Shown here: in pieces, positions 1 to 64,000 of the stretch
Layout of the letters: the number at the start of each line of letters is the position of its first letter
Numbering within the stretch: the first letter of the stretch is position 1
NCBI GenBank assembly: GCA_041648735.1
Contig: JBAZOO010000003.1
Span: 53,670 to 117,669 of the forward strand
Reading direction: 5' to 3'
DNA length: 64,000 nt
Source of the DNA: Lentisphaeria bacterium
Lineage (GTDB): Bacteria; Verrucomicrobiota; Lentisphaeria; Oligosphaerales; CAITYL01
Program-made: the position numbers and the translations under genes
The notes under the pieces: generated by a model
The model's database searches: none
Seen by the model: the letters and a program-made list of their open reading frames with translations, nothing else
Told to the model about the DNA's origin: nothing

Positions 1-12
1 GGAGACGCGCAG

Positions 13-720
13 ATGACGGAAAATCCTCGCATGACCAAGAAGTTTCTGGGTGGCCTCGCGGCGGCGGTCGCGGTGGGAATGGTTGGCGCGCCGCGGGCGG
101 GTGCGGCGATCATTGCGGAGTACGGCTTCGGCACCGACCATGTCGCCACGGTCGAAGACTTGAACGTGACGTCCCAGGATGCGAACGTCACGGCCACCGC
201 GCTTTCCGGCACCAACGTGGGCACATTCGGCACCGGCTGGGGCGTGAGCACCACTGTTGGCAATCCCAGGGACAGCCTCTTTCAACGCAACGTTCCAAAT
301 AAGACGTTCGACAGCACGAAATATTTCAGTTTCACGGTGACGCCCACGGCGGGCTACCAGATGAACCTCACGGATTTGAACTTCGACTGCTCCTTGACAA
401 GCGACTATGCTGACAAGTGGGGGACGTGGCAGGTGCGCACCAGCGTGGACGGCTTCGTGGCCGATGTGGGCAGCGCGATAACGCTCACCGCTCCCTCCAC
501 GGCATGGACCACGAAGACCATTGACCTCTCCGGCCCGGCCTTCCAGGGCCTGGGTTCATTGGAAGTTCGCCTTTATACCAGTGCCAGTGAGACTTCAAGC
601 AACCTGGTCTTGCGGACGGACAACATAACCCTCGGAGGCGGCGTCGTCCCCGAACCGGCGGCGCTGGCGCTGCTCGGCCTCGGCGCGGCCGCCCTGCTCC
701 GCCGCCGGAAGGGCGGCTGA
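13..720 (+). CDS. PEP-CTERM sorting-domain secreted protein
   Basis: N-terminal signal-like segment LGGLAAAVAVGMVGAPRAGAA. The C-terminus VPEPAALALLGLGAAALLRRRK is a PEP motif plus hydrophobic helix plus basic tail. Confidence 0.8.
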   Translation: MTENPRMTKKFLGGLAAAVAVGMVGAPRAGAAIIAEYGFGTDHVATVEDLNVTSQDANVTATALSGTNVGTFGTGWGVSTTVGNPRDSLFQRNVPNKTFDSTKYFSFTVTPTAGYQMNLTDLNFDCSLTSDYADKWGTWQVRTSVDGFVADVGSAITLTAPSTAWTTKTIDLSGPAFQGLGSLEVRLYTSASETSSNLVLRTDNITLGGGVVPEPAALALLGLGAAALLRRRKGG

Positions 721-911
721 CTGAGGGCGGGCGGAGTTGGTCGCCGGCGCGTCCCCGCGCCGGCGCGCCTCCAGGCCAGGTGAAGTGCCCCGGTGGGCCG
801 GGATCGGAGCCGCGCAGCCGCTGCCGGCCCTCGCCACGGCGCGTGAAATGGCAGTGCGGCCGCAATGCGCCAACAACATTGAACTGACGGAATTAAGGAA
901 AGAAAACGAAC

Positions 912-2780
912 ATGGTTTGCAGACAGGCAGTGTGGGCGGTCGTGGGCACTTTGCTGGCATTTGCCGGCGTGGCGTCCGGGAATCTGGTGCGGAACGGTGA
1001 CTTTACGCAGGTCAGCGGCGACAGGCCGGTTGCCTGGACGATTGTCGAGTCGGGGCAGAAAGTCACCGCGCAGAAGCCCGACGACCGCGCCGGGGCGCTG
1101 CGGGTGGAAATTGTGCGGGAAGCCGGCAAATCGGCCGGCGAAATCCGCCAGACGGTCAAAGTCCGGAAGAACCAGAAGTACCGGCTCAGCGCCGAGATCA
1201 AGAGCAGCAAAGCGAACGTGGCGCTGATGCAGGTCAAGCCGCGGGCCGGCCGCCAGGAGCTTGGGCGGCTCAACACCGCCTCTTCGGGCACCGAATGGAC
1301 GAAGGTGAGCAAGGAGTTCGACAGCGGCGCCGCCGAGGAAGTGCAGGTGCTCTGCCGCTTCTTCCAGAAGGCCGAGCACGTGGGCGCCATCTGCTGGTTC
1401 ACCAACGTGGAGCTGGTGGCGCTGGATGCCGAAGGCCAGCCGCTGGCCTCGGCGCCGGCCGCCGCGCCCGCGGCCGGCAGCGGCCCGGCCAGCGCTGCCC
1501 CCAAGCCGGCGCCGGTCAACCTGAATGGGAGCGACCAGTATGTGCTGCCCAAGCCCAGCGGCGACGGCAGTGGCAAGGACTTCGCCAATGCCCGCGGCGT
1601 TGATTCCCTGCAGGCGGCGTTGGACGCGGCCGGCGCCGGCAACACCGTGCGCCTGGGCAGCGGGGAGTATGGCCGCGTGACCCTGACCTTCACCACGGGG
1701 GGGACCAGCGACAAGCCCAAGACACTCCTGGGCGTGGACACCGGCGCGGGGCTGCCGGTCTTCACGAGCAACTTCGACGGCAAAAACCCCGCCCAGACCG
1801 GGGGGACGTTCCTGACGGTGCCGGGCGGCGTTTCCCACCTTGAAATCAAGGACATCATCCTGAAGGGGTTCAACGCGGCGGTGCGCTTGCGCGGCGGCAA
1901 CGTCGGCGTCCGCCTCAGCAACGTGGACCTGAGCAACGGCCGGGATGCCTTCTGGTTCGAGGGCGAGGGGATCCGCGACCTGGTGGTGAAGGATTGCGAC
2001 GTCAAGAAGTACACCAAGCGCGCTTTCCGCATCGTCCGCGGCGTCTCCGAGGCGCGGTTTGAAAACTGCCACGCCGACGCGGGCGGGAAGGAGAACGCGC
2101 TCGAAATATTTCCGGTCGGGTTCCAGGTGATCGAGGGGGAGAAGATCACGTTCAGCGACTGCAGCGCGGCGAACAACTGGCACGACGCCGGTCCGAACAA
2201 GTATTGGAATGCCGACGGCTTCTGCTCGGAGCGCAAGGCCACGGATCTGACCTTCATCCGCTGCCTGGCGTATGGCAACACCGATGGCGGCTGGGACCTC
2301 AAGTCCAACCGGTCGAAGCTGGTCAACTGCATCGGCATCGCCAACAAGCGGAATTTCCGTTTCTGGGCGAGTCCCGAGCCGGCGGTCATGGAAAACTGCC
2401 TCTCGGCGTTCGCCATTGACTATGGCAAGCGTGGGCATGACCTGGGCGTGTGGCAGCAAAGCGGCGGCGGCTTGGTGATGAAGAACTGCACGCTGTGGGG
2501 CGATCCGGTCTCGCTGGTGATCGATCAAGGCATCCCGGGGAAGCCCACGCCGGTGACGCTGGAGAAGTGCCTCATCGTGCCGGCGGCCGGCAAGAGCGCC
2601 CAGCAATTCAGCCCCGGCGTCGAGGTCGAGAACCGCGGCAGCATCGTGGCGGAGAATGGCCAGCCGGCCGTGCAATTGAAGAATCCCTCCCCCACTTGGC
2701 GCGGCGGGGACGACTCTTTTGATTCGACCTCACATCCGGACGCGGGGTACCGTTTCGCCAGCGGCGCCGCGGGCCGCTGA
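912..2780 (+). CDS. secreted protein with N-terminal sugar-binding-like module and right-handed parallel beta-helix region
   Basis: Signal peptide (VVGTLLAFAGVASG) and an NLVRNGDF..W start typical of CBM4/9-like modules, followed by an Ala/Pro linker. Then repeated short beta-turn segments (e.g. AYGNTDGGWDLKSN, CIGIANKRNFRFW). The fold call is by eye only. Confidence 0.55.
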   Translation: MVCRQAVWAVVGTLLAFAGVASGNLVRNGDFTQVSGDRPVAWTIVESGQKVTAQKPDDRAGALRVEIVREAGKSAGEIRQTVKVRKNQKYRLSAEIKSSKANVALMQVKPRAGRQELGRLNTASSGTEWTKVSKEFDSGAAEEVQVLCRFFQKAEHVGAICWFTNVELVALDAEGQPLASAPAAAPAAGSGPASAAPKPAPVNLNGSDQYVLPKPSGDGSGKDFANARGVDSLQAALDAAGAGNTVRLGSGEYGRVTLTFTTGGTSDKPKTLLGVDTGAGLPVFTSNFDGKNPAQTGGTFLTVPGGVSHLEIKDIILKGFNAAVRLRGGNVGVRLSNVDLSNGRDAFWFEGEGIRDLVVKDCDVKKYTKRAFRIVRGVSEARFENCHADAGGKENALEIFPVGFQVIEGEKITFSDCSAANNWHDAGPNKYWNADGFCSERKATDLTFIRCLAYGNTDGGWDLKSNRSKLVNCIGIANKRNFRFWASPEPAVMENCLSAFAIDYGKRGHDLGVWQQSGGGLVMKNCTLWGDPVSLVIDQGIPGKPTPVTLEKCLIVPAAGKSAQQFSPGVEVENRGSIVAENGQPAVQLKNPSPTWRGGDDSFDSTSHPDAGYRFASGAAGR

Positions 2781-2795
2781 GGCCGGCTGATTGCC

Positions 2796-2969
2796 ATGGG
2801 CCGCCGGCTTCGATCGGCATTGTGCGGTCTGGGGCTGGCCGCCGTGTGCGCCAGCGCGGCGCCCGCCGAGTCCGCCCCCGCCATCCGGCGCATCGTCCTG
2901 GTTGGCGACTCGGCCGTGGCCGACAAGGACGGATGGGGGCGCCCGGAGCTGGCGCCCGATTTCAGATAA
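2796..2969 (+). pseudogene. truncated SGNH/GDSL esterase N-terminal fragment (57 codons)
   Basis: My own translation: MGRRLRSALCGLGLAAVCASAAPAESAPAIRRIVLVGDSAVADKDGWGRPELAPDFR*. This is a signal peptide plus SGNH block I (GDS) plus GWG, then a stop. Compare the intact paralogue-like gene at 5989..6720 ([16 protein letters not shown]). Confidence 0.35.
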
Positions 2970-2999
2970 GGAAGTCTTGCAGAAGTCAAAGGAACCGCC

Positions 3000-4445
3000 A
3001 TGACGAAGCGTCCGCAGATCGTTTTTCTTCCCCACGGGAACATCCAGTATTCGCAACTCGCGCCCGAACGCCGCGGCTGGGTGATCGAGAACTCCTACGA
3101 AAAGCTCTTTGACCTGGTCGCCAAAGGCGGCTACCGCATCGGTTTCGAGGCGTCGGGAGAGACCATCGCCGCCATCGCCCGCCTTTCGCCACGCGTGCTG
3201 GGCAAGCTGCGCTCACTGGTGAAGGGCGGCCAGATCGAGGCCGTCGGCTCCCCCTACACCCACATCATGCTCTCCAACATCGCCCCGGAGATCGGCTTGG
3301 AGACGCTCAAGCACGGCCTCGACGCCTGGGAGCGGCACGTGGGCGTGCGCCCCACCACCGGCTGGAACCCCGAGTGCGGCTGGGCGAGCTACGTGCCCGA
3401 GATCTTCAAGGCGGCCGGTTTCAAGAGCCTGGTCATGGACGCCGACTCCTTCCTGCTCTCGGTGCCGGAAGTCCGCGAGGCGACGGGCCTCAAGTTCGAC
3501 GTGCGGGGGCACAGCAACAAGAGCCAGCTTTTCCGCATCGAACAGTACATCGCCGACAAGCCGCGGTTCATCCGCCACCTCACCAACCCCTCGCAGTTCC
3601 AGGGGCTGTCGCTGATCTTCCGCTCCGACATGATGAGCAACTTCATGCTCTGGTACCTGATGGGCGCCACCGAAGAGATGCGCGACACGCCGGTATCAGT
3701 AGCCGAAATCCGCGACATGCTGCGGCGCTGGAAAGAGCGGGTCGCCGCTTGCGGCAGCTTCATCATGCCCTACGCCGAGGATGCCGAGTACATCGGGACA
3801 TCGGCGTATTTCTACGTGAAGCAGTTCGGCCAGGCCCGCTTCTTCGAACCCGAACCCGGCAGCGTGACGCGCTTCCAGCAGCTCCTCGACACCGCCATCG
3901 CCGAGGGCTACGAACTCGCCACCCCCAGCGAGGCGATCGCCCGCGGAACGGCGCTGGGCGAGAACCCCGACATCCTCAACATCGAGAACGGCGTCGCCTG
4001 GCACGGCGGCACCGCCAAGGCCTGGACCAATACCACCTACTCGCGCATCCTCGACCCCACCTGCCGCAGCGTCTTCGATGGCCTGAAGGCGGTGGCGGCG
4101 CAGCTCGGCCGCGACATTCAGACGCTCGACGGCGACCTGCGCAGCGCCTTGCAGCGCCTCACCTCCGCGTACGTCTCCGATTCGCGCTGGCCGCCGGCGC
4201 CCACCAGCCCGGGGCGCTTCAACGTGCAGGAATCCATCGCCGACCTCCTGGCCGCCAACGATGCCATTGCCGCCGCCATGCAGAAGCACGGCCTCGCCCA
4301 GCGCCGCTCGCTCTACTCGCCCCAGCTCATGGCCACGCAAATCCGCGCCATCGAGGCGGAGCTGATGGCAATGGCATACTTCGGCGAGAAGGCGACAACG
4401 GAAGGGAAGGCCACCCGCGCCGCCACCGCCGCCAGCGTCCCGTAG
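3000..4445 (+). CDS. glycoside hydrolase family 57-like protein
   Basis: VFLPHGNIQY, GQIEAVGSPYTHIMLS and GWNPECGW resemble GH57 conserved blocks (HxQP-like start, GQxE..yyH.il, W..E nucleophile region). Assigned by eye. Confidence 0.5.
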   Translation: MTKRPQIVFLPHGNIQYSQLAPERRGWVIENSYEKLFDLVAKGGYRIGFEASGETIAAIARLSPRVLGKLRSLVKGGQIEAVGSPYTHIMLSNIAPEIGLETLKHGLDAWERHVGVRPTTGWNPECGWASYVPEIFKAAGFKSLVMDADSFLLSVPEVREATGLKFDVRGHSNKSQLFRIEQYIADKPRFIRHLTNPSQFQGLSLIFRSDMMSNFMLWYLMGATEEMRDTPVSVAEIRDMLRRWKERVAACGSFIMPYAEDAEYIGTSAYFYVKQFGQARFFEPEPGSVTRFQQLLDTAIAEGYELATPSEAIARGTALGENPDILNIENGVAWHGGTAKAWTNTTYSRILDPTCRSVFDGLKAVAAQLGRDIQTLDGDLRSALQRLTSAYVSDSRWPPAPTSPGRFNVQESIADLLAANDAIAAAMQKHGLAQRRSLYSPQLMATQIRAIEAELMAMAYFGEKATTEGKATRAATAASVP

Positions 4446-4472
4446 CCTTTGTTGACACCCCTGGAGTCCCTG

Positions 4473-5903
4473 ATGAGTTCCACAAGACGTTTCGCCGTCC
4501 CCCTGCCACTACGCCGGACTGCGCTCGCAGTCGCCCTCCTTTCCCTCGCCGCCGCCGCCTGGGCGGCGACCGTCGCACCGCCGCCGGCCGGGCGCCAGCA
4601 GAGCCCCACGCATTCACCGGTGGGGATGGCAGTGGTCGCCGCCACGCGGCCGGCATCCGCTCAGCTAGACCTCGGCGCCTGGCCAACCGACCGGGTCTTC
4701 CAGGCTGACACCCTCGAACTGCCCGCGCGCCTCCGCGGCGATCCGGACAGGCCATTGACCTGCACGGTGCAGACCATCCTCAGCGAATATCGCCCCAACC
4801 AAACCGCCGCCACCCTCCACTCGCACCAGCGGACCGTCACCCTCCGCCCCGGCGAAATCGCCGACGTTTCCGTGCGCCTTGCCGCGCCTGCCCCCGGCCC
4901 TTATCACTTCCGCCTTGCCGTCTCAACTGGGAACGAACTCCTGGCGCAGCAGGAGGGAACGCTGCTCTATCGCCCGCAATCCTGGGCCCTGCCCAATTTG
5001 GAGCCGCGCGACTTCGACGCCTTCTGGCAGTCCACCCTTGCCGAGATGCGCACGCGGCCGCTGGAGGTGAAGTGGCACGAGGCCGGCGAAAAGCCCGCCC
5101 CCGAGCCCTTCCGCGAAATTTCGTTCACCGGCCTCGGCAACCGCCGCATCCGCGGCTACCTCGGCATCCCACCGCAACTGAAGCCGGGCCAGAAAGCCCC
5201 CGCCATCCTCTCGCTCCCCAGCGCCAGCTACCACTCGGCCGCCGTTGATCTGAAGGCGGTCGAGCAGGGGTACGTCTTCCTCGCCTTGAGCATCCACGAC
5301 ATGCCCTTTGGCGGCGACTCCTACCGCACCCACCCCAAGCCGCACTGGTTCGCCGAGGAATACCAGGGCATCGGCCGGCAGAGCAAGGAAACCTTCTACT
5401 ATCGCGCCGCCTACGTCGCCGGCCCGCGCGCCATTGATTTCCTCCGCTCCCTGCCCCAGGTTGACCCGCGGAAGATCGTTGTCAGCGGCATGAGCCAGGG
5501 CGGCTCTCTCGCCCTCGCCACCGCCGCCCTGCAACCAGACATCGCCCTCGCCGAAGCCGATGTCCCCGGCCGCAGCCGCATGGACCTGCTCACCACGACC
5601 TATAAGGCCAACATGTCACTCCCGCCGCCGGCCGGCATGACCGCCTGGGAGATGTTCGAGAAAACCCTCGCCTACTTCGATGTCAGCTACTTCGCCCGGC
5701 GCATCCGTTGCCCCATCGTCATGCGCATGAGCCTCGATGACCCGGTTAACCCCGGCCCCCTGCAATACTGGGCCTTCCTGCAGCTCAAGCAGAGCCCCGA
5801 TGCCCGCAACGTCCTGATGCCCGGACTCAAACACCAGACGCCCCCGGACCGCGAAGGGCACGGCGCCGCCATGCGGCAGAAATACGCACCACCCGCACGC
5901 TAG
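4473..5903 (+). CDS. acetyl xylan esterase / cephalosporin-C deacetylase family (CE7, AXE1) with signal peptide
   Basis: Signal peptide (LAVALLSLAAAAWA), alpha/beta-hydrolase nucleophile elbow VSGMSQGGSLA, C-terminal D...H region (SLDDPVNP...GLKH). ATG at 4473; the ORF track opens at TTG 4449. Confidence 0.7.
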   Translation: MSSTRRFAVPLPLRRTALAVALLSLAAAAWAATVAPPPAGRQQSPTHSPVGMAVVAATRPASAQLDLGAWPTDRVFQADTLELPARLRGDPDRPLTCTVQTILSEYRPNQTAATLHSHQRTVTLRPGEIADVSVRLAAPAPGPYHFRLAVSTGNELLAQQEGTLLYRPQSWALPNLEPRDFDAFWQSTLAEMRTRPLEVKWHEAGEKPAPEPFREISFTGLGNRRIRGYLGIPPQLKPGQKAPAILSLPSASYHSAAVDLKAVEQGYVFLALSIHDMPFGGDSYRTHPKPHWFAEEYQGIGRQSKETFYYRAAYVAGPRAIDFLRSLPQVDPRKIVVSGMSQGGSLALATAALQPDIALAEADVPGRSRMDLLTTTYKANMSLPPPAGMTAWEMFEKTLAYFDVSYFARRIRCPIVMRMSLDDPVNPGPLQYWAFLQLKQSPDARNVLMPGLKHQTPPDREGHGAAMRQKYAPPAR

Positions 5904-5988
5904 CCCGGGCCGCATGGCTGCGGCACAAGCGCCGACTCGTCCCGTCGAGACCTTGCATCCAGTAAATCAAAAATCCCTGGCAGTGAAA

Positions 5989-6720
5989 ATGAGAGCTGAA
6001 ATCCCATTGCTGTGTTTTTTGCTGGCAATCATGCCATGTGTGGCTCATCTCCATGCGGCGGAGAGTGCCGTGAAAAAGCTAATCTTTGTCGGAGATTCCA
6101 CTGTCCAGGATTATCCCGACGATGGCCCCAAGAGAGGGTGGGGGCAGGTGCTCCCTCTCTTCTTCGGCACCGGGGTCGAATGCCAGAACGCCGCCGCGGG
6201 CGGCAGAAGCACGAAGACATTCATCGGAGAAGGGCGCTGGCAGAAGGTGCTCGAAGAGAAACCCGATGTGATTTTCATACAGTTCGGGCACAATGATTCG
6301 CACGCCAAGGACAGGCCCGAATCCACCGATGCGTCCACGGACTACAGGGCTTTCCTCGGACAATATGTTTCAGAAGGCAAGGCAATAGGGGCAAAGATCA
6401 TACTGGTCACCCCAATGCATCGGCGATACTTCAACAGTCAAGGCAAGCTGAAGGACAACCTCAGGCCTTATGCGGAAACGATGAAGGCCGTCGCAAAGGA
6501 AACCGGCACTCCATGCATAGACCTCCACCAGCTCAGCCGCGAACTCCTTGAAAAACTTGGCGAGGACGGTTCGGAAGCCTTGTTCTGCTGCCCGACCGAC
6601 CGCACTCATTTCTCGAAGAAGGGCGCGACGGCGATGGCCAGATTCATAGCCGAGGCGGCCGCCAAAGAGATCCCCGATCTCAAGCCGTACCTGAAGGATT
6701 CAAGGGAATGGCCGGAATGA
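5989..6720 (+). CDS. SGNH/GDSL hydrolase, rhamnogalacturonan acetylesterase-like (CE12-like)
   Basis: Signal peptide [27 protein letters not shown] blocks are present: [12 protein letters not shown] (I), AAGGRST (II), QFGHNDS (III), DRTHFS (V). Visibly lower GC than the flanks. Confidence 0.75.
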
Positions 6721-6763
6721 AAAAAACTGCGGGACCCAAAAATGCGACACCGGGGAGCACGCT

Positions 6764-7585
6764 ATGAAGAAGAGATCATGGAAAACCGACGCTGGAGATT
6801 GGATATTTGATTCAGGCGGCGGAAATCGAGGGTCGGGCGTCGAGCGTCATTCAACCGTGATCGAGCGGTTGGTGGCTGCGCCCGCCATCGTCCCGAGACC
6901 AACCAACGGGGGCGTGCCCGGGACGACGGCGAGAGTCGCACGATTTACTCTAATCGAGCTACTCGTGGTCATCGCCATCATCGCGATTCTGGCGGCGCTC
7001 CTCTTGCCCGGCCTCCAACGGGCCAAAAGCTATGCCAAACTGGCCAACTGCTCAAACAATCTCAGACAGGTAGCCGTTGCTCTCTACAACTATGCCGACG
7101 ACAATGAGGATTGGATTCCGCATCCGATGGGATACGATCCGAGCTGGGGGGTCGGCGGTCAGTGGTATGCGACCGCTGAAAAACGCTGGACCGGCATCAT
7201 CAATGATTACTTCAGCACCACGACCGGGAGCAACTGGAGGCTTCCAGCCGAGATGCGCTGCCCAAGTGGCAAAACCAATGAGACTTACTGGTACGGATTG
7301 AACATCTACAGTTCAAACCGCAAGCTGACGCGGATCGGCAGGCCCGACTACACCGTCTGGGTTGGCGATGTCGGAACGCACTGGGGAGTGAGCAATAGTT
7401 TCTGGCTTTTTTCGAACAACTGGAACATCGTATATATCTACAGACATTTCGACGAGAACGGCTTCAACGGAAGCTTCAACACCGTATGCGTGGATGGGCA
7501 TATCGAGACTTTCGACTACCGCACGGACGATGGCAAAGAGATATCCAGACCGCACAGCACTTGCAAGTGGTTCATGGCAAAATGA
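6764..7585 (+). CDS. prepilin-type N-terminal cleavage/methylation domain protein (DUF1559 / H-X9-DG type)
   Basis: [28 protein letters not shown] is a type IV pilin-like leader/methylation motif. The C-terminal [10 protein letters not shown] resembles the H-X9-DG motif. The true start may be GTG at 6914, which would give a short leader. Confidence 0.75.
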
Positions 7586-7666
7586 AAATGATCGGATGGC
7601 TCATCTGCGGACAGCAAGGCGGTCAAGAAGGCCGCAAACAGCTATTCCCCCGGCCGCCCCAGCCCC

Positions 7667-7688
7667 TGAAATCAAAATTCCTGTCAGT
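7667..7688 (+). repeat. 22-bp direct repeat, left copy (TGAAATCAAAATTCCTGTCAGT)
   Basis: Matches 12572..12593 at 21/22 positions. The two copies bracket the lower-GC two-gene segment 7784..12510. Confidence 0.7.
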
Positions 7689-7783
7689 TGGAAATGTACA
7701 CCAAAGAAAAAGAGCTGATGATTGTCGGATGACGGCACGATTGGTATAATGCAACCATCATAGTTCACAGAGATGCATAAAAA

Positions 7784-10636
7784 ATGTCCTATTCCATCCA
7801 GTCCACCTCCATGGCCATGGCCAAGATGACGGCCAGTTCTTATGTGAACCCGTACATCCCCCCGTTGGCGGCCAACGGAATCCTATCGGAAGGCAACCGG
7901 TGGCTGCCCGACATGAATGCCCCAGCCCCTCATTGGCTTCAATGTGAATGGCCGCATCCGAGAACAGTGACCGGCTTCACGGTCTATCTGTGGTTTCCGG
8001 TGGAAGAATCGAAAGTAAAGGAGCCTGCGGTGGTCATCTTCGATCTGCAGGTTCGCAGGGATGGTCAATGGCTGACTGTCAAGGGCAGCCATTACAGCGG
8101 GAGAAAGAGGGGTGTGATCCACCGGGGGCTTCTTGTGCCTGTTGAGGCGGAGGCGTTCCGGCTTTATTTCCCCGAGATGCCGGAATGCGTAGCGGAATGG
8201 CAGCTTCATTCCGCGAATGAGGAAGCTGCGCCACCGGCAAAGAAGCAGCTTCCGGCCCTGGAAAGGGTGTATCACAACCCGGATTATAACAATGATATAC
8301 GTGTATTGGTCTCCCAATACGGGTATCATCCGGAACACCGCAAGGAAGTCATTTACCAATCCAATGGCTATGAACTTGCGGACACATTCGCCGTGCGCCG
8401 CGCGCAAGACGGGGCCATCATCTACTCCGGCCAGCTTCGGGAAACACAGGATGATTTCGGAACCGTTCATGTCGGCGATTTCTCTTCCGTCACCGAAGAA
8501 GGTGAATATTATGTGGCGGTTGGCAAGTTCCGTTCCGTCGGAACATTCCGGATCCGTCAGGGGCTGTGGGATGAGTTCCCGAAGATGGTGGCACGTCAAT
8601 ATTTTGGCCTGCGCCGAATCGGCGAGGACAATATCATGGGAAATTTGGGCGCGACGGTTGCTGTCCGGTGGGATGATGCGGTTACCAAGGACGGATCGTA
8701 TGTTTATATCGGCAAAGGCTTCGCCGACGGGGACGATCTGCGGCGGTATGCCAACGGCTCGCTGATCGTAGCCCAGTATTGTTTGCTGGAGCGGGCCAAG
8801 CCAACGTGGAACCGGGGAGACTGGCTCTATGAGCAGGTGCGCTGGGGCTTGGACGGCACGCTCTCCTTTCTCGGCAAGAACGGGCTGCTCAAGTATGCTC
8901 TGCACGGGTTTAACGGCGATTCGGCGTGCGGAACCGACGGGATCTTTGAAAGCGGGGATGAGGGGCTCGTTGTCGATCCGTTTAACGTGCATGATAACGT
9001 TTATGAATATAACGATTTGAACCGGGAGATCATCTACACCTCTCTCTTGCTGGGCCCGGCAGAGGCGTGCCTGGAATACCGCGAGCGGGATCCGGAGTTT
9101 TTCGGACGGGTGTTGGCTTTGGTGGTTCGCGGGTATGAGGAGATCACCCGATTGTTCGATCCGTTCCCGCGGAAATATTCGTTAAGCGCATGGATTTGGC
9201 TGAACACCATCCTGTTCCAACTGACGGGGGAACCATCCTATAAAGCTAAGGCGATTGCGGCAAGCAACCAATTTATTCGGCTGCAGGTTGCGGAGAAGCA
9301 CGGAGATGATTCTTTTGCAGCTTCCGGATGGTATCGTTACATTGCCGATCCGGAGCAGGATCCTTGGCGGCAGGCTGAATTCCGGTATGGGAAGTGGACC
9401 GACCTGGACAGCGCGACCCGAAGTCCCTGGGGCGAGAAGCCGGAGCAGGAAATCATGTTGATCCCGTGGATTTATCAAGGGCTGTTCCGGGCGATCGAAT
9501 GCTTCAAGGACGCTCCCGAGAGACAAAGCTGGATCGATTCCATCACGGCGTATGGCAAAGAATACTTGGAGAGAATCGCTTCGCGCAACGTATACGGTCT
9601 GACGCCGATGAAGGTGGCTTCCAAGGGATTGATCCGGCAGATTGGGAATTTGAGCTTCCAATATCATGCGGAAATCGGCAGGGCGTTCCATCAGTTGGGC
9701 AATGCGGCGCTGCTAATGAAGACGGGCAAACTGACGGGCGACTCCGCCTTGCAGGATGCCGCATGGAAACAACTGCAATATTTCAGCGGCGTGAATCCCT
9801 TCGGCGTCGGGATGATCTTCGGGATTTCCAGCAACATCCCGTCCGGGCAATACCATTCTCATTATTCGGGGCGTGCCTTTCCCGGGGGGACAGTCAACGG
9901 CTTCAACTGCGTCTCAGCGGATAATGATTACCCTAACTTTCAGTATTGGGAGTATTACGGGTATGCAAATCTTGCTTGCTTGTGGATGGCTACGGAGATC
10001 GTCGGCAAAACGCAGCAGGCGCCCATCGAACTATGGCCCAGGCAGACGCAGGAAGCGCCCCATTCGAAGAAGCCTGATAGCCATTACCGGTATTCGTTCC
10101 CGGTCCGCTTCAAGGGAGGCTTCGCCTACCGCTTCGAGGCGACGGTGCGGGATGACGAGTCCCACCAGGTCAGTTGGCTTGTCAACGGGGTCGAAGGTGG
10201 TTCCGCGGCCAGTGGGCTCATCAGCAAGGATGGCGTCTTTCAGGCGCCGTTCGTCCTGGAGGAGCAGACGGTCGTCATATCGGCACAAAGCGTCATATAC
10301 CCGCATTACGTCGAATCCACACCCGCTGCCATCATGCCGGTACCCAAACAAGTGGAAGGCTTGAGGCTCGAACGGACGCCGGAAGGCGTACTGTTGAACT
10401 GGGAACCGCTTGCTTGCAATACGACCGGTTACACAGTATGGCGGCGGTTACCGGCCGGGAAGACGGAGGTGGGCACCATCTTCGAACGGATTGGCGTTGT
10501 GCATGAAGCTGAAGGCTCCTCATTCCTGTATCGGGAGCCGGTTCCGGCGGGAACAGAGTTTCTGGTCAGGGGCTATCATCGGTCCGATGACAAAAACTAC
10601 GGCTACGGTCAGGACTCGAAGCGGGTTAGGTTGTGA
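7784..10636 (+). CDS. large glycoside hydrolase-like protein (GH9-like Ig-like N-domain plus alpha/alpha-barrel region; family call tentative)
   Basis: The segment IRVLVSQYGYHPEHRKEVIYQS...FAVRRAQDGAIIYSGQL...VHVGDFSSVTEEGEYYVAVG resembles the Ig-like N-terminal domain that precedes GH9 catalytic domains. A long alpha-helical-rich region follows, and the C-terminus has Ig/FN3-like segments. Lower GC than the flanks. Confidence 0.55.
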   Translation: MSYSIQSTSMAMAKMTASSYVNPYIPPLAANGILSEGNRWLPDMNAPAPHWLQCEWPHPRTVTGFTVYLWFPVEESKVKEPAVVIFDLQVRRDGQWLTVKGSHYSGRKRGVIHRGLLVPVEAEAFRLYFPEMPECVAEWQLHSANEEAAPPAKKQLPALERVYHNPDYNNDIRVLVSQYGYHPEHRKEVIYQSNGYELADTFAVRRAQDGAIIYSGQLRETQDDFGTVHVGDFSSVTEEGEYYVAVGKFRSVGTFRIRQGLWDEFPKMVARQYFGLRRIGEDNIMGNLGATVAVRWDDAVTKDGSYVYIGKGFADGDDLRRYANGSLIVAQYCLLERAKPTWNRGDWLYEQVRWGLDGTLSFLGKNGLLKYALHGFNGDSACGTDGIFESGDEGLVVDPFNVHDNVYEYNDLNREIIYTSLLLGPAEACLEYRERDPEFFGRVLALVVRGYEEITRLFDPFPRKYSLSAWIWLNTILFQLTGEPSYKAKAIAASNQFIRLQVAEKHGDDSFAASGWYRYIADPEQDPWRQAEFRYGKWTDLDSATRSPWGEKPEQEIMLIPWIYQGLFRAIECFKDAPERQSWIDSITAYGKEYLERIASRNVYGLTPMKVASKGLIRQIGNLSFQYHAEIGRAFHQLGNAALLMKTGKLTGDSALQDAAWKQLQYFSGVNPFGVGMIFGISSNIPSGQYHSHYSGRAFPGGTVNGFNCVSADNDYPNFQYWEYYGYANLACLWMATEIVGKTQQAPIELWPRQTQEAPHSKKPDSHYRYSFPVRFKGGFAYRFEATVRDDESHQVSWLVNGVEGGSAASGLISKDGVFQAPFVLEEQTVVISAQSVIYPHYVESTPAAIMPVPKQVEGLRLERTPEGVLLNWEPLACNTTGYTVWRRLPAGKTEVGTIFERIGVVHEAEGSSFLYREPVPAGTEFLVRGYHRSDDKNYGYGQDSKRVRL

Positions 10637-10671
10637 GCATCATTCAATCCAGGAAGGAAGAGGGCGTAAAC

Positions 10672-12510
10672 ATGAATCAGATTAATCTGCATCCCGGTGA
10701 AGGTGAAGGGGTTAACCGCAGCATCCTATTTTACAGCAGGCTGATCGACCTGGAATCGTTTCGGCGCTTTGCCTATATGGCTGCGGAGCTGGGGGCGACA
10801 CATGTCAACGTAGACAGTCTCCCTTTCAACCGATGGCGGTGGGAACTCGACCTGAACGATCCATACCCGAACTGGAGCATGATCACATTCACCTTGTTCG
10901 ATGTGGCTGTTCCGGAGGTGTTGAAACAGTGGATTCCCGCCGATCGGGCGGAACGCAACCTGGAGCTTATCGCACGGAAAGGGCAAGTTCTGCGGGAGCT
11001 GGGGCTGAAGGGCTTGGTCATGGGATGCGAGCCGATGTGGCTGCCTGGAGGCGCGTACCGAGAGCATCCCGAGTGGCGTGGGCCGCGCTGCAATCATCCG
11101 CTAAGATCGCGCAACTCCTATTACAGCCCATGCATCGACAACGCTGAAGTGCTGGCGATGTATAAGGAATCGGTAGCCAAGCTATGCCGCGCCGCGCCGA
11201 TTGACCGCTTTTCCTTTCTGACGAACGACTCGGGAGCGGGCCTCTGCTGGAGCGAGGGGCTGTACCCAGGCGTTAACGGGCCAAGCGCGTGCCGGCAGCG
11301 GCCGCTGCCGGAGCGTATTAGCAGTTGGATGTCTGCCATGCAGGAAGGAGCAGCCCAAGCCGGACAGCAGGCTCAGATTAATCTGTATGGCACCATTCCG
11401 GCTTCGGAGGTGAATTACACCGCCGGGCAACTGCTGCGGGACCAACTCATCGAAGGCCGGGGGCCGGGGATATCTGCTGCCTGGGCGGAAGCAGGGGCGC
11501 CCAACTTTATGTACGCTTCGTTCCAGTATCCGGTGAAGGAGTTGCCGCAGGCGGTGGATTTCGCCGAGCAGTTGGAAAGGGCGTTTGGCCGACAACATGA
11601 CAACGTGGTAGTAGGCTTTCCATCGGACCGATCCAGGGAATTGTTCGAGGTGTTTCGCCAATTCCGGAAGCAGGGAGGCAGCGGCCTGGCAGCCCGTGCC
11701 GCTCTGTTGCGCAATGCGGCAGAGGGGATTGCCGGCAGCGAAAGCGCCGGGCAATTGCTCGACGTATGGGAGCAGATCCGCCGTGCGATTGATGCAATCA
11801 CCCCGCTTGAGAACGGCGGTCCCATCCTGCTGTTGGGCGTCGTCGGACAAAGATGGCTGACCCGTCCGCTCGTACCGTTCCCGCTGGAGCTTGCGGATGA
11901 ACGGAAGGCGTACTACCGCCGTTTTCAATTTCAAGCGCGAAGCGAGCAGAATGCAGCAGATCTGATGGACTGCCAGGCAGCGAAATTCGCCCAAGGCAAG
12001 GTCGGCACTTGGCTTGCGAGCAAGCTTCTGAACCGTGCGATCAATCACGCGCAGGCTGCAATTCAGCTCTTGGGCGCCATGAAGCCGGGTACGGCGGCGG
12101 CACAAGCGCAGGCCGCGGGGGCGGAAGCAGAGGGCTGGAATCGGGAGGAACTGCAGCGGCGTCTGCGCGTATTCGTCTGTATGCTGCGATGTGCGCTCCA
12201 CACGGCCAACTACCAGGATTTGCTGGAGCGGTCGCGCAGCGCAAGCGCCGAGCCGGAGGTGGACCGCGGCGGCACCGCCCGCATTCTGCCGGTCGACATG
12301 CAGACGGTTGTCCGTGCCGAAACCGATAACATGCTCGAGCTGATCGGACTGCTGGAATCTGCCGCGGAAGCGCCGCTGATCACGGCTTCTGAGCCGGACG
12401 ATGAAAGCGTCTTTCTGCTTAGCCCTGACCTGGTGCGGCAGCTTCGGCTGAAAATCGATCTCATGGAGGAGCACTTCATGGAGCACAAACGGCTGAACGC
12501 CTCTTCGTGA
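10672..12510 (+). CDS. hypothetical protein (612 aa from ATG 10672), no family recognised
   Basis: Long ORF with coding-like composition. The ATG is preceded by AGGAAGGAAGAGGG. An alternative GTG at 10633 overlaps the upstream stop. The N-terminal part has an alternating pattern compatible with a TIM-barrel-like hydrolase, but this is speculation. Confidence 0.55.
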   Translation: MNQINLHPGEGEGVNRSILFYSRLIDLESFRRFAYMAAELGATHVNVDSLPFNRWRWELDLNDPYPNWSMITFTLFDVAVPEVLKQWIPADRAERNLELIARKGQVLRELGLKGLVMGCEPMWLPGGAYREHPEWRGPRCNHPLRSRNSYYSPCIDNAEVLAMYKESVAKLCRAAPIDRFSFLTNDSGAGLCWSEGLYPGVNGPSACRQRPLPERISSWMSAMQEGAAQAGQQAQINLYGTIPASEVNYTAGQLLRDQLIEGRGPGISAAWAEAGAPNFMYASFQYPVKELPQAVDFAEQLERAFGRQHDNVVVGFPSDRSRELFEVFRQFRKQGGSGLAARAALLRNAAEGIAGSESAGQLLDVWEQIRRAIDAITPLENGGPILLLGVVGQRWLTRPLVPFPLELADERKAYYRRFQFQARSEQNAADLMDCQAAKFAQGKVGTWLASKLLNRAINHAQAAIQLLGAMKPGTAAAQAQAAGAEAEGWNREELQRRLRVFVCMLRCALHTANYQDLLERSRSASAEPEVDRGGTARILPVDMQTVVRAETDNMLELIGLLESAAEAPLITASEPDDESVFLLSPDLVRQLRLKIDLMEEHFMEHKRLNASS

Positions 12511-12526
12511 GCCAGGCCTGAATCGG

Positions 12527-12576
12527 CAAGCGCGCTTTCCGCATCGTCCGCGGCGTCTCCGAGGCGCGGATTGAAA
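12527..12576 (+). repeat. 50-bp copy of an internal fragment of CDS 912..2780 (source 2015..2064)
   Basis: CAAGCGCGCTTTCCGCATCGTCCGCGGCGTCTCCGAGGCGCGG(T/A)TTGAAA occurs at both sites with one mismatch. At 12571-12576 it abuts the 22-bp repeat shared with 7667..7688. Confidence 0.8.
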
Positions 12577-12593
12577 TCAAAATTCCGGTCAGT
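12572..12593 (+). repeat. 22-bp direct repeat, right copy
   Basis: TGAAATCAAAATTCCGGTCAGT matches 7667..7688 at 21/22 positions. Confidence 0.7.
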
Positions 12594-12623
12594 GAGTGGC
12601 TGTCCCCAAGAAGCGCGCCCCCC

Positions 12624-12658
12624 AAAGAAAAACGGCGGCCGGGAGAACCCGGCCGCCG
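12624..12658 (-). terminator. rho-independent terminator downstream of gap
   Basis: Perfect 11-bp stem CGGCGGCCGGG / CCCGGCCGCCG with loop AGAA (12633-12658). On the minus strand it is followed by TTTTTCTTT (12624-12632). It lies 41 nt after the gap stop. Confidence 0.65.
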
Positions 12659-12698
12659 TCGCTTCTTCAAGCCCGTGTCGCCACGGGCGGGGAAGGGC

Positions 12699-15110
<2,412 letters not shown>

Positions 15111-15123
15111 TTGCGCCCGCCGC

Positions 15124-15175
15124 CGCCCGTAGCCCGCAGCCCGCAGCCCGCAGCCCGTAGCCCGCAGCCCGTAGC
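15124..15175. repeat. heptanucleotide tandem repeat (AGCCCGY)x~7.5
   Basis: GCCCGT AGCCCGC AGCCCGC AGCCCGC AGCCCGT AGCCCGC AGCCCGT AGC, read directly in the SEDS-hflX intergenic region. Confidence 0.9.
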
Positions 15176-15189
15176 TCCCCCTCCCCCCC

Positions 15190-16524
<1,335 letters not shown>

Positions 16525-16600
16525 TGCTTGACCCTGTACGCCACTCCCGCACCCCGTGAAAATCCACAATTGCCGCATTGTCCGGAGGTTTTCGCCCGGC

Positions 16601-16683
16601 GCCCGCGGAGTCCGCGGCGGGGGAAGTGTTTTCTCCGTGGTTTCCGGGTGCTCCGTGCGAAGACCGGATTTGCCTGTCCCCCC
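16601..16683 (+). repeat. dispersed ~87-bp intergenic repeat, copy A (diverged)
   Basis: GCCCGCGGAGTCCGCGGCGGGGGAAGTGTTTTCTCCGTGGTTTCCGGGTGCTCCGTGCGAAGACCGGATTTGCCTGTCCCC is roughly 88% identical by eye to copies B and C. It is followed by a 10-bp-stem hairpin GCCTGTCCCC(n11)GGGGACAGGC (16672-16702). Confidence 0.8.
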
Positions 16684-16838
16684 AACGTGCGAGGGGACAG
16701 GCAAAACCGGGCGCCGGCAGGTCCGTGGGCGTCCGTGCCCTGTCCGTGTTCCGTGTCCACGCCGCCCGCCGCCCGACCGGAGCCACAACATGCAACCGCA
16801 CCTTGCATTTGGAAAAACCAAATGTATTTTACGATGCC

Positions 16839-17972
16839 ATGATCCAAAGACCTTTCTGGCAGCAGCGAATCGCGGCGGCGTGGCGCGAAGCGCCCATTGC
16901 CTGGCTCTGCGGTGTCCGCCGCGTGGGCAAGACCACCTTGGCCGAAAGCCTGGACGCCGGACAACTGCTCTACGTCAACTGCGACCTGCCCGCGACCGAA
17001 GAGATGCTGCGCGATCCGGAACTGTTTTTCCGCGGCTGCTCCAAGCCGGTCGTCGGATTTGATGAAATCCATCAGCTTCGCGACCCGGCGCGGGTTTTGA
17101 AGATCGGTGCCGACTGCTTTCCGAACCTCAAAATCCTTGCCACCGGTTCTTCCACGCTGGCCGCCAGCAAAAAGTTCCGCGACACCTTGACGGGCCGCAA
17201 GCGGCTGGTGCATCTAACCCCGGTCCTGTGGGATGAATTGGCGGCCTTTGGCGTCACGCTGCCGCGGCGGTTGTTCCATGGCGGCTTGCCGCCCGCGCTG
17301 CTGGCGGATGCGAAATTGCCGGCCTTTTACCGGGAATGGCTGGATTCCTTTTTCGCCCGGGACATCCAGCGGCTATTCGGGTTCCGGGACATGAACCGCT
17401 TCAATGCGCTGTTTGAATATCTGCTGAAACAGAGCGGGGGGCCGTTCGAGGTGACCAAGGCGGCGGCGGCACTGGGGATCAGCCGGCCGACCGTGGAAAG
17501 CCACGTCAGCGCGCTGGAGATCACCCATGCCGTCACGCTGGTGCGCCCCTTCCACGGCGGCGGACAGAACGAACTGGTCAAGCAGCCCAAGATTTACGCC
17601 TTCGACACGGGGTTTGTGAGTTTCGCGCGCGGCTGGGATCCCCTGCGGCAGGAAGACTTGGGGACATTGTGGGAGCATTTGGTCCTGGAACATCTCCAAG
17701 CCCATTTTCCGGACACGCCGGTGCGCCATTGGCGCGACAAGCAGGGACGGGAAGTGGATTTCGTCCTGCCCCGCAGCCGGGATGAAGTGGATCTCATTGA
17801 GTGCAAGTGGGATCCCGGTGCGTTCGATGGTGCCGCCCTGCACGTCTTCCGCGGTTTTTATCCCAGAGGCCGCAACTACCTGGTCAGCCCCTCGGGGCGG
17901 GAGGGGTACACCCGGCGCTTCGGCGAACACGAAGTGCGGATCTGCACCCCGTCGGAACTGCGCGGGCCGTAA
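16839..17972 (+). CDS. AAA+ ATPase with C-terminal DUF4143-type domain
   Basis: Walker A CGVRRVGKTTLA, Walker B-like VVGFDEIHQL, C-terminal WRDKQGREVDFVL...VDLIECKW (restriction-endonuclease-like DUF4143 pattern). Start at ATG 16839; the upstream part of the track ORF runs through repeat A. Confidence 0.8.
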   Translation: MIQRPFWQQRIAAAWREAPIAWLCGVRRVGKTTLAESLDAGQLLYVNCDLPATEEMLRDPELFFRGCSKPVVGFDEIHQLRDPARVLKIGADCFPNLKILATGSSTLAASKKFRDTLTGRKRLVHLTPVLWDELAAFGVTLPRRLFHGGLPPALLADAKLPAFYREWLDSFFARDIQRLFGFRDMNRFNALFEYLLKQSGGPFEVTKAAAALGISRPTVESHVSALEITHAVTLVRPFHGGGQNELVKQPKIYAFDTGFVSFARGWDPLRQEDLGTLWEHLVLEHLQAHFPDTPVRHWRDKQGREVDFVLPRSRDEVDLIECKWDPGAFDGAALHVFRGFYPRGRNYLVSPSGREGYTRRFGEHEVRICTPSELRGP

Positions 17973-17999
17973 ACTCGCCGCTTGATTCACGACCTTCAA

Positions 18000-18022
18000 G
18001 GCCGAATTTGCCTGTCCCCAAG
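18000..18022 (+). repeat. partial (3-prime end) copy D of the dispersed repeat
   Basis: GCCGAATTTGCCTGTCCCCAAGG matches the ACCGGATTTGCCTG(C/T)CCCC..AAGG end of copies A-C. Together with copy A it brackets the AAA ATPase gene. Confidence 0.5.
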
Positions 18023-18062
18023 GCGGTCCCGGCGGCCTCAGCCAGCGGTTGCCGGCGGCGGG

Positions 18063-18596
18063 CTACATCAGCCGCCCTTCCTGGGCCAGCCGCTGGAGTT
18101 CCTGCTGGAACGCCATGATGTCCTGCTGGGTGGGCTTGGCGGAGCCGGCGGCGGGCTGGAGGCCGAGCCGGCCATAGTTGTCCACGTACCATTCGCCCTT
18201 GGCGCCGGAGGCGAAGCTGACTTCGCCGCTGATGGCGGCGCCGGGGCGCACCAGCTTGTTGACGCTGACGGTGGTCGCGCCGCCGCCGGCCGGCGGCGGC
18301 GCGGCGGCGAAGTCGTCGCCCGGCAGTTCCTCGGCTTCCAGCCCCTCCTCATCCGCGGCCGTCCCCGGAATGCCCGGCGGAGTGGCGGCAGCCATGGCCG
18401 GCGCGGGTGCCGGCTTGGGGGGGGCGACGGGATCCTGCCGCTGCCAGTTGACTTGCAGGTCGGCCGCCAGCAGGCGCAGGTCGAAATAGGTCAGCTTGAC
18501 CCCCTGCCGCTCCAGCTCCCGCTGCACTTCGGAGAGACTTTTGCCGGCATTGAGCAGTTGGACGATCAAGTCGTTGCGTTGGTCATCGGTCAGCAT
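18063..18596 (-). CDS. hypothetical protein (177 aa) with central Pro/Ala-rich linker
   Basis: MLTDDQRNDLIVQLLNAGKSLSEVQRELERQGVKLTYFDLRLL (helical, HTH-like N-domain), a PA-rich linker, then a C-terminal beta-rich part. Start taken at ATG 18596 within the 408-aa track ORF. Confidence 0.5.
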   Translation of the reverse strand: MLTDDQRNDLIVQLLNAGKSLSEVQRELERQGVKLTYFDLRLLAADLQVNWQRQDPVAPPKPAPAPAMAAATPPGIPGTAADEEGLEAEELPGDDFAAAPPPAGGGATTVSVNKLVRPGAAISGEVSFASGAKGEWYVDNYGRLGLQPAAGSAKPTQQDIMAFQQELQRLAQEGRLM

Positions 18597-18655
18597 GGTG
18601 GTGAAGAACTCCAGCGCCAGCAAGGACGGCGGCGGCGCATTCCGGGTTTCAGGCT

Positions 18656-19582
18656 TCAAGAATTCTCGCCCCACAAGGGCTGGGGATAGCGGCCGGCCAC
18701 GGTCAGGGCGCGGATGTTGGCGACGACCTCCGGCCGGTCTTCGGGGTAGGTCATGCCGAACCAGGCATCGCCGGTGCGCAGGACCTTGACGGTCGCCTCC
18801 CCCTCGCGGACGAGCCGGTCGGCCACGCTGGGAATGTAGAACTCGGCCTTGGGGTCGTGGGCGTGTTCGTGGAGGAACTCGACGAACAGCCGGTCGAGAT
18901 GGGGGAAGATGGCCGGCGTGAAGCCCCACATGTTCATCGAGACAACCGTCTCCTCCGGCAGCGGCGTGAAGCCGCCGTCGGGGTTGGCGTTGCGGATGCC
19001 GGCGGGGGAGTCGGCGATCTTCGGGTGCTCGACGACCCCTTGCAGGAACCCCTCGCCGTCCAGCCGGCAGACGCCGCGGCTGACCGTGCCGAACTTGGAG
19101 AGGGTGCGGCGCAGGGGGAAGCCGACCATGGCGAAGGGATGGGGGCGGGTGGAGGCGGCCGGCTGGCGGCGGAGGAAGTCGCCGAGCACCTCGTAGGATT
19201 CGGCGCCGTAGAAATCGTCGGCATTGATGACGGCGAACGGCTCCTGGACGGCGTGGCGGGCGGCACGGATGGCGTGGCCGGTGCCCCACGGCTTCGAGCG
19301 GCTGGCGGAAAGCTTGAAGCCCGCCGGCAGGTCGGCCAGCTCCTGGAAGACGACTTCAACCCCGAAGCCGGCGGGCAGCTTGCCGGCGAAATGGTCGCGG
19401 ACCGGCTTCTCCAGTTCGCGGCGGAGGACGAAGACGGCCTTGCCGAAGCCGGCGCGCCAGGCGTCGTGGACGGCGTAGTCCAGGGCGATCTCGCCATGGT
19501 CGCCGACCGGCGCGATCTGCTTGAAGCCGCCGTAGCGGCTGCCGAGGCCGGCGGCGAGGATGATCACGGTGGGTTTGGGCAT
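18656..19582 (-). CDS. sugar-phosphate nucleotidyltransferase family protein
   Basis: N-terminal VIILAAGLGSRYGGFKQ matches the NTP_transferase G-loop (LAAGxGxRxxxxxK), with a Rossmann-like continuation. Start at MPKPTVII. Confidence 0.7.
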   Translation of the reverse strand: MPKPTVIILAAGLGSRYGGFKQIAPVGDHGEIALDYAVHDAWRAGFGKAVFVLRRELEKPVRDHFAGKLPAGFGVEVVFQELADLPAGFKLSASRSKPWGTGHAIRAARHAVQEPFAVINADDFYGAESYEVLGDFLRRQPAASTRPHPFAMVGFPLRRTLSKFGTVSRGVCRLDGEGFLQGVVEHPKIADSPAGIRNANPDGGFTPLPEETVVSMNMWGFTPAIFPHLDRLFVEFLHEHAHDPKAEFYIPSVADRLVREGEATVKVLRTGDAWFGMTYPEDRPEVVANIRALTVAGRYPQPLWGENS

Positions 19583-19712
19583 GGTCGGTTCGGCCTTTCC
19601 GGGTTCGCCGGCCGGGATGGGCGGCGTGGCGGCGGCAGGGGTTGTACTGTAGCCGCGCAAGGCGCTGGCGCAACCGGCTTGACTTCCGGTGGGGAGGGAG
19701 TAGACTTGGCAG

Positions 19713-19727
19713 TGTTAAAAAATTAAC
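19713..19727. promoter_or_regulatory. AT-rich imperfect palindrome, possible Rex-type operator or promoter element upstream of rex
   Basis: TGTTAAAAAATTAAC (TGTTAA/TTAAC arms), 29 nt upstream of the rex start, in the divergent region with the nucleotidyltransferase gene. It resembles the TTGTTAAnnnnTTAACAA variant of Rex boxes as I recall it. Confidence 0.35.
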
Positions 19728-19755
19728 GCGACCGCGCCAGCAAGGGAGCGCGACC

Positions 19756-20454
19756 ATGCCTGCCGCAACGACCGCCGGCAAGCCGGAACGCCGGATCACC
19801 TGGCCGACCGTGCTGCGGCTCTCGGAGTACCTGATCATCCTGGAGGAGCTGGCGGACAGCCACACCGAGGTGGTCTCCAGCCGCGAATTGGCGGCGATCT
19901 ACGGCAACAACGCCAACCAGGTGCGGCAGGACCTGTCCAGCCTGGGGCACACCGGCCGGGTCGGCCAGGGCTATTCGGTCAAGGAGCTGGAACAGATGAT
20001 CCGGCGGGCGCTCGGGCTCAACGTGCGCCGCAACCTGGCCCTGGTCGGCTGCGGGCGGCTGGGGACGACGGTGGCGCTGCATGTGCCGCTGGCCAAGTAC
20101 GGGATGGACCTGGTGGCGGCCTTCGACGTCGCCCACCACCTCGTCGGCACGCACCTGGGGCCGGTGATGGTCGAGCACGCCTCGCGCATCGCCGAGGTCT
20201 GCCGCGAGCGCAACATCAAGCTGGCGGTGCTGACCGTGCCCAAGAGCACGGCCCAGGAATCGGCCGACCAGCTCGTCCTGGGCGGGGTGGAAGGGATCCT
20301 CAACTACACCCGCGTCCGGCTGCGGGTGCCGCCCCACGTGGTGGTGCAGAACCGGCAGATCGTCTGCTCTTTCCTGCAACTCTTCCATGCCACCTGCAAC
20401 CGCGACCGGATGGCCCCCGGCGACACCGGCACCGCCCCCGCCATCGCCCTGTAG
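19756..20454 (+). CDS. rex: redox-sensing transcriptional repressor Rex
   Basis: RLSEYLIILEEL....VSSRELA...G.NANQVRQDLS..G..GRVGQGYSV (winged-helix Rex N-domain) followed by a Rossmann LALVGCGRLGTTVA. Confidence 0.85.
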   Translation: MPAATTAGKPERRITWPTVLRLSEYLIILEELADSHTEVVSSRELAAIYGNNANQVRQDLSSLGHTGRVGQGYSVKELEQMIRRALGLNVRRNLALVGCGRLGTTVALHVPLAKYGMDLVAAFDVAHHLVGTHLGPVMVEHASRIAEVCRERNIKLAVLTVPKSTAQESADQLVLGGVEGILNYTRVRLRVPPHVVVQNRQIVCSFLQLFHATCNRDRMAPGDTGTAPAIAL

Positions 20455-20505
20455 CCGCCCCCACCCCGCCGCCCGGCCACCTTCCCCATCCAACCACTTG
20501 AGGTT

Positions 20506-21957
20506 ATGCCCATGGACGACCGTGCCATCTACGAAAACCCGCTGGCGCAGCGCTACGCCAGCAAGGAGATGAACCGGCTCTGGTCGCCGCGGACCAAGTT
20601 CAGCACCTGGCGCAAGCTGTGGGTGGCGTTGGCCAAGGCGGAACGGCAGCTCGGCCTGCCGATCACGGCGGCCCAGGTCGCCAGCCTGGAGGCGCATCTC
20701 ACGGACATCAACTTCGCGGCCGCCGAGGCGTGGGAGAAGAAGCTGCGCCACGACGTCATGAGCCACATCCAGGCCTATGGCGAGCAGTGCCCGGAGGCCA
20801 AGCCGATCATCCACCTCGGCGCCACGAGCTGCTACGTCACCGACAACACCGAGCTGATCCAGATGCGGGAGGGGCTGCGCCTGCTCACGGGCAAGCTCGC
20901 CGCCGTGATCCGTTCCCTGGCGGCCTTCGCCCGGCAATGGCGCGGCCTGCCGACGCTCGGCTTCACCCACTTCCAGCCAGCCCAGCTCACCACCGTCGGC
21001 AAGCGCGCCTGCCTCTGGCTCTACGACTTCACGCTCGACTTCGCCACCCTGGAGCGGCTGGCCGAGGAGCTGCCCTTCCGCGGCGTCAAGGGCACCACTG
21101 GCACCCAGGCGAGCTTCCTCGAACTCTTTGCGGGCGACCACGCCAAGGTCCGCGAGCTGGACCGCCTGGTCACCGCCGCCATGGGCTTCAAGGCCGCCGT
21201 GCCGGTCGCCGGGCAGACCTATAGCCGCAAACATGACTTCGCCGTGCTCGCCGCCCTCTCCGCCCTCGCCCAGTCCGCCGCCAAGATGGCCACCGACCTC
21301 CGCCTGCTGGCGCACCTCAAGGAGATCGAGGAGCCGTTCGAGACGGGGCAGGTCGGCTCCAGCGCCATGGCCTACAAGCGCAACCCCATGCGCTGCGAAC
21401 GGATCTGCGCCCTGGCGCGCTACGTCATGAGCCTCGAGGCCAACGCCGCCCAGACCCAGGCCAACCAGTGGTTCGAACGCACCCTCGACGACTCCGCCAA
21501 CCGCCGCCTCTCCCTCCCCCAGGCCTTCCTCGCCGCCGACATCATCCTCTCCACCGCCGCCAACGTCGCCAGCGGCCTCCAGGTCTGGCCCAAGGTCATC
21601 GGACGCCATGTCCAGGCCGAACTGCCGTTCATGGCGACCGAGGCGGTGATCATGGCCGGCGTCAAGGCCGGGGGCGACCGCCAGGAGCTGCACGAGGCCA
21701 TCCGCACCCACTCCATGGCCGCCGGCCGCCGGGTCAAGGAGGAGGGCGCCGACAACGACCTGCTCGACCGCCTCGCCGCCGACCCGCTCTTCGCCGCCAT
21801 CCGCCACGAACTGCCCACCCTCACCGACCCGCGCCGCTTCACCGGCCGCGCCCCGGAGCAGGTGGCCGAATTCCTCGCCGAAGTGGTCGAGCCGCTGCTC
21901 GCCCGCGCCGCCGCCACCACCGCCGCCACCGCCACCCCCGACGAGGTGCAGCTCTGA
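20506..21957 (+). CDS. purB: adenylosuccinate lyase
   Basis: [13 protein letters not shown], and the fumarate-lyase signature [15 protein letters not shown]. Length and overall pattern are typical of PurB. Confidence 0.93.
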
Positions 21958-21969
21958 CCCCCCCCGGAA

Positions 21970-22032
21970 TTTTCGCTTTTCGATTTTCGATTTTCGGTTG
22001 CCGGTTGCCGGTCACCGGTTGCCGGTCGCCGG
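21970..22032. repeat. nine consecutive heptads (TTTTCGN)x4 (TYRCCGG)x5 in the purB-mazG spacer
   Basis: TTTTCGC TTTTCGA TTTTCGA TTTTCGG TTGCCGG TTGCCGG TCACCGG TTGCCGG TCGCCGG, read directly. The segment 21989-22010 is an imperfect inverted repeat (20/22) of 22099-22120, just upstream of the mazG ATG. Confidence 0.85.
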
Positions 22033-22125
22033 CATCCCCGGACTCGCGGGAAAAGATGTGCGGATTTGTGAAGATTTGGGGGGCTGAAACTTGAAAATCG
22101 GCAAGCGGCAAGCGAAAATCCTCCC

Positions 22126-22923
22126 ATGACGCCCGACTACCTCCAGGAATTGGCGGAGATCATGGCCCGGCTGCGCGCCGCCGATGGCTGCCCCTGGGAC
22201 CGCGCCCAGACCCACGCCACCCTCAAGCAGTTCCTCGTCGAGGAATGCGCCGAGTTCCTTGACGCCGTGGACGAGGGCGACGACGCCGGGATGTGCGAGG
22301 AGCTGGGCGATCTCCTCCTTCAGGTCGCCTTCCACTGCCAGATCGCCCGCGAACGCGGCGCCTTCGGCCTGCCGGACGCCGCCCGCTCGATCTGCGAAAA
22401 GCTGCGCCGCCGCCATCCCCATGTCTTTGGCGGCGCCACGGTCAAATCCACCGCCGAGGTCCATGCCAACTGGGACCGGATCAAGCGGGAAGAGAAAAAG
22501 CACGACCCGGAACGGCAGTCGGCCATTGGCGGCGTGCCGCGCCACCTGCCCGCCCTCCACCGGGCCCACAAGACGCTCAAGAAGGCCGCCAAGACCGGCT
22601 TCGAATGGGAAAGCCTCGAAGCCGCCCTGGCCAAGGTCGAGGAGGAATTGGGCGAAGTCCGCAAGGCCCTGGCGGCGCGGGACGACGCCGCGCTGCGCGA
22701 GGAGCTGGGCGACCTCCTGTTCAGCACCGCCGCCCTCAGCGCCCAGCGCGGCTGGGTCGCCGAGGAGCTGCTTGGCGAGGCCCTGCGCAAGTTCGAGCGG
22801 CGCTTCCGCCACCTGGAACACCTCGCCGCCGCCACCGGGCGGAACTTGGGCGACCACACCCCCGCTGAACTCCGCGCTCTCTGGGGCAAGGCCAAGCACG
22901 CCACCGCCGCCGGCCAGCCCTGA
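22126..22923 (+). CDS. mazG: nucleoside triphosphate pyrophosphohydrolase MazG
   Basis: LRAADGCPWDRAQTH.TLK..L.EE..E..DA and a second EELGD/EEVGEV-type MazG repeat (EEELGEVRKAL..REELGDLLFS). Confidence 0.9.
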   Translation: MTPDYLQELAEIMARLRAADGCPWDRAQTHATLKQFLVEECAEFLDAVDEGDDAGMCEELGDLLLQVAFHCQIARERGAFGLPDAARSICEKLRRRHPHVFGGATVKSTAEVHANWDRIKREEKKHDPERQSAIGGVPRHLPALHRAHKTLKKAAKTGFEWESLEAALAKVEEELGEVRKALAARDDAALREELGDLLFSTAALSAQRGWVAEELLGEALRKFERRFRHLEHLAAATGRNLGDHTPAELRALWGKAKHATAAGQP

Positions 22924-22943
22924 AGCCGCGGGGCCGGAACGCC

Positions 22944-24122
22944 TCACTCCGCGGCGGCGGTCAACACCAGATGGTCGCGGTGGATGAGTTCATCGTAGAC
23001 CACGGGGCCAAGAATGGCGGGCAGCTCGGCGGTGGCATGTCCGACGATCCGGGCCGCGTCGGCGCTGTCATAGTTGGAGATGCCGCGGGCGATCTCGCGC
23101 CCCTCGCCGTCGAGCACCCGCAGGGTGTCGCCCCGCTTGAAGTTGCCGCGGACTTCGCCGACCCCCTTGGGCAGCAGGCTCTTGCCGCCCTGGAGCAGTG
23201 CCCGCGCCGCGCCGGCGTCCACCACCAGTTCCCCCGCCGGCCGGGAGAAGAAGGCGAGGAAGCGCTTGTGCGCGCTCAGCTTCGTCCGGCGGCCGGGGAT
23301 GAACAGGGTGCCGAGGTCGGCGCCCGCGAAGAGGCGCGGGAGCACGCCGAAGTCGTGGCCGTCGGCGATCCAGAGGGCGGCGCCGCTCTTGAGGATGCGC
23401 TCCGCGCCGAGCAGCTTGGTGATCATGCCGCCGGTGGAGAAGGGGTTGCCGTCCGTGCCGCCCGCCATCGCCTTGAGGTCGCGGGTGACGGCGGTGACCA
23501 CGGAGAGGCGCCGCCCCAGCTCGCCGTCGCCGAGACGCTCGCGCATGCCGTCAATGGTGGTCAGCAGGATGGCCAGCTCGGCGCCGACCATGGCCGCGAC
23601 CAGCGAGGCCAGGGTGTCGTTGTCGCCAAACTTGATCTCGTCCACCGCCACCGAATCGTTCTCGTTGATCACCGGCAGCACCCCCATTTTCAGCATCTCC
23701 TGGAGGCAGGAGGAGACGTTGAGGTTGCGCTCCCGGTCGCGCACGTCGGCGGCGGTGAGCAGGAGCTGGCCGCAATGGAAGCCGTAGACGCCGCAGGCGG
23801 TCTCGTAAAGGGACATCAGGCGGCACTGGCCAAGGCCGGCCAGCGCCTGGAGCGCGGGGATCTCCTTCGGCCGCCGCTCCAGCCCCAGGGCCTTGATGGC
23901 GGTGCCGATGGCGCCGGAGGTGACAAGGATCACCTCCAGCCCGCGCTGGCGCAGGGCGGCGAGCTGGGCCACCAGCTCGAACACCCGCTGCGCCTCGGTC
24001 GTGCCCGGCACCCGCATCAGAAGCTGCGAGCCGACCTTCACCACCACCCGCTTGACGCCCCGGAGCAGCTCCGCGCGCTGGCCGTCGTCCTGATAGGAAA
24101 TGCTCATCGCCGAACTCTCCAT
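22944..24122 (-). CDS. proB: glutamate 5-kinase (with C-terminal PUA domain)
   Basis: VVVKVGSQLL, TSGAIGTA, VINENDSVAVDEIKFGDNDTLAS, C-terminal PUA-like GEVRGNFKRGDTLRVLD. Start at M73 (24122) or M78 (24107); the longer track ORF runs antisense through tRNA-Pro. Confidence 0.9.
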   Translation of the reverse strand: MESSAMSISYQDDGQRAELLRGVKRVVVKVGSQLLMRVPGTTEAQRVFELVAQLAALRQRGLEVILVTSGAIGTAIKALGLERRPKEIPALQALAGLGQCRLMSLYETACGVYGFHCGQLLLTAADVRDRERNLNVSSCLQEMLKMGVLPVINENDSVAVDEIKFGDNDTLASLVAAMVGAELAILLTTIDGMRERLGDGELGRRLSVVTAVTRDLKAMAGGTDGNPFSTGGMITKLLGAERILKSGAALWIADGHDFGVLPRLFAGADLGTLFIPGRRTKLSAHKRFLAFFSRPAGELVVDAGAARALLQGGKSLLPKGVGEVRGNFKRGDTLRVLDGEGREIARGISNYDSADAARIVGHATAELPAILGPVVYDELIHRDHLVLTAAAE

Positions 24123-24194
24123 CCGCCGGCCGCCCGCCGCATTGCCGGATGCGGCCTGGCATGATACATTACGCGCCCGCCAGCCGTTTTTTGT

Positions 24195-24272
24195 CGGAGC
24201 GTAGCGCAGTCTGGTTAGCGCGACTGCTTTGGGAGCAGTAGGTCGCGGGTTCGAATCCCGCCGCTCCGACCA
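24195..24272 (+). tRNA. tRNA-Pro (anticodon UGG), CCA encoded
   Basis: Acceptor stem CGGAGCG/CGCTCCG, D-arm GCGCAGTCTGGTTAGCGC, anticodon arm ACTGC-TTTGGGA-GCAGT (anticodon TGG), T-arm GCGGGTTCGAATCCCGC, discriminator A plus CCA. Folded by hand. Confidence 0.9.
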
Positions 24273-24348
24273 GTTTTCCCGGCCCCGGCGGCCGGCCTGC
24301 CCAACCGCGGGAAACCCCAACATAGCACGCGCCGGCAAAGTTGGAAGC

Positions 24349-24435
24349 GCCCGCGGAGTCCGCGGCGGGGGAAGTGTTTTCTCCGGGGTTTCCGTGTGCG
24401 CCGCGCGAAGACCGGATTTGCCTGCCCCCGCAAGG
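24349..24435 (+). repeat. dispersed 87-bp repeat, copy B (left boundary of island)
   Basis: GCCCGCGGAGTCCGCGGCGGGGGAAGTGTTTTCTCCGGGGTTTCCGTGTGCGCCGCGCGAAGACCGGATTTGCCTGCCCCCGCAAGG is 86/87 identical to copy C (40919..41005), in the same orientation. It starts 77 nt after the tRNA-Pro 3-prime end. Confidence 0.9.
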
Positions 24436-24663
24436 CTTCATCCCCGGCGGCTTCCGCGCCAGCGTCGCCTGGCGCGCCACCAACTGCCGCTCCTCGTTGG
24501 CCGCGATCTCCCCGTTCAGCCGTTCGACCTCCGCGATCCGGTCGGCCATCAGCAACTGGCCGGGGTCATCCCCGGCCTGACGCTCCGACTTCCGCCCGAA
24601 AAGCCGCTTCGGCAGCTTCGCCACCAGCCGCTTGAGCCGGGCTCTCGGCGTCTTTGCGGTCAT
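24436..24663 (-). pseudogene. short ORF overlapping the DUF499 stop (ATGA); possible truncated IS66-like N-terminal fragment
   Basis: MTAKTPRARLKRLVAKLPKRLFGRKSERQAGDDPGQLLMADRIAEVERLNGEIAANEERQ... The LFGRKSE motif is reminiscent of IS66-family transposase N-termini. The frame stays open through repeat B and antisense across tRNA-Pro (to 24169), so there is no credible native C-terminus. Confidence 0.25.
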
Positions 24664-27600
24664 GTCACCCGGAATCCCGACTTCAGGTCCTCCAGGATCT
24701 TGTTGATCTCTGCGACCGTGCCCTCATCGGGAGTGTGTTCGGCATCGCCGACCTCGATGCGGACTCGGAACTTGATGGGGCAGCCCGACTTGCTCTTGAT
24801 GGCCAGGAGCTGGGGAACGGCGTCTCCGAGATCCTGGATCCCGGAAGGGTCAAGCTCCGCCTCTGCCCATTTGACATTGGTCTCGTGGACTTCCCTGCCA
24901 CCGGAACCACCGCCGTAGCCGCCGCCGTAGCCACCGCCCTTTCCGCCGCTCGTCGCGACCTTGAGCTTGACGCCTTGGGCGGAGGGGTACTCACACGGCC
25001 ACGAACCGGAGGTCGGATCCAGTTCCGTGAACCGGGCGTTCAGTGACGCCGCAATGACCTCGCGCACGGTCTTCCATGGGAGCGTCTTCCCTGACTTCTG
25101 CGACAACGCCGTGGCCACTGCGAGGGCAGTCGTCTGGTCGTTGGCCCATGCGTCCGGCAGGTTCGCGGGCAGGATCTCGGCGGCCGCGATCATCGCCGGT
25201 GGCCGTTGGAGAGAGGCCTGGTTGCTGAGCACCCCGGCAGGGATGGGTTCGCCGAGGATGCTCGCGGGCCCGCTCGTGAGCCAGAGCGCGCCCTCTTCCA
25301 CCGCCAGTGTGACGCCTGCCTTGACCACCTCCTCGCGGGCCTTGGGGATCGCCAGCGGCTCCATGTACCCATTCCGCTGGACCTGGACGATGTTGCCGCC
25401 CTTGAAGTAGTCCACCACGTCCTGCACGCTGATGGCCTCGCCCGGCCACAATCCGGGCAGGCGGCCAGGGGCAAGCAGGGCAGGCGGGATGTCTCCCAGT
25501 TCAGCCGCTTCCGGCAATACCAGTTCAAGCGCGGGATCAGCCATGGCCGCCTCGTCAGGGCGCGAGCGCCACCAGGTACGTACGGAACCGTCGGGACGGC
25601 TGAGTCTCAGCACGAACGATCCCGCGTCACACCCGGCGACAAGAGTGTCGGCGATGGCTTGGGCCTTCAGCATCTTGGGCAGGTGTGGCAACTGCGCGAA
25701 CGCCCCGGACAGGTCCTTGACGCGGCGGCTCGTCTCGCCCTCCCGCCACAGATTGTATGGGCCGTCCGGCAGTAGTGCCTCGGCGGTGATCGAAGAGTCC
25801 TGAATCCGGGATCGGGAGTCGTTCTTGACGATGGTGAAATGCGCGTCTTCGGTCACGTTGATCTTGAAGGCCTGCACCTCGTTCCTGTCCGAAACGGAGA
25901 CGACCGTGCAGTACGCCTGCTTCACCGCGTCGGGGATACGGCCCCGAGCCTTGTCGCTGCTGATGGTCAGGGTCTGCAGGCGCGCCACGTCGACGTTGCC
26001 GTCCTTCTCCTGCTCCTTCAGATCCGACCGGACTTCCTCCCATGCCAGATAGTCGCGGACCCTGGCCGACGCCACCTCCAGTCCGTCCCGCGACGGTGCG
26101 AGCAGGATCAGTGCATTGCGGTAAACCCGGGGTTTCTCCGGGCCGGTCGTCTCATCCAGGTAGCGTTTGGCCTCGGCGCTGGGTTTCCCCGAATCGCTGG
26201 TGGCGCTTGGCCCGAGGATGCCGAAGTGGAACGCTCCGTCGTCCTCGATGTCGCGCGGCCGCGTTGGCAGCAGGTGGACGCGGACGCCTGCTGCGGAAGC
26301 CCCGGCGCTCAGGGTCTTGCACTTGCCGACCTCATCGAGCAGTCGCGCCCGCACCACATCGTCGGACACCCGGCTTGCCGCCACGGCGTGCATCTGAGTC
26401 AAGTTGGGGCGATTCCCCAGCCGCCAGGTATCCGGCAGCAGGTTCTCCTCGGTGGCGGCGTACCGGTCGTCGAGCCAGAAGCTGGTCTGCGCCCAGCGCG
26501 TCAGTCCCTTCTCCAGTTCGATCCGGTCGGGACGGCTGGGGGCGATGAGCACCATCAGGTCCCGGGTGCGCGCACTCTGGCCAATCGGCTGGGAATGCAG
26601 GAAGGTGGCGACAACGGCCTGCTCGACCTCCCGGTAACGAAGCCCCACCGATTCCCGTTGGATGTCGCGAGCTTTGCCGGTCTCGCCTTCGATGATCCCC
26701 GTCCACGCCTGCTTCTTGCCCTCGTGCTCTTCGGTGTCCGCCACCGTCACCAGCTCCCGCATCGCCTCCGAAAGCCCTTCGCGCTTGGGGTCGGCGAGGA
26801 ACACGGCGGGCCCCACCAGGGGGCTGGTATCCCAGCGCTCCGCCTCCCGTAGCGCCAGGGCGAAGGTCCGCAAGACGCCCCGGGTTCGCTGGAAGCGATC
26901 CAGTTGCGTCCATTTCGCATAGAAGACTTCCGTGAGGTCGGGGTGGAACGGGTAACTCCTCAAGAAGCGCTCCTCGGCCTCCGCGCCCTGCTTCTTCGTC
27001 TGCTCGTCGATATCGAACACCCCCTTGATCGCCGCTTGGACGTGGGCGCGGAACGCATCCTTGTCCTTGATCGATTCGGGAGTGAAGAACCGGCGGCGCA
27101 GCACTTCGGCCACGTCCTCCTTCACCACGGGCTCGACGATGGCCTCGCGCTGGCGCTGGAAGATGTCGTACAGCTCGCCCTGCAACTGCCGCCCGAAGCT
27201 GTCGCTTTTCGCCGGATCGCTGGCCAGCAGCGAGGCCACGACACAGCAGCGGTCGACCTTGGTCGCGGCCTGGGTCAGGTACTGGAAGAAGTTCACCATG
27301 CGGTCGCGCCACTTGCGGTCGGCGGAGACCTTCTCCCGGACATACATCAGGACTTCATCGATCAGGATCAGCACGCCCAGACCTTCCTTGACCGGCAGTT
27401 CCAGCAGTTCGGTCAAGGTGTTCTCCGCCGGAGCGGACTCGCGTTCGTCTGGCGACTTCCCGGCATTGAGCACCCGCAGACCTTCCTCGCCCGCCAGTTG
27501 CCACGCCAGGATGCTCCACGGCTGCACCAGCCGCCGGGTGTTGCCCTGCGGGTTCCGCACCTCCATGCCGGTCTCGACATCCAGCTTGTCGAAGCACAGC

Positions 27601-28025
27601 CCGGCCACCCGCGCCCGCGGCGGAGCCTGGCCTGCCTGTGCGTCGCACGCAGACAGGCCGATGGCTTCCTGGAATTCATGCACGGCGGGCAGGTCGGGCA
27701 ACTTCTCCGGGTCGGTGACCAGGTGCCGGAGCGTGATCAGCGTGTGCGTCTTGCCGCCGCCGTAGGTCAGGCTGAGCTGGCGCACCGCCTTGTCGTTCTT
27801 GCCCGCCACCCGCAGCACCACGTCCCGCACCAGTTGGCGCAGGTTGTAGGTGGGGAAGGTCAGCGCAAAGAAGTTGCTCGGGTCTTCATAGGTGGGCCGC
27901 TTGCCGCCCTGCATCATGACTTCATACAGGTCCGCCGCGAACATGTGCAGCGGCAGTTCGCCGGACTTCAGGTCATCCCGCAAGGTGACGACTTCGTGCC
28001 AGCTCTTCCATGGGTTCTTAGCCAT
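24660..28025 (-). CDS. DUF499-type P-loop ATPase (BrxC/PglY-like)
   Basis: N-terminus MAKNPWKSWHEVVTLRDDLKSGELPLHMFAADLYEV....YEDPSNFFALTFPTYNL..L and Walker A LTYGGGKTHTLITLRHL, then Walker B-like VLILIDEVLMY. This is the pattern I recognise for DUF499/COG1483. AGGAGGA lies 8 nt upstream of ATG 28025. A Gly/Tyr-rich linker sits near the C-terminus. Confidence 0.85.
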   Translation of the reverse strand: MAKNPWKSWHEVVTLRDDLKSGELPLHMFAADLYEVMMQGGKRPTYEDPSNFFALTFPTYNLRQLVRDVVLRVAGKNDKAVRQLSLTYGGGKTHTLITLRHLVTDPEKLPDLPAVHEFQEAIGLSACDAQAGQAPPRARVAGLCFDKLDVETGMEVRNPQGNTRRLVQPWSILAWQLAGEEGLRVLNAGKSPDERESAPAENTLTELLELPVKEGLGVLILIDEVLMYVREKVSADRKWRDRMVNFFQYLTQAATKVDRCCVVASLLASDPAKSDSFGRQLQGELYDIFQRQREAIVEPVVKEDVAEVLRRRFFTPESIKDKDAFRAHVQAAIKGVFDIDEQTKKQGAEAEERFLRSYPFHPDLTEVFYAKWTQLDRFQRTRGVLRTFALALREAERWDTSPLVGPAVFLADPKREGLSEAMRELVTVADTEEHEGKKQAWTGIIEGETGKARDIQRESVGLRYREVEQAVVATFLHSQPIGQSARTRDLMVLIAPSRPDRIELEKGLTRWAQTSFWLDDRYAATEENLLPDTWRLGNRPNLTQMHAVAASRVSDDVVRARLLDEVGKCKTLSAGASAAGVRVHLLPTRPRDIEDDGAFHFGILGPSATSDSGKPSAEAKRYLDETTGPEKPRVYRNALILLAPSRDGLEVASARVRDYLAWEEVRSDLKEQEKDGNVDVARLQTLTISSDKARGRIPDAVKQAYCTVVSVSDRNEVQAFKINVTEDAHFTIVKNDSRSRIQDSSITAEALLPDGPYNLWREGETSRRVKDLSGAFAQLPHLPKMLKAQAIADTLVAGCDAGSFVLRLSRPDGSVRTWWRSRPDEAAMADPALELVLPEAAELGDIPPALLAPGRLPGLWPGEAISVQDVVDYFKGGNIVQVQRNGYMEPLAIPKAREEVVKAGVTLAVEEGALWLTSGPASILGEPIPAGVLSNQASLQRPPAMIAAAEILPANLPDAWANDQTTALAVATALSQKSGKTLPWKTVREVIAASLNARFTELDPTSGSWPCEYPSAQGVKLKVATSGGKGGGYGGGYGGGSGGREVHETNVKWAEAELDPSGIQDLGDAVPQLLAIKSKSGCPIKFRVRIEVGDAEHTPDEGTVAEINKILEDLKSGFRVT

Positions 28026-28073
28026 TATGCCAGTCCTCCTGCTCGGCATTGCGTCTTGGATTGCGTCTAACAA

Positions 28074-28154
28074 TCAAATAAAACGCAATCGTTGTTAATT
28101 ATATCTCTTTGTAATTTAGGCTATTACAACTGTATATCTTGGATAGCCTTTGCG
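28074..28154 (-). promoter_or_regulatory. AT-rich spacer inside the operon, candidate internal promoter/UTR for the DUF499 gene
   Basis: Hand count of 28081-28140 gives ~27% GC in a ~60-70% GC context. This and the 27-nt spacer at 35532-35558 are the only sizeable intergenic gaps in the otherwise overlapping/abutting gene string. Confidence 0.3.
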
Positions 28155-29804
28155 TCATAGCTTGGTGTCTTTCGTAGAAACGACGCAATCTGCCATAACA
28201 GTCATCGGGTACCATTTGCCGGCCCGTGTCGTTCCTTCCAGGCGAATACGGTTTTCGTGTTTGAGTTGCCGAACTAAAGCTTGTACTTGGCATCTGGACA
28301 GACTCGGCAAGACTTGGAGCAATTCTTCCAGGCGACTGCCAGTATTGGCATTGTCCCGAATATGTTTAAGCAGCAGCTCCTTGTTGGTTTCTCGGTCAAG
28401 GCCGCGCTTTCTGGTGTAAACGCCTTTTTTGCCGATGGTGGCATAGAACCGTCGTCCCAGAATAAAGCGTCCGTGCGCAACCCGTTCGATTACACCACGG
28501 TCAATCAGGAACGGAATCCGATCCCGCAGATTATCGGGAACTGGTTGATCGCGGCGGACATGGTTGACCACGAGAAAATCAGCCGTTCCAAAACTCTGAA
28601 GGGTCTCCAAGCCGATACGCTCCATCATGGTCAACAGTTTAGGGTCTTGAACCAGACCGTCTAAGGTCAAGGTCACATGCATGCGATCCGTGCCTCTGAA
28701 GTCCGGGAGAGCTTTGGCCTGCTTGACGCTCAACTCGAACATCAGGTTCATCCCCTGCCCCGATCGTTCGACAAGGCCACAACGCGCCAGGATGTCGGCG
28801 ATCCGCCGGTTGCGTGGCGACTGCCGATCCAGGATGTTTTCCAGGGTGATGTCCGGCGGGAAACCACCGGGGCTGTCCACAACGAGCCGTTGCGGGTACT
28901 GGCGAACGAAGACGGGGCCGCCCAACTGGTAGTCGCGGTGGCACACGGCATTCAGCACGGCTTCGCGCACGACCCGTTCATCAAAGGTGAGCACATCGAA
29001 AACGAAGAGTCCGTCCTGATAGTGCTGCTTACTGTTGCGCAGATTAATCAATTCCCACAGCCGGTCGTGAAACGCGAAGAGACCCTGCCGGAACTCATCC
29101 CGCTGTTGAGCCGGACCCGATGCTTCATTGGCCCGGTATTCAAAAATCACCTCGGCCTGCCCAAGCAGACGGCCAAGAGCCTCCCGACGGCCAAAGAGGG
29201 TTAGGGCGGCATAGGTGACACCCTTGTCGGTGATCGCCTCGCAGTCAAGCAGCAACTGCTCCTGCGACTTTGCCGCTATGCCTGAAGATCTCGACTTCTC
29301 CAGCCACTTTCGCCTGAACGCTTCAATGGCATCGCCGTCCAGATCGGTCAGGTCAGCCCCCTTGCATATGTCCGCCGAGAAATCATGACCGACTTCGGCG
29401 AAGATCGCCCGCATCTCCTCCATCGGCATCTCGACCAGACTGTCGCCTTCCCGCCACCAGGTGATCCCCTTGTCCTGGATGGGCACACCCACCGGACGCG
29501 GCGGGATGTCGAACACCAGTATGCGTTTGCCCTCGTGATTGAGCAGATGAAAGTCGACCCGCAGCCGCAACCGTTCCATCAGGCCATTGCGCGTCCGTTC
29601 CGGTTGTTCGAATGCCTTGCTGCCGACAACTTGGCGCGGGCGCTTGTCGGTAATCCCGAACACCACATAACCTCCACCCCGATTGGCCAGGGCGCAGGCA
29701 TACTTGGCCAGGTCGTCGAATTCAAAGGAGTTCTCAGCCCGTTTGAACTCGATATTTTCGCCTTCCTTGGCCTCCAACAGCCAAGCTATTTCGGGAACTC
29801 TCAT
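28155..29804 (-). CDS. COG2865-type regulator: AlbA_2/Schlafen-like N-domain + HATPase_c_4-like domain + C-terminal winged HTH
   Basis: EGENIEFKRAENSFEFDDLAKYACALANRGGGYVVFGI (AlbA_2 pattern), REAVLNAVCHRDYQLGGPVFVRQYPQRLVVDSPGGFP (HATPase_c_4 pattern), and a C-terminal helical wHTH-like region. The start overlaps the MTase stop (ATGA at 29801-29804). Sample lines are ~53-55% GC. Confidence 0.8.
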   Translation of the reverse strand: MRVPEIAWLLEAKEGENIEFKRAENSFEFDDLAKYACALANRGGGYVVFGITDKRPRQVVGSKAFEQPERTRNGLMERLRLRVDFHLLNHEGKRILVFDIPPRPVGVPIQDKGITWWREGDSLVEMPMEEMRAIFAEVGHDFSADICKGADLTDLDGDAIEAFRRKWLEKSRSSGIAAKSQEQLLLDCEAITDKGVTYAALTLFGRREALGRLLGQAEVIFEYRANEASGPAQQRDEFRQGLFAFHDRLWELINLRNSKQHYQDGLFVFDVLTFDERVVREAVLNAVCHRDYQLGGPVFVRQYPQRLVVDSPGGFPPDITLENILDRQSPRNRRIADILARCGLVERSGQGMNLMFELSVKQAKALPDFRGTDRMHVTLTLDGLVQDPKLLTMMERIGLETLQSFGTADFLVVNHVRRDQPVPDNLRDRIPFLIDRGVIERVAHGRFILGRRFYATIGKKGVYTRKRGLDRETNKELLLKHIRDNANTGSRLEELLQVLPSLSRCQVQALVRQLKHENRIRLEGTTRAGKWYPMTVMADCVVSTKDTKL

Positions 29805-32800
29805 GCCTGTTCCTCCAGTGCGAAACGACCCTGTTTGTCATCCTTCACCGCCCCGCGTGCGCCGATGTGGTTGCTGAGGCTTTCCAGTAATGTACGCTCT
29901 TCGCTGCCACGCTCGGACAGCTCGATCAGGGACTGGACGAGGCGGCGGAACAGCTCGTGGCGGCGGAGGCCATTGTCGTCCAGGTATTCGTCGACCTTGT
30001 GGACGTCGCCCGCCCGCCAGAGGTGCATGAGCCGATGGATGCGGTCGATCAGGGGGACCGGACGGCCTGCCTGCCGCGACGCACTCGGCGCAGGCAGGCC
30101 GCTCGGCGCATCATAGCCCATGTTCCGACCCTGGCGCTGCGACCACGGCTTGAGCCTCATCTGGCCGCCGGAACTGGTGCCGCCAGAGTCGCTGTCCTCA
30201 TCGTCGGACAGGTCGGACTCGTCAGACGCGTCGGACTCATCCGCAAGCGGGACGCTTGCGCCACCCTTGGTCGAGATCAGATCCCAGGTGACTTCAAGGT
30301 CGTGATCGGAGATCCCGCAGGCGGTGGCGTAGAGAATGCAGGCTCCGGCGGGGGCTTCCTCGAGCCCGAAGTCATGGCGGTGCAGCAGGTAGTAGGCGGT
30401 CGGGCTGTCCATGTCTCCCAAGGGTGGCGCAACCGTCCCGGTTGCGATCTCTCCGGATGGCAAGCGGGACGCTTGCCCCACCATTACCTCACCAACGACG
30501 AAATCCACCACCATGCGGCGCACGTGGACGAGGAACTCGCCCACGCTCATGATCTGGCCGGGATCGTTGGCCTTCTTGACCACCGGGTGTTTGCTGTAGG
30601 CCTCCAGCGCCGGGCCGGTCGCGGCCCAGACAAAGTCCGGCCCGCGAATCCCCGCGTCCCAGAAGTCCCGCAGCCGCGTCGTGATATTGGCCCGCATCTC
30701 CTCCAGCACCCGGTTGTCCCAGCCCAGCCTGGCGGCGGTGGGGCGCTTTCGGCAGACAATCCACAGGGAGGAGGCAAGGGCGGCGGAGGCTATGCCTCTT
30801 GTCCGGTTCGCCATCTCTGTCTGGATCGGCCAACTGCCGTCGACGATGAAACCCGCCCGGATTATCGCCGACGCCAGCGTCTCCCATGCATCAGGATGCT
30901 TGTGAGCGAAAACAATGACGAGGCGGCCATCCGGCTGGAGGCTCTTCTCGCAGGCCACGAAGGCCCGCGCCATGCCGTCCTCGTAGGCAGCCTTGGACTT
31001 CTCCGCATCGCCGCCGTGGCGGCTGGAATCGTCGATCAGTTCACCGTCATTGGCCTCACGGTCCCATTTCGGCGACGTACTCGCCGCGAAGACCGAGGAA
31101 GGATCCAGCCGCGTGCCATGGACAACCCGTTTGATCCAGACGTAGAAGAAATCCATGCAATCGGAATAGGGAATGGCATCGTAGTAAGGCGGGTCCGTAA
31201 GAACAAGATCAAAGTTGCCAACAACGGTTTCTGTTGCTGAACGCTTCTGCACGGTCGGCTTGGCCAGATCACCTCCGGTATTGACCGCCGTATCAACTGA
31301 CCTGGTTACCGATCCCAGCATCGACTCCCAACTGCCTGATGCACCACCGATAGGATTAGTCTCGGCACAATCCCACTTGATCGGCAGGGCAAAACGGTTG
31401 AACAAGTGCGTGATCTGTTCGTTCTGGGTGTACCAGGATGCCAAGGAGCTTCCATAGTCAAGCATCTTGCTCATAACGCAGGCCAGATATGCCGCAGCGG
31501 CTTCGCGCCAGTCGGGCGGCAAGGCGGCGTCGCTGGTGGCGGTGACGCCCCGGATCTGCCGCACCAGCGTCCCCAGCGCCAGCAACTGCCGCGAGGTGAA
31601 CAGGTCGCACCACCGCATAAGGCCATAGCCCTGGATGGAGAACGCCCGACCCGCGCCACTGCCGCCCCCGGCGGGTGTGGGTTCCGTGGGCAACCCAAAC
31701 GGGATCTCGGCGAAGACGCGCTCAAGTTCGGCTGCGGCGCGGCTGGCGCAGTCGATCTCATGGGCGGTCGGTAGACGGTAGGCTTTGCTGGTCTGGCTCT
31801 CGGTGACCACGGCGGTGGCGACCATCCCCAACCGTCCGGCTTTGCCCTCGAACCGGATGTCCTCCATGGTCATGATGGCCGAGCAGCAGGGACACTGCGC
31901 CCCGGCCCGGGACATGGTGCCCGCGCCGATCCGCTTGTCGTGCTCGCGGCGCTGGGCGGCGTTGCCTCCCTGGGCCGGGACATCGGCGTCGATGCCAAAG
32001 ACCAGGGTGGGGCAACCGTCCCGGTTGCCATCTTCCTGCTCCACCTTCGCAAGCGGGACGCTTGCGCCACCCTTCACCTCCATGGTCAGCAGCACGCGCT
32101 TGTTGGCCTTCTTGCAGAGCCACCGAGTCTTGAGCAGCGGCACGGTAGCCCGGCAGTTCTTGCAGGTGACTGTGCGGGCCCAGAGATAGGCGACCGTCGG
32201 CTTGGCCACCCAACGCGGGTTCCGCTTGTCCGCCAGGTACTCCGCCGAGAACTCGGCGTTCAGCGCCTCGAGGTTCGGAGTGCCGTCGTCCTTGAGCGGC
32301 ACCAGACGCATCAAGGGTGGGGCAAGCGTCCCGCTTGCCTTCTTCTGAAAGCTCCAGAGCTGCTCGACCCTGGCCGTGTCGTACTCGCCCGCCCGAGCAC
32401 TCCCGACAACCGGGTTGTTCATGATGTACTGCTCGATCCGCCACAGGGACTGCGGACTCCGCACGATATGGTCGTAGCTCTCGTGCTGCCAGAACTCGCC
32501 TTCCCGGCCAAGGAGCTTGTTGATTGCATGGGCGGTGAAGGACTTCCAGGAATGCAGCACGTCGGAGAGGGTGTGGTTGTCCCTCGGTCTGACCAACGCA
32601 TGGACATGGTTGGGCATAATGCACCATGCCCCCAAGTCGTACCGACTCCCATCGAAATGCATCAAGGTGTCCGCGACGATCCGGCGAACCTGCGGACTCC
32701 GCAGATGGCACTCGCCCTCGCCAGCGTCCAGCCATGCCTCCATGCGATCATTGAAGAGACGGTAATACTCTTTGCGGAGTTCGGGGGTCAGTTCCGACTC

Positions 32801-33946
32801 CGGGTGAGCCGCCAGCCACGCTTCCCGTTCGCGTCGCCATTGTTCGAGTCTTGGCTTTGGGATGGAATCCGCAAGGCGGAAGGTGACAAAGAAGGCTGTG
32901 CCGGGCTGTGTCCAGTGGGGCAGCCGGCGTTCTCGGATATCGACTGGTTCGTAGGGATTGAAGTACAGAGTATCGTTGGCCCAAGATGATGGTGGGGCAA
33001 GAGTGGGGCAGCCGTCTCGGTTGCCATTTGCCTTTTCGGAATCCGCAAGCGGGACGCCACCCCTTTGCAGAGGCTCCAAGTGCGCGTAGGTCGGGTAGAA
33101 GGTTGCCAACTCCTTGCGCGCCTCGTTCAGCACCCAGCGTCCCCAGGCGCGGACGTGCCAGGCGAGGTCGGCCTTGGGGGCGCGCCCGGAGTCCGGCTTG
33201 ACGAAGCCCGGGATCCAGCTCTCATCTTCCCTGAGCTGTTTCCTCGTCTTCTTCGTGCGGCCGACCAGCTCCGGGTGCGCCCGGTAGAACTCCTCCATGA
33301 AGGCTTCGTCGGCGAGGATGAAATCCGGCAGCGGATGGGTCTTGCCCGCCAGCTTCTGCGGGTACTCCAGCGTGCACTTGAGGATGAACCAGGCGACCGG
33401 GTTGATGTCCACCGCCGTCGCCTCGCAGCCGAGCCGCATCGCCTCGAGCGGGATGGCCCCGCCACCCGCGAACGGGTCGAGCACGCGCGGCGCGCGGCCG
33501 CCATAGGCCTTGCGGATTTCGTCCCGGAACCATTGCAGTTCCTGCTCCCGGTGCGCGACGATCGCCCGGTGCTCCTTGAGCTTGCTCGCACCGCCGGATT
33601 TCGGCTCGGTGCCGATCCAGTTCAGGATGCCGCCCTCGACTTCCTCCTTGACCACCTCAATCACCTTGCCATCCGGCATCTTCTTGCGCTCGGTCGTCTC
33701 CACCACCTTGCCGCCGATGCGCTCGCACAGATCCCGGCGTTTCTCCGGCGTTCCCGGGTCGGGCAGCAGCGTCGCGATCAGCGCCGCCCGGCAAGCCGCC
33801 AGCGGCCGCCGCGCGGGCCAGATGTGCAGCGTCGAGATATGCCCATGCCGCACATTCTTCTCATGCACCGAAGTCAGCGACGCCTGCTTCAGCGGGAAGG
33901 CGTGCTCGATCAGGCGGGGGGAGTCATTGGATGGAATAGTTGACAT
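29801..33946 (-). CDS. DUF1156 / COG1743-type amino-methyltransferase with Zn-ribbon, carrying an in-frame RAYT domain and in-frame REP insertions
   Basis: N-terminus [43 protein letters not shown] (DUF1156 hallmark). SAM motif I [15 protein letters not shown] (33443-33484), Zn-ribbon CKNC...CPCC, motif IV [10 protein letters not shown] (DPPYY at 31181-31195). At 1381 aa it is about 400 aa longer than I expect for the family; the excess is explained by the insertions listed separately. Confidence 0.85.
   Translation of the reverse strand: [1381 protein letters not shown]
30242..30266 (+). repeat. REP1 half element (unit A-prime) inside MTase CDS
   Basis: CGCAAGCGGGACGCTTGCGCCACCC, with hairpin GCAAGCG-GGA-CGCTTGC. 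It encodes [10 protein letters not shown] in the MTase frame. Confidence 0.8.
30423..30482 (+). repeat. REP1 full element inside MTase CDS
   Basis: GGTGGCGCAACCGTCCCGGTTGCG ... GCAAGCGGGACGCTTGCCCCACC, two ~24-nt units in inverted orientation, each an internal hairpin. It encodes [21 protein letters not shown] in frame. Confidence 0.85.
32006..32072 (+). repeat. REP1 full element inside MTase CDS (between the two halves of the Zn-ribbon)
   Basis: GGTGGGGCAACCGTCCCGGTTGCC ATCTTCCTGCTCCACCTT CGCAAGCGGGACGCTTGCGCCACCC. It encodes [25 protein letters not shown] (aa 625-647), and the nucleotide and amino-acid coordinates agree. Confidence 0.9.
32317..32340 (+). repeat. REP1 half element at the downstream edge of the embedded RAYT
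   Basis: GGTGGGGCAAGCGTCCCGCTTGCC. It encodes [11 protein letters not shown] in the MTase frame. Confidence 0.8.
32991..33063 (+). repeat. REP1 degenerate full element at the upstream edge of the embedded RAYT
   Basis: GGTGGGGCAAGAGTGGGGCAGCCGTCTCGGTTGCCATTTGCC...CGCAAGCGGGACGCCACCCC, with a partial duplication and a 5-nt deletion in unit A-prime. It encodes [27 protein letters not shown]. Confidence 0.75.
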
Positions 33947-35083
33947 CTATGAAAGGGCCTCCACGAGAGAGAAAGCGTCCGCCAATGTGGCGACCGAAGA
34001 TCCGGGGTAGCGACGCCATGAACCTTGCCCATGCTTAGAACGTTCAACTACGACTTCCTGTCCAGTCTTGCCGGCCTGTCGCACGCGCCAATCCCATCGG
34101 CGCCAGTCCGAGGCGGTGTAGACTCCCGCCTCGTCCGCAAGCCAGTTCGGTACGGTGATGCGGGTCAAGTCGGATAGGAATTCAGACGCGGAACGAGGAC
34201 GCTTGCTGCAGTCTGGATTGGTGGTAGCCCGCACCAGCCGGGACAGTTTGCTGGAGAAGTACGGCCGGGGCGTCCTCCCGTGCTCCAGCAGTTTGCCCCG
34301 ACGTGAAAAGTCAGCGATGCCATCGTCCACTGCACGAGACTTCTCGAAAGAATCCATCGTCGAGAAAGTCAGCTTCCGCCGGCGCAATTCCGCCTTCTTG
34401 GAACGGGAGAGGTAGTGCTCGTCATGGTAGTCCAGTTGACCGTTCACCAGTTCGTACAAGACCATTCCCACTTGGTAGAGATCGGATTGGGTCAAGTACT
34501 TGGACGGCGTTTCCCATCCCTCTGGCGGAACGTATAGAACGGAGTGCTTGGATGCCTGGATCGGTTGGTCATCCCCGGCCAGCAATGCCACCGACCCAAA
34601 ATCAGAAATTCGCGGGGTGTTCCCATGAAGCAGGATATTCGCTGGTTTGAGGTCGCGGTGGACCATCTGCTGCAAGTGTAGATGGGCAACCCCGGTCAGG
34701 ATACCCGCTGTTACCCTGACCGCGTCCTGTTGACCGAGGGGACCGTCAGATATCTTCCCGAGCAGGCTAACCCCAGAGACATATTCCATCTGAAGACACA
34801 GGAACTGGGATGAGTTAACCGTCATGATCTCGGCATCAAATACTTGAACCAAGTTCGGGCAAAGGGATGGGGCTTTCGTCGCCTCCACAAGCAGTCGTGG
34901 CTCGCGCAGCACACCGGAGCGATTTTCGTGTATGTAGTCATAGACCTTGAGGAAAACATCCCGGTCAAGGTGCGTGTGGCGGGCTTTGAACGCGAACGCA
35001 TTCGCACCTTCGTGGATCTCCACTAGATCGGCATACTTTCCCGTAGCCTTCAAGGCATCACTGATCTGACCGGTTGTCGCCAT
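33947..35083 (-). CDS. Ser/Thr protein kinase (Hanks-type) with uncharacterised C-terminal domain
   Basis: VFLKV (VAIK-like Lys), catalytic loop VHRDLKPANILL, DFG as ISDFGSV, PPE (APE-like), DLYQVGMVLYEL. The stop TAG abuts the MTase ATG (33947/33946). Start MATTGQ at 35083, 1 nt after the upstream stop. A sample line is ~48% GC. Confidence 0.85.
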   Translation of the reverse strand: MATTGQISDALKATGKYADLVEIHEGANAFAFKARHTHLDRDVFLKVYDYIHENRSGVLREPRLLVEATKAPSLCPNLVQVFDAEIMTVNSSQFLCLQMEYVSGVSLLGKISDGPLGQQDAVRVTAGILTGVAHLHLQQMVHRDLKPANILLHGNTPRISDFGSVALLAGDDQPIQASKHSVLYVPPEGWETPSKYLTQSDLYQVGMVLYELVNGQLDYHDEHYLSRSKKAELRRRKLTFSTMDSFEKSRAVDDGIADFSRRGKLLEHGRTPRPYFSSKLSRLVRATTNPDCSKRPRSASEFLSDLTRITVPNWLADEAGVYTASDWRRWDWRVRQAGKTGQEVVVERSKHGQGSWRRYPGSSVATLADAFSLVEALS

Positions 35084-35084
35084 C

Positions 35085-35531
35085 TTACATGACACTCCAC
35101 GCGCAATATGTGGCTCTTTCGACATATTTCAATGCTATCGGTTTTCCACCCCAGAAGGCCGCCTCCATCGTTGCACCCGCCGTGCCCGCGAATTTCTTCT
35201 GCTTGCTGGCAACCGTCTGCGGTGCCACAAGAAGACAGGGTACACTTGCCTGCTTTGCCGCCAACTGGACTACGCATTCCATCTTGCACCGAGAGACCGA
35301 ACAACCTTTATCAACTGCTCGCAATACGGCCACTTTTTCGATCTTCTTGTCACGAATCACCGCATGGACAATGTCTTTCAGCCGCAAGAGGTTCCCCGCG
35401 TCATCATTTTCAGACTGGGGAAATGGTTGCTTTGGCACATCGAGGTTCTCAGCCCTCCCGCCACTGGCGGTACCGTCCAAGATGACCCAGACCAAGTCAG
35501 AGGCATGGATATCAACACCGAGTACTCTCAT
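35085..35531 (-). CDS. small RNase H-fold / RuvC-like protein (DUF3010-like, tentative)
   Basis: MRVLGVDIHASDLVWVIL (beta-strand with Asp, like the first strand of RNase H-like folds), KIEKVAVL....CKMECVVQLA. The resemblance to DUF3010 is from memory only. 148 aa, lower GC, abuts the kinase gene. Confidence 0.45.
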   Translation of the reverse strand: MRVLGVDIHASDLVWVILDGTASGGRAENLDVPKQPFPQSENDDAGNLLRLKDIVHAVIRDKKIEKVAVLRAVDKGCSVSRCKMECVVQLAAKQASVPCLLVAPQTVASKQKKFAGTAGATMEAAFWGGKPIALKYVERATYCAWSVM

Positions 35532-35558
35532 TGCCGGCTCCTTGTTGTCTTATCACTG

Positions 35559-35712
35559 TTACACCACCCCCGCTTCGGTCACTTGCTGCTGCGAGATGCT
35601 TACCCCACCCGTCTCAATCGTGGCCGTGATCGTTCGGGTGACGGCTTGGCTCTTGCTGAACGGGCGGACGAGCAGCTTGTCGAACGGATCCTGCACCCGC
35701 ACGAGTTGCAGT
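35559..35712 (-). repeat. orphan duplicate of the helicase 3-prime end (~154 bp)
   Basis: Aligns with 36817..36970 and includes a 46-bp identical block GGCTCTTGCTGAACGGGCGGACGAGCAGCTTGTCGAACGGATCCTG; overall identity is ~80-85% by eye. It encodes [48 protein letters not shown], versus the helicase C-terminus [48 protein letters not shown]. Confidence 0.85.
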
Positions 35713-35720
35713 GACGCGCG

Positions 35721-35734
35721 CACGGCGTGCCGTG
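35721..35734. repeat. REP2 palindrome (degenerate) downstream of RAYT2
   Basis: CACGGCGTGCCGTG, a variant of CCACGGCATGCCGTGG. Confidence 0.6.
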
Positions 35735-35792
35735 GGCGTACCGATGGGACAGCGCTAGGTGCCCCAAGTGCGCGGGATAGGGGGGGGGCAAG

Positions 35793-35808
35793 CCACGGCA
35801 TGCCGTGG
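35793..35808. repeat. REP2 palindrome downstream of RAYT2 stop
   Basis: CCACGGCATGCCGTGG, a perfect 16-bp palindrome, 26 nt beyond the RAYT2-SLOG stop. Confidence 0.8.
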
Positions 35809-35833
35809 CCGTGCGGATGGGGACTGGGGGGCA

Positions 35834-36814
35834 TCATAGGTACACCACCTCCTTTTCCGGGTTGGCCTCGGAGAGGAGGCAGGCGAGCATGCCGTCGGGG
35901 TTGAGGTTGCCCACGACGAGGCGGTCGCAGTGCTCGATGACGTACTGGTTGCACCAGACGGCGCGGCGGGCGTTGGGGGTATCGAGCCCGGCATCGAAGG
36001 GTGAGGCCAGCAACAGGCGCCCCTCGGCCAGGGCCACTTCCGCAGCACCACGGCATGCCGTGATGCCACCAACGGCATCCAACCCCCAGGGCACGACCCA
36101 GACCATGGGGCGGCGGTGTTCGAGGCAGGCCTTGAACACCGCCTGCTCCATGGGCGAGAGGAAGCCGGAAATGACCGCTTCGCCGGGCTTGAGCGGCAGC
36201 CTGCCATGCGGGTTCTCCTCGCCACGCGAGGCGAGGAAGCCCACCTTTGGCAGGTCCAGAAGGGCGCGGTTGCCGAGGTACTGTGGCTCGGCGCCCTGCA
36301 TGACAGCGGCGAAGTTCTCGGGATTGTGGCGAATGTAGGCACGAATGTTCTCTCGCGCGGCATCGTCGCGGGCCCGCATGTCGTAAAACCGGCTCTGCCA
36401 GAGCTTCTCCCCGAGGGCGCGGGTGACCGCGCCCTTGTACGAGCGCAGGATGGTTGGTATCGAGCCGGCCACTGGCTTGCCGAAGGCCTCCATACGGGCA
36501 CGGCATGCCGTGGCCCCACGTGCCGTGGCCCCGACGAGTTGCAGCAGGCCATGCACATGATTGGGCATGACCACGTACTCGTCCAAAACGGCCCGAGGGA
36601 AATGCGCCGGGATTTCGCGCCAGCACCGGTCCGCGACCTTGCCGGCCTCGTTCTGCACCATGTGCCCGCTGACGACCGTGCCGAAGACCGAGCGCATGTT
36701 CTGGGTGCAGATGGTGAGGAAATACCAGCCGGGGCTGGAGTAGTCCCAGCCCTGGAGGCGGAGGTTCTTGCGGCGCCCCACGGCATGCCGTGGGGGCGCG
36801 GAAAGCGTCGGCAT
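35834..36814 (-). CDS. RAYT (IS200/IS605-type Y1 HUH transposase) fused to a DprA/SLOG-like Rossmann domain
   Basis: N-terminal half: LQGWDYSSPGWYFLTICTQN, HUH VMPNHVHGLL, Tyr motif LWQSRFYDMRARDDAARENIRAYIRHNP. C-terminal half: VGFLASRG.....AVISGFLSPMEQAVFKACLEHRRPMVWVVPWGL...ALAEGRLLLASPF......RRAVWCNQYVIEHCDRLVVG, which resembles DprA/SLOG topology by eye. The ATG at 36814 lies 2 nt after the helicase stop. Confidence 0.7.
   Translation of the reverse strand: MPTLSAPPRHAVGRRKNLRLQGWDYSSPGWYFLTICTQNMRSVFGTVVSGHMVQNEAGKVADRCWREIPAHFPRAVLDEYVVMPNHVHGLLQLVGATARGATACRARMEAFGKPVAGSIPTILRSYKGAVTRALGEKLWQSRFYDMRARDDAARENIRAYIRHNPENFAAVMQGAEPQYLGNRALLDLPKVGFLASRGEENPHGRLPLKPGEAVISGFLSPMEQAVFKACLEHRRPMVWVVPWGLDAVGGITACRGAAEVALAEGRLLLASPFDAGLDTPNARRAVWCNQYVIEHCDRLVVGNLNPDGMLACLLSEANPEKEVVYL
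36048..36062. repeat. REP2 palindrome inside RAYT2-SLOG CDS
   Basis: CCACGGCATGCCGTG. Confidence 0.7.
36499..36528. repeat. two adjacent REP2 palindromes inside RAYT2-SLOG CDS
   Basis: CACGGCATGCCGTG (36499-36512) and CCACGTGCCGTGG (36516-36528). They encode GATARGATACR. Confidence 0.7.
36776..36795. repeat. REP2 palindrome, perfect 20-mer, at the 5-prime end of RAYT2-SLOG
   Basis: CCCCACGGCATGCCGTGGGG, within codons 7-13 of the gene (PPRHAVG). Confidence 0.85.
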
Positions 36815-36816
36815 GG

Positions 36817-39800
36817 CTACACCTCCCCCGCTGCGGTCACTTGCTGCGGCGAGATGCGCACTCCGCCAGACTCGACCGTCGCCGTGATCGTCCGGGGGAC
36901 GGTCTGGCTCTTGCTGAACGGGCGGACGAGCAGCTTGTCGAACGGATCCTGTACCCGAACCAGTTGCGGGGTCGGGGTAGCGCAGTGATAGGCCACGTAG
37001 AGCCAGTAATCGTCGCGCAGATTGCAGGCGCGGGCCCACTCGTTGTCGGTGACTTCGATCTCGCCGATGGATGCCCGCCCCTTGACCTCGATGCAGCGGC
37101 GATCAAAGGTGGGGCAACCGTCCCGGTTGCCATCTGCGGAGTTCGCAGGCGAGACGCTTGCGCCACGCTTTGGCCGCAGCGAAAGGATGTCGAACCCCGG
37201 ATTCTCGGGAAGCCCCGCAGCGCGGGCGAGTTCGGGCGTATGGACAAAGCGCACGTCCGCCCCCGACGCTTCCTCGTAGGCCTTGACCAGGTTCATGGCG
37301 ATCTGTTCGACGTTGGCATCGAGCCGTTCGCGGTCGGCCTTGGCGGCGGAGGGCACAACGAGGGCATGGGCGATGAAGTCCGTGTTGCCGGGCACCAGCA
37401 GCTCCGGTTCGCGGCGGATGATCGCCAAGGCCCGGTCCCGACGGTCGTGCAGTTCGCGCTGCTGATCCTTGATCCGGGAGAGTTCAGCGGCGGCCCCCTT
37501 GTTCCCGTCCCGCGCTTTCGGGGTGAGCTTGGCCCGCGAGGCCGCCAGTTCCGCTTCCTGGAAGTCGAAGCCACGTTCCACAAAGGACTCACGCTTGGGC
37601 AAGGCGGCCATCATCTGGTTTCGGCGGTCGACGGCCATCCCACGGCAGACCCGCTCCATGAGGTAGGCGTTGGCTTGATCGCGCAGCTTGGTTGCCGCCA
37701 CGGCCAGGCGCTGGGCCTGCGGAGGCAGCCCTTCGCCACCGCGCAGGAGCAGCAAGTGTTCCACGGGGCACAATGAAATGTCGGCCCCTTCGGTCTGACG
37801 GACTCCGACGAGACGGCACACGACGGTTTCCTCGTGAGCCAGTCGAGAAGGTGGGGCAACCGTCCCGGTTGCCGTCTTGTCGGTTGCGGAGTTCGCACGC
37901 GGGACGCTTGCGCCACACTCGGGATCGGCTTTCCGTACCACAGTCAGGCGGGCCAGGTGGAAGAGGTAGGGTTTGTCCGCCGTGGGATCGACAAAGACGG
38001 CACCCCGGAGGGCGTCCCGCCCCAGCCGCTGTCGCACCAGTTCGCGGAAACGCTCGAAGACCGGCTCGCCGGGATGCATCCAGATGCAGGACTGCCGGCC
38101 TGCCGGCGCCGCGCCCGTCGCGGCAGGCAGGTCATCCGGGCGCTGGACAGAAAGGTGCCGCGACATGGTGGGCGAATAGGCGTCCATGGCTTCAAACAGT
38201 GGATCGGCCGCCCCTTTCCTGGCGGGCACGAGATCGAAGGTTGAGCCGAGATCGCCGTCCACTTCGATGCCGACCTGCGGGGCGGCCGATTCCACAAAGC
38301 GGCGGACATAGCCGGGGAGCAGGCGGAAGAACGTTTCATGCTCGATTCCCTCGCGCAGGCGCGGCAGTTCTCTTTTGACGTCCCCGCCATCGCCATAGAG
38401 GCGCCGCTCGCGTTCCTCGATGGCCTTGACCTGTTCCTTGGTCAACTGACCGTCGAGTTCCTCGGCCACGGCCTCGGCTCCGTCCCGCAGCGCCCGCTCC
38501 ATGTAGTCCTTGATCGAGACCCCCACGAACACGCGGCCGATGCTGTCGAAGACCTTGTCGGACTTGAGCTGCTTACGGATCTTCTCCAGCTTGTCGAGCA
38601 GCGTCTTGAGCACTCGGCCTTCGCGGGTCGCGGGGGCGATCAGGTTGACGATGCACACGGGATCGTGTTTCTGCCCGTAGCGATGAATCCGCCCCATGCG
38701 CTGTTCAAGCCGGGCCGGGTTCCAGGGGATGTCGTAGTTGACCATGATCCAGCAGAACTGGAGGTTGACGCCCTCGGCGGCGGCATCGGTACAAACCATC
38801 AGCCGCGCTCCCCCCTCGGCGGCGGGAAGGCGGAAACGCTCGATCTGGTCTTGGCGCTCCGTGAAGTGCATGCCGCCGTGAATCTGGGCGATGTGGCCCG
38901 CGTATCCCATGCCGCCGAGTCGGCGCACCAGGAAGTCCATGGTGTCGCGATGCTCGGTGAAGATGAGCATCTTCTCCTGGACGTAGCGGCTGTCCGTGAT
39001 CACTTCACGCAGTCGGTCGAACTTGGACTCGACTCCGGCGTCATGGACGTGCTGGGCGAGGTTACGAAGCGCGACGACCTGTTCGCGTTCCGCGAGGAGT
39101 TCCGCCAGGGACTCGGCGATGACTCCCTGGAGCAGCGTGTCTTCGGCCGCCTCATTCTCCTCGACCCCTTCGGTGGTGCTCTCCTCGTCGGCCGCCTTCG
39201 ACTCGAAGACATCGTCGTCCTCTTTGATCCGGCACTGAAGGGTGAGCAACTGTTCGATGGTGAGTCGTCCAGCCTGGATGTCCTCGATGATCTGGTCCAG
39301 CTTGCCGAGACGACGTTTGAAGGAACACAGCAGCGCATAGGTCGAACTGGCCAGGCGGCGCTGGAACACCCCCATGGCCAGGCGGGCGGCGGACTGGTTG
39401 AGCACCTTGGCCTTGTTGTAGACGTGGCGCAGGTACTCGGTGGTCTCGTCGTAGAGACGCTGCTCACCGACTTCGCCAGCGGAAAGCTGGAAACCGAGGG
39501 TGTCGCATTGCCGGATCGGGTACAGAGGCTGACCGTCCAGGCGAACCATCTCCTCCTTGGTACGGCGGATGAAGTAGTGCTGCCGTCGCTCGGTCGGGAA
39601 GTGCTCGAAGGCCTCGAGCGTCGTCAGGACGTCGGGTTCGAGCAGCCGCCAGAGCGCGTAGTACGGGTAGTCCTTGCCCATGTGCGGCGTGGCGGTCAGG
39701 AGAAGCAAGTGGTGGGCATGCCATGGCAGAGAAAAGGTGGGGCAACCGTCCCGGTTGCCATCTTTCGTGGGGCAACCGTCCCGGTTGCCATCTTTCGCAA

Positions 39801-40671
39801 GCGAGACGCTTGCGCCACCATTGTAGACACCCGCGAGAGCCTCGGCGAGTTTATAGCGGGATGTCTTTCGGATACGGAAGTCGTTGCCACGGTCACAGGC
39901 GAGCTTGTGCGCTTCGTCGAAGACGACCAGCTCGTAGGGCGCAACGGCATCTTCGGCCAGCCGCGCGAAGACGCGTTCCCCCGCCAACGTATCGACACTT
40001 ATGATGACGCGCTCGCTGCCGGGGCCAGCGAATGGATTCCCGTTCTTCGCGTCCTGCCCGGTGACAATGCGGAATGGCAGGTTGAAGAGGACCTGCAGTT
40101 CCCGCTGCCAATTGCCGACCAGTCCAGCCGGAGGCACAATCAGCACGCGGGACAGCAGTCGCCGCGACAGCATCTCGCGCACGTACAGGCCGGTCATGAT
40201 CGTCTTGCCCGCGCCCGCGTCGTCGGCCAGCAGGAAGCGCAACCGGGCATGCGGCAGCATCCGGTCGTAGACTGCGATCCGCTGATGCGGCAGCGGATCG
40301 ATACTCGAGATCTCGGTGGCGAAGGTGGGGTTGGCCAGGTGGCCGAAGGATAGGCGCTCGCCTTCGACCAGAACGCGGACCACTTCAGGCTTCGCGGTGA
40401 AGTCCAGCAGCGGCGGTTCCGCAGTGCAGGGCGGCGGCTCCGGCTCAGCGCCCCCCGACCCTGCGGCCCTTTCCTTGTCGCCCTCGTCCTTGCTGAGATC
40501 GAGGATGGCTTGCCAGGACAACTGCGATGGACGCGACTTCCCGTTCTCCCACCGGTTGACCGTGGGGAACGACACTCCCAGGCGTTCGGCCAGGGCGACC
40601 TGCGTCAGCCCCAGCTTCGCCCGCAGACCCTTGATCTGCTCTGGATAGTCGTCTGTCATTCCGTCCGCCAT
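36817..40671 (-). CDS. XRE-type HTH + SNF2-family helicase + C-terminal DUF3883-like (PD-(D/E)xK-like) domain
   Basis: HTH [33 protein letters not shown]. Helicase motif I [13 protein letters not shown], motif II [9 protein letters not shown], motif III [8 protein letters not shown], motifs V/[13 protein letters not shown]...[24 protein letters not shown]. C-terminal [36 protein letters not shown]. Start at ATG 40671 (alternatives 40659 or 40779). Carries three in-frame REP1 elements. Confidence 0.85.
   Translation of the reverse strand: [1284 protein letters not shown]
37108..37166 (+). repeat. REP1 full element inside helicase CDS (C-terminal nuclease-like region)
   Basis: GGTGGGGCAACCGTCCCGGTTGCCATCT...CGCAGGCGAGACGCTTGCGCCAC. 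It encodes [23 protein letters not shown]. Confidence 0.85.
37850..37916 (+). repeat. REP1 full element inside helicase CDS
   Basis: GGTGGGGCAACCGTCCCGGTTGCCGTCT...CGCACGCGGGACGCTTGCGCCAC. It encodes [24 protein letters not shown]. Confidence 0.85.
39736..39819 (+). repeat. REP1 element with tandemly duplicated unit A inside helicase CDS (between helicase motifs II and III)
   Basis: GGTGGGGCAACCGTCCCGGTTGCCATCTTTC GTGGGGCAACCGTCCCGGTTGCCATCTTTC GCAAGCGAGACGCTTGCGCCACC. It encodes [31 protein letters not shown]. Confidence 0.9.
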
Positions 40672-40918
40672 GTCCGAAAGCTGCCTCCAGTTGGGTGGCA
40701 AAAGAACATGAACCAGACTATAGCGTCTGATATATCGCCGGCCAAGCCCCCACGCGATGACTGCCACCGGCCGACCCATGCAGGCCCCGCGCAGGCCCGC
40801 ATCGAACAGCTTCGGGCGCGGTCATGGAAGCCGGCGGCGGCTTGGCTGGCGACCGTCGGAGAAGGGTCGGAAGGCGGCGCGCGCCCAATGACCTCTCCGA
40901 GGGCAAGGCGGGGTGTTT

Positions 40919-41005
40919 GCCCGCGGAGTCCGCGGCGGCGGAAGTGTTTTCTCCGGGGTTTCCGTGTGCGCCGCGCGAAGACCGGATTTGCCTGCCCCCG
41001 CAAGG
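40919..41005 (+). repeat. dispersed 87-bp repeat, copy C (right boundary of island)
   Basis: Identical to copy B except G/C at the 21st base, in the same orientation. It lies between the helicase upstream region and yjbQ. Confidence 0.9.
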
Positions 41006-41024
41006 CCCGCCGGGCCGGGGCCGC

Positions 41025-41441
41025 TCACTCGCCGATGATCTTGACCAGGACGCGCTTGCGGCGGCCGCCGTCGAACTCGCCGTAGAAAAGCTGCTCCCAC
41101 GGCCCGAGGTCGAGCTTGCCTTCGGTCACCGCGACAACCGCCTCGCGCCCCATGACCTGGCGCTTGAGATGGGCGTCGGCATTGTCCTCGTAGCCGTTGT
41201 GGCGGTACTGGGAATAGGGGCGCTCCGGGGCGAGCTTCTCCAGCCAGGCCTCGAAGTCCTGGTGCAGCCCCGCCTCGTCGTCGTTGATGAAGACCGAGGC
41301 GGTGATGTGCATGGCGTTGACCAGGCAGAGCCCCTCGCGGATGCCCGATTCGCGCAGGCACTCCTCGACCTGGGGGGTGATGTTGATGTACTCCCGGCGG
41401 CGGGAGGTGTTGAACCACAGCTCCTGGCGATAGCTTTTCAT
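41025..41441 (-). CDS. yjbQ: YjbQ/UPF0047 family protein (secondary thiamine-phosphate synthase-like)
   Basis: [10 protein letters not shown]....[23 protein letters not shown]...DFE.WLEKL.P......YRHN...[41 protein letters not shown] matches the family pattern. Confidence 0.85.
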
Positions 41442-41519
41442 GGGGACGGCCCACCCTTTCCATGGCGTCTGGAGAGTTTGCCGGAACTGTACCACGGGAA
41501 AGGGGAAATGCCGGGACGG

Positions 41520-42416
41520 CTACTGGCGGCTGGCGTCCGCCAGCGCCTCCCGGCAGAGGCGGGCGGCCCCCAGCAGCGCCGCCCGGTCGCCAAGCACGGC
41601 GGGGAGGATCCGCGGCTGGGCCACCGCCAAGGTCCATTCCCGAAGGGTTTCCTCCATGGCCGGGGCGAAGAACGGCCAGGCCTCGGCCACGGCGCCGCCG
41701 ATGGCGATCCGCTCGGGGTCGAGGGTGTTGACCAGAAAGGCGGCGATGACGCCCAGGTTCCGCCCCAGCGCCGCATAGGCCGCGCCCGCCGCCGGGTCGC
41801 CCTGCGCCGCCAGCCGGTGGATTTCCGGGCCGGGGCAGGAATGGCCGCTCCGCCGTTCGTACTCGGCGGCGACGAAGGGGCCGCAGGCCTCCTCCTCCAT
41901 GCAGCGGCCGTTGAGCGGCGTCTGCCAGATTTCGCCGGCGCAGCCGTGGGCGCCGCGGTGCAGGCGGCCATCGAGGATCAGGCCGAGGCCAAGGCCGGTG
42001 CCGACGGTGAGCCCGCAGAAATGGCGGGTGCCGCGCCCCGCGCCCTGCCACCATTCGCCGGCGGCGAAGCAGTCGGCATCATTCCGGCAGAACACCGGCA
42101 GGGCGAGCGCCGCCTCCAGCCGCTCCCGGAGCGGGAAGCCCTCGAGCGTCGGGAAGTTGCCGGGGAAGAGGAAGCGGCCGTCGTCGGCCACGGCGGTGGC
42201 CACGCCGGCGGCCAGCCCGGCCGGCGGCGCCGGGGCGGTGGCGCGCAGTTCCGCCACGATGGCGACCAGGTCCGCCAGGATTTCCGCCGCCGGGCGCTCG
42301 CGCCGGGTCGGCCGGCGCACCACTGGGCCGCAGCCGCCATCCGCGGCGACCACCGCGGCGCGGATCCAGGTGCCGCCGAAATCCATGCCAATGACTGGGG
42401 CGTTCTTCATTGTCAT
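41520..42416 (-). CDS. ROK-family sugar kinase (glucokinase-like)
   Basis: VIGMDFGGTWIRAAVV (ATPase phosphate-1), GLTVGTGLGLGLILDG, GCAGEIWQ (ROK GxAGEiG-like). The start lies within a few nt of the upstream gene's stop. Confidence 0.8.
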   Translation of the reverse strand: MTMKNAPVIGMDFGGTWIRAAVVAADGGCGPVVRRPTRRERPAAEILADLVAIVAELRATAPAPPAGLAAGVATAVADDGRFLFPGNFPTLEGFPLRERLEAALALPVFCRNDADCFAAGEWWQGAGRGTRHFCGLTVGTGLGLGLILDGRLHRGAHGCAGEIWQTPLNGRCMEEEACGPFVAAEYERRSGHSCPGPEIHRLAAQGDPAAGAAYAALGRNLGVIAAFLVNTLDPERIAIGGAVAEAWPFFAPAMEETLREWTLAVAQPRILPAVLGDRAALLGAARLCREALADASRQ

Positions 42417-45400
42417 TCCGCCTCCAGGCGCAGCCGCGGCCACTGGCAGGGCCAGGTCTGGGGCACCGTCAGGAGGCTGACGGGCGCCAGCCCCAGGCCG
42501 CGGAGTTGAAGATCAAAGGCCACCGCCACCGCCCGGGGCGGGCGTCCGGCGGCGGCGCGGCCGAAGCCAGGAGCGACCCGGGCCAGTGGCAGCCGCAGCT
42601 CGACCGTCGCCAAGCTGCCGTCAGGCGTGAACGCCTCGCTCCAGGCGAACCCCTCGGCGGCCGGGCCCAAGAGGATTTCCACGCCGTCGCGGGCGGCATC
42701 CTCCGGAGCGAAACCGGCGCTCCCAGCCGGCAGGGCGACAAATTGGGCGAAGCCGCCGAAGCCGCGCTGGGCCAGGAGCCGGAGCACGGCCGGCTCCGTG
42801 AACTTGAAGGCCAGGTACAACTGGTCGTCCTTGCCCCAGCGGGCGGCGGTGGCCACGCCCGGGCGGAGAGGGCGGAACGCGGCGCTGTCCCAGTCGTCCA
42901 GGTAGCCATCCACCTGGAGGCCGGCGGCCGGCGCCGGCTTCACGGCCGGCGCCGACGCTGGCACCGGTGGTGGCGATGCGTCGGCGGCGGGGGGCAGCAA
43001 GGCGGCAAACGCCGTGTCCGTGAGGCGCACCGCCCGATTCTCGACCAAGAGGAGGAGCGCCTCCTGCCGGGCCAGGCCAGCACCGCCCCGGACGCGGAAG
43101 GGGGGGAAGAGGAACGGCACCAAGGGCGTGCCGGGCTTCAAGTCGTCGGCGACCGCCACCACCCGCGGCGGCTGCCCCGCCCCCATCTGGCTGACCCCGA
43201 AGAAATGCCAGGCCTTGCCCTTCCAGAGCAGGGAGAAGTCATGGGCCGGAGCGAAGCGGGCGTCAATGAAGCTGCCCAAGTCCAGGGGCTTGCGATAGAG
43301 GAGCCGCCCCGCCTTGCGGTCGAGCACGCCGACGACGAGTTTCCCCTTCTCGGCCTTTTCCGGCAGGAGCAGGCCGGCGGCCAGGTCGTCGCTGAGCAGG
43401 CTGGGTGGGACGGCGAACCGGGCTTTCGCGGAGAGGTCAACCTTGTGGCGGCCATCAACCAGGCTCCAGCCGTTCCGGTGGAGGCGCACGGCCAGCAGGT
43501 CGGGGGCGAGCTGGCGGTGCCAGGACTGCCAGGGGAATTCGCCGAAGTCGCCGCCACCGGCCTCGCCCCAGTCGGCGGTGGCGAAGGGCGCAAACTTGTC
43601 GGCGGTGATGAGCAGGCTGCCCTTGGGATGGTAGGCCAGCCAGGCATCCGGCTCCAGCCGCGCCAGGTGCCGGCTGGCTGTCCACCCCCGCCCTTGGCCG
43701 CCGGCCGGGTACGGCGCCTCGGCGAACTGTTTGTAGACGCCGCCCGCCGGCCGGCAAAGGCGAAGCTTCCGATCCCGGTCGAGCAGCAGGTTGCCGTTGC
43801 GGAAGAGACCGAGAGGCTGGCCGCCCCGCTCCTTGAGGGTGGCGACGGTGCGGACCGTGCCGCGGGCCAGGGCGTAGACGCTGACCTCGTGGGTTCCGGG
43901 CGGGCGGAAGCCGAAGAGCAAGCCGTCGTCAATCCGGATCGGCGCCAGGATGCTGCCGCTGCCCGGGCCGGTGGCGGGGAACTGGCCGACGGGGCGGCTG
44001 GAGGCCCGGTCCAGGGCGGTGACGGTACCGTTTTGGACGATGTAGACGGTGGCGCTAACCACCTCCACTCCGGCGCCCGCCTCGAGCAGCGGCCAGCTCC
44101 ATTTGCCGTGCAGGTCGGCGGTCAGCCCCACCACCGCGGTGGCGGCGTGCAGCACCGGCTCGCCGGCGCCGGCGTCGAGGACGGCCGCGTCGGCCAGGTT
44201 GGCGGGGAACCCCGGTTCCACAGGCAGCGGCGGGCTGGCGCCGGCCGGTTCGCTGAGCACGCCCAGCCACGGCTCCGGCGAGCCCCGCCGCCACCCCCAG
44301 CAGCGGCTGCCATCAAAGCCGGCCAGCGCCAGCTCGGCGGGGAAGCGCCCCGACGCGCCCGCCAGCCGTCCCGTCTCCGACCAGAGTTCAAGCCGGTTTT
44401 CGCGGTTCAGGAGGATTCCGTCGGCGCAGGAGGCGAGGATCTCGGTGCGGCCGCCGGCGAGGGTGAAGCTTTCGCGCAGATCCCGGAGGGAGAGCGCCGC
44501 GGCGCCGCCGTCGGCCAAGGTCAAGAATGCGGTGTTGGCGCCGGCCGGGCGGCAATCGAGCCATTGCCGGCGGCTGCTTTCGGCCACCAGGCGGCCGGTG
44601 GCGCGGTCGAGGAGCAGGAGGCTGGCGCCGTCACGGGTGGCGCAGAGGAGGTTGCTGCCGCCGACCACCGGCGGGCAGCCCCGCCGTTGCACCGGCAGGG
44701 CGGCGATGTCGCCGGAAATCAGGAAGGGCAGCCGGTTGTAGGTGCGCAGCCATTGCAGGTGGCGGCCGGGCAAGTTGACGGCGGCGATGACGCCCAGGTT
44801 GGTGTTGAGGTAGGCCATGCCGTCCGCCACCGCCGGCTCGGGCATGAACCACTCCAGGCGGGTGCCGCGGCTGCCCCCACCCAAATCGCTCTCCGGGTTG
44901 GCCGAAAACAGCAGCAGCTCGAACTCGCTTTCGCCGGTGGCCGCGTTCCAGCTCGCAAGGTAGAAACTGGGCATGACATCCGGTTTCATGACGACCGCCA
45001 GCACCGATTCCCCCCACGGCACCGGGTCGGTGCAGAGCTGGTGGCCGGGGTCATCCCAGGTCCAAACCGGCGCGCCCGTGGCCAGGTCCAGGGCGGCCAG
45101 GACGAACCGGCCATTGCGGAGCAGGCGGGCGTAGGCGCGGCGGCCATCCTCCTTGGGGCTGAACCGGTCACCGAGGATGCGCTGGCCGGGGTTGCCCAGG
45201 GGGCGGGAATTGTCGAAGCCGGTACGCCAAAGTTGGCGCCCCTGGCTGGCCCGGGCGATCAACCGGCTGTTCTGGAAGAGCAGCGTGCCGGAAAAATTGG
45301 CGGATGGCCAGCCCGGCACCGGCTGGCCGGGTGCGCCCTCCACCCCCGTCCGGGCCAGGTGCGCATCCACCTCGCCCGGCGGCAACGCCACCGCCGGCGC

Positions 45401-47026
45401 AAACCCGAGGGGAAGCAATCCGGAAACCGGTGCCGCCAGGGCGGCGACGGCGGGGCCGGCGGCGGCGGCGGGCCGCGGGGCCGGGCGGGCCGGCGGCGGT
45501 TTCAGGGAAAGCCGGGCCAGGATTTCGTGCGCCTGGGCGGCGTCGTAGCCGAAGCGGCGGATGAGCACCTGCACATACTGGCGCACCGCCGGCTCGTACA
45601 TCTCCGCATAGGGCTGGAACGCCTCGCGGTAGCGCACGACGGCCCCGGTGTAGAGCCCCGGCTCCGCCCCCTCCACCACCAGGGCGGCCTTCTCCTGAAG
45701 GCAGGCCCGGATCCGTTCCGCCAGCCGGATGCGGTCGTTCTGCCGGGCCTGGAGCGCCACCTCGTTGAGGGCCAGCTCAAAGTCGAGGTCGCGCGGCACC
45801 TGGGTCAGCGACCGCTGCAACGAAAGGACGAACCGCCAGCAGCGGTCGAAGGTCTGCTTGCCGCTGGGGGAAAGCTGGTCCTGCGGGAGGGCGCGCAGCA
45901 GTTCGCGGGCGCGCTCCGTCTCGCCGCGGCTGATGAGCATCCGGGCCACCCAGAGGTCCCAGTCGAGGCCGAGCAGCGGCCGCAGCGTCGCCTGCTCCGC
46001 TTCGAGGAAGGCCAGGGCCTCGGTGAACTGGAAGCCATTGCCCATGGCCTCCAGGCAGTGGCCGGCCGCCTTCTGGCGGAGTTCCGGGGGCAGCTCCGGC
46101 GAGCGGACGAGCTGCTGGCAGAAGTGGGCGAACAATCCCTCCGCCCCCTGGGCATGGCAGCGGTTGCGGATGCGGTCGAGGAGCTGGCCGGCCTGGGTGG
46201 CGTCGGCGGTGTTGCGCAGCACGAACAGGTGCCAATGGAGCGCATTGGGCAGGTCGTCCAGTTGCTCGTAGGCATCCGCCAGCGCCTGGGCGGCCGGCAC
46301 CGCGGCGGCCGGCTCGCGCTCGGCAAAGCGGCGCAACGCATCGGTCCGGACGCGGATCGGCTTCCACAGCGGATGCTCCTCCAGCAGCCAGGCGCGCACC
46401 CCCCAGGCACCGCCCACTTGGACGAGCTTGACGAGAAGCCGGTTGTGGTTGCCAAGCACAATCGGGACCACGGCGGCTGACCGCCCCGCCGCCGTGTAGG
46501 CCACCCGATGGTTGACCCGGACCAGCGCGCCGTCGTCATGTTCGATCTTGAGGAAGCGCCGGCCGGGGCGGGCCGTGAGGTCGGGCAGGTAGAACAGCGC
46601 GGCGAACTGCTCCAGCTTCGGGTCAAGCGCCGGCTGGGCCGGATCCGCCTGCCGCCGCCAGGCGACGCGCCGCCCGTCCTTCCCCGCCACGGTCTGGGCG
46701 ATGTTCAGCTCCGCCTCGCCGGGCAACGTCTCCTCGAGGGCATTGCCTTGGCGGGAGTCGAGCGGCCCCAGGACGTACCAGCCGGAGAGTTCGCTGAGCT
46801 GGGGCTGGTTCCCGGAATGCGCCAGGGAATCCTTGAGCACCTCCTCCAGCGTCGCGCCGGCGGCGACGAAGAAGCGGGTGCCGTCCCACCACTCCGGCTT
46901 CTGCGCATAGGGCGCCGGCGGCGCCGCGCCGGCCCTGGTGGTGGCCGCCAGCGCCAGCAGCGGCAACAGCCGCCCCGCCGCCACCAGCCAACTCCTCCAG
47001 CCCCGAAACAGCTTGCCATTCATCAT
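42413..47026 (-). CDS. very large secreted protein with TPR-like helical region and PQQ/BamB-like beta-propeller repeats
   Basis: Signal peptide MMNGKLFRGWRSWLVAAGRLLPLLALAATTRAGA. Repeated a.D..TG...W-type blades (ALDLATGAPVWTW, SWNAATGESEFE, LLDRATGRLVAES). Helical repeat region at aa ~250-480. Function unknown. Confidence 0.65.
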   Translation of the reverse strand: MMNGKLFRGWRSWLVAAGRLLPLLALAATTRAGAAPPAPYAQKPEWWDGTRFFVAAGATLEEVLKDSLAHSGNQPQLSELSGWYVLGPLDSRQGNALEETLPGEAELNIAQTVAGKDGRRVAWRRQADPAQPALDPKLEQFAALFYLPDLTARPGRRFLKIEHDDGALVRVNHRVAYTAAGRSAAVVPIVLGNHNRLLVKLVQVGGAWGVRAWLLEEHPLWKPIRVRTDALRRFAEREPAAAVPAAQALADAYEQLDDLPNALHWHLFVLRNTADATQAGQLLDRIRNRCHAQGAEGLFAHFCQQLVRSPELPPELRQKAAGHCLEAMGNGFQFTEALAFLEAEQATLRPLLGLDWDLWVARMLISRGETERARELLRALPQDQLSPSGKQTFDRCWRFVLSLQRSLTQVPRDLDFELALNEVALQARQNDRIRLAERIRACLQEKAALVVEGAEPGLYTGAVVRYREAFQPYAEMYEPAVRQYVQVLIRRFGYDAAQAHEILARLSLKPPPARPAPRPAAAAGPAVAALAAPVSGLLPLGFAPAVALPPGEVDAHLARTGVEGAPGQPVPGWPSANFSGTLLFQNSRLIARASQGRQLWRTGFDNSRPLGNPGQRILGDRFSPKEDGRRAYARLLRNGRFVLAALDLATGAPVWTWDDPGHQLCTDPVPWGESVLAVVMKPDVMPSFYLASWNAATGESEFELLLFSANPESDLGGGSRGTRLEWFMPEPAVADGMAYLNTNLGVIAAVNLPGRHLQWLRTYNRLPFLISGDIAALPVQRRGCPPVVGGSNLLCATRDGASLLLLDRATGRLVAESSRRQWLDCRPAGANTAFLTLADGGAAALSLRDLRESFTLAGGRTEILASCADGILLNRENRLELWSETGRLAGASGRFPAELALAGFDGSRCWGWRRGSPEPWLGVLSEPAGASPPLPVEPGFPANLADAAVLDAGAGEPVLHAATAVVGLTADLHGKWSWPLLEAGAGVEVVSATVYIVQNGTVTALDRASSRPVGQFPATGPGSGSILAPIRIDDGLLFGFRPPGTHEVSVYALARGTVRTVATLKERGGQPLGLFRNGNLLLDRDRKLRLCRPAGGVYKQFAEAPYPAGGQGRGWTASRHLARLEPDAWLAYHPKGSLLITADKFAPFATADWGEAGGGDFGEFPWQSWHRQLAPDLLAVRLHRNGWSLVDGRHKVDLSAKARFAVPPSLLSDDLAAGLLLPEKAEKGKLVVGVLDRKAGRLLYRKPLDLGSFIDARFAPAHDFSLLWKGKAWHFFGVSQMGAGQPPRVVAVADDLKPGTPLVPFLFPPFRVRGGAGLARQEALLLLVENRAVRLTDTAFAALLPPAADASPPPVPASAPAVKPAPAAGLQVDGYLDDWDSAAFRPLRPGVATAARWGKDDQLYLAFKFTEPAVLRLLAQRGFGGFAQFVALPAGSAGFAPEDAARDGVEILLGPAAEGFAWSEAFTPDGSLATVELRLPLARVAPGFGRAAAGRPPRAVAVAFDLQLRGLGLAPVSLLTVPQTWPCQWPRLRLEAE

Positions 47027-47215
47027 CCACACTCCCGGCTCCGGACGATCCCACTCCCGGCCGCGGCACCATTGCCGCCCCCCGGCGGCCACCGGCCGGC
47101 ACAAGGGTAGCGCCCGCCCGCGCGAGTTCGTAGCACCGACACGCATGAGGCGCAAGAGACGGCCGTGTCAGCGCGGCTGCCTCTTGTCGCTCTCAATGTG
47201 ATTGTTGGGCAGATA

Positions 47216-47899
47216 CTATTTGTCTTTGGGACACTTTTTCAGACACATGAACCAGTCCAGGCATGTGACATCGGGATCTGGTTTCTGTATCCGGTCCTTG
47301 GCTACCCCGCAGGATCCCGGAGGAGGAACAATGACGTCGTCGCCTGGCTGCCAGTTCGCGGGGGTCGCAATGCCGTGTTGATCAGATGTCTGCATGGCGA
47401 TCAGCAGGCGCATAACCTCGTCCATGTTGCGCCCGTTTGATAGCGGGTAATACAGGATCGCCCGGACGATACTCTTCGGATCGATAACAAAAACCGCTCG
47501 GACAGCTTGAGTGCTGCTGGCTCCCGGCTGAAGCATGCCGAAAGCTCTGGAAACGTCCATTTTCAGGTCTTCAATGACCGGAAATGTCACCTCGATATCC
47601 TTCATGCCCTTGTAGCTAATCTTTTCCTTAATCGTGCGCAACCATGCGATATGCGCATAGATACTGTCGATAGAAAGCCCAAGCAGCTTGCAGTTTCGCT
47701 TGGCGAAATCCTTCTGCATAGAGGCGAACGTCATGAACTCCGTTGTGCATACTGGTGTGAAATCCGCCGGATGTGAGAAGAATACAAGCCAACTGCCCTC
47801 AAAATCCTTCGGGAAGTTGATTTCTCCCTGCGTTGTTTTTGCCCTGAATTCTGGTGCCTTGTCTCCGATCAGTGGCATTCTTACAGTCTCTTCATTCAT
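47216..47899 (-). CDS. peroxiredoxin (1-Cys/Prx6-type)
   Basis: IGDKAPEFRAKTTQGEINFPKDFEGSWLVFFSHPADFTPVCTTEF is the canonical peroxidatic Cys motif (PxDFTPVCTTE). A sample line is ~45% GC. Alternative start at 47878 (MPLIGD). Confidence 0.9.
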   Translation of the reverse strand: MNEETVRMPLIGDKAPEFRAKTTQGEINFPKDFEGSWLVFFSHPADFTPVCTTEFMTFASMQKDFAKRNCKLLGLSIDSIYAHIAWLRTIKEKISYKGMKDIEVTFPVIEDLKMDVSRAFGMLQPGASSTQAVRAVFVIDPKSIVRAILYYPLSNGRNMDEVMRLLIAMQTSDQHGIATPANWQPGDDVIVPPPGSCGVAKDRIQKPDPDVTCLDWFMCLKKCPKDK

Positions 47900-48289
47900 T
47901 TCTGTTTTTCCTTATGATTGTGTGTAAACACATACATGGCTCGGCTAACCGATTGCCGTTTGTTTCCGAACTCTTTGCGATCATCCCTCCTTTCAGTTGC
48001 CCAACTTATTATTCAACGGTTTCTCCGGGTTTGCCGGCCGAATCGGACGCGGCGGTGGCTGGCGGCCTGGGCGGCCAACCGCCGCCTAGCCTCGTCCGCA
48101 AGCGGTTGGGGCGGCGGTTCCCGCCGCGCTGGGCCGGCAAAAGGCACTGTACCCGCCGCCCGGGGGAAAGCAAGCCTCCGGGCGGGGCGCGCGGTGTTTG
48201 CCGGAATGCGGTTCCTGGAATTCGCCCAAGCCAGGCCGGGCCGCCCGTTTGGGTGACTTGGGGACAGAGAATGCGGATCGGGGGTTTCG

Positions 48290-48348
48290 CACGGAGGCCA
48301 CGGGGAACGCGGAGGCGATGGATCGAGGTTTTCCCCGTGGCCTCCGTG
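48290..48348. repeat. perfect 17-bp-stem hairpin related to the dispersed repeat family
   Basis: CACGGAGGCCACGGGGA (48290-48306), 25-nt loop, TCCCCGTGGCCTCCGTG (48332-48348). The right arm plus its flank, TTCCCCGTGGCCTCCGTGGGCTCCGTGCGAA, is homologous to TTCTCCGTGGTTTCCGGGTGCTCCGTGCGAA in repeat copy A. Confidence 0.7.
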
Positions 48349-48439
48349 GGCTCCGTGCGAACCTTCCCTCCCGCGCTTCCGGGCGTCCGGGAAGGTGAAC
48401 GTGGATGCTTCCAGGCCACGGCCGGCCGGAAGAACGGGG

Positions 48440-49597
48440 TCACGGTTTTGCCGCTGGCGGGGCCGGGGCGGGCTCAGGCTTCTTGAGCAAGGCGTCGCGG
48501 GGGATCAGGAGGTTCTCGAAGGCGTACTTGTCGAAGCTGAAGACCCAGCCATCGAGCTTGCGGGCCAGCTCCGCCGCCCGCGTCGCCGCCGTGGCCGTGG
48601 CCTCAGCGGCCGCCTTCGCCTTCGCTTCGGCCGGCGTCCCGGCCTTGGCCGCCGCCGTGGCCGCCGGTGCGGACTCCGCAACGGGGGGGGAGGTGAAGCC
48701 GACCGCGACGGTGGCGGCCCAGCCGCCGGCGTGCTCCGCGGCGGCGATGGCCACGGTGGTGCCGTCCACGGCGGTGACGGTGTAGCGCCAGGGGAACTCC
48801 TTGACCGGCACCCCGGCGGCGCCGGCGCGGCCGAGGACGTCGCTGAAGCGGATCCAAGCCAGGGCGTTGGCGATGGTCTGGAGCTTGGCGGCGTCCGCCG
48901 TCTCGGCCGGCTGGCGCCCCGCCAGTTCGAGGCCGTCCTTGCCTTGGCGCAGCTCCCACTGCAACTGGCCGGCCTTCTCCAGCCGTGCCGTGCGCAGGTC
49001 GGTGATTTTGACGAAGTCCGGATCGAGCCAGGCGGCGGGGGCGGCGGGGCGCAGGCCGGGGTCGCTGGCGAGCACGGCCACGGCGCCGGTGGGGAGGCGG
49101 ACGTAGCGGGCGTCCCAGCCGCCGCCGAGGGAATCGGCCTCCGCCTGCTCGGGGTCGCGCAGTGGCTTGCCGAGGATGAGCGTGAACTCCTGGCCGGCCT
49201 CGGTGCGCAGGCCGAGGCGCGTCCCCGCGCCGTCGCCGCTGCCCGGGTCGGCCAGCTTCAGCCGCGCATAGTGGGCCGGGCCGGCGGCGACGGTCTGCGT
49301 GGCCTTGGCCTCGGCCAAAGCCAGCAGGAGGCGGCTGATGGCGGCGAAGTCGGCGGGGTAGTCCTGCCGTTCGGCGACCGTCCACTGGCCCGCCGGCCGG
49401 TGCAGGGTCAGGGTGGCTTCAGGCGCGGTCACGGTGACCGTAGTGACCTCGTTGACGGGCAGGCCGGGCAGCAGCAGTTGCCCCGTCGCGGCCGCCGATG
49501 CCCGCTGTTCCTGGCGGTCATGCCAAAGCCGCCAGACGCCGCCCGCCGCCGCCACGAGGGCCAGTGTCAAAAGCACAAGCAATTGCTTCAATCGCAT
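48440..49597 (-). CDS. DUF4340-like protein (accessory to GldG-type ABC system), N-terminal TM anchor
   Basis: MRLKQLLVLLTLALVAAAGGVW anchor. It lies immediately downstream of a GldG-like gene, the usual context for DUF4340 as I recall. Family call tentative. Confidence 0.5.
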   Translation of the reverse strand: MRLKQLLVLLTLALVAAAGGVWRLWHDRQEQRASAAATGQLLLPGLPVNEVTTVTVTAPEATLTLHRPAGQWTVAERQDYPADFAAISRLLLALAEAKATQTVAAGPAHYARLKLADPGSGDGAGTRLGLRTEAGQEFTLILGKPLRDPEQAEADSLGGGWDARYVRLPTGAVAVLASDPGLRPAAPAAWLDPDFVKITDLRTARLEKAGQLQWELRQGKDGLELAGRQPAETADAAKLQTIANALAWIRFSDVLGRAGAAGVPVKEFPWRYTVTAVDGTTVAIAAAEHAGGWAATVAVGFTSPPVAESAPAATAAAKAGTPAEAKAKAAAEATATAATRAAELARKLDGWVFSFDKYAFENLLIPRDALLKKPEPAPAPPAAKP

Positions 49598-49652
49598 GGT
49601 GGTTCCTCCAAAGCAACGGGGCAAAGGAAACAAAAGGAGAGGGAGCTGGCGC

Positions 49653-51575
49653 TCACCGGCGGCGTTTGCGCCAGAGGCCGACGCCGAGGCCGACCAGCCC
49701 CACGAGGGCGGGCATGGCCGCGATGTTGAGCCATTCCAGGCGCGACTCCAGCCGCTCGATGTCCTGCCGCAACTGCTTGCGCACCTCCTTCAGCCGCTGG
49801 CGCGTCTCCGCCTGCTGCTGCTTGAAGGCGGTGATCGCCCGCTGCTGTTCCGGCGAGAGGATGACCTTCTGGTCCTTGCCGGTGGCGCGGAGCTGGAGAT
49901 CCTGGAGCTTGCCCTGGACCTCCTCCAGGTTCTTCTCCAGCCGATCAATCTCGACGCGCCAGGCCTCCTCGGCCTCGGCCTGCATGCGGTTGACCTTCGT
50001 GAACGGCCGGCGCAGGGTGCCGCGGCTGCGGATGCCGATCAGCCGGGGATCACCGCCGAGCTGGTCCATCAGGTTCTGGACAAAATCCAGGTTGTCATTG
50101 AGCGGCAGGAGGACGCGCTGGCCGTAAAGGGCGCGGACCTGGACGGCGAACTGGTCGTAGAGCAGGTCCGCGTCGCCGACGAGAATGACAACGCCCGGCT
50201 TCGCCCCGCCCTTGAGCGGCGGCGGCGCCTCCTGGGCGGTGGCCGTCGCCGCCGCCGGTGGCCCGCCGGCGGGCTTGGCCGCGTCCGGGGGGCCGCCAGG
50301 GAAGGCGGTCTTGAAATGGCCCGTCAGCCGGATGGCGAGGGCGCGCTTGAGCCCGTCGCCCTTGAAGCTGCGCAGGACGGCGGGCCCCATCTCGGCCATG
50401 GCCGCGTCAACGGGCGCCGAGCGTTCCGAGGTGGTGAGCAGGATCGTCCTGGCCAGCCCGGCGGCGCCGGCGCCCTCGAACCAGCCGGCAAAGGGCAGGA
50501 GCAGGTTTTCCAGCTCGGCGGTCGCCGGGTCGTCGGGGTCGCACTGGGCGCGGGTGAGCTGGAGGACGGCGGGCATGTCGAGCGGCTGCCCGTTCTCGTC
50601 GGCGCTCTTGGCCATGGTCAGCAGGTCGCCCGCGACCTTGTCGGTGGCGAAGCTGACGCCCCAGGCCTTGAGCAGCGGGCCGAGGGTCGAGGGCCCAGGG
50701 GGGGAATCCGTCCCCATGGCGCCGCCGCCGGTGGCGGCGAGGATGCGGGCCTCGGTGTAGCAGAGCGGGTCGAGGAAGGCCAGCAGCCGGCCGCCGCGGA
50801 GGAGGAACTGGTCGATGGCGAAGAGCGTCTTTTGCGGCAGCTCCTTGGGATGCGCCAGCAGCAGCACCTCGACGTCGGCGGGGATGGCCGTCCCGTCGGC
50901 GGGCAGCTCCTGGAGCTTGAAGCTGCGCTGGAGTTCGCCGGCGACGACCCAGGGCGGCTGGCCGCCGCGCCCCATGGCCATGAACATGGGGTTCTGGCGG
51001 CCGAGCAGCGGCAGGGCGCCGAGCACGCCGACCACCGGCTTTTTCGGGTTCAGCACCCGGCTGATGGCGGAGAGCAGGTCGTATTCCAGCAGCCCCTCGC
51101 GCTGGGGGGAGAGGAAGGGGATGGCGGTCACCTGGTCGAGGCAATGGACGGCCAGCCCCAGATAGACCGGTTCGCCGCCGGCCAAGGGCTGGCCGCTGAC
51201 GCCATCGAGGTTGGCCGAGTCCTCGGCGTCCGAATCCGGTTTCGGGTCCAGCAGTTGCAGCTTCAGCCGGCCGCCGGCCAGCGCCTGGAATTCGCGCAGC
51301 AGGTCCTCGGCGCGGTCGGCGAAGAGCTTCAGCTCCGCCGGCATGGTGACGGAGTCGCGGGTGCGGTAGAAGCGGATGGTGACGTCCGCGTCCATCGCCC
51401 GCAGGATCTGGCGGGTCGCCGGGGTCACGGTGTGCAGCCGTTTTCCGGTGAGGTCCAGCCGCAGCCGGCTCCAGCGGCCCGCCACGTTGACCGCCAGCAG
51501 CAGCCCGGCCATCAGCGCCACGCCGGCGGCGGAATAGAGGATCGTCCCCAGCCGTTTGGGTTCACGCATCGCCAT
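49653..51575 (-). CDS. GldG-like ABC-transporter auxiliary protein (ABC_transp_aux)
   Basis: N-terminal TM, then RLDLTGKRLHTVTPATRQIL..DV.IRFY... and a large periplasmic-type domain. The C-terminus has a coiled coil plus a TM helix and a basic tail. Operon context with an ABC-2 permease and an ATPase. Confidence 0.7.
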   Translation of the reverse strand: MAMREPKRLGTILYSAAGVALMAGLLLAVNVAGRWSRLRLDLTGKRLHTVTPATRQILRAMDADVTIRFYRTRDSVTMPAELKLFADRAEDLLREFQALAGGRLKLQLLDPKPDSDAEDSANLDGVSGQPLAGGEPVYLGLAVHCLDQVTAIPFLSPQREGLLEYDLLSAISRVLNPKKPVVGVLGALPLLGRQNPMFMAMGRGGQPPWVVAGELQRSFKLQELPADGTAIPADVEVLLLAHPKELPQKTLFAIDQFLLRGGRLLAFLDPLCYTEARILAATGGGAMGTDSPPGPSTLGPLLKAWGVSFATDKVAGDLLTMAKSADENGQPLDMPAVLQLTRAQCDPDDPATAELENLLLPFAGWFEGAGAAGLARTILLTTSERSAPVDAAMAEMGPAVLRSFKGDGLKRALAIRLTGHFKTAFPGGPPDAAKPAGGPPAAATATAQEAPPPLKGGAKPGVVILVGDADLLYDQFAVQVRALYGQRVLLPLNDNLDFVQNLMDQLGGDPRLIGIRSRGTLRRPFTKVNRMQAEAEEAWRVEIDRLEKNLEEVQGKLQDLQLRATGKDQKVILSPEQQRAITAFKQQQAETRQRLKEVRKQLRQDIERLESRLEWLNIAAMPALVGLVGLGVGLWRKRRR

Positions 51576-51636
51576 GTCAGAAGCTCCTTCGCAACTTGAA
51601 ACGGGGAAAACGCGGCGGTGGCCCGGGCCGCCGGCG

Positions 51637-52383
51637 TCAGCGGGTCCGGCGGTTGCGCAGGATCACCGCCGTGGTGAAGAGGCCGAAGAGGATCACCGAG
51701 AGGAAATAGACGAGCCCGCGCAGCTCCACCAGCCCCTTCTGCATGGCGCTGAAGTGCGGGTAGACGCTGAACTGGGCCACGCCGTCAATCAGCCAGGGGG
51801 GCGCCCAGCGCACCAGGAAACCGGTGACCGGCGGCCAGCCGGCGAGGTTCAGGAAGAGGCAGAGGCAAAGCGAGAGGATGAAGCTGATCACCTGGTTGCG
51901 GGTGAGGGCGGAGGTCATGGAACTGACCGCCAGGAACGCCCCCGCCAGCAGCAGCGCGCCGAGGTAGCCGCCGAGCAGCGCCCCCAGGTCCGGCTCGCCC
52001 AGATAGGCCACCGTCAGCAGCAGCGGGAAGGTGAGCAGCAGCGCCGCCAGGAGCACCGCCCAAGCGGCCAGGAACTTGCCGAGAATCGCCTGCCAGCCGG
52101 TGAGCGGCATGGTCAGCAGCAGCTCCAGCGTCCCCGCCCGGCGCTCCTCGGCCCATAGCCGCATCCCGATCGCCGGGACCAGGAAGAGATAGAGCCAGGG
52201 CAGCCAGACGAAGAAGGCCGCCAGCGACGCGTCGTTGCCGGCGAAGAAGCCGCCCAGCTTGAAGGTGAAGACCCCCGAGAGGAGGAGGAAGAAGAGGATG
52301 AAGACGTAGGCGACCGGCGAGGTGAAATAGCCGCTCAGCTCGCGGGCGCAGACGGCGCGGATGTTGCGGCAACTGGTCATCAT
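51637..52383 (-). CDS. ABC-2 type transporter permease (GldF-like)
   Basis: ELSGYFTSPVAYVFILFFLLLSG..., six predicted hydrophobic helices, ATGA overlap with the upstream ATPase gene. Confidence 0.8.
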   Translation of the reverse strand: MMTSCRNIRAVCARELSGYFTSPVAYVFILFFLLLSGVFTFKLGGFFAGNDASLAAFFVWLPWLYLFLVPAIGMRLWAEERRAGTLELLLTMPLTGWQAILGKFLAAWAVLLAALLLTFPLLLTVAYLGEPDLGALLGGYLGALLLAGAFLAVSSMTSALTRNQVISFILSLCLCLFLNLAGWPPVTGFLVRWAPPWLIDGVAQFSVYPHFSAMQKGLVELRGLVYFLSVILFGLFTTAVILRNRRTR

Positions 52384-53354
52384 GCGGTCATCTCCCGATC
52401 CTGGTGGCGCGCGGTGTCGGCCACGGTCACGGCGCGGAAAACCTCGTCCAGCCGTCCCGCCTCCGTGTGCAGTTCGTCATAGGCCCAGCCCTTGCCGCGG
52501 AGCAGTTCCGCGATGGCGACGGCCAGCCCCTCCGCCTTGCCCGGCGCCGGGCGCACCCGGAAGCTGGCGCCGGCCACCGTTTCCGCGAGCGTATGGGCTT
52601 CCGCCACGGCCGGCAACGCGTTCAGCGCCGCGACCACCTCGATGGCGGACGGGACGCGGACGTGGACGGTCACCGTCCCGGCGGAGGCGGCCTTGGCCCG
52701 CAGCCCGGCCGGGGTGCCGTCGGCCACGATCCGGCCACGGTCAATGATGATCACCCGCGAACAGACCGCCTCGACCTCCTCCAGGATGTGGGTGGAGAGG
52801 ATGATCGCCTTGCGCTCGCCCATGCGGCGGATCAGGTTGCGGACCTCGTGCTTCTGGTTCGGGTCGAGGCCGTCGGTCGGCTCGTCGAGCACCAGCGCCT
52901 TCGGGTCGTGCAGCAGCGTCTGGGCGAAGCAGGTGCGATGGGTGTAGCCCTTCGAGAGGGTGTCAATCGGCTGGTGGCGGACCGGGGCGAGGAAGCAGGT
53001 GTCAATCACCCGCTCGACCGCCTGGTCGCGCTCGCGCCCCCAGAGCCCGCGGGCCTCGGCGCAGAAGCGCAGGAAGCCGGTCACCGTCATGTCCGCATAG
53101 ACCGGCGCATTCTCCGGCAGATAGCCGAGGCAGCGCTTGGCGGCGACCGGCTGCGCCTCGATGTCATGGCCGCCGACGCGCACCGTCCCCGCGCTCGGCG
53201 GCAGATAGCCGGTGATCATCCGCATGGTGGTGGACTTGCCGGCGCCGTTCGGGCCGAGGAAGCCAAGGACCTCGCCGGGGCTGACCGTGAACGACACGCC
53301 GTCCACGGCCACCTTCGGCCCAAACCTCTTCATCAGGTTGCTGACCGCGATCAT
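52380..53354 (-). CDS. ABC transporter ATP-binding protein (GldA-like)
   Basis: Walker A GFLGPNGAGKSTTM, signature LSKGYTHR, Walker B LVLDEPTDGLD, H-loop STHIL. Start at MIAVSNL (53354). Confidence 0.9.
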   Translation of the reverse strand: MIAVSNLMKRFGPKVAVDGVSFTVSPGEVLGFLGPNGAGKSTTMRMITGYLPPSAGTVRVGGHDIEAQPVAAKRCLGYLPENAPVYADMTVTGFLRFCAEARGLWGRERDQAVERVIDTCFLAPVRHQPIDTLSKGYTHRTCFAQTLLHDPKALVLDEPTDGLDPNQKHEVRNLIRRMGERKAIILSTHILEEVEAVCSRVIIIDRGRIVADGTPAGLRAKAASAGTVTVHVRVPSAIEVVAALNALPAVAEAHTLAETVAGASFRVRPAPGKAEGLAVAIAELLRGKGWAYDELHTEAGRLDEVFRAVTVADTARHQDREMTA

Positions 53355-53515
53355 GGCTCCGGTTCCATAAGGTTGTCGGTTGCGAGATTTGTTCCCGAGG
53401 GTGCCCGCCCGCGGTTCCGGACGGCCGCACCCGAAAAAAAAAACGTCCACCTGAGACACCCGGCGGGCCCGATGGTTCCCGCCGGCCGGAGGCGCGTCCG
53501 GGCCGCGCCCATTCG

Positions 53516-53965
53516 TCAGTCCGCCGGGTTTTCCGGCTGCCGGCCGAAAATGGTGACGATGTCGCGCACCCCACCCTTGCCCCGCTTGCGCACCCTGCCC
53601 TTTGGCGCCAGCTTCACCCGCACCTTGGCCTTCTTCGCCCGCTTCCGTACCCGCCTCTTCGTCTTCTTCGCCTTTTTTTTCGCCTTTTTCTTGGCTTTCT
53701 TCGCCTTCTTGGCCGCCGCCGCCAAGGCGGCCGCCTCCGCCTTCCGCAGTTCGGCCAGCAACTGCTCAAGCTCCTGGATGGCGGCGGCGCGGGCGGCCGC
53801 GGTGACGCTGGCGACCAAGGTGGCATAGCGGCGGCGGCCAAGCGGCAGCGGCAACGCCGCCCGCGCCGCCGCCCGGGCCATTTTTCCGGCCACCGCCCCA
53901 AAGTTGGCCCGTTGCCGCCGGAAACGCCGACTGGAATTCCCAAAGGAACGTCTGGCCATGGGCAA
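53516..53965 (-). CDS. Lys/Ala/Arg-rich basic protein, histone H1-like tail (function unknown)
   Basis: AAAKKAKKAKKKAKKKAKKTKRRVRKRAKKAKVRVKLAPKGRVRKRGKGG, preceded by an Ala-rich helical segment. It is the only plausible ORF in this spacer, but coding status is not certain. Confidence 0.4.
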   Translation of the reverse strand: MPMARRSFGNSSRRFRRQRANFGAVAGKMARAAARAALPLPLGRRRYATLVASVTAAARAAAIQELEQLLAELRKAEAAALAAAAKKAKKAKKKAKKKAKKTKRRVRKRAKKAKVRVKLAPKGRVRKRGKGGVRDIVTIFGRQPENPAD

Positions 53966-54102
53966 AACTCCCGTTTGCGCAATCCGGATCGGAACGCCAT
54001 AACCTAGCCCCCCGAACGGGGCCTGCCATTCCCCCGGAATGGGGGGGGGTGACGTTTCCGGGCCGCCGCGGCGACCGCGGGCTCCAACCGGGAGGCGCCG
54101 CC

Positions 54103-55155
54103 TCAGAAGTCGCCGCGCCAGCGGCGGACGGCTTCGGTCAGGGCGATGAAGTTCTGGGGGGGGATGTACGAGGAAATCTGGTTGCCCGAGCCGATGGCGA
54201 CGCCGCCGTGGCCTTGGGAATACGCCAGCACCTCCCGGACATACTCGCCGATCTCCGCCGGGCTCTTCAGGCAGAGCACGTTCATTTCGATGCCGCCGAA
54301 ATTGCCGATGCGGTCGCCGTAGCGCTCCAGCCAGGTGCGGAACGGGCAGATCTGATCCTCGTTGGAATGCTTGGCATCAATCTTGGCGTCGCGGATCAGG
54401 TCGTCCATGACCTCGTGGATCTGGCCACAGCTATGGAGCAGGAACGGCTTGCCGTGGCGGTGGACCAGGTCGGTGATGCGGCGGTATTGCGGAATGATGT
54501 GGGCGCGGATGTCGTCCGGCGAAATCAGGGTCGAGGTGCGGAAGCCGAGGTCGTCGCCGAAGCGGCAGACGGCGAAGATGTCGGCGAACTCCGCGAGCAC
54601 CCATTCCCAGAAGCCCACCAGCATGTCGCCGATCTGCGTCCAGAGCCGGGCATAGACCGCCGGCTCGTCCACCATCAGGTAGGCAAGCTGCTGGTAGGGG
54701 ACGAAATCCTGGATGGTCTCCATCAGGCCGTTGCCGACGCCGCCGACCACCTTCATGCCCGGCGGCAGCACGGAGCGCAGCGCGGCGAAGGCATCGCGCG
54801 CGGCGGCCTGGTATTCCGCCAGCTTCGCCTTCCAGGGAAACGCCTCGACGTCGGCCAGCGTCTGCACCAGCGGGCCGGCCTGCCCGACCAGCCCCTTCCC
54901 CTTCTGGACCACTTCGCAGGCGCAGACCTCGAACGGCACCACGTCGTAGCCATGCTCGACCAGGAGGCGGCAGAAGATGCGGAAAAACTCGGCCTTGTCG
55001 GCGCGGTTGCCGTTGAACAGCCCCTCCGCATCCTTGCCGGTGAGGGCCGCCACGATCGGCAGCGTGACGTTGTGCTCGTAGAGCGGCAGCCGCTTCGGGG
55101 TGCGGTTGAGCGCGGCGTCAACGATGTGGCGGTAGTCGGGCTGGAAAGGTATCAT
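54103..55155 (-). CDS. uroporphyrinogen decarboxylase (URO-D) family protein, MtaA/CmuA-like
   Basis: Overall URO-D-like pattern (PLYEHNV...., FRTSTLISPD, FLLHSCGQIHEVMDDLI.DAKIDAKHS, AIGSGN). Start at MIPFQP. Family call by eye. Confidence 0.6.
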   Translation of the reverse strand: MIPFQPDYRHIVDAALNRTPKRLPLYEHNVTLPIVAALTGKDAEGLFNGNRADKAEFFRIFCRLLVEHGYDVVPFEVCACEVVQKGKGLVGQAGPLVQTLADVEAFPWKAKLAEYQAAARDAFAALRSVLPPGMKVVGGVGNGLMETIQDFVPYQQLAYLMVDEPAVYARLWTQIGDMLVGFWEWVLAEFADIFAVCRFGDDLGFRTSTLISPDDIRAHIIPQYRRITDLVHRHGKPFLLHSCGQIHEVMDDLIRDAKIDAKHSNEDQICPFRTWLERYGDRIGNFGGIEMNVLCLKSPAEIGEYVREVLAYSQGHGGVAIGSGNQISSYIPPQNFIALTEAVRRWRGDF

Positions 55156-55245
55156 GATCGGCCTCCAGGGAACGTGGGGGTGGACACGCCCTTTCGGCAA
55201 TTTACCTTATCCCCAGCCGGATTGCCTTATCCCGCGGAGGCCATT

Positions 55246-56193
55246 ATGAATCATGAACGCTCAGCACACGCCCCCGACTGCCCACGGCTGCCCGGCGAGG
55301 TGCCGGCGCTGTTCCCGGCCAAGGCGGACCAGGCGCGGCTGGGCTGGCTGCGCCCCTATGTGCGCGAGGCCGTCCACACCTTCCGCCCCACCTGGACCAT
55401 GGGCCCGCGGCGGCTGCTGGATTACCTGATCCTCCACATCCGCGAGGGGGAAGTCCGGCTGCGCCTCGAGGAGCGGGAGTGGCAGGCCGGCCCCGGCGAC
55501 CTGCTCTGGATTCCCCCCGGCCAAATCCACACCCTGGCCGGCGCCGCCCCCGGCACCCGGATGCTTTACCTCCACGCCGACCTGATCTACGATCCGAAGC
55601 GCAGCCACTGGGCCGCCATGTTCCCCCCCGGCACGCTGGACCTGACGCCGTGGCGCCGGCTGCGGCATCCGCCCCTGCCGGATGCGGAACTGGCCGCCTG
55701 GGGTGGCGTCCTGGCACTGCCGCCGGGGCGGGCGGCAACGGCCGGCCGGCTCCTGGAGCAGGCCGTCGCCGACTTTGGCCTCCACGGCTGCTGCACCCTG
55801 CGCGGCAGCGCCTTGCTGCTGGAGTGCATCGCCGTGCTGGCCGCCCCGGCCACCGCCGTGCCGGGGCCGCGCCAGAGCGTGCGGATGGATCAGGCAATCA
55901 CGCGGCTGCGCCAGCGGCTGGGCGGCTGCGACCTCGCCGCGCTCGCCCGTGAACTCGGCTTCAGCCCCTCCCACTTCCGCCGCCTGTTCCGGCGCAGCTT
56001 CGGCCAGGCGCCGCGGCAGTTGCTGGCGGCCGAGAAGATGAAGCGCGCCTGCCACCTGCTCGCCTACACCGACCAGCCGGTCAAGGCGATTGCGGCCGCC
56101 CTGGGGTTCACGGCGGTCCAGAACTTCGCCCGCGCCTTCCGGGCCCACACCGGGGCCAGCCCCGCCGCCTTCCGCCGTGCCCCGGGGCGGTGA
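55246..56193 (+). CDS. AraC-family transcriptional regulator (cupin-like N-domain)
   Basis: N-terminal LDYLILHIREGEVRL....GDLLWIPPGQIHTL (cupin sensor). C-terminal dual HTH: LARELGFSPSHFRRLFRRSFGQAPRQLL...LL..T...VKAIAAALGF....NFARAFRAHTGASPAAFRR. Confidence 0.85.
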   Translation: MNHERSAHAPDCPRLPGEVPALFPAKADQARLGWLRPYVREAVHTFRPTWTMGPRRLLDYLILHIREGEVRLRLEEREWQAGPGDLLWIPPGQIHTLAGAAPGTRMLYLHADLIYDPKRSHWAAMFPPGTLDLTPWRRLRHPPLPDAELAAWGGVLALPPGRAATAGRLLEQAVADFGLHGCCTLRGSALLLECIAVLAAPATAVPGPRQSVRMDQAITRLRQRLGGCDLAALARELGFSPSHFRRLFRRSFGQAPRQLLAAEKMKRACHLLAYTDQPVKAIAAALGFTAVQNFARAFRAHTGASPAAFRRAPGR

Positions 56194-56214
56194 CCGTGGC
56201 TCGGCGCGAATCCT
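56160..56214 (+). repeat. 55-bp direct repeat, copy 1 (3-prime end of the AraC gene)
   Basis: CCGGGGCCAGCCCCGCCGCCTTCCGCCGTGCCCCGGGGCGGTGACCGTGGCTCGG matches 57524..57578 with 2 mismatches. Confidence 0.85.
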
Positions 56215-56349
56215 TCTCCCATTCTGGACGGGATAGGGACGGAATGGCTGGACTGGCCGCGGGATACGTGACGGTTTTTGTCTATATTCGTAACCGCTTG
56301 ATTCCGAGAATGGATAGCGTTCCCGTCCCCGGTTTTTTGGAGCGGGAAC

Positions 56350-57387
56350 CTACCTGCCGTGATGACGATGATGCAGGTCCGGCCAGTGCGGATGTGAATG
56401 GACGACAGGCGCATGTCCGTGGAGATGGGAGTGCGCCGCGCCGGACGCCAGCCACTCATGGGAATGCTCGTGGTGCTCGTCGCCGTGGCGATGCTCGTGC
56501 TCGTGCATCATGACCTCGTGCTTATGGGCATGCCCGTGCCGGTCGAGAAACATCAGGGCAAGCGAGCCGGCCATGATGACGATGGCGAAGGCCTGAAGCG
56601 TGCTCAGCCCTTCGCCCAGCCACAGGAGCGAGGCCAGCACCCCGAAGAACGGGGCCAGGGAGAAGAGCATCTGCGCGCGAGTCGCACCCAGTCCGTGGGC
56701 GGCCCGGATGTACAGGACGATGCTGGCGCCGTAGGACACCCCGCCCAGCAGCAGCGCCCACAACCAGTCGGCGCCAATGCGCCAGTCGAACAGCGCCAGG
56801 CCGATGGCCAGGTTCGTCGTTCCGGCGATGAGCCCCTTCCAAAAGGTGCTCTCCTCGGGACTGATGCCGTCAATGACGGCGGTGAAGTTGTTATCCAACC
56901 CCCACGCGAGGCCCGCCCCGGCCACGCAAGCCAGGCCGATCCAACCCGCCCAGCCCTGCCCAAAGCTCAACAGCACCCCGGCGGCCAGCACGCCCACGTT
57001 GCCCAGCCAGACCCACTTGCCCAAGTGCTCGCGAAACAGGAGGAATGCCAGCACGGCCGTGGCCACCGCCTCCAGGTTCAGCCACATCGCCACTGACGCC
57101 GCCAAGGCATGCTTCAATCCGACCAGCAGCAGCACCGGCCCGACAATGCCGCCGAAGAAAATCGCCCCGAGCAGGTTGCGGCGATTGCGTCCGTCACGCG
57201 GAACGGGCACATGGCCGGACAGGCTGCGGCGTAGTACCAGCGGCAGCAGGCAGACGGCGGCGCCGAGGTAGAGCAGTCCGGCAAGCTGGTTGGCCTGGAG
57301 GCCGGCCAACAGCGTCTTGCTGAACGGCGTGGCGATGCCGAACAGCGCGGCTGACGCCAATGCCTGGATAAATGCCCGGTACTTCAT
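56350..57387 (-). CDS. EamA/DMT-family transporter with long His-rich C-terminal tail
   Basis: Ten hydrophobic segments in two EamA-like halves (FGIATPFSKTLL..., GLLYLGAA...). The tail is HGHAHKHEVMMHEHEHRHGDEHHEHSHEWLASGAAHSHLHGHAPVVHSHPHWPDLHHRHHGR. Confidence 0.8.
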   Translation of the reverse strand: MKYRAFIQALASAALFGIATPFSKTLLAGLQANQLAGLLYLGAAVCLLPLVLRRSLSGHVPVPRDGRNRRNLLGAIFFGGIVGPVLLLVGLKHALAASVAMWLNLEAVATAVLAFLLFREHLGKWVWLGNVGVLAAGVLLSFGQGWAGWIGLACVAGAGLAWGLDNNFTAVIDGISPEESTFWKGLIAGTTNLAIGLALFDWRIGADWLWALLLGGVSYGASIVLYIRAAHGLGATRAQMLFSLAPFFGVLASLLWLGEGLSTLQAFAIVIMAGSLALMFLDRHGHAHKHEVMMHEHEHRHGDEHHEHSHEWLASGAAHSHLHGHAPVVHSHPHWPDLHHRHHGR

Positions 57388-57523
57388 CGGAATCCCTGTT
57401 CGCCGAGACAGACCGGAACATTGTAACTGCCAGAATCCCGACGGCAAGCTCTTGTTTCGAACGCCGGGCCGCCCGCCAACTGCCGCTGTATCGTTTTATG
57501 GATTTGTCCAGTTTTGGAGGATT

Positions 57524-57578
57524 CCGGGGCCAGCCCCGCCGCCTTCCGCCGCGGCCCGGGGCGGTGACCGTGGCTCGG
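57524..57578 (+). repeat. 55-bp direct repeat, copy 2
   Basis: See 56160..56214. The two copies bracket the EamA gene. Confidence 0.85.
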
Positions 57579-57598
57579 TGCCGGGCTGATGCCTGCCG

Positions 57599-57871
57599 TC
57601 ACGGGATCAGGGCGTTCCAAGGCATGGCGTAGTCGTTTTCGGTCAGCGGTGCCATCTCCGTGACGGGCGCCAACACCAGTCCGGGGGCAATTTGGGATCG
57701 GGGATAACTTTTCCGGAAGGCGGACAGGCCGGAGGTGTCCCGGCGGGCAACGGCGCTGGCGAGCTTGACTTCCAGGGGGAAAAGGCGGTTGTCGCGCTCC
57801 AGGATCAGATCCACTTCAGCGCCGCCGGCGGGCCGTTCAAAATAGCGTTCCATGAATCGCCCCACGCCTTG
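57599..57871 (-). pseudogene. C-terminal fragment of a DUF4143-type AAA ATPase gene
   Basis: FMERYFERPAGGAEVDLILERDNRLFPLEVKLASAV matches the EVDfvle....piEVK C-terminal pattern of DUF4143 proteins (compare 16839..17972). No ATPase N-domain is present upstream. Confidence 0.5.
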
Positions 57872-58147
57872 AATTGCTGGCAAAATGCACGCGCAATCAT
57901 CAAATTGCAAGGTTTTTTGGGGGCAGGGAACAACGGCTGGAGGGCGGCCGCGCCGCGCCGCCGGGAAGCGTGGCACAGACATTCCGGCCTGTGCGCTGGA
58001 GTTTGGCGGAAGTTCTTGACTGATGATCGTCCTCGTCCTCGTCCTCGTCCTCGAATCGGAAGGGATCTCATCCAAAATCGAGGACGAGGGCGGGGGGGAG
58101 ACAGGCGGGCCGGCCGCCGCCAACGGCGGCGCGCAGGCCCAGCCCAG

Positions 58148-60691
58148 CTACTTCGGCGCCACGCCGGTGTAGCTGTCAACGAGGCTGAAGGCCCGCACCC
58201 GCTGCCGCAGCGCCGCGGTCGGCAAGGCGCACTCCAGGATGCAGACCTGCCTGGTTTCGCCCGGCTCCAGGTCGAAGAAGTTGTCGGAAAAGGCCTGGCC
58301 GGCCGCGCCAGGAATGTCCAGGCAAACCGCCAGGAGCAGCGCCTCGGCTTCCACGGTGAGCAGGTGCCCGCCCGCGGCGTCCTTGGCCTTCGCCAGGGCG
58401 AGCTTCGGGGCGCGGCGTTCCAGGTCCAGCCGTTTCGGCGGTGCCAGCGGCAGCAGCTTTTCGGAGATGATCCCCTCCTTGTCCGCCATTGTGGCCTTCA
58501 CGTAGAGGTTGTCGAGGCCGTGCTGCTGGACGAGCGTCGCCAGCGGGATTTCCTGATGGCACTGGGAGCTGCCCGGGGGCAGCGTGAGCTTCTTGCCGCC
58601 CTTGAGCAGCACCTGCCCGTCGAGCCGGCAGACCCGCCATTCCAGCCGGCCGCTGACGGCGGCGGGGCGGTCGTTGCAGAGCCAGAGTTCCGCCCTGGTC
58701 ACCGGCCGCGAATAGCTGTTGCCGGTGCGGATGGCCTCCTCGCCGTCGAGCCGGATGCTCGCCAGCACCGGCGCATAGAAGCGGCGGGCGGCGTAGTGCA
58801 GCGCCTTCCAGCGGCCGCCGAACTCCAGGCTGCTCCAGGAGGCGACCGGCCAGCAGTCGTTCAACTGCCAGTACATCGTCCCCATGCAGTGGGGCATCAG
58901 CCGGCGGAAATGGCTGACGGCCACCTCCATGCAGTGGGCCTGGTTGAGCTGGGAGAGGTAGGCCAGCGCCGCGTAGTCCTTGGGGAAGCGGTAGAGGCGG
59001 GAGACATAGTCGGCGATGATCTGGTTGCCGCCGCCGTTCTTCTGGTGGTTGTCGAAGATCGGCGAATAGACGTTGAGTTCCGCCGGGGGGCAGAAGGTGA
59101 GCGCCACCTCCTGGGAGGGGTAGGACTGCATGCCGAACTCGCTCAGGAAGCGGTGGGCCTGGGTTTCATAGTGGGAGACCGGTTTCCGGCTGTGCCAGAC
59201 CTGCCAGTCATGGGCGTCCTCGCTGGGCAGCTTGGTCGCGGGGCAGCCGGCGATTGCCATGCAGGGGGAGCCGTGGATGTAGGGGGCGCGGGCGTCCCAG
59301 CGGCGCAGGGCCGCGGGCAGGGTCTTGATGAACAGCCGTTCGTAGTCACGGGCGAGCTGGCGGCTCTTCTCGATGAAGCCGCCGTTGATCTGGATCAGCT
59401 CGTTGTTGCCGCACCAGAGGGCAATGCTCGGATGGGTGTGCAACCGCCGGACCTGGTCGTCGGCCTCCTTCTCGACGGACTTCACGAACGCCGGATCCGC
59501 CGGGTAGAGCGTGCAGGCGAACATGAAGTCCTGCCAGACCATGAGGCCAAGTTCGTCGCAGAGGTCGTAGAAGGAATCGTCCTCGTAGATGCCGCCGCCC
59601 CAGGCGCGGAGCATGTTCATGTTGGCGGCGGCGGCGGAGCGGAGCAGCGGTTCGTAGTCCGGCCGCGCGAGCCCGGCGACGAAGCTGTGGGCCGGAATCC
59701 AGTTGGCGCCCTTGCCGAAGACCGACCGGCCGTTGACGAGGAAGCGGAAATGGTTCCCGCCCGCCGGATCCGGCGACTGGTCCAGCAGGATCTCGCGCAG
59801 GCCGAGCCGCCGCGTCCAGCGGTCGAGGATCCGCCCCTCATGCACCAGCTCCAGTTCCAGGTCGTAGAGCGGCTGGCCGCCCTGCCCGTTCGGCCACCAC
59901 AGCCGCGGGTTGGCGACGGCCAGCTCCCCCCCCTGCATCTCGGCGACGGTGGCGCCCTGCCACAGCAGCCGCCCGCGCACGGTGCCGGCCCTGGGCTTCG
60001 CGCAAGCCGCCGCGACTTCGACGACCACCGTGCCGGACAAATGCCGCTGGGTGACGTTGACCGAGCGGAAACGGTTGCCCGACCACGCCTCCAGCCGCAC
60101 CGGCTTCCACACCCCCGCCGTGACCAGCCGCGGCCCCCAGTCCCAGCCGAACTGGCACGGCTGCTTGCGGATGCGGACGCTGTTGCCGACGGGGTCGTTG
60201 ACCTGGTTCGGCGGGGTGAATTCCGTCCGGTAGGCGCGGATGTATTTTTCCGCGCTGGCGAAGCGGACCAGCAGTTCGTTGACGCCGGCGCTGAGCAGCG
60301 GCTTCACCTCCAGGCGATGTTCGTGGAACATGTTCTCCGAGCGGAGGATCACCTTGCCGTTCAGGCTCACCTCCGCCACGGTGTCCAGCCCGTCGAAGCA
60401 CAGTTCCATGTGCTCCTGCTCCAACCAGCCCCGCGGCACGCGGAAGCGGCAGCGGTAGGTCCAATCCTCTTCGCCGATCCATTGCAGCAGCTCCTCGTTG
60501 CGCCCGTAGAAGGGGTCGGGAATCAAGTCGTGCCGCCGCAAGTCCTTGTGGACGCAGCCGGGGACCGCCGCGGCAAGCCACTGCCCCCGATGCTGGAATT
60601 CCCAGCCCTCGCCCAAGACCAGGCTCTGGAGTGCCTCAGGAGACGGCAGGGGAACGGGACGGCGGGTTTTCATGGCTGGCGTCTTTTCCAT
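58148..60691 (-). CDS. beta-mannosidase (GH2)
   Basis: W.F......W..A.VPGCVHKDLRRHDLIPDPFYGRNEELLQWIGEEDWTYRC.F, then NGRSVFGKGANWIP, MLRAWGGGIYE, CDELGLMVWQDFMFAC, SEFGMQS. The pattern is typical of GH2 beta-mannosidases. Confidence 0.85.
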   Translation of the reverse strand: MEKTPAMKTRRPVPLPSPEALQSLVLGEGWEFQHRGQWLAAAVPGCVHKDLRRHDLIPDPFYGRNEELLQWIGEEDWTYRCRFRVPRGWLEQEHMELCFDGLDTVAEVSLNGKVILRSENMFHEHRLEVKPLLSAGVNELLVRFASAEKYIRAYRTEFTPPNQVNDPVGNSVRIRKQPCQFGWDWGPRLVTAGVWKPVRLEAWSGNRFRSVNVTQRHLSGTVVVEVAAACAKPRAGTVRGRLLWQGATVAEMQGGELAVANPRLWWPNGQGGQPLYDLELELVHEGRILDRWTRRLGLREILLDQSPDPAGGNHFRFLVNGRSVFGKGANWIPAHSFVAGLARPDYEPLLRSAAAANMNMLRAWGGGIYEDDSFYDLCDELGLMVWQDFMFACTLYPADPAFVKSVEKEADDQVRRLHTHPSIALWCGNNELIQINGGFIEKSRQLARDYERLFIKTLPAALRRWDARAPYIHGSPCMAIAGCPATKLPSEDAHDWQVWHSRKPVSHYETQAHRFLSEFGMQSYPSQEVALTFCPPAELNVYSPIFDNHQKNGGGNQIIADYVSRLYRFPKDYAALAYLSQLNQAHCMEVAVSHFRRLMPHCMGTMYWQLNDCWPVASWSSLEFGGRWKALHYAARRFYAPVLASIRLDGEEAIRTGNSYSRPVTRAELWLCNDRPAAVSGRLEWRVCRLDGQVLLKGGKKLTLPPGSSQCHQEIPLATLVQQHGLDNLYVKATMADKEGIISEKLLPLAPPKRLDLERRAPKLALAKAKDAAGGHLLTVEAEALLLAVCLDIPGAAGQAFSDNFFDLEPGETRQVCILECALPTAALRQRVRAFSLVDSYTGVAPK

Positions 60692-60722
60692 GGTGGGCGG
60701 GCCTTGGGTTTTCTGGCTGGCG

Positions 60723-62366
60723 TCATTTTGCGGACTTCGCATGGACCTCCACCTCGGTGGTGAAGGCGAAGGCCGGGGAAAAGTTCACATCTTCCTTGTG
60801 ATTTTCGACGTACGTCACCCGGACATAGCGGGCGTCAACCGGGGGGAAGCTGAAGACATGGCGTTCCTGCTTGCGGAGGGCGAAATCATGGGCGCCCACT
60901 TCGGTGAACGCCTGGCTGTCGGCGCTCACTGACACCTTCACGCTCTTGGTCGAGCCAAACGCTGGCACGCCCAGGACGACCATGCTGACCGGCGCCGGCC
61001 GCTCCAGGTCAATGGTCACATGCTTCGGGAAGGCCGCGGCGTTGCCGGTGGCGAAGCAGCCCGAACTGGTTGTCTCCCAGGAGCCGTCGGTCAGGCCGCC
61101 GCTCCCCCAGTTGTAGTTGTTGGGATCGCTGCATTCATATTTCTTGTGAAGCGCCAGGTTCGGGCCTTCAGGGGCGGGGACAATGGCAATGGCCACTTCC
61201 GGCCGCCGGCCGGCGGTCGCCCAGATGGCCTCCTGGAAGCCGGTGTCGGCGGCCATGAGCCCCTGGCAGATCGAATCCCGGTAGGCCGGGTCATCCATCA
61301 AGGGGAGGCGGACGGTGCGCCAGGCCGTGTAGTAGTTGCCCTGCCGGGCGCTGATCAGGTCATGCAGCAGCTTGGCGGCGGGGCTGGCGGCCGGCAAGGG
61401 CGTGCCGCTGGCCAAGGCCTGAGCCGAAACGCCCTTCAGGATCGCCTTGCCGTCCACCAGCACATCGTAGAACCCCTCGGGCAGCCCCTTGACCACCAGC
61501 TTGGGCAGGGCAAACTCCAGCAGGCCGCAGTCGCTGGCCACCCCCTGCGAACTGGGATCGATCCAGAAGGGGAATGCCGGGAGCTTGCCCTTGAGGACGG
61601 CCTGGTTGCCGGCCTGGCTGACCAACTGCACCCCGCCTTCGGCGGTGCCAGCCTTCAGGTCGGCGGCGCCGAGCGGCGGCACCGGTTCGGCAAAGGCCGT
61701 CAGCATCTGCCGGGCCATCACCAGGTGCCCCTTCGCATCCGGGTGGACGGCATCGGGGATCATGCTGAACCCCGGCTGCCTCGCCTTCTGTTCCGTCTGG
61801 AAGGCCAGCATGGGATGATGCACGTCCACAAAGTCGCACTGGTATTTTTCGGCCAGCCCCTTCCCGGCATTGCCCAGCGCTTCAAGGGTCTGGTTGTAGT
61901 CGCACGCCCCAAGCGCCTTCTTCCGGTCATAGTCGACGCAGCCGGGAGTGAAGACGATGACCCTGACATCCTTCGCCTGCAGCGCCTGGATGATCTTTTC
62001 CAGGTTGTCGCGGTAGGTCGTGAGCGTGCGGTCATTGAGGGCGGCGTAGTTGCCGTCGTTCATCCCGAAGAAGAGCGTCACCACGGTGGGTTTGAGGGAG
62101 AGCACGTCCCGTTCGAGGCGGGCCAGGGCGCCCGGGGCGCGGTCGCCGCTCCAGCCGGCATTGAAGAAGGTGGCCTTGAGTTCCGGATAGCGGCACTGGA
62201 TGTACTGCTGGATGTAGAGGGTGTAGAGCCGCTGCTCGGTGATGCTGTCGCCGTAGAACACCACGCGGTCGCCGGGCTTCAGGGGCGTGGCCGCCTGGAG
62301 GGACGGCAATGCCTGAAGCAGGAAGAGGAGCGCGGCAAACCCAGCCAATCGTTGAATCCTGGACAT
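60723..62366 (-). CDS. secreted SGNH/GDSL hydrolase with C-terminal F5/8 type C (discoidin)-like domain
   Basis: Signal peptide MSRIQRLAGFAALLFLLQALPSLQA. SGNH blocks VVFYGDSITEQ, NAGWSGD, FFGMNDG, DAVHP. C-terminal YECSDPNNYNWGSGGLTDGSWET....ARYVRVTY is discoidin-like. Confidence 0.75.
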   Translation of the reverse strand: MSRIQRLAGFAALLFLLQALPSLQAATPLKPGDRVVFYGDSITEQRLYTLYIQQYIQCRYPELKATFFNAGWSGDRAPGALARLERDVLSLKPTVVTLFFGMNDGNYAALNDRTLTTYRDNLEKIIQALQAKDVRVIVFTPGCVDYDRKKALGACDYNQTLEALGNAGKGLAEKYQCDFVDVHHPMLAFQTEQKARQPGFSMIPDAVHPDAKGHLVMARQMLTAFAEPVPPLGAADLKAGTAEGGVQLVSQAGNQAVLKGKLPAFPFWIDPSSQGVASDCGLLEFALPKLVVKGLPEGFYDVLVDGKAILKGVSAQALASGTPLPAASPAAKLLHDLISARQGNYYTAWRTVRLPLMDDPAYRDSICQGLMAADTGFQEAIWATAGRRPEVAIAIVPAPEGPNLALHKKYECSDPNNYNWGSGGLTDGSWETTSSGCFATGNAAAFPKHVTIDLERPAPVSMVVLGVPAFGSTKSVKVSVSADSQAFTEVGAHDFALRKQERHVFSFPPVDARYVRVTYVENHKEDVNFSPAFAFTTEVEVHAKSAK

Positions 62367-62753
62367 TTCACTTTCCCTTTCGTTCAACCTGCTGTTCCCG
62401 GTTTTCCAGTTAGTTGGACAATCCGCACAGCCGGCGCCAGGCAAGAGTGCCTGGGGGAGCAGGCGGCACGCCGCTCCCCCCCATGGGATTTTGCAATCTA
62501 CACCGCTCAGCGGCAGATGAAAGCGCGGAAGCGGGCCGGATTTTTCTCCTCGCCGATGCCGGGGGTCATCTGCACCCACTGCTTGCGCCCCAGGCCGTCA
62601 TCGTCGTTGACAATGAAGTTGAGCCGGAAGGCATTCCGCGGCGCCCCCCCAGTGAATCCCAGCATCTTCCATGGCAGGGCCAGGCGGTAGACAGTCCTTC
62701 CCTCCCCGCGCGTGGCCGCGCCCCGCGCCGGATCCTTCAGCCGCCCCAGCGAT

Positions 62754-63905
62754 TCACGCCTCCGGCGGCTTCCGCGCGGCGGCGACGGTCAGGGCCGGGG
62801 CCGGGCCGGGCTGCAAAACGACCACGCTCACCGTGCCGCCGGCCGTCGCCGTCCCGGCCTCCGCCATTGTCAGCCGGTAGTTCTGCCCCCCCAAGCGGAG
62901 CGTATGCTTCTCCCGCCGCACCGCCTCCAGGAGCAGCTCCAGCCGCTCCGCACCCTCGCCGCCGACGAACAAGCCCCGGGCCTGGCTGTTGGCCAGCAGC
63001 AGGTCGCCGCTGGCGTTCAACACCAGCGCCGGCACGGGGATCGCCGCGACCAGCGCCTGCGAGACCTGCTTCTCCTGGGCCAGCCGCCGCCGGCTCTCCT
63101 CGGACATCCCATTGAGGTTTTCGATCAGCCGGTTGCAGGCGATGGCCACCCGGTTGAGATAGTCCTCCTTCAGTTCGGGCAGGCGCAGGCTCAGGTCGCC
63201 GGCGGTGACGCCTTGGATCAGCCGCTGCATCAGCCGGGCCGGGCGGATCAGCGCCTCATCAACCTGATAAATGAACAGCAGCAGCACGAGAATCCCGGCA
63301 AAGGTGAGCGCCACCATCCAGAAGGCCAGGGTGCGGGCGCTGCGCGTCGCCTGTTCGCGGGTGGCGGCCAGTTCACGGTTAGTGGCGGCCAGCCATTCGG
63401 CCAGCTCCCGGCGGGCCGTCACCGAGGCGGGGACCGCCTGGTAGCGGAAACGGTCGAGGACGGCGGCGGCCGGGGACGGCGGCTCCGCGGCCGCCAGCAG
63501 CCGCCCCACCGCGTCCAGTTCCCGGACATACCCCTCCACGGCCGGCTCCACCCGCAGGAACGGCGCCGGCGCCCCCCCGGGCCGGCGGGCCATCTCCCCC
63601 GCCACTTCCTGCACCGTCTGCCGCAGCTCGCGGCCCACCTCGGTCACCTGGACGCCCCCCCGCCGCCGCTCGTCCGGCCGTTCGGGCAAGGCGGCATCGC
63701 TCAGCAACTGGCGCAGCTCCTGATGCCGTTCCACCAACTGGAGCAGGAGCCGTTGCCCGGCCATCGCATCGTCGTGCTCCCGCGCCATTTCCTGGCCGAC
63801 GGCCAGCTCGAACCGGTGGAACCCCACGACCGCGCCGAGGCCGGTCAGCAGGAGAAGGGCAAACAAGGAATAGACCCAAGTGCGGATGCTCAAATGGAAA
63901 CGCAT
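62754..63905 (-). CDS. membrane-anchored HAMP-domain protein with C-terminal PAS-like region (no kinase or MCP output domain seen)
   Basis: Two TM segments flank a helical extracytoplasmic part. HAMP: IRPARLMQRLIQGVTAGDLSLRLPELKEDYLNRVAIACNRLIENL. Confidence 0.6.
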   Translation of the reverse strand: MRFHLSIRTWVYSLFALLLLTGLGAVVGFHRFELAVGQEMAREHDDAMAGQRLLLQLVERHQELRQLLSDAALPERPDERRRGGVQVTEVGRELRQTVQEVAGEMARRPGGAPAPFLRVEPAVEGYVRELDAVGRLLAAAEPPSPAAAVLDRFRYQAVPASVTARRELAEWLAATNRELAATREQATRSARTLAFWMVALTFAGILVLLLFIYQVDEALIRPARLMQRLIQGVTAGDLSLRLPELKEDYLNRVAIACNRLIENLNGMSEESRRRLAQEKQVSQALVAAIPVPALVLNASGDLLLANSQARGLFVGGEGAERLELLLEAVRREKHTLRLGGQNYRLTMAEAGTATAGGTVSVVVLQPGPAPALTVAAARKPPEA

Positions 63906-63912
63906 GGCTCAT

Positions 63913-64000
63913 TCACCCCAGGCCGGAAAGGCGGTTGATGTCGGCTTCGTTCCCCACCACCACCAGCTTGTCGTCCGCCAGCAGCGGATCCTTGGGCGAC
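63913..64000 (-). CDS. 3-prime end of an upstream minus-strand gene (partial, runs off the window)
   Basis: My own translation of the reverse strand: ...SPKDPLLADDKLVVVGNEADINRLSGLG*. The stop TGA at 63913-63915 lies 7 nt before the HAMP gene ATG. Confidence 0.3.
   Translation of the reverse strand, partial: SPKDPLLADDKLVVVGNEADINRLSGLG

What the first reader, a model, noticed from the sequence alone, without database searches (positions are those of the whole stretch)
24195..41005. tRNA-Pro-adjacent ~16.7 kb accessory island bracketed by 87-bp direct repeats differing at one base
- Core metabolism genes lie on both sides: purB, mazG, proB and tRNA-Pro on the left, yjbQ and a ROK kinase on the right.
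- Between them every gene is on the minus strand and has defence- or mobile-type domains.
- Repeat copies B (24349-24435) and C (40919-41005) are in the same orientation and are 86/87 identical. Copy B begins 77 nt after the tRNA 3-prime end.
- Composition is mosaic. Sample lines are ~48-55% GC in the kinase, RNase H-like and COG2865 genes, against ~60-68% in the MTase, helicase and ATPase genes.
- No tyrosine or serine integrase is visible. The only DNA-breaking or -joining candidates are two HUH/Y1 RAYTs.
- The geometry looks like an integrated or recombination-delivered island, but the mobilisation mechanism is not obvious.
Basis: partly seen in the sequence, partly recalled or inferred. 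Interest (0 to 1): 0.8.

Follow-up and report, generated by a model that had tools for sequence, protein, structure and literature searches.

The report
Hma defence island with in-frame REPs
A 16.5-kb anti-phage gene cluster of a known type sits between a tRNA gene and a housekeeping gene, flanked by two copies of a short scattered repeat, and seems to move by ordinary homologous recombination; the unusual part is that its own genes carry, in frame, a small transposase and the hairpin repeats that go with it.

Summary
tRNA-Pro lies at 24195-24272. Two same-orientation 88-bp repeats (24349-24436 and 40919-41006, 87/88 identical) bracket minus-strand defence or mobile genes only.

The content is one Hma / type-1 BREX-related operon: hmaA helicase-nuclease, hmaB DUF1156 methylase and hmaC DUF499 ATPase. 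Embedded cargo is a Schlafen-HATPase gene, a Ser/Thr kinase, DUF3010 and a RAYT. GC3 is lower than in host genes.

The repeats are not unique att sites. A third copy (91%) lies at 16601 and a degenerate fourth at 48328. The family is a dispersed intergenic repeat in a related genome. B and C nevertheless share nearly the same left truncation point (2 nt apart) and 99% identity, so they are copies of each other.

There is no integrase and no tRNA-end duplication. No empty site is available.

An ENA contig carries the identical island, copy C and the 3' part of yjbQ joined to a different yjbQ 5' end. Four k=31 assemblies branch where this predicts. The block therefore recombines inside yjbQ, which points to homologous recombination rather than RAYT or integrase.

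Unexpectedly, the hmaB RAYT is a conserved in-frame insert. All 35 cognate REP units in three loci lie in frame inside hmaA/B/C only.

The parts
24195..24272 (+). tRNA-Pro (anticodon TGG), at the left border of the island
   Evidence: ARAGORN; Rfam RF00005 at 71.8 bits. No second copy of its 3' 32 nt occurs in the window.
16601..16688 (+). Copy A of the 88-bp repeat family. It is 91-93% identical to B and C and keeps an extra left arm, so it is the fuller palindromic element.
24349..24436 (+). Copy B of the 88-bp repeat, the left bracket. Its left arm is truncated 2 nt from where C's is.
40919..41006 (+). Copy C of the 88-bp repeat, the right bracket. It is 87/88 identical to B and lies 18 nt from the yjbQ stop codon.
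48285..48375 (+). Copy D, a degenerate member of the same family (62-69% identity). It shows the canonical inverted arms TTCGCACGGAGGCCACGGGGAA / TTCCCCGTGGCCTCCGTG. Outer limits are approximate.
24440..24663 (-). IS66-family TnpC N-terminal (leucine-zipper) fragment of 74 codons. It is cut off by copy B. GC3 is host-like (0.92). It is absent from Hma loci of relatives.
   Evidence: Pfam PF13007 at 8e-8
24660..28025 (-). hmaC, DUF499 AAA+ ATPase
   Evidence: Pfam PF04465 at 9e-23; PADLOC HmaC at 3.6e-74; 75-78% identical to hmaC in L070 and L073
28155..29804 (-). Embedded cargo: Schlafen/AlbA_2 plus HATPase_c_4 protein (COG2865 type)
   Evidence: Pfam. This architecture is reported as common cargo of BREX and BREX-related loci (PMC12839542). 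GC3 is 0.67.
29801..33946 (-). hmaB, DUF1156 N6-adenine methyltransferase of 1381 aa, with in-frame insertions
   Evidence: Pfam PF06634; PADLOC HmaB at 4e-115 in two stretches; alignment A2
32309..33067 (-). RAYT1, a REP-flanked HUH/Y1 transposase domain inserted in frame in hmaB (aa ~294-546). The HUH motif (HVH) and the YIxxNP tyrosine motif are intact.
   Evidence: Pfam Y1_Tnp at 33.4 bits against cut-off 23; NCBIfam REP_Tyr_transpos at 69.5 bits, below cut-off 80. The same insert at the same site occurs in P0123, P0124 and P0127.
30243..33024 (.). Seven REP units inside hmaB, all in frame: 30243-30265, 30423-30445, 30460-30482, 32006-32028, 32049-32071, 32316-32338, 33002-33024
   Evidence: hairpin z-scores -5.4 and -5.3
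33947..35083 (-). Embedded cargo: Ser/Thr protein kinase, similar to the kinase domain of MADS Mad6
   Evidence: Pfam Pkinase at 6e-32; PADLOC mad6 at 7e-34; NCBIfam far below cut-off; GC3 0.66
35085..35531 (-). Embedded cargo: DUF3010 protein
   Evidence: Pfam PF11215 at 1.5e-7; GC3 0.58
35560..35716 (-). Remnant copy of the hmaA 3' end, 86-87% identical to 36818-36974. With that copy it brackets RAYT2.
35834..36814 (-). RAYT2, a free-standing RAYT-like gene of 326 aa with an uncharacterised C-terminal half. It is surrounded by CCACGGCATGCCGTGG palindromes.
   Evidence: Pfam 17.5 bits, below cut-off; NCBIfam REP_Tyr_transpos 49.8 bits, below cut-off. Absent from L070 and L073.
36817..40671 (-). 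hmaA: HTH plus SNF2 helicase plus NOV_C/DUF3883 nuclease
   Evidence: Pfam; PADLOC HmaA at 1e-142; alignment A3
37108..39819 (.). Seven REP units inside hmaA, all in frame: 37108-37130, 37145-37167, 37850-37872, 37895-37917, 39736-39758, 39766-39788, 39797-39819
40717..40745 (-). Promoter-like site upstream of hmaA (TTGGCC-17-TATAGT)
   Evidence: a consensus match only
41025..41441 (-). yjbQ (UPF0047), a host gene that carries the observed recombination junction
   Evidence: Pfam PF01894 at 6e-37
41300..41319 (.). Junction inside yjbQ. To the left the ENA contig k141_491155 is identical to the window (0 mismatches over 26817-41318). To the right it diverges (21 mismatches and 2 indels in 91 nt) and then does not align.
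   Evidence: Logan contigs of four runs end at 41289-41301.

Best explanation
**What it is.** The segment 24437-40918 is a horizontally acquired defence island in a Lentisphaeria genome. It consists of one Hma operon, also called a type-1 DUF499-centred BREX-related system. The core genes are hmaA (SNF2 helicase-nuclease), hmaB (DUF1156 N6-adenine methylase) and hmaC (DUF499 ATPase). Variable cargo is embedded between the core genes: a Schlafen-HATPase gene, a Ser/Thr kinase, DUF3010 and a RAYT.

**How it moves.** It is inherited and exchanged by homologous recombination with surrounding host DNA, not by an island-encoded recombinase. One recombination junction is seen inside the conserved neighbour yjbQ.

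**The repeats.** The two 88-bp repeats belong to a lineage-specific dispersed intergenic repeat family. B and C are copies of each other. They most likely arose when the block recombined at, or was gene-converted with, a resident copy between tRNA-Pro and yjbQ. They are portable homology, not classical att sites.

**The RAYTs.** They do not move the island. RAYT1 and its REP hairpins are a separate small element that lives in frame inside the hma core genes and travels with them.

**Shown versus inferred.** Shown: gene content, repeat family membership, the yjbQ junction and the REP/RAYT pattern. Inferred: that homologous recombination delivered the island, and how the B/C duplication arose.
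For: **System identity**
- PADLOC gives HmaA 1e-142, HmaB 4e-115 and HmaC 4e-74. Pfam gives SNF2/Helicase_C/NOV_C, DUF1156 and DUF499.
- The literature defines Hma and reports that about 66% of hma operons carry embedded genes. It also reports that Schlafen-HATPase cargo is common (PMC8565338; PMC11232893; PMC12839542).
- Relatives L070 and L073 have the same core (73-80% identity) with different cargo and different flanks.

**Foreign composition**
- GC3 is 0.58-0.84 in the island against 0.89-0.95 in host genes.

**No integrase or att signature**
-.

**Repeat family**
- Four copies lie in the 83 kb of contig that could be read, all on the + strand.
- A related genome has 26 core matches on 13 contigs. 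None lies within a gene once two stop-to-stop ORF overhangs are set aside, and some form tandem arrays.
- The family is absent from other Hma loci.

**B and C are related copies**
- They are 87/88 identical and their left truncation points lie 2 nt apart.
- In the related genome's family the median between-locus identity is 69%, and only 2% of pairs reach 98% or more.
- My rough estimate, not a tool result, is that about 0.1% of random placements of three copies among roughly 70 intergenic sites would occupy both island borders.

**Recombination junction**
- ENA contig k141_491155 has 0 mismatches to window 26817-41318. It then has 21 mismatches and 2 indels over 41319-41409. The next 535 bp do not align and hold a different upstream ORF in place of ROK.
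- Logan k=31 contigs from four runs stop at 41289-41301, where a branch at 41319 would put them.
- A 157-nt diverged duplicate of the hmaA 3' end brackets RAYT2. That is the footprint expected of cargo exchange by recombination between hma alleles.
Against: - No empty site and no island-free relative could be found, so insertion as opposed to long residence is not demonstrated.
- The left-hand junction is unresolved.
- The ENA contig could be a chimeric path through a roughly 429-bp repeat (yjbQ 3' part plus copy C plus 29 nt) that is present twice in one genome. In that case the yjbQ junction shows a duplication, not a transfer.
- The other ENA contig's end at about 40890 is inferred from coordinates only.
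- Homologous recombination by double crossover in the flanks does not by itself create an 88-bp direct duplication. That needs an extra step, either integration of a circle at a resident copy or gene conversion.
- The 88-bp family is sparse in the source contig (4 in 83 kb, three of them within 24 kb). Local duplication is therefore as good a description as a dispersed family for this genome.
Confidence: 0.55

Rival explanations
1. This is a classical integrative genomic island. A site-specific recombinase integrated a circular element at an 88-bp attB downstream of tRNA-Pro, producing attL (B) and attR (C). The integrase gene was later lost, for example in the event that truncated the IS66 gene at the left end.
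For: - Near-identical direct repeats lie exactly at the borders of a compositionally foreign block next to a tRNA.
- The leftmost gene is a truncated mobile-element gene that abuts copy B, which shows that DNA has been lost there.
- In a survey of hmaA neighbourhoods, 19% had a phage integrase nearby (PMC11232893).
Against: - There is no integrase or serine recombinase anywhere in the island. The eight genes leave no room for one.
- The repeat does not overlap the tRNA, and no tRNA 3' end is duplicated.
- The same unit occurs a third time 7.7 kb upstream. It belongs to a dispersed family with tandem arrays in a relative, which is not what att sites look like.
- The junction actually observed between alternative contexts lies inside yjbQ, 300 nt beyond copy C.
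- Other genomes hold this Hma clade with no such repeats.
Confidence: 0.15
2. The flanking is coincidental or secondary. The Hma operon is an old resident. The 88-bp elements are MITE- or REP-like units that inserted independently on either side, or were homogenised by gene conversion. They say nothing about how the island arrived.
For: - The family is dispersed and intergenic.
- Near-identical copies at different loci do occur in the relative, in 2-5% of pairs.
- All conspecific assemblies carry the island.
- hma core GC3 (0.80-0.84) has moved part of the way towards the host value, which suggests some residence time.
Against: - Two of only three full copies in 83 kb sit exactly at the two borders.
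- B and C are truncated at nearly the same point (2 nt apart), whereas copy A is not. That argues for copying of one truncated unit rather than two independent insertions.
- No target-site duplication or terminal inverted repeat was seen around B or C.
Confidence: 0.15
3. The HUH/Y1 RAYTs mobilise the whole island, with the 88-bp repeats as their recognition ends, in the manner of IS200/IS605-type peel-and-paste transposition.
For: - They are the only intact DNA-cleaving and DNA-joining candidates in the island. Their HUH and tyrosine motifs are intact.
Against: - RAYT1 has its own cognate hairpins, the REP units. These flank it and bear no resemblance to the 88-bp unit.
- The RAYT1 insert is conserved in hmaB of other genomes whose Hma loci have other flanks and no 88-bp copies.
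- RAYT2 is absent from those loci.
- From general knowledge, not tested here: Y1 transposases move short single-stranded elements, not 16-kb blocks, and do not leave long direct repeats.
- The 88-bp unit does not fold better than shuffled sequence (z = -0.8 to +0.4).
Confidence: 0.03
4. This is an assembly artefact. The island was placed between tRNA-Pro and yjbQ by a false join through the repeated 88-bp unit.
For: - Short-k assemblies break at every copy of the repeat.
- One ENA contig joins the island to another context.
Against: - The left junction was assembled independently in two JGI samples. The right junction was assembled in three JGI samples and one ENA sample. All are identical.
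- 88 bp is shorter than the read length and k-mer size (k141) of those assemblies.
Confidence: 0.02

Closest known systems
Hma system (PADLOC, Payne et al. 2021), equal to the type-1 DUF499-centred BREX-related systems (NAR 2026, PMC12839542)
   Same: - It has the three core genes with the defining domains: an SNF2 helicase with C-terminal DUF3883/NOV_C nuclease, a DUF1156 N6-adenine methylase, and a DUF499 ATPase.
- The genes are co-oriented, with other defence genes embedded between the core genes.
- Schlafen-HATPase cargo is present.
   Different: - hmaB carries an in-frame RAYT domain.
- hmaA and hmaB carry 14 in-frame REP units.
- The BREX-related paper does not mention transposases at all (0 occurrences of 'transposase' or 'TnpA').
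- The kinase plus DUF3010 cargo combination is not one I found described.
tRNA-associated integrative genomic islands (integrase plus attL/attR)
   Same: - It lies next to a tRNA gene.
- Its composition is foreign.
- Direct repeats sit at both borders.
- Its cargo is defence genes.
   Different: - There is no integrase.
- The repeats do not include the tRNA 3' end.
- The repeat unit belongs to a dispersed family and has a third copy nearby.
- The observed alternative junction lies inside the neighbouring gene.
Defence-island hotspots between conserved core genes, exchanged by homologous recombination in the flanks (as described for E. coli and other pan-genomes; from my own knowledge, not tested against a paper here)
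   Same: - A variable defence block lies between conserved genes (tRNA-Pro/proB and yjbQ).
- An identical block is joined to diverged flanks, with the breakpoint inside a conserved gene.
   Different: - Only one junction and two contexts were seen.
- No island-free or alternative-island allele was recovered.
REPIN-RAYT systems (Nunvar 2010; Bertels and Rainey 2011; PMC2817692, PMC3116915)
   Same: - An HUH/Y1 transposase with RAYT motifs is flanked by its REPs.
- The REPs occur as inverted doublets that fold into long hairpins.
- The REP sequence co-varies with the RAYT lineage.
   Different: - Known REPs are extragenic and genome-wide, in tens to hundreds of copies, and the RAYT is a stand-alone single-copy gene.
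- Here the RAYT is an in-frame segment of a methylase.
- All 35 REP units seen in three loci are intragenic and confined to hmaA/B/C.
Rickettsia palindromic elements and other MITEs inserted in frame in protein-coding genes (reviewed in PMC10969869; Coxiella in PMC5896051)
   Same: - Short palindromic mobile elements are tolerated as in-frame peptide insertions in loops of functional proteins.
   Different: - Those elements are spread over many unrelated genes of one genome, and no transposase is encoded inside the host gene.
- Here the elements stay with one operon across genomes, and their transposase is in the same reading frame.

Membership tests
Hma / type-1 BREX-related system | SNF2-family helicase with C-terminal DUF3883/NOV_C (PD-(D/E)XK) nuclease (HmaA) | tested here: met
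   Pfam SNF2-rel_dom, Helicase_C (1e-23) and NOV_C (5e-13); PADLOC HmaA at 1e-142
Hma / type-1 BREX-related system | DUF1156 N6-adenine methyltransferase (HmaB) | tested here: met
   Pfam PF06634 at 1.4e-17; PADLOC HmaB at 4e-115. The DPPY motif (TDPPYYDAIPYSD) is invariant in alignment A2.
Hma / type-1 BREX-related system | DUF499 AAA+ ATPase (HmaC) | tested here: met
   Pfam PF04465 at 9e-23; PADLOC HmaC at 3.6e-74
Hma / type-1 BREX-related system | The three genes are co-oriented in one locus, with or without embedded genes | tested here: met
   All are on the minus strand, 24660-40671. The layout is the same in L070 and L073.
Hma / type-1 BREX-related system | Protects against phage | not testable with these tools
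   Shown only for Halomonas HmaA against T4 (PMC11232893)
Integrase-mediated tRNA-targeting genomic island | Tyrosine or serine recombinase gene at one end | tested here: not met
   No such domain in any island gene. The genes tile the island.
Integrase-mediated tRNA-targeting genomic island | Flanking direct repeats that duplicate the tRNA 3' end or a unique att core | tested here: not met
   The 3' 32 nt of the tRNA occur once. The repeat starts 77 nt after the tRNA and has further copies at 16601 and about 48328.
Integrase-mediated tRNA-targeting genomic island | Empty site in related genomes | tested here: inconclusive
   All conspecific contigs are 100% identical and carry the island or break in the repeats. 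The next relatives (74-77% proB identity) are not syntenic.
Integrase-mediated tRNA-targeting genomic island | Atypical composition | tested here: met
   GC3 0.58-0.84 against 0.89-0.95; tetranucleotide distance is raised over 26-36 kb
REPIN-RAYT system | HUH/Y1 transposase of the RAYT type | tested here: inconclusive
   RAYT1: Pfam Y1_Tnp at 33.4 bits, above cut-off 23, but NCBIfam REP_Tyr_transpos at 69.5 bits, below cut-off 80. RAYT2 is below both cut-offs. The HUH and YIxxNP motifs are present by eye. No PDB sequence hit.
REPIN-RAYT system | The RAYT is flanked by its REP sequences | tested here: met
   REP units at 33002-33024 and 32316-32338 flank RAYT1. The same holds in P0123, P0124, P0127, P0140, P0161 and P0174, each with lineage-specific REP peptides.
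REPIN-RAYT system | REPs form inverted doublets (REPINs) that fold as hairpins | tested here: met
   DNA folds have z = -5.4, -5.3, -3.8 and -2.5 for four doublets
REPIN-RAYT system | REPs are extragenic and dispersed over the genome | tested here: not met
   14 of 14 units in 83 kb, 19 of 19 in L070 and 2 of 2 in L073 lie inside hmaA/B/C reading frames. None lies in cargo genes, spacers or host flanks. The whole genome could not be searched.
REPIN-RAYT system | The RAYT is a stand-alone single-copy gene | tested here: not met
   RAYT1 is in frame within the 1381-aa hmaB ORF and was called as one gene by JGI. A second RAYT-like gene lies 2.8 kb away.
Dispersed intergenic repeat (REP/BIME- or MITE-like), for the 88-bp unit | Many copies at unrelated intergenic loci | tested here: met
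   4 copies in 83 kb here. In metagenome Ga0265297 there are 26 core matches on 13 contigs. None lies within a gene once two stop-to-stop ORF overhangs are set aside, and some form tandem arrays.
Dispersed intergenic repeat (REP/BIME- or MITE-like), for the 88-bp unit | Stable hairpin or terminal inverted repeats with target-site duplication | tested here: inconclusive
   Inverted arms are visible in copy D and in the relative's copies. B and C lack the left arm and fold no better than shuffles (z -0.8 to +0.4). No TSD was seen.
IS66 element | Intact tnpA-tnpB-tnpC with terminal inverted repeats | tested here: not met
   Only 74 N-terminal codons of tnpC are present

The most novel reading that the evidence does not exclude
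A RAYT-REPIN element has specialised to live inside the reading frames of the Hma core genes. Its transposase is translated as an inserted domain of the HmaB methylase. Its REP hairpins insert only in hmaA, hmaB and hmaC, at permissive loops and in the two peptide-friendly frames of each orientation. The whole module co-transfers with the defence operon between genomes.

Two readings remain open. It may be a selfish element that hides in genes under strong selection. Alternatively it may be a co-opted single-strand nuclease and hairpin module of the defence system. A GIY-YIG nuclease occupies the same insertion site in other HmaB proteins.
Probability: 0.45. Interest if true: 0.75.

Novelty: new variant of a known kind. 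Interest (0 to 1): 0.55.

Why it matters
**The island.**
- It adds a case in which a defence operon next to a tRNA, flanked by direct repeats, is probably not an integrase-driven element.
- Instead it looks like a block exchanged by homologous recombination, with a dispersed host repeat and a conserved neighbour gene serving as homology.
- This is a caution for island finders that read any flanking direct repeat as an att site.

**The REP/RAYT pattern.**
- REPs are by definition extragenic and RAYTs are stand-alone genes. Their function has been an open question since 2010.
- Here a RAYT clade is embedded in frame in a methylase, at two different sites in different lineages.
- Its catalytic motifs are conserved.
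- Its cognate REPs are restricted to the three genes of one defence system.
- That would give a small, tractable setting in which to ask what a RAYT does and why it is kept.
- It would also add a candidate single-strand nuclease to Hma / BREX-related systems, whose mechanism is unknown.

Tried and rejected
- **Empty-site search.** The genome-contig scan with proB found 46 loci, the best at 77% identity, with no shared synteny and tRNA-Pro next to proB only in a Kiritimatiellota MAG. A protein search showed a gap from 100% to 77% identity. The 74% relative has ychF-proB-proA instead. All 12 exact-protein look-ups returned conspecific contigs 100% identical to the window, except the 5' end of yjbQ in one ENA contig.
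- **Metagenome scan for the 88-bp core.** The source metagenome is not in that collection, so genome-wide counts for the source organism could not be obtained.
- **Contig extension.** Adding 19 kb to the contig found no further copy.
- **Known RNA.** The Rfam gathering scan found only the tRNA.
- **Terminator or promoter function of the 88-bp unit.** Only one weak terminator-like hit, in copy C, and none in A or B. Folding is not better than shuffles.
- **REPIN-encoded peptides in other protein families.**
  - The representative-library search gave four low-complexity false hits: Ig-repeat proteins and short repeats.
  - The word-indexed search returned nothing.
  - Confinement of REPs to hma genes therefore rests on three loci only.
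- **Plasmid, phage and viral-contig searches.** The island, the REP unit and the 88-bp core gave nothing relevant.
- **Conserved small gene downstream of hmaC.** The IS66 fragment is absent from L070 and L073, so this idea was rejected.
- **MADS system membership.** Only the kinase resembles Mad6, far below the NCBIfam cut-off, and mad2 matches only the methylase catalytic motif. Rejected.
- **CRISPR-like reading of the tandem arrays in the relative.** Periods of 47, 70 and 237 nt have conserved 'spacers'. Rejected.

Full report

Yes.
- ARAGORN and Rfam place a single tRNA-Pro(TGG) at 24195-24272 on the + strand.
- The repeat finder returns a direct repeat at 24349-24436 and 40919-41006 that differs at one base, 87 of 88. 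I read both copies in the sequence.
- A 40-nt core of the repeat never matches in 100 shuffles.
- Copy B starts 77 nt after the tRNA.
- The left flank holds purB, mazG and proB. proB is on the minus strand, divergent from the tRNA. The right flank holds yjbQ (UPF0047) and a ROK kinase.
- Everything between the repeats is on the minus strand.
Host genes have GC3 of 0.89-0.95 and the three large genes 0.80-0.84. The Schlafen gene has 0.67, the kinase 0.66 and DUF3010 0.58.

**2. What the island contains.**

Pfam and PADLOC identify one Hma system.
- hmaA is 36817-40671: HTH, SNF2 helicase and a NOV_C/DUF3883 nuclease. PADLOC scores it 1e-142.
- hmaB is 29801-33946, a DUF1156 N6-adenine methylase. 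PADLOC scores it 4e-115.
- hmaC is 24660-28025, a DUF499 ATPase. PADLOC scores it 4e-74.

Hma was defined by Payne et al. 2021 (PMC8565338). Its helicase-nuclease protects against T4, and about two thirds of hma operons carry other defence genes between the core genes (PMC11232893). A 2026 NAR paper reclassifies it as the type-1 DUF499-centred BREX-related system. That paper lists Schlafen-HATPase proteins as frequent companions (PMC12839542).

The cargo in this window is as follows.
- A Schlafen/AlbA_2-HATPase_c_4 gene at 28155-29804.
- A Ser/Thr kinase at 33947-35083.
- A DUF3010 gene at 35085-35531.
- A free-standing RAYT-like gene at 35834-36814.
- A 74-codon N-terminal fragment of an IS66 TnpC at 24440-24663, cut off by copy B.

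The eight genes leave no room for an integrase.

Two relatives of the operon were read. L070 is from an ENA metagenome and L073 from a JGI metagenome. Their core proteins are 73-80% identical to those in the window. They have the same hmaA-cargo-hmaB-cargo-hmaC layout with entirely different cargo and different chromosomal neighbours. The gene content is therefore an ordinary, if well-stocked, member of a known and horizontally mobile defence system.

**3. What the 88-bp repeats are.**

They are not a private pair.
- A third copy lies at 16601-16688, 91-93% identical to B and C.
- A degenerate fourth lies near 48328.
- All four are on the + strand and between genes.
- Extending the contig by 19 kb added none.

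A degenerate 34-nt core that matches all four was scanned against the metagenome collection.
- It hit 26 times on 13 contigs, about 950 kb in total, of one other metagenome (Ga0265297).
- None lies within a gene once two stop-to-stop ORF overhangs are set aside. Some form tandem arrays with periods of 47, 70 and 237 nt.
- The canonical element there is an imperfect palindrome, TTCGCACGGAG...CACGGGGAA / TTCCCCGTGG...CTCCGTGCGAA.

Copy A keeps part of the left arm. B and C lack it and are truncated at nearly the same point, 2 nt apart. The family is absent from the Hma loci of other genomes and from all other Lentisphaerae loci fetched.

In the relative, copies at different loci have a median identity of 69%, and only 2% of pairs reach 98%. 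So the unit belongs to a lineage-specific dispersed intergenic repeat family. That weakens the att-site reading.

B and C are nevertheless specifically copies of one another. Two of the three full copies in 83 kb sit exactly at the borders of the foreign block. My rough estimate is that random placement would do this about one time in a thousand.

The unit is not a recognisable RNA family. It folds no better than shuffled sequence. It gives at most one weak terminator-like match.

**4. The empty-site test could not be done.**

The organism is an uncultured Lentisphaeria bacterium. Its sequence occurs in JGI samples 3300036987, 3300037046 and 3300037657, in an ENA assembly, in an NCBI MAG and in several Logan assemblies.

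Every conspecific contig is 100% identical to the window. Each either carries the island junctions or stops inside a repeat copy. The left junction is seen in two JGI samples. The right junction is seen in three JGI samples and one ENA sample.

The next relatives share only 74-77% proB identity and are not syntenic. One has ychF-proB-proA. The 3' end of the tRNA is not duplicated anywhere in the window.

**5. Direct evidence for recombination, at a different place from the one proposed.**

The last look-up returned ENA contig k141_491155, 80.5 kb long.
- Its last 15 kb has no mismatch to the window from 26817 to 41318. That stretch covers most of the island, copy C and the 3' 294 nt of yjbQ.
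- It then accumulates 21 mismatches and 2 indels between 41319 and 41409.
- After that it does not align at all. The remaining 535 bp hold a different intergenic region and the end of a different upstream ORF where the window has ROK.
- The two YjbQ proteins are identical from residue 39 onward and clearly diverged before that.

Independently, Logan contigs built with k=31 from four sequencing runs come in from the right flank and stop at 41289, 41290, 41298 and 41301. A k=31 unitig must stop at 41289 if the graph branches at 41319.

So in at least five data sets the block 'island + copy C + 3' yjbQ' has two different right-hand partners, and the junction lies inside a conserved gene.
- The simplest reading is exchange of the block between diverged genomes by homologous recombination.
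- The alternative is a second yjbQ-like locus in the same genome that shares about 429 bp, through which the ENA assembler jumped.

A second ENA contig that matches the right flank appears, by coordinate arithmetic only, to end near 40890, 29 nt left of copy C. I treat that as unverified.

A similar footprint lies inside the island. A 157-nt copy of the hmaA 3' end, 86-87% identical to the functional one, lies on the far side of RAYT2. That is what cargo exchange by recombination between two hma alleles would leave.

**6. Best explanation.**

The segment is a defence island built from one Hma operon with embedded cargo. It was acquired horizontally and is maintained or exchanged by homologous recombination with neighbouring host DNA.

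The 88-bp units are dispersed host repeats. B and C were duplicated from one another, either when the block recombined at a resident copy or by gene conversion. The extra step needed to make a direct duplication is inferred, not shown.

I give this explanation 0.55. The rivals are:
- a classical island whose integrase was lost, 0.15;
- coincidental or secondary flanking of an old resident, 0.15;
- RAYT-driven movement of the island, 0.03;
- an assembly artefact, 0.02.

**7. The RAYTs, and what I did not expect.**

They are not.

RAYT1 is not a separate gene. It is a segment of about 250 aa in frame within hmaB (aa ~294-546), with intact HUH (HVH) and YIxxNP tyrosine motifs. It is flanked on both sides by a 23-nt palindromic unit, GGTGGSGCAASCGTCCCGSTTGC.

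A search with HmaB shows that most homologues (about 1090 aa) lack it, while more than 20 clusters from several phyla carry PF01797. Alignment gives the following picture.
- The same insert sits at the same site in three relatives: P0123 at 81%, P0124 at 77% and P0127 at 59% identity.
- A clearly homologous RAYT sits at a different site about 90 residues downstream in P0140, P0161, P0174 and P0189.
- Each lineage is flanked by its own REP-encoded peptides.
- A GIY-YIG nuclease occupies the first site in P0138.

The REP units behave like REPINs. They occur as inverted doublets that fold into long hairpins, with z-scores of -5.4, -5.3 and -3.8. Their distribution is unlike any REP family I know.
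- All 14 units in 83 kb of this genome lie inside hmaA or hmaB.
- All 19 in L070 lie inside hmaA, hmaB or hmaC.
- Both units in L073 lie inside hmaB.
- None is in cargo genes, spacers or host flanks.

Against uninterrupted homologues they appear as clean insertions of 10-32 residues. Some are shared between loci whose proteins are 80% identical, and others are lineage-specific.

The unit has no stop codon in any of its six frames, yet only four frames are used. The counts are GGASVPL 15, VAQASRL 2, NRDGCPT 10 and ATGTVAP 8. The two arginine-rich frames are never used. These units are not all independent.

In a medium-confidence AlphaFold model of an uninterrupted homologue (mean pLDDT 60), seven of eight insertion positions fall in loops or disordered linkers.

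I found no description of this pattern in the REP/RAYT, Hma or BREX-related literature that I could search. In-frame palindromic elements as such are known from Rickettsia and Coxiella.

**8. Verdict.**

It is an acquired, integrase-free island, and recombination is visibly at work. But the repeats are members of a dispersed family rather than att sites, the junction seen is in yjbQ, and the RAYTs are passengers of the hma genes rather than drivers of the island.

As a defence island it is a new member of a known kind. The in-frame RAYT/REP module confined to the Hma core genes makes it a new variant worth following up.

Noticed in passing
window 30243-33024 and 37108-39819; L070 1543-19876; L073 11138-11203: All 35 units of the REP family GGTGGSGCAASCGTCCCGSTTGC seen in three loci lie in frame inside hmaA, hmaB or hmaC. 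None lies in cargo genes, spacers or host flanks. Only four of the six stop-free reading frames are used.
   Followed up: yes
window 32309-33067; proteins P0123, P0124, P0127 (site 1); P0140, P0161, P0174, P0189 (site 2): One RAYT clade is embedded in frame in HmaB at two different positions in different lineages. Each copy is flanked by its own REP-encoded peptides, and the HUH and Tyr motifs are conserved.
   Followed up: partly
proteins P0138, P0148, P0156 (GIY-YIG); P0146, P0168 (Macro): Other HmaB homologues carry a GIY-YIG nuclease at the same internal site as RAYT1, or an N-terminal Macro domain. HmaB seems to be a frequent host for inserted or fused enzymatic domains.
   Followed up: partly
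window 35560-35716 and 36818-36974: A 157-nt direct repeat at 86-87% identity. The 3' end of hmaA is duplicated on either side of RAYT2 and leaves a 54-codon remnant ORF. It looks like the footprint of cargo exchange by recombination between two hma alleles.
   Followed up: partly
window 30058-30101 (hmaB) and 38096-38139 (hmaA): A second kind of palindrome (GGCCTGCCTGC...GCAGGCAGGCC) is inserted in frame as an 11-residue peptide in both genes, in opposite orientations. A similar insert occurs at the same HmaB position in P0138.
   Followed up: partly
window 35720-35735, 35793-35808, 36048-36063, 36498-36513, 36778-36793: Five copies of the palindrome CCACGGCATGCCGTGG lie around and inside RAYT2, against 0.14 expected by chance. 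They may be its own REP. Two lie within its reading frame.
   Followed up: no
window 35834-36814: The C-terminal half of RAYT2 (about 160 aa) has no Pfam, NCBIfam or PDB sequence match. By eye it resembles a Rossmann-like (DprA/SLOG-type) domain. That resemblance is not tested.
   Followed up: no
L088 1-535 (ENA ERZ27247363 contig k141_491155): An alternative sequence lies upstream of yjbQ: a different ORF end and a 350-nt spacer.
   Followed up: partly
window 6001-10000: This is the most deviant stretch of the window in composition, more so than the island. GC is 53-57% against about 68%, and the tetranucleotide distance is 0.39-0.45. It encodes glycoside hydrolase and esterase-type genes (L074 annotation).
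   Followed up: no
window 47216-47899: The AhpC peroxiredoxin gene has 51% GC and GC3 of 0.62 in a 70% GC neighbourhood. It lies about 400 nt from the degenerate repeat copy D.
   Followed up: no
window 16839-17972: An AAA_14/DUF4143 ATPase gene lies directly after repeat copy A. Its GC3 of 0.78 is below host level, so it is another possible accessory gene at a repeat copy.
   Followed up: no
window 2015-2064 and 12527-12576; 56150-56207 and 57524-57581: Two further short direct repeats, unrelated to the 88-bp family: a 50-nt pair at 98% identity and a 58-nt pair at 95% identity.
   Followed up: no
L007 5834-6332; L013 19-763; L006 1361-1534 (metagenome Ga0265297): The 88-bp family forms tandem arrays in a related genome: seven copies with a 47-nt period, four with 237 nt and three with 70 nt. 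The inter-copy sequence is conserved, so these are BIME-like arrays rather than CRISPR.
   Followed up: partly

Follow-up and report, generated by a model that had tools for sequence, protein, structure and literature searches.

The 64-kb window analysed here, that is, the whole stretch of 64,000 nucleotides of Lentisphaeria DNA, contains a predicted defence methyltransferase gene, hmaB, in which a REP-associated tyrosine transposase (RAYT) and its flanking REP repeats lie in frame. The claim of a REP-RAYT-REP unit inside this gene passed every test that we ran. The insert is likely to be a REPtron, i.e. a RAYT gene with flanking REPs, here without canonical start and stop, that is tolerated in a permissive loop of HmaB. 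A first-pass annotation had offered three readings, namely an insertion tolerated as a surface loop, a methyltransferase inactivated and open because of its G+C content, or a functional fusion; the first of these is the best supported, and a defence role for the RAYT is not required by the evidence. The RAYT of hmaB is one well-preserved example of in-frame REP-RAYT-REP cassettes.

The host gene and its insert

The hmaB gene (29801..33946, on the minus strand, as are all features described here) codes for 1381 aa and is open over its full length. It reads continuously, as had been noted in the first pass, from the DUF1156 domain and motif I through the RAYT to the Zn-ribbon and motif IV. The N-domain matches Pfam DUF1156 with 64 bits and the protein the PADLOC HmaB profile with 383.6 bits; the NCBIfam equivalog DUF1156_antiphage yields 150.5 bits, below its cut-off of 1000. 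SAM motif I, DPFAGGG, is located at aa 157–163 (nt 33478–33458) and the DPPY motif IV, TDPPYY, at aa 917–922 (nt 31198–31181); both are invariant among the aligned HmaB homologues. The Zn-ribbon cysteines are at aa 595–598 (CKNC) and 685–688 (CPCC). The same operon contains hmaA (36817..40779), coding for an SNF2-type helicase (PADLOC HmaA, 475 bits), and hmaC (24660..28073), whose product, a DUF499 AAA+ ATPase (PADLOC HmaC, 248.5 bits), completes the Hma system. Judged by these profile and motif matches, the 1381-aa ORF is the HmaB/DUF1156 N6-adenine DNA methyltransferase of a complete Hma (DUF499-centred, BREX-related) defence operon. With HmaA helicase and HmaC ATPase adjoining, it resembles the HmaB proteins of known Hma systems as a regular member (PADLOC; PMC12839542). 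The protein is identical to NCBI MFA4943389.1, from a Lentisphaeria MAG.

Alignment with RAYT-less homologues delimited the insert to Q294–L545 (756 nt, 32312..33067; aa ~296–545 in the first pass), comprising a REP doublet, the RAYT and a further REP, with the junctions L293/Q294 and L545/M546. Its length is a multiple of three, and it has no in-frame stop, compared to one to eight stops in each of the other five frames. This agrees with the orthologues and with the earlier statement that the whole unit shares strand and frame with its host. About 98 of the 120 closest HmaB homologues lack the segment. At this position, site A, the insert takes the place of ~12 aa (NLKNPMPYEPQE-like) of an ancestral loop, and according to the alignment the boundaries are identical in all five proteins that carry an insert here. 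The RAYT-less remainder of the 120 has short ancestral loops without a footprint, and the nearest of these, with 84–89% core identity, have a clean ancestral site. Since most homologues are without the segment and even such close ones keep the site clean, it does not belong to the regular conserved architecture of the family. The site-A loop is permissive and poorly conserved. An AlphaFold model of aa 1–720 has a mean pLDDT of 62, probably because truncation split the methyltransferase fold; it shows the RAYT segment between low-confidence linkers (283–343 and 512–548) and does not give its surface position. Among solved structures, none has sequence similarity to P0004, a homologue that lacks the RAYT.

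The RAYT module (32351..32989, aa 320–532) was identified by profile matches, an AF2 model and its fold. It scores 33.4 bits with Pfam Y1_Tnp (PF01797), above the cut-off of 23, and 64.1 bits with NCBIfam REP_Tyr_transpos, under the equivalog cut-off of 80, which on sequence grounds puts it inside the Y1 superfamily and outside the curated REP_Tyr_transpos equivalog. Complete free-standing RAYTs (~200–230 aa) align with it colinearly, at 50–62% identity over 85–99% of the module's length. The core of an AlphaFold (AF2) model of aa 293–560 has a pLDDT >90, and the best PDB match in a Foldseek search is 4ER8_A, the E. coli RAYT with its REP hairpin (E 3e-6); IS200/IS605 TnpAs rank next. The TM-score to 4ER8 is modest, 0.53 on target, owing to an extra helical insertion of ~70 aa. 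This insertion and an N-terminal 'LPHW' region are typical of relatives from the PVC group (Planctomycetota, Verrucomicrobiota, Lentisphaerota and kin). The profile and fold matches uphold the proposed RAYT/HUH (Y1) assignment.

The HUH motif was correctly recognised in PNHVHALV. Its codons H447-V448-H449 (32600..32608) align with PEHMHCIW of 4ER8, and both histidines, H155 and H157 in our RAYT alignment A3, are invariant in its 85 family members. The first pass had placed the catalytic tyrosine in FWQHESYDHIVRS (FWQHESYDH). These letters form the conserved WQxxxxxH motif, in which many relatives have Phe in place of the Tyr. The actual residue is Y507 (codon 32426..32428) in RIEQYIMNNP, which is situated on the C-terminal helix, is invariant in the 85 sequences (Y215 of A3) and in alignments falls on DYIYINP of 4ER8 and on Y132 of ISDra2 TnpA, a position taken from the title of PDB 2XO6, which names a Y132F mutant.

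No ATG, GTG or TTG is in frame within aa 291–399, and no stop precedes that of hmaB, host sequence being in frame on both sides. Given this lack of a canonical start codon, the RAYT is probably translated as part of HmaB. We considered whether 'NPYEP', at the N-terminal end of the RAYT, was left over from the host sequence 'NPMPYEPQ', and rejected this because free-standing RAYTs share a YF(N/D)PxxP motif.

In G+C-rich DNA with overlapping spurious ORFs of >300 aa an open frame alone is weak evidence; decisive for a real fusion are the conservation in orthologues and the dN/dS values, not the lack of stops. For the RAYT segment, dN/dS is 0.04–0.09 against two orthologues, at near-saturated synonymous sites (pS 0.57–0.72), and for the methyltransferase it is 0.10–0.11 in the N-terminal and 0.14–0.19 in the C-terminal part. 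Purifying selection on the RAYT equals or exceeds that on its host, and the RAYT is not decaying. Such selection extends to the methyltransferase motifs and the Hma operon, both of which are intact. It would be possible to see in hmaB a dead gene, killed by the insertion and open only because stops are scarce in G+C-rich DNA, and the spurious ORFs of the same region as well as a degenerate left-hand REP fit this. However, the dN/dS values of 0.04–0.19 in all three segments, near saturation of synonymous sites, refute inactivation, and the frame is open in five orthologues, one of which has 50% G+C. Motifs I and IV are invariant, the operon is complete, and the other two coding-strand frames hold 24 and 27 stops over the gene. 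A dead gene is therefore very improbable.

Least probable of all is that a metagenome assembler fused a RAYT locus into the methyltransferase via short REPs. The source is indeed a metagenome-assembled genome and REPs are repeats, but the identical protein is found in NCBI, JGI, Logan and ENA, on 3 contigs, and the junctions are unchanged in orthologues from other samples (81%, 77%, 59% and ~67–70% identity). Embedded RAYTs of other bacteria also occur on megabase contigs, for instance L028 on a contig of 1.18 Mb. Moreover, REPs, at ~25 nt, are shorter than the usual k-mers of assemblers. An assembly error, a concern of the first pass, is thus countered by the same open architecture in independent assemblies and three divergent orthologues.

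REP1 elements in hmaB and hmaA

With the pattern GGTGGSGCAASCGTCCCGSTTGC, 14 REP1 matches were found in the window, at 0.01 expected. In the element, a GTGG tag at the 5' end precedes an 8-bp stem with a 3-nt loop. Being a short tagged palindrome in many copies, with hairpin z-scores of −3.5 to −5.4, it behaves as a REP/REPIN repeat, and its copies form five doublets or triplets. The extragenic location that serves as a criterion for REPs was found for none of them: all 14 are inside hmaB or hmaA (8.1 of the 64 kb), in 8 in-frame clusters and with the frame preserved.

Two clusters flank the RAYT. The right-hand hairpin (32317..32340, pattern match 32316–32338; GCAAGCGGGACGCTTGCCCCACCC, translated ASGTLAPP) is intact (−9.6 kcal/mol, z −3.5) and kept in orthologues. 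The left-hand doublet (32991..33063, pattern match 33002–33024; translated GGVPLADSEKANGNRDGCPTLAPP) is degenerate, its first REP being without one arm and its second having two to three mismatches, and when folded it is no more stable than shuffled sequence (z +0.2). The initial view that REP1 hairpins bound the module on both sides therefore holds for the right flank and only in degenerate form for the left. The left REP1 is intact in P0002, P0003, P0018 and P0006, where it is translated in differing frames; indeed, the REPs of the insert are conserved at the nucleotide level in five orthologues (G+C 50–64%) although their reading frames differ. Intact in orthologues and yet translated in different frames, the REPs are kept as DNA elements. 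Given its degenerate left doublet, this RAYT copy may have lost the ability to move as a whole.

Three further clusters lie in hmaB. An inverted doublet (REPIN; 32006..32071, z −4.9) is in frame in the site-B loop after the first Zn-ribbon, the loop in which other homologues carry a RAYT. A second inverted doublet (30423..30482, z −5.4), in a C-terminal variable loop, is missing in most HmaB homologues, and a single REP1 (30243..30265, z −4.0) encodes GGASVPLA in the acidic C-terminal linker. In hmaA, three in-frame clusters (37108–37167, 37850–37917 and 39736–39819) give REP-derived peptides in the translation. In another RAYT locus, L001, all 10 REP matches are likewise within the methyltransferase and DUF499 genes.

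In-frame repeats as such have precedents in the Rickettsia palindromic elements and the intragenic REPs of Opitutus terrae (PMC3733652). These, too, are palindromes in frame in apparently functional genes and often dimers encoding 20–30 aa, but the reports cover repeats alone, whereas here a transposase gene lies in frame between them. In Marinomonas, REPs cluster near a recently arrived REPtron (PMC8266576), and the REP copies in our window are also concentrated near the RAYT.

We infer from this arrangement how a tolerated REPtron might operate. The RAYT would be made only as an internal domain of HmaB, joined to it by REP-encoded disordered linkers, and could still bind and cleave REP1 single strands, which would explain that every REP1 copy of the window is in hmaB or hmaA. 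With strong selection on the host genes, only those insertions would survive which keep the frame and fall into tolerant loops. The RAYT itself may enter by exchange between REPs at an in-frame REP doublet that is already present. Among the observations that fit less well with a tolerated REPtron are the degenerate left doublet of this gene and the identical boundaries in five distant proteins, which call for an additional recombination or site-specific step.

Recurrence within the HmaB family

A RAYT is carried by 22 of the 120 closest HmaB homologues, five at site A and 17 at site B. On a methyltransferase tree the RAYT-bearing genes are distributed patchily; on a tree of the RAYTs, those from site A form one clade and those from site B two unrelated clades (both trees by neighbour-joining, without support values). 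At least three unrelated RAYT lineages hence share two loops. P0040 and P0029 are 73% identical in the methyltransferase core and 90% in the RAYT; for P0040 and P0063 the values are 76.5% and 54%. This incongruence between RAYT and host-gene similarity lets us conclude that the RAYT moves relative to the gene. The five site-A proteins belong to distant methyltransferase subclades; their identical boundaries, together with the ~12 replaced residues, need recombination between alleles or a site-specific mechanism.

In other HmaB homologues a GIY-YIG nuclease is inserted in frame near site A, N-terminal to the Zn-ribbon.

Embedded RAYTs in other bacteria and known systems

The prevailing view takes RAYTs to be domesticated transposases that stand free and are present in single copy, and those known to us are intergenic genes with their own start and stop. 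The HmaB module shares much with such REPtrons (E. coli yafM, PDB 4ER8; the RAYTs of Pseudomonas and Stenotrophomonas): the HUH motif, the Tyr on a C-terminal helix, the Y1 fold and REP hairpins at both flanks, of which the right one is intact here and the left one in orthologues. It differs in being internal, with neither start nor stop of its own, so that it is not a free-standing gene.

It is not alone in this. When the 80 RAYT loci of highest similarity were taken from species-representative genomes, about 38 proved to lie in frame inside large proteins, and 35 occupy stop-to-stop ORFs of 555 aa or more. Host Pfam domains are found in the same frame, mostly on both sides of the RAYT, and hairpins occur at both flanks of nearly all embedded copies, in opposite orientation in the simple cases. 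By our own count, 68 of the best 150 matches in an independent library of 1.84 billion proteins have at least 400 aa and an internal RAYT. The hosts include restriction-modification proteins (type I/IIG/ISP, Eco57I/MmeI-type, HsdR, HsdS, N6_N4 methyltransferase) as well as DnaE, CarB, ValRS/LeuRS, MetH, PriA, IspG, PdxA and adenosine deaminase. Restriction-modification or defence methyltransferases account for 10 of the ~38 embedded loci from the genomes; of 17 long proteins drawn from a representative library they account for 11, but this library is clustered at 50% identity and hence inflated for fast-evolving restriction enzymes. Their enrichment could come from a link in function, from hitch-hiking on mobile genes or from this clustering bias.

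The full text of open-access papers and bioRxiv yielded no prior description of in-frame RAYTs. Long RAYT proteins were discarded in one study as fusions or errors (PMC6006769), and in the Hma survey PMC12839542 a term search of the text gave no mention of methyltransferase inserts (HUH, RAYT, transposase, GIY-YIG). The first-pass remark that an in-frame RAYT in a methyltransferase is undescribed can stand to this extent; the arrangement is, however, no singular case, as it recurs in the family and far beyond. On balance we lean towards a second lifestyle of RAYTs, as stop-free REP-RAYT-REP cassettes that sit in frame in permissive loops of large proteins, are expressed only within the polypeptide of the host, move between alleles and loops and seed in-frame REPs in adjacent genes, the hosts being mainly restriction-modification and defence methyltransferases and also essential enzymes, among them DnaE, CarB, aminoacyl-tRNA synthetases, MetH and PriA.

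The choice of hosts bears on a further explanation, in which the defence enzyme has co-opted the HUH/Y1 domain for its own function. Single-stranded invader DNA folded into hairpins might be recognised or nicked by this domain, or the domain might tether the methyltransferase or the Hma complex to REP hairpins as a mark of self. Such a co-option agrees with how strongly purifying selection acts on the domain and its catalytic residues, as it does with at least three independent acquisitions by one methyltransferase family, the marked enrichment of N6-adenine methyltransferases and restriction enzymes among the hosts and the presence of GIY-YIG, another small nuclease, in frame around site A of other homologues. 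A pure tolerance of the insertion does not predict this over-representation. On the other hand, the same RAYT family resides in enzymes whose substrate is not DNA (CarB, MetH, IspG, PdxA, aminoacyl-tRNA synthetases, adenosine deaminase), and methyltransferases of 84–89% identity do without it. Furthermore, different RAYT lineages are interchangeable at one loop, REP DNA always brackets the module as in an ordinary REPtron, and the 50%-identity clustering exaggerates the share of restriction enzymes. We consider co-option doubtful and a tolerated REPtron the better account.

The distribution of embedded RAYTs is intein-like, yet nothing suggests splicing. Like inteins, they are nuclease-type elements in frame in proteins that are large and conserved and in many cases essential or DNA-related, with recurrent sites, patchy occurrence and expression that depends on the host gene. 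One could suppose that the insert is excised from the transcript or from the protein, leaving a mature methyltransferase without RAYT. Inteins have a junction nucleophile and a His-Asn signature; neither is found at L293/Q294 and L545/M546, and Pfam detects no Hint or intein domain in HmaB. Frame and freedom from stops are kept in every case, which argues against removal at the RNA level, as this would leave neither under selection. Splicing was rejected for these reasons and is highly unlikely. In contrast to inteins, the RAYT domain is presumably retained in the mature protein, and it is inserted in variable loops and not in conserved active-site motifs.

With IS200/IS605 elements (TnpA Y1) the module has in common the HUH/Y1 superfamily and subterminal hairpins at both ends. 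Different are its Tyr motif, Y-x3-N-P and not Y-x3-Q, a score of 17.6 bits with NCBIfam transpos_IS200, far from the cut-off of 55, and its occurrence as one old copy in the 64-kb window, co-diverging with the host gene, without recent identical copies.

If RAYTs are often conserved as internal domains, the enzyme can presumably work tethered within a 150-kDa protein, and its expression would follow that of specific host genes. The list of hosts hints at what retains such modules, namely genes that can be neither lost nor broken and mobile restriction-modification genes; the enrichment of the latter leads to the testable idea that REPtrons may travel between genomes in defence islands. For annotation, architectures such as 'DUF1156 + Y1_Tnp' or 'CarB + Y1_Tnp' should be read as insertions and not as new enzymes, and surveys of defence systems should expect REPs, RAYTs and GIY-YIG modules within methyltransferases. 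Sites A and B of HmaB represent natural permissive loops for engineered domain insertion.

The insert of HmaB and its RAYT domain

The hmaB gene (29801..33946, minus strand), an ORF of 1381 aa that is open throughout, encodes the methyltransferase of an Hma defence system, a type recently renamed 'DUF499-centred BREX-related' (PMC12839542). Its product matches the PADLOC HmaB profile with 383.6 bits, has DUF1156 at aa 16–66 (Pfam) and possesses motif I, DPFAGGG (aa 157–163), and motif IV, TDPPYY (aa 917–922), both invariant among 21 aligned homologues. The core partners in the operon, also on the minus strand, are the SNF2 helicase HmaA (36817..40779) and the DUF499 ATPase HmaC (24660..28073). 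Two further operon members on this strand lie between the core genes, a Ser/Thr kinase (33947..35125; related to the mad6 and PD-T4-6 families) and a Schlafen-AlbA_2/HATPase_c_4 protein (28155..29804). What lies between hmaA and hmaB is different in every related locus showing it, for instance an OLD-like ATPase plus a UvrD helicase in locus L006 and Schlafen-AlbA_2 proteins in L001 and L007, and this position looks like a variable accessory slot. The G+C content is 0.53–0.59 in parts of the Hma island (28000–36000) and also at 6000–11000 and 47000–48000, against 0.65–0.75 elsewhere, consistent with horizontally acquired DNA.

In comparison to RAYT-less homologues, HmaB contains an in-frame insert of 756 nt, Q294–L545 (32312–33067, minus strand), which stands between FYPTYAxxEPL and MRLVPLKDD where the ancestral loop has about 12 other residues (consensus NLKNPMPYEPQE). 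The first-pass annotation had claimed a RAYT module (aa ~340–515) in frame inside this defence methyltransferase, with an insertion at aa ~296–545. Pfam, the fold match and the alignment with DUF1156 homologues, 98 of the best 120 of which have no RAYT, confirm this claim. The segment aa 320–532 is colinear with complete free-standing RAYTs (~200–230 aa) at 50–62% identity, and the insert scores 33.4 bits for Y1_Tnp (Pfam cut-off 23). An AlphaFold model of aa 293–560, built on 85 relatives, reaches a pLDDT of >90 in the core, ~60 in the right linker and <50 in most of the left, REP-encoded linker. Among PDB structures, the model matches 4ER8 best, an E. coli RAYT in complex with a REP hairpin; IS200/IS605 TnpA structures come next. 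H447 and H449 are the histidines of the HUH motif. Y507, within RIEQYIMNNP, is the catalytic tyrosine; this residue is invariant across the RAYT family and aligns with DYIYINP of 4ER8 and Y132 of ISDra2 TnpA. FWQHESYDH, initially taken for the Tyr motif, is actually a different motif, WQxxxxxH, in which many relatives have Phe in place of the Tyr. The module shows the catalytic and fold features by which the Y1/RAYT superfamily is defined, but this RAYT is not a free-standing gene and its REP_Tyr_transpos score of 64 bits stays under the NCBIfam equivalog cut-off of 80.

The absence of any stop codon had also been pointed out before. Indeed, the 756 nt contain none in the hmaB frame and 1–8 in each of the other five frames, but stop-freeness alone is weak evidence. 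From aa 291 to 399 the frame contains no ATG, GTG or TTG, and no in-frame stop follows the RAYT until the end of hmaB. Lacking a canonical start and a stop of its own, the RAYT is probably produced solely as an internal part of the HmaB polypeptide. The HmaB sequence, whose source contig measures 177 kb, is identical to NCBI MFA4943389.1 (Lentisphaeria MAG) and is recorded by four sources on three contigs. JGI already gives this protein, and a number of its homologues, the label 'adenine-specific DNA methylase/REP element-mobilizing transposase RayT'. The DUF1156 plus RAYT architecture is visible in databases, yet seems not to have been interpreted.

REP elements and selection on the insert

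The REP element flanking the RAYT, REP1 (GGTGGGGCAAGCGTCCCGCTTGC; pattern GGTGG[CG]GCAA[CG]CGTCCCG[CG]TTGC), consists of a GTGG tag, then an 8-bp stem with a 3-nt loop. It has 14 matches in the window, where 0.01 are expected. All of them are located within hmaB, in five clusters, or within hmaA, in three, every one preserving the frame, and none was found in the remaining 56 kb. By simple arithmetic, the chance that eight randomly placed clusters all fall into 8.1 of 64 kb is about (8.1/64)^8, roughly 7e-8. Besides the flanks of the RAYT, hmaB carries in-frame clusters at 30243–30265, 30423–30482 and 32006–32071, and hmaA at 37108–37167, 37850–37917 and 39736–39819; NGGASVSLAKDGNRDGCPTKDGNRDGCPTF is an example of such a cluster in the helicase/methyltransferase genes. 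In the related locus L001, REP1 is confined to the methyltransferase and DUF499 genes. Of the REP1 elements claimed on both sides of the RAYT, the right one (32317–32340) is a perfect hairpin (z -3.5), whereas the left doublet (32991–33063) is degenerate in the hmaB of the window (z +0.2). Four orthologues have an intact left REP as DNA, but translate it in different frames, as NRDGCPT or ATETVAPP; the conserved entity here is the DNA element and not the peptide.

For the Nei-Gojobori estimation of dN/dS, the genes of four orthologues with the insert in the same loop (site A) and of one RAYT-less relative were retrieved. Among the homologues P0001, P0002 and P0003, dN/dS is 0.04–0.09 for the RAYT segment (pS 0.57–0.72), a comparison already suggested by the first-pass annotation, 0.10–0.11 for the N-terminal and 0.14–0.19 for the C-terminal part of the methyltransferase. 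The frame is open in all five site-A carriers, one of them at 50% G+C. Since the ratios are low and no carrier has lost the frame, host enzyme and passenger RAYT have, as judged from these sequences, both been kept functional since the lineages split. The same data rule out decay of the insert-bearing gene. Misassembly is excluded, as the junctions are identical in independent samples whose sequences diverge.

Recurrence of embedded RAYTs and a possible mechanism

Among the best 120 HmaB homologues, 22 hold a RAYT, five at site A and 17 at site B, the loop after the first Zn-ribbon, where HmaB of the window has a REP doublet only. Where one of these two loops contains a RAYT, the other often contains REPs. 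In neighbour-joining trees without support values, the carriers are scattered across the methyltransferase family, the site-A RAYTs form one clade adjoining free-standing RAYTs, and the site-B RAYTs split into two clades unrelated to each other. Those RAYT-less relatives that are closest show 86–89% identity, and their ancestral loops have no footprints. P0040 and P0029 share 73% identity in the methyltransferase core and 90% in the RAYT, P0040 and P0063 76.5% and 54%, respectively. This patchy distribution, the separate RAYT clades and the mismatched identities show at least three independent captures and a module that moves relative to the gene.

Alignment of the methyltransferases also revealed an in-frame GIY-YIG nuclease module of ~90 aa in P0017, P0027 and P0035, at three positions (at site A, just a few residues past it, and further upstream), and an N-terminal Macro-domain extension in P0025 and P0047. 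The DUF1156 methyltransferase family is a hot spot for the in-frame gain of small nuclease modules.

Beyond this family, scanning a single genome for each species with a profile yielded 80 loci, a sample chosen by similarity to the window's RAYT, and in 35 of these the ORF around the RAYT measures at least 555 aa from stop to stop. Host domains that share the frame, mostly on both sides of the RAYT, were confirmed with Pfam. Housekeeping hosts are DnaE, CarB (five loci, four at one common site), ValRS- and LeuRS-type synthetases, MetH, PriA, IspG, PdxA, adenosine deaminase, an MqnA-like and a FabA-like protein. Almost every embedded RAYT has flanking hairpins, and in simple cases the flanks are mutual reverse complements. 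A second, independent search covered 1.84 billion cluster representatives, where clustering at 50% inflates fast-evolving hosts; by hand count, 68 of the best 150 matches are proteins of at least 400 aa with an internal RAYT. Eco57I/MmeI-type enzymes make up 11 of the 17 long proteins scanned there, next to LeuRS, HypF, a DinG-like helicase and three unknowns. Despite the bias of both host samples, in-frame embedding is clearly widespread. Some RAYT homologues form in-frame fusions with D-Tyr-tRNA deacylase, type I R and S subunits, exonuclease VII or a B12-binding enzyme, and all inspected fusions have REP-derived peptides at the junction. One RAYT clade (P0136, P0142, P0169, P0187, P0193, P0194, P0207; shorter relatives P0154, P0191) is joined via a REP-derived linker to the C-terminus of the deacylase, the stop of which is absent (~370 aa in total; nine separate 90%-identity clusters).

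By far the commonest single host class for this RAYT family are restriction-modification enzymes: Eco57I/MmeI-type IIG/IIL, type ISP, type I HsdR and N6_N4 methyltransferase, all assigned by Pfam (loci L018, L010, L013, L012, L024, L052, L016, L034, L047, L056; proteins P0244, P0253, P0261, P0279, P0290, P0297, P0357, P0242, P0258, P0281, P0296). This excess may reflect function, hitch-hiking on mobile genes or clustering bias. This strong preference lends some weight to a functional fusion, in which the defence methyltransferase would have co-opted the RAYT domain, a reading that we regard as unlikely. Embedding in CarB, MetH, IspG and tRNA synthetases argues that a defence role is not required.

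Best supported is that the insert is a REPtron, i.e., a RAYT gene with its flanking REPs, without canonical start codon or stop, in a tolerant loop. It would work like other REPtrons. The RAYT domain would be active while inside HmaB and would seed local REP1 copies, as has been reported from Marinomonas for REPtrons that arrived recently (PMC8266576), and the frame would be kept through selection on host genes that tolerate no disruption. Entry may have occurred at existing in-frame REP doublets by REP-REP exchange, which would account for loops that have a doublet in one gene but REP-RAYT-REP in the next, as well as for different RAYT lineages in sister genes. The REPtron model explains neither why five site-A proteins of distant subclades share an identical replacement of 12 residues nor why restriction-modification methyltransferases are so strongly preferred. 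In their distribution embedded RAYTs resemble inteins; nothing suggests splicing. In-frame REPs within genes are already known from Rickettsia (RPEs) and Opitutus terrae (PMC3733652). We found no report of an in-frame RAYT in the open-access literature, and a survey of DUF499 systems (PMC12839542) does not mention such inserts. The general pattern in RAYT biology, to which hmaB leads as a clean single example, appears to be undescribed.

A second RAYT and REP family beside hmaA

A RAYT of a different type (35834–36814, minus strand; NCBIfam REP_Tyr_transpos 49 bits), 327 aa long if ATG 36814 is the start, begins 3 nt past the stop codon of hmaA. Beyond this second RAYT, 1258 nt downstream (35560–35716), the final 157 nt of hmaA (36818–36974) recur at 86% identity. 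Apparently, a segment with a RAYT was inserted close to the hmaA 3' end, bringing a replacement 3' end with it. A second REP family with the palindrome CACGGCATGCCGTG has five copies versus 0.04 expected, all within 1.1 kb (35721–36792) in and around the second RAYT. Three of them are in frame inside its own ORF, one in the N-terminal codons (PPRHAVG) and two further in (GATACRARM, GGITACRGA).

What the first reader, a model, noticed from the sequence alone, without database searches (positions are those of the whole stretch)
30242..39819. Eight palindromic REP1 elements, all inserted in frame within the methylase and helicase coding sequences
- The element consists of a ~24-nt unit GGTGGGGCAACCGTCCCGGTTGCC and its near-identical inverted copy CGCAAGCGGGACGCTTGCGCCACC, separated by ~10-20 nt. 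Each unit is itself a hairpin (GGCAACCG-TCC-CGGTTGCC and GCAAGCG-GGA-CGCTTGC).
- Full or half copies occur at 30242, 30423, 32006, 32317, 32991, 37108, 37850 and 39736. The last has unit A tandemly duplicated.
- All eight have the same orientation and lie inside ORFs, none breaks the frame, and each adds a recurring peptide (GGASVPLA...DGNRDGCPT / GTVAPP).
- I saw no copy in the other ~54 kb of the window, including its intergenic DNA.
- The same peptide in two unrelated proteins, together with DNA-level inverted-repeat structure, argues for a mobile DNA element rather than a protein motif.
- The established precedent for in-frame palindromic elements in genes is the Rickettsia palindromic elements. 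Here the elements are concentrated in a defence operon next to their presumed cognate RAYT.
Basis: seen in the sequence. Interest (0 to 1): 0.8.

Follow-up and report, generated by a model that had tools for sequence, protein, structure and literature searches.

The report
In-frame REP hairpins colonising defence genes
Two genes of an anti-phage (Hma) operon carry small hairpin-forming mobile DNA repeats that keep the reading frame, and the gene for the enzyme that probably moves them is itself embedded in frame in the methylase; in-frame repeats are a known oddity, but this embedded arrangement was not found in the literature searched.

Summary
Fifteen copies of a 24-nt hairpin unit (GGTGGSGCAASCGTCCCGSTTGCS) form eight sites at 30242-39819. 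All lie inside two intact minus-strand ORFs, and none occurs in the other 54 kb (0 expected by shuffling).

- **What the elements are:** REP/REPIN elements of the GTAG-tag superfamily, GTGG variant.
- **They are DNA, not a protein motif:** the same DNA is read in different frames at different sites. The sites are absent from 79-90 % identical homologues and map to loops.
- **The host genes:** HmaB (DUF1156 methylase) and HmaA (SNF2 helicase) of an Hma/BREX-related defence system.
- **The cognate RAYT:** a REP-flanked domain with no start codon of its own, in frame inside HmaB, with its catalytic motifs intact.
- **The pattern repeats:** five independent Hma loci with an embedded RAYT carry matching REPs only in Hma core genes. 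All 17 RAYT-bearing HmaB homologues recognised by motif carry REP peptides (84 of the other 103 have none). The RAYT entered at two different sites with two different REP families.
- **What is already known:** in-frame intragenic REPs are published (Opitutus terrae, Di Nocera 2013; Rickettsia RPEs), and elsewhere most copies of this family are intergenic.

Verdict: a new variant of a known kind.

The parts
30242..30265 (-). Single REP1 unit (AAG-stem type) in the acidic C-terminal linker of HmaB; encodes GGASVPLA
   Evidence: 0 mismatches, 6 translation; shared with P0002, P0003, P0017 and absent from P0004; hairpin dG -10.2
30423..30482 (-). REP1 dimer (REPIN), 60 nt, in HmaB; read in a different frame from the other dimers ([19 protein letters not shown])
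   Evidence: (orthologous in P0002/P0003, absent from P0004/P0007/P0021/P0031); z = -6.3; maps to coil after helix 873-894 of the REP-free model
32006..32071 (-). REP1 dimer, 66 nt, in HmaB at 'site B' (beta-hairpin loop after KRVLLTM); encodes [22 protein letters not shown]
   Evidence: loop 380-385 between strands in the AF2 model; the same site hosts the RAYT in the second HmaB clade
32316..32339 (-). Single REP1 unit forming the 3' flank of the embedded RAYT1; encodes ASGTLAPP
   Evidence: pLDDT < 50 in the RAYT model
32342..32992 (-). RAYT1: a Y1/HUH REP-associated tyrosine transposase domain embedded in frame in HmaB (about aa 319-535), with no in-frame ATG, GTG or TTG start codon of its own
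   Evidence: Pfam Y1_Tnp; NCBIfam REP_Tyr_transpos 1.8e-19; invariant LPHW, HxH, WQ and Y retained; AF2 pLDDT 86; best PDB fold 4ER8; absent from 71-74 % identical HmaB homologues
33002..33060 (-). Degenerate REP1 dimer forming the 5' flank of RAYT1; encodes [20 protein letters not shown]
   Evidence: disordered in the model
37108..37167 (-). REP1 dimer, 60 nt, in HmaA just before the NOV_C/DUF3883 core (RRCIEVKG)
   Evidence: absent from 18 of 19 aligned homologues, present in P0140; net +63 nt against L119
37850..37917 (-). REP1 dimer, 68 nt outer length, in HmaA; window-specific; the two arms are read in different frames
   Evidence: absent from all 19 aligned homologues; net +66 nt against L119/L120; shares spacer and stem variants with the 37108 copy
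39736..39819 (-). REP1 dimer with the 3' arm tandemly duplicated, 84 nt, in the HmaA SNF2 N-lobe loop
   Evidence: absent from 18 of 19 homologues, present in P0140; net +72 nt; z = -6.9
29801..33946 (-). hmaB: DUF1156 N6-adenine methyltransferase, 1381 aa, host of five REP1 sites, RAYT1 and one REP3
   Evidence: HmaB 4e-115
36817..40779 (-). hmaA: HTH-SNF2 helicase with NOV_C/DUF3883, 1320-aa ORF (source annotation 1280 aa), host of three REP1 sites and one REP3
   Evidence: (HmaA 1e-142)
24660..28073 (-). hmaC: DUF499 ATPase, third core gene of the system; carries no REP1 here
   Evidence: (HmaC 3.6e-74)

Best explanation
**What it is.** The eight sites are REP/REPIN elements: 24-nt units with a GTGG tag, an 8-bp stem and a TCC loop, mostly paired as inverted dimers around a 12-40 nt spacer. 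They belong to the GTAG-tag REP superfamily. Their cognate enzyme is a RAYT (Y1 HUH single-strand DNA transposase) that sits, flanked by REP1, as an in-frame domain inside the Hma defence methylase HmaB.

**Shown here.**
- The unit folds and shows compensatory stem changes.
- The unit has no stop codon in any of its six frames.
- Every site is an insertion relative to close homologues.
- The five HmaB sites that could be mapped on the model of the REP-free homologue lie in coil between secondary-structure elements; the HmaA sites lie in variable, indel-prone alignment columns.
- REP load tracks RAYT presence and RAYT type.
- In five independent loci the REPs are confined to Hma core genes.

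**Inferred.**
- The RAYT binds the hairpin on single-stranded DNA and copies or moves REPINs with a strong bias towards DNA close to its own gene.
- The operon has almost no intergenic DNA, and hma genes are under purifying selection. Only insertions that restore the frame and land in tolerant loops therefore survive.
- Copies build up over long periods in the stably linked core genes (hmaB, hmaA, sometimes hmaC). Frequently exchanged cargo genes stay clean.
- Most copies here are old and inherited with the module. A few, such as 37850-37917 and the tandem arm at 39766, look newer.
For: **The repeat is real.** It is absent from shuffles. Hairpins and dimers fold with z-scores of -3.4 to -6.9. 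The two arm types differ by two compensatory base-pair swaps.

**It acts at DNA level.** Different reading frames are used at different sites. The unit also occurs in ValS, NuoL, an RHS protein and intergenic DNA of other genomes.

**The sites are insertions.**
- Protein alignments.
- DNA alignment to REP-free loci L119/L120 gives net gains of +72, +66 and +63 nt.
- The five HmaB sites that gave a gap in the alignment to P0004 map to coil between secondary-structure elements in the AF2 model of that REP-free homologue.

**The RAYT looks functional.**
- NCBIfam REP_Tyr_transpos E = 1.8e-19.
- LPHW, HxH, WQ and Y motifs are invariant and retained.
- pLDDT 86, with disordered REP-coded linkers.
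- Best PDB match is the E. coli RAYT-REP complex 4ER8.

**The RAYT and REPs are cognate.**
- REP1 flanks RAYT1 in the window and in L026, L114, L122 and L124.
- A free-standing relative in L030 is flanked by REP1 dimers.
- The nearest free-standing relative, P0244, carries REP1 peptides.
- All 17 motif-detected RAYT-bearing HmaB homologues carry 3-11 REP peptide blocks of the matching type. Of the other 103, 84 carry none.

**The pattern replicates.** The window and L121-L124 carry REPs only in Hma core genes. The RAYT-free locus L119 showed no REP1 at any of the compared helicase sites.

**Two independent captures.** Site-A and site-B RAYTs are each closer to different free-standing RAYTs (58-71 %) than to each other (55 %).

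**Precedent.** Intragenic in-frame GTAG/GTGG REPs are documented in Opitutus terrae (PMC3733652).
Against: - No transposition, binding or cleavage has been shown, and no excision or empty-site polymorphism was observed.
- Most HmaB sites are shared with 77-81 % identical orthologues. Current activity is therefore unproven, and clustering could be mainly historical.
- Insertions are not simple additions. A few host loop codons are replaced, and no target-site duplication is visible.
- Flanks show only a weak A at position -2.
- H1 and H3 are shared with a 75 % identical helicase but absent from 79-90 % identical ones. This requires recombination, precise loss or site-specific re-insertion.
- RAYT1 scores 70 bits, below NCBIfam's 80-bit cutoff.
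- The rest of the source genome could not be searched, so the copy number outside the island is unknown.
Confidence: 0.7

Rival explanations
1. Historical passengers. The REPs were acquired long ago in a REP1-rich donor genome and have simply been inherited, or carried by horizontal transfer, with the Hma core genes. The embedded RAYT is now inert, and clustering reflects the shared history of the core genes rather than local transposition.
For: All five HmaB sites are orthologous in P0002/P0003 (77-81 % identical). Spacers and flanks of site C, H1 and H3 match those of L124. Cargo genes between the hma genes are known to be exchanged often (PMC11232893; different cargo in L119 and L121-L124).
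Against: - RAYT catalytic residues are invariant, and the domain is more conserved than its host (89 % against 81 %, and 75 % against 59 %).
- There are lineage-specific gains: 37850-37917 in the window only, an extra site in L114/P0002, and two HmaC sites plus one extra HmaA site in L124.
- REP type matches RAYT type in two independent captures. A purely passive history does not predict this.
Confidence: 0.3
2. Exapted function. The RAYT domain and the intragenic hairpins are working parts of the defence system. Possible roles are an HUH nuclease effector or sensor, cis-acting DNA/RNA hairpins that regulate hma expression, or a generator of surface-loop variation that escapes phage inhibitors.
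For: The fusion is stable and conserved down to 59 % host identity, was captured twice, and has no start codon of its own. Other nuclease or enzyme domains occupy HmaB in other homologues: GIY-YIG at the same loop and Macro at the N-terminus. Relatives of this RAYT are also fused to EcoEI_R_C and HsdS domains.
Against: - The REP-coded peptides are predicted to be disordered and differ in frame between sites.
- The same REP family sits in housekeeping genes and intergenic DNA elsewhere.
- No REP1 match was found in 2.9 million viral contigs.
- At least 84 of the 120 HmaB homologues carry neither RAYT nor REP peptides.
Confidence: 0.12
3. The recurring peptides are a protein-level feature, such as a low-complexity linker or short linear motif selected in both proteins, and the palindromic DNA is incidental.
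For: The same peptides recur ([16 protein letters not shown]) and always lie in loops.
Against: - The same DNA is read in other frames at 30423-30482 and 37850-37917.
- The sites are absent from 79-90 % identical homologues.
- The DNA has compensatory stem changes.
- The units occur in intergenic DNA and flank RAYT genes in other genomes.
Confidence: 0.02

Closest known systems
Intragenic GTAG/GTGG-tagged REPs of Opitutus terrae (families GTAG-17 to -20; Di Nocera et al. 2013, PMC3733652)
   Same: - Both are from the PVC group of bacteria.
- Both have a short stem-loop with a 5' GTAG tag mutated to GTGG, occurring as singles and inverted dimers that encode 7-30 aa in frame inside large proteins, many of them DNA enzymes.
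- The O. terrae peptides GTGVPPV / GRDARAT back-translate to GGTGG + stem + GTCCCG loop, the same architecture as REP1.
   Different: - The stem sequence differs (CGCAAGCG against CACGGGCG).
- The O. terrae elements are dispersed genome-wide with free-standing RAYTs.
- Here the copies seen are confined to one defence module, and the RAYT is an internal domain of a host protein.
REPIN-RAYT systems of Pseudomonas and Enterobacteria (Bertels & Rainey 2011, PMC3116915; Nunvar 2010; E. coli TnpA-REP structure 4ER8)
   Same: Inverted REP doublets, REPs flanking the RAYT gene, a Y1 HUH enzyme with HxH and Tyr motifs and the 4ER8 fold, and long persistence with slow turnover.
   Different: - The classical systems are extragenic, have tens to hundreds of copies, and have a single free-standing, vertically inherited RAYT.
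- This RAYT belongs to the 'LPHW' clade, is below the NCBIfam equivalog cutoff, is fused in frame, and travels in a horizontally mobile defence operon.
Rickettsia palindromic elements (RPEs; Ogata et al. 2000, cited from own knowledge and via PMC3733652)
   Same: Palindromic repeats inserted in frame in protein-coding genes, tolerated in surface regions, and adding peptide segments to unrelated proteins.
   Different: RPE-1 elements are longer (about 100-150 bp), unrelated in sequence, have no known associated RAYT, and are scattered over the genome rather than clustered around a transposase.
Hma / DUF499-centred BREX-related defence system (Payne 2021 PMC8565338; PMC11232893; PMC12839542)
   Same: The host operon has HmaA, HmaB and HmaC with cargo genes inserted between them, as those papers describe.
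   Different: None of these papers mentions transposase or HUH domains or REP insertions in HmaB or HmaA.

Membership tests
REP / REPIN (GTAG-tag superfamily) | Short (20-40 nt) imperfect palindrome forming a stem-loop | tested here: met
   8-bp stem with a 3-nt loop; dG about -10 kcal/mol; z -3.2 to -4.4 for singles; two compensatory base-pair swaps between arm types
REP / REPIN (GTAG-tag superfamily) | Conserved 5' tetranucleotide tag GTAG or a documented variant | tested here: met
   GTGG in nearly all copies. GTAG appears in variant copies in L021/L030. GTGG is documented as an O. terrae variant.
REP / REPIN (GTAG-tag superfamily) | Inverted doublets (REPINs) with a short spacer | tested here: met
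   Six of eight sites are tail-out inverted dimers of 59-84 nt. Dimers are also common in other loci.
REP / REPIN (GTAG-tag superfamily) | Copies flank a RAYT gene | tested here: met
   33002-33060 and 32316-32339 flank RAYT1. The same holds in L026, L114, L122 and L124, and for a free-standing RAYT in L030.
REP / REPIN (GTAG-tag superfamily) | Extragenic location and many copies per genome | tested here: not met
   All eight window sites are intragenic. Elsewhere about 60-75 % of unique sites are not in-frame genic. The genome-wide copy number of the source organism could not be measured.
RAYT (REP-associated tyrosine transposase, TnpA-REP) | HUH (HxH) motif, catalytic Tyr in a YxxxNP helix, and the Y1 transposase fold | tested here: met
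   NHVH, FWQ and YIMNNP are retained and invariant in 66 relatives. AF2 pLDDT is 86. The best PDB hit is 4ER8, followed by IS200/IS608/ISDra2 TnpA.
RAYT (REP-associated tyrosine transposase, TnpA-REP) | Reaches the curated family score | tested here: not met
   NCBIfam NF047646 scores 70.1 bits against a cutoff of 80. Pfam Y1_Tnp scores 33.4 against 23 and passes.
RAYT (REP-associated tyrosine transposase, TnpA-REP) | Binds and cleaves its cognate REP hairpin as single-stranded DNA | not testable with these tools
   Needs biochemistry
Rickettsia palindromic elements (RPE) | In-frame insertion in ORFs of unrelated proteins | tested here: met
Rickettsia palindromic elements (RPE) | RPE family sequence and length (about 100-150 bp for RPE-1) | tested here: not met
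   The elements are 24-nt units and 53-101-nt dimers. Sequence comparison with RPEs was not run.
MITE (TIR plus target-site duplication) | Target-site duplication flanking the insert | tested here: not met
   The DNA alignment to empty sites shows no duplication. Short host segments are replaced instead. Only a weak flank consensus is seen.
Hma / BREX-related defence system | HmaA helicase, HmaB DUF1156 methylase and HmaC DUF499 ATPase in one operon | tested here: met
   PADLOC HMMs give 1e-142, 4e-115 and 3.6e-74

The most novel reading that the evidence does not exclude
The RAYT is not only parked in HmaB but is a working domain of the defence methylase. On this reading the REP hairpins inside the hma genes are its cis-acting substrates. 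The system might use HUH-mediated single-strand DNA cutting and joining at these hairpins to rearrange, regulate or diversify surface loops of its own defence proteins, or to act on invading DNA. That would be a transposase-repeat pair domesticated by an immune system, captured twice independently.
Probability: 0.12. Interest if true: 0.85.

Novelty: new variant of a known kind. Interest (0 to 1): 0.6.

Why it matters
REPIN-RAYT systems are usually described as extragenic repeat populations served by one free-standing, vertically inherited transposase.

Here the transposase can only be translated as an internal domain of a horizontally mobile defence methylase. It has been kept that way, under apparent purifying selection, in two independent captures. 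Wherever flanking DNA could be examined (five loci, about 10 kb either side), its repeats live only inside the carrier genes.

If local, cis-restricted copying is confirmed, this would be a compact natural system for studying:

- RAYT target choice;
- how proteins tolerate repeated loop insertions;
- how selfish elements hitch-hike on defence islands.

There is also a practical consequence. REP-coded segments and embedded RAYTs inflate and confuse the annotation of defence genes. For example, about 200-aa RAYTs are labelled 'type I restriction enzyme R subunit'.

Tried and rejected
- **Protein-motif reading.** Rejected because of frame differences between sites and absence from close homologues.
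- **Structured RNA gene.** Twelve metagenome loci share an identical REP context, so Rfam was searched around L001. There was no hit. The locus is an intergenic REP between ssb and the next gene of one abundant soil species, so the loci were de-duplicated.
- **Phage origin or target.** No exact REP1 match in IMG/VR.
- **First coding classifier.** A 240-nt GC3-phase classifier was too strict and missed known in-frame sites. It was replaced by an ORF plus GC1/2/3 test, which is still approximate.
- **Target-site duplication or flank consensus.** None convincing.
- **Multiple-of-three test on outer dimer length.** 17 of 26 genic dimers against 13 of 30 others. This is suggestive only.
- **Intein or homing-element reading of the RAYT insert.** Pfam shows only Y1_Tnp in the insert, so this was not pursued.
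- **RAYT2 (35834-36814) as the cognate enzyme.** Rejected because it is flanked and interrupted by a different palindrome, CCACGGCATGCCGTGG.
- **Whole-genome count in the source organism.** Not possible. The source contig was not returned by either collection scan.

Full report
**1. The observation**

Searching the window for the 24-nt unit and its inverted form, with up to 3-5 mismatches, gives 14 full units plus one truncated unit. All lie between 30242 and 39819, and none was found in 100 dinucleotide-preserving shuffles.

They form eight sites:
- two singles (30242-30265 and 32316-32339);
- five tail-out inverted dimers (30423-30482, 32006-32071, 33002-33060 which is degenerate, 37108-37167, 37850-37917);
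- one dimer with a tandemly duplicated arm (39736-39819).

No copy occurs in the other 54 kb.

All sites lie in two uninterrupted minus-strand ORFs, 29801-33946 and 36817-40779. If eight sites fell uniformly over 64 kb, the chance that all land in this 9.6 kb would be about 3e-7.

**2. The anatomy**

- A unit is GGTGG followed by an 8-bp stem and a TCC loop.
- The two arm types differ by two compensatory base-pair swaps, C-G to G-C at the stem base and G-C to C-G inside. This indicates selection on the hairpin.
- Dimers share a loose spacer consensus (AATTCCG...AGAT) and fold with z-scores of -3.4 to -6.9.
- The unit has no stop codon in any of its six frames (one search lists the peptides).
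- On the coding strand, the AAG-stem arm always precedes the AAC-stem arm. Across all in-frame dimers collected, the bias is 19 to 3, although orthologous sites inflate this count.

**3. DNA element, not peptide motif**

At 32006-32071 the DNA reads GGASVPLA...GNRDGCPT. At 30423-30482 the same DNA reads GQASRLP...ATGTVAPP. At 37850-37917 the two arms are read in different frames.

In HmaA, all three REP1 sites are missing from helicases that are 79-90 % identical. DNA alignment to the REP-free loci L119 and L120 shows net gains of 72, 66 and 63 nt. In each case a few variable host codons are replaced and no target-site duplication is seen.

In HmaB, four close homologues (71-74 % identical) lack all five sites and the transposase.

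An AlphaFold model of the REP-free homologue P0004 has mean pLDDT 69.5. The sites around the RAYT and site B lie in regions with pLDDT 88-95. In this model every HmaB insertion that could be mapped falls in coil between secondary-structure elements.

**4. The host genes**

PADLOC profiles identify HmaA (SNF2 helicase with NOV_C/DUF3883), HmaB (DUF1156 adenine methylase) and HmaC (DUF499 ATPase). This is the Hma system. It was recently re-described as a DUF499-centred BREX-related system and is known to accept cargo genes between its core genes (PMC8565338, PMC11232893, PMC12839542). The cargo here is a Ser/Thr kinase, a 148-aa ORF, a second RAYT and a Schlafen/AlbA ATPase.

**5. The cognate transposase**

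Residues of about 319-535 of HmaB form a RAYT:
- Pfam Y1_Tnp and NCBIfam REP_Tyr_transpos E = 1.8e-19, at 70 bits just below the 80-bit cutoff.
- All residues invariant in 66 relatives are retained: LPHW, HxH, WQ and the catalytic Tyr.
- The model is confident (pLDDT 86), and its REP-coded flanks are disordered.
- The best solved-structure match is the E. coli RAYT bound to a REP hairpin (4ER8), followed by IS200/IS608 transposases.

The domain is flanked by REP1 on both sides. It has no in-frame ATG, GTG or TTG start codon of its own (my reading of the sequence), so it can only be made as part of HmaB. Free-standing relatives are 190-260 aa.

In L030 such a relative sits between two genes of a nuo operon. 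Its start codon lies inside a REP1 dimer spacer, and its stop and start codons overlap those of its neighbours. This shows that the whole REP-RAYT-REP unit is built to be read through.

**6. Replication in other loci**

Among 120 HmaB homologues, all 17 in which the RAYT motifs were detected carry 3-11 REP-coded peptide blocks. Of the other 103, 84 carry none. The remaining 19 carry 1-3 blocks, and several of them are RAYT-bearing proteins with variant motifs.

The REP type is strictly matched to the RAYT:
- Site-A RAYTs (window, P0002, P0003, P0006, P0018) go with REP1.
- Site-B RAYTs go with a true GTAG REP, GTAGACGCGACGTCTCGTCGCGT. Site B is the loop that holds the 32006 dimer in the window.

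The two embedded RAYT clades are each closer to different free-standing RAYTs (58-71 %) than to each other (55 %). This indicates two independent captures. Within clade A the RAYT is more conserved than its host protein: 89 % against 81 %, and 75 % against 59 %.

In five loci with about 10 kb of flanking sequence (window, L121-L124), the cognate REPs occur only in hmaB (always), hmaA (three loci) and hmaC (one locus). They never occur in cargo genes, flanking genes or intergenic DNA. The RAYT-free locus L119 showed no REP1 at any of the compared helicase sites.

**7. Age of the copies**

The five HmaB sites are orthologous in P0002 and P0003. Sites C, H1 and H3 share flanks and spacers with L124, so most copies are old.

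Gains also occur:
- 37850-37917 is unique to the window and shares spacer and stem variants with the 37108 copy.
- P0002/L114 has an extra site.
- L124 has two sites in HmaC and one more in HmaA.

One point is unexplained. H1 and H3 are shared with a 75 % identical helicase but absent from 79-90 % identical ones. This requires recombination, precise loss or site-specific re-insertion.

**8. The family elsewhere**

Exact matches to the degenerate 24-mer occur in 30 stretches of about 20 species-representative MAGs. Most are PVC bacteria: Verrucomicrobiota, Kiritimatiellia, Lentisphaerae and Planctomycetes. A few bins are labelled with other phyla, and those labels look unreliable. Matches also occur in 88 metagenome stretches, and in none of the viral contigs.

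Of about 131 unique, non-edge sites, roughly a quarter to 38 % are in-frame genic by an ORF plus codon-position-GC test. They include ValS, NuoL, an RHS protein and other Hma genes. The rest are intergenic or at gene ends. The family therefore behaves as a mostly extragenic REP with an unusually large in-frame minority.

**9. What is known**

Di Nocera et al. (PMC3733652) described intragenic, in-frame GTAG and CGTC REPs. Opitutus terrae, a verrucomicrobium, had the highest number, and the paper reports a GTGG tag variant there. Its peptides (GTGVPPV, GRDARAT) back-translate to the same GGTGG-stem-GTCCCG architecture. That is a closer precedent than the Rickettsia RPEs.

I found no paper in the held library describing either a RAYT embedded in a defence methylase or REPs confined to a defence module.

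**10. Verdict**

The general phenomenon of in-frame REPs is known.

The new parts are:
- the obligate in-frame RAYT domain in HmaB, captured twice;
- the type-matched REP populations, restricted to Hma core genes wherever flanking DNA could be examined.

The mechanism is inferred, not shown. It combines cis-biased single-strand transposition, a stop-free element, a compact operon and purifying selection.

Noticed in passing
window 35560-36974: A second RAYT (ATG at 36814, stop at about 35834, 326 aa) sits directly after the hmaA stop codon. It carries its own perfect palindrome, CCACGGCATGCCGTGG: five copies between about 35720 and 36800, of which three are in frame inside the RAYT2 ORF. Downstream of it lies an 86 % identical 157-nt duplicate of the hmaA 3' end (35560-35716 against 36818-36974). 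This suggests the element arrived together with a foreign copy of the helicase terminus.
   Followed up: partly
window 30058-30101 and 38096-38139: A third palindrome family (CCTGCCTGC...GCAGGCAGG; 44 nt, 86 % complementary between the two copies) is also in frame in both HmaB and HmaA. The helicase copy is an exact 33-nt insertion relative to L119/L120. Related inserts occur at the same or other loop sites in P0122, P0190 and P0017.
   Followed up: partly
HmaB homologues P0017, P0027, P0035, P0025, P0047: Pfam shows a small GIY-YIG nuclease domain in P0017, P0027 and P0035; in the one aligned, P0017, it lies in frame at the loop that holds RAYT1 in the window. Pfam shows a Macro domain in P0025 and P0047, which is N-terminal in the aligned P0025. 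The loop seems to be a general docking site for extra enzyme domains.
   Followed up: no
L030 5600-6460: A free-standing RAYT lies in a contig that also carries a NuoL gene. Its start codon lies inside a REP1 dimer spacer. The upstream gene ends in a REP-coded tail with an overlapping ATGA stop/start, and the downstream gene starts at an overlapping TCATGA. The REP-RAYT-REP unit is spliced into an operon by translational coupling.
   Followed up: partly
one search hit list (P0251, P0269, P0346, P0265, P0291, P0280): About 200-aa RAYTs of this clade are named 'type I restriction enzyme R subunit' by one source. Some relatives are fused to EcoEI_R_C or HsdS (Methylase_S) domains. This hints that the RAYT clade is embedded in restriction-modification genes more widely.
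   Followed up: no
L003 (helicase, site equivalent to window 37850-37917) and P0006 (site equivalent to window 30423-30482): Unrelated repeat-like inserts occupy the same loops in other homologues: TESTEDAEKRNTISPSVRSVSSVAN in L003, and a GDTETRG-rich insert of about 70 aa in P0006. These loops therefore accept several kinds of insert.
   Followed up: no
L001 3030-3070 and 11 other metagenome loci: One identical intergenic REP1 context, between ssb and the next gene and paired with a GTAG-tagged hairpin of another stem type, recurs in a dozen soil metagenomes. It is presumably one abundant verrucomicrobial species. There is no Rfam match.
   Followed up: yes
record titles: The exact 24-mer is found in MAGs labelled Kuenenia (70 % GC), Akkermansia (64 % GC), Vampirovibrionales, Armatimonadota and Ignavibacteria. 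Either the family crosses phyla, or these bins or labels are wrong. The GC values argue for mislabelling in at least two cases.
   Followed up: no
window 6000-10000, 28000-30000, 34000-36000: These segments have GC of 0.55-0.58 in a window that is 0.65-0.73 GC overall. The second and third coincide with the Schlafen/AlbA gene and the kinase cargo, consistent with recently acquired cargo genes.
   Followed up: no
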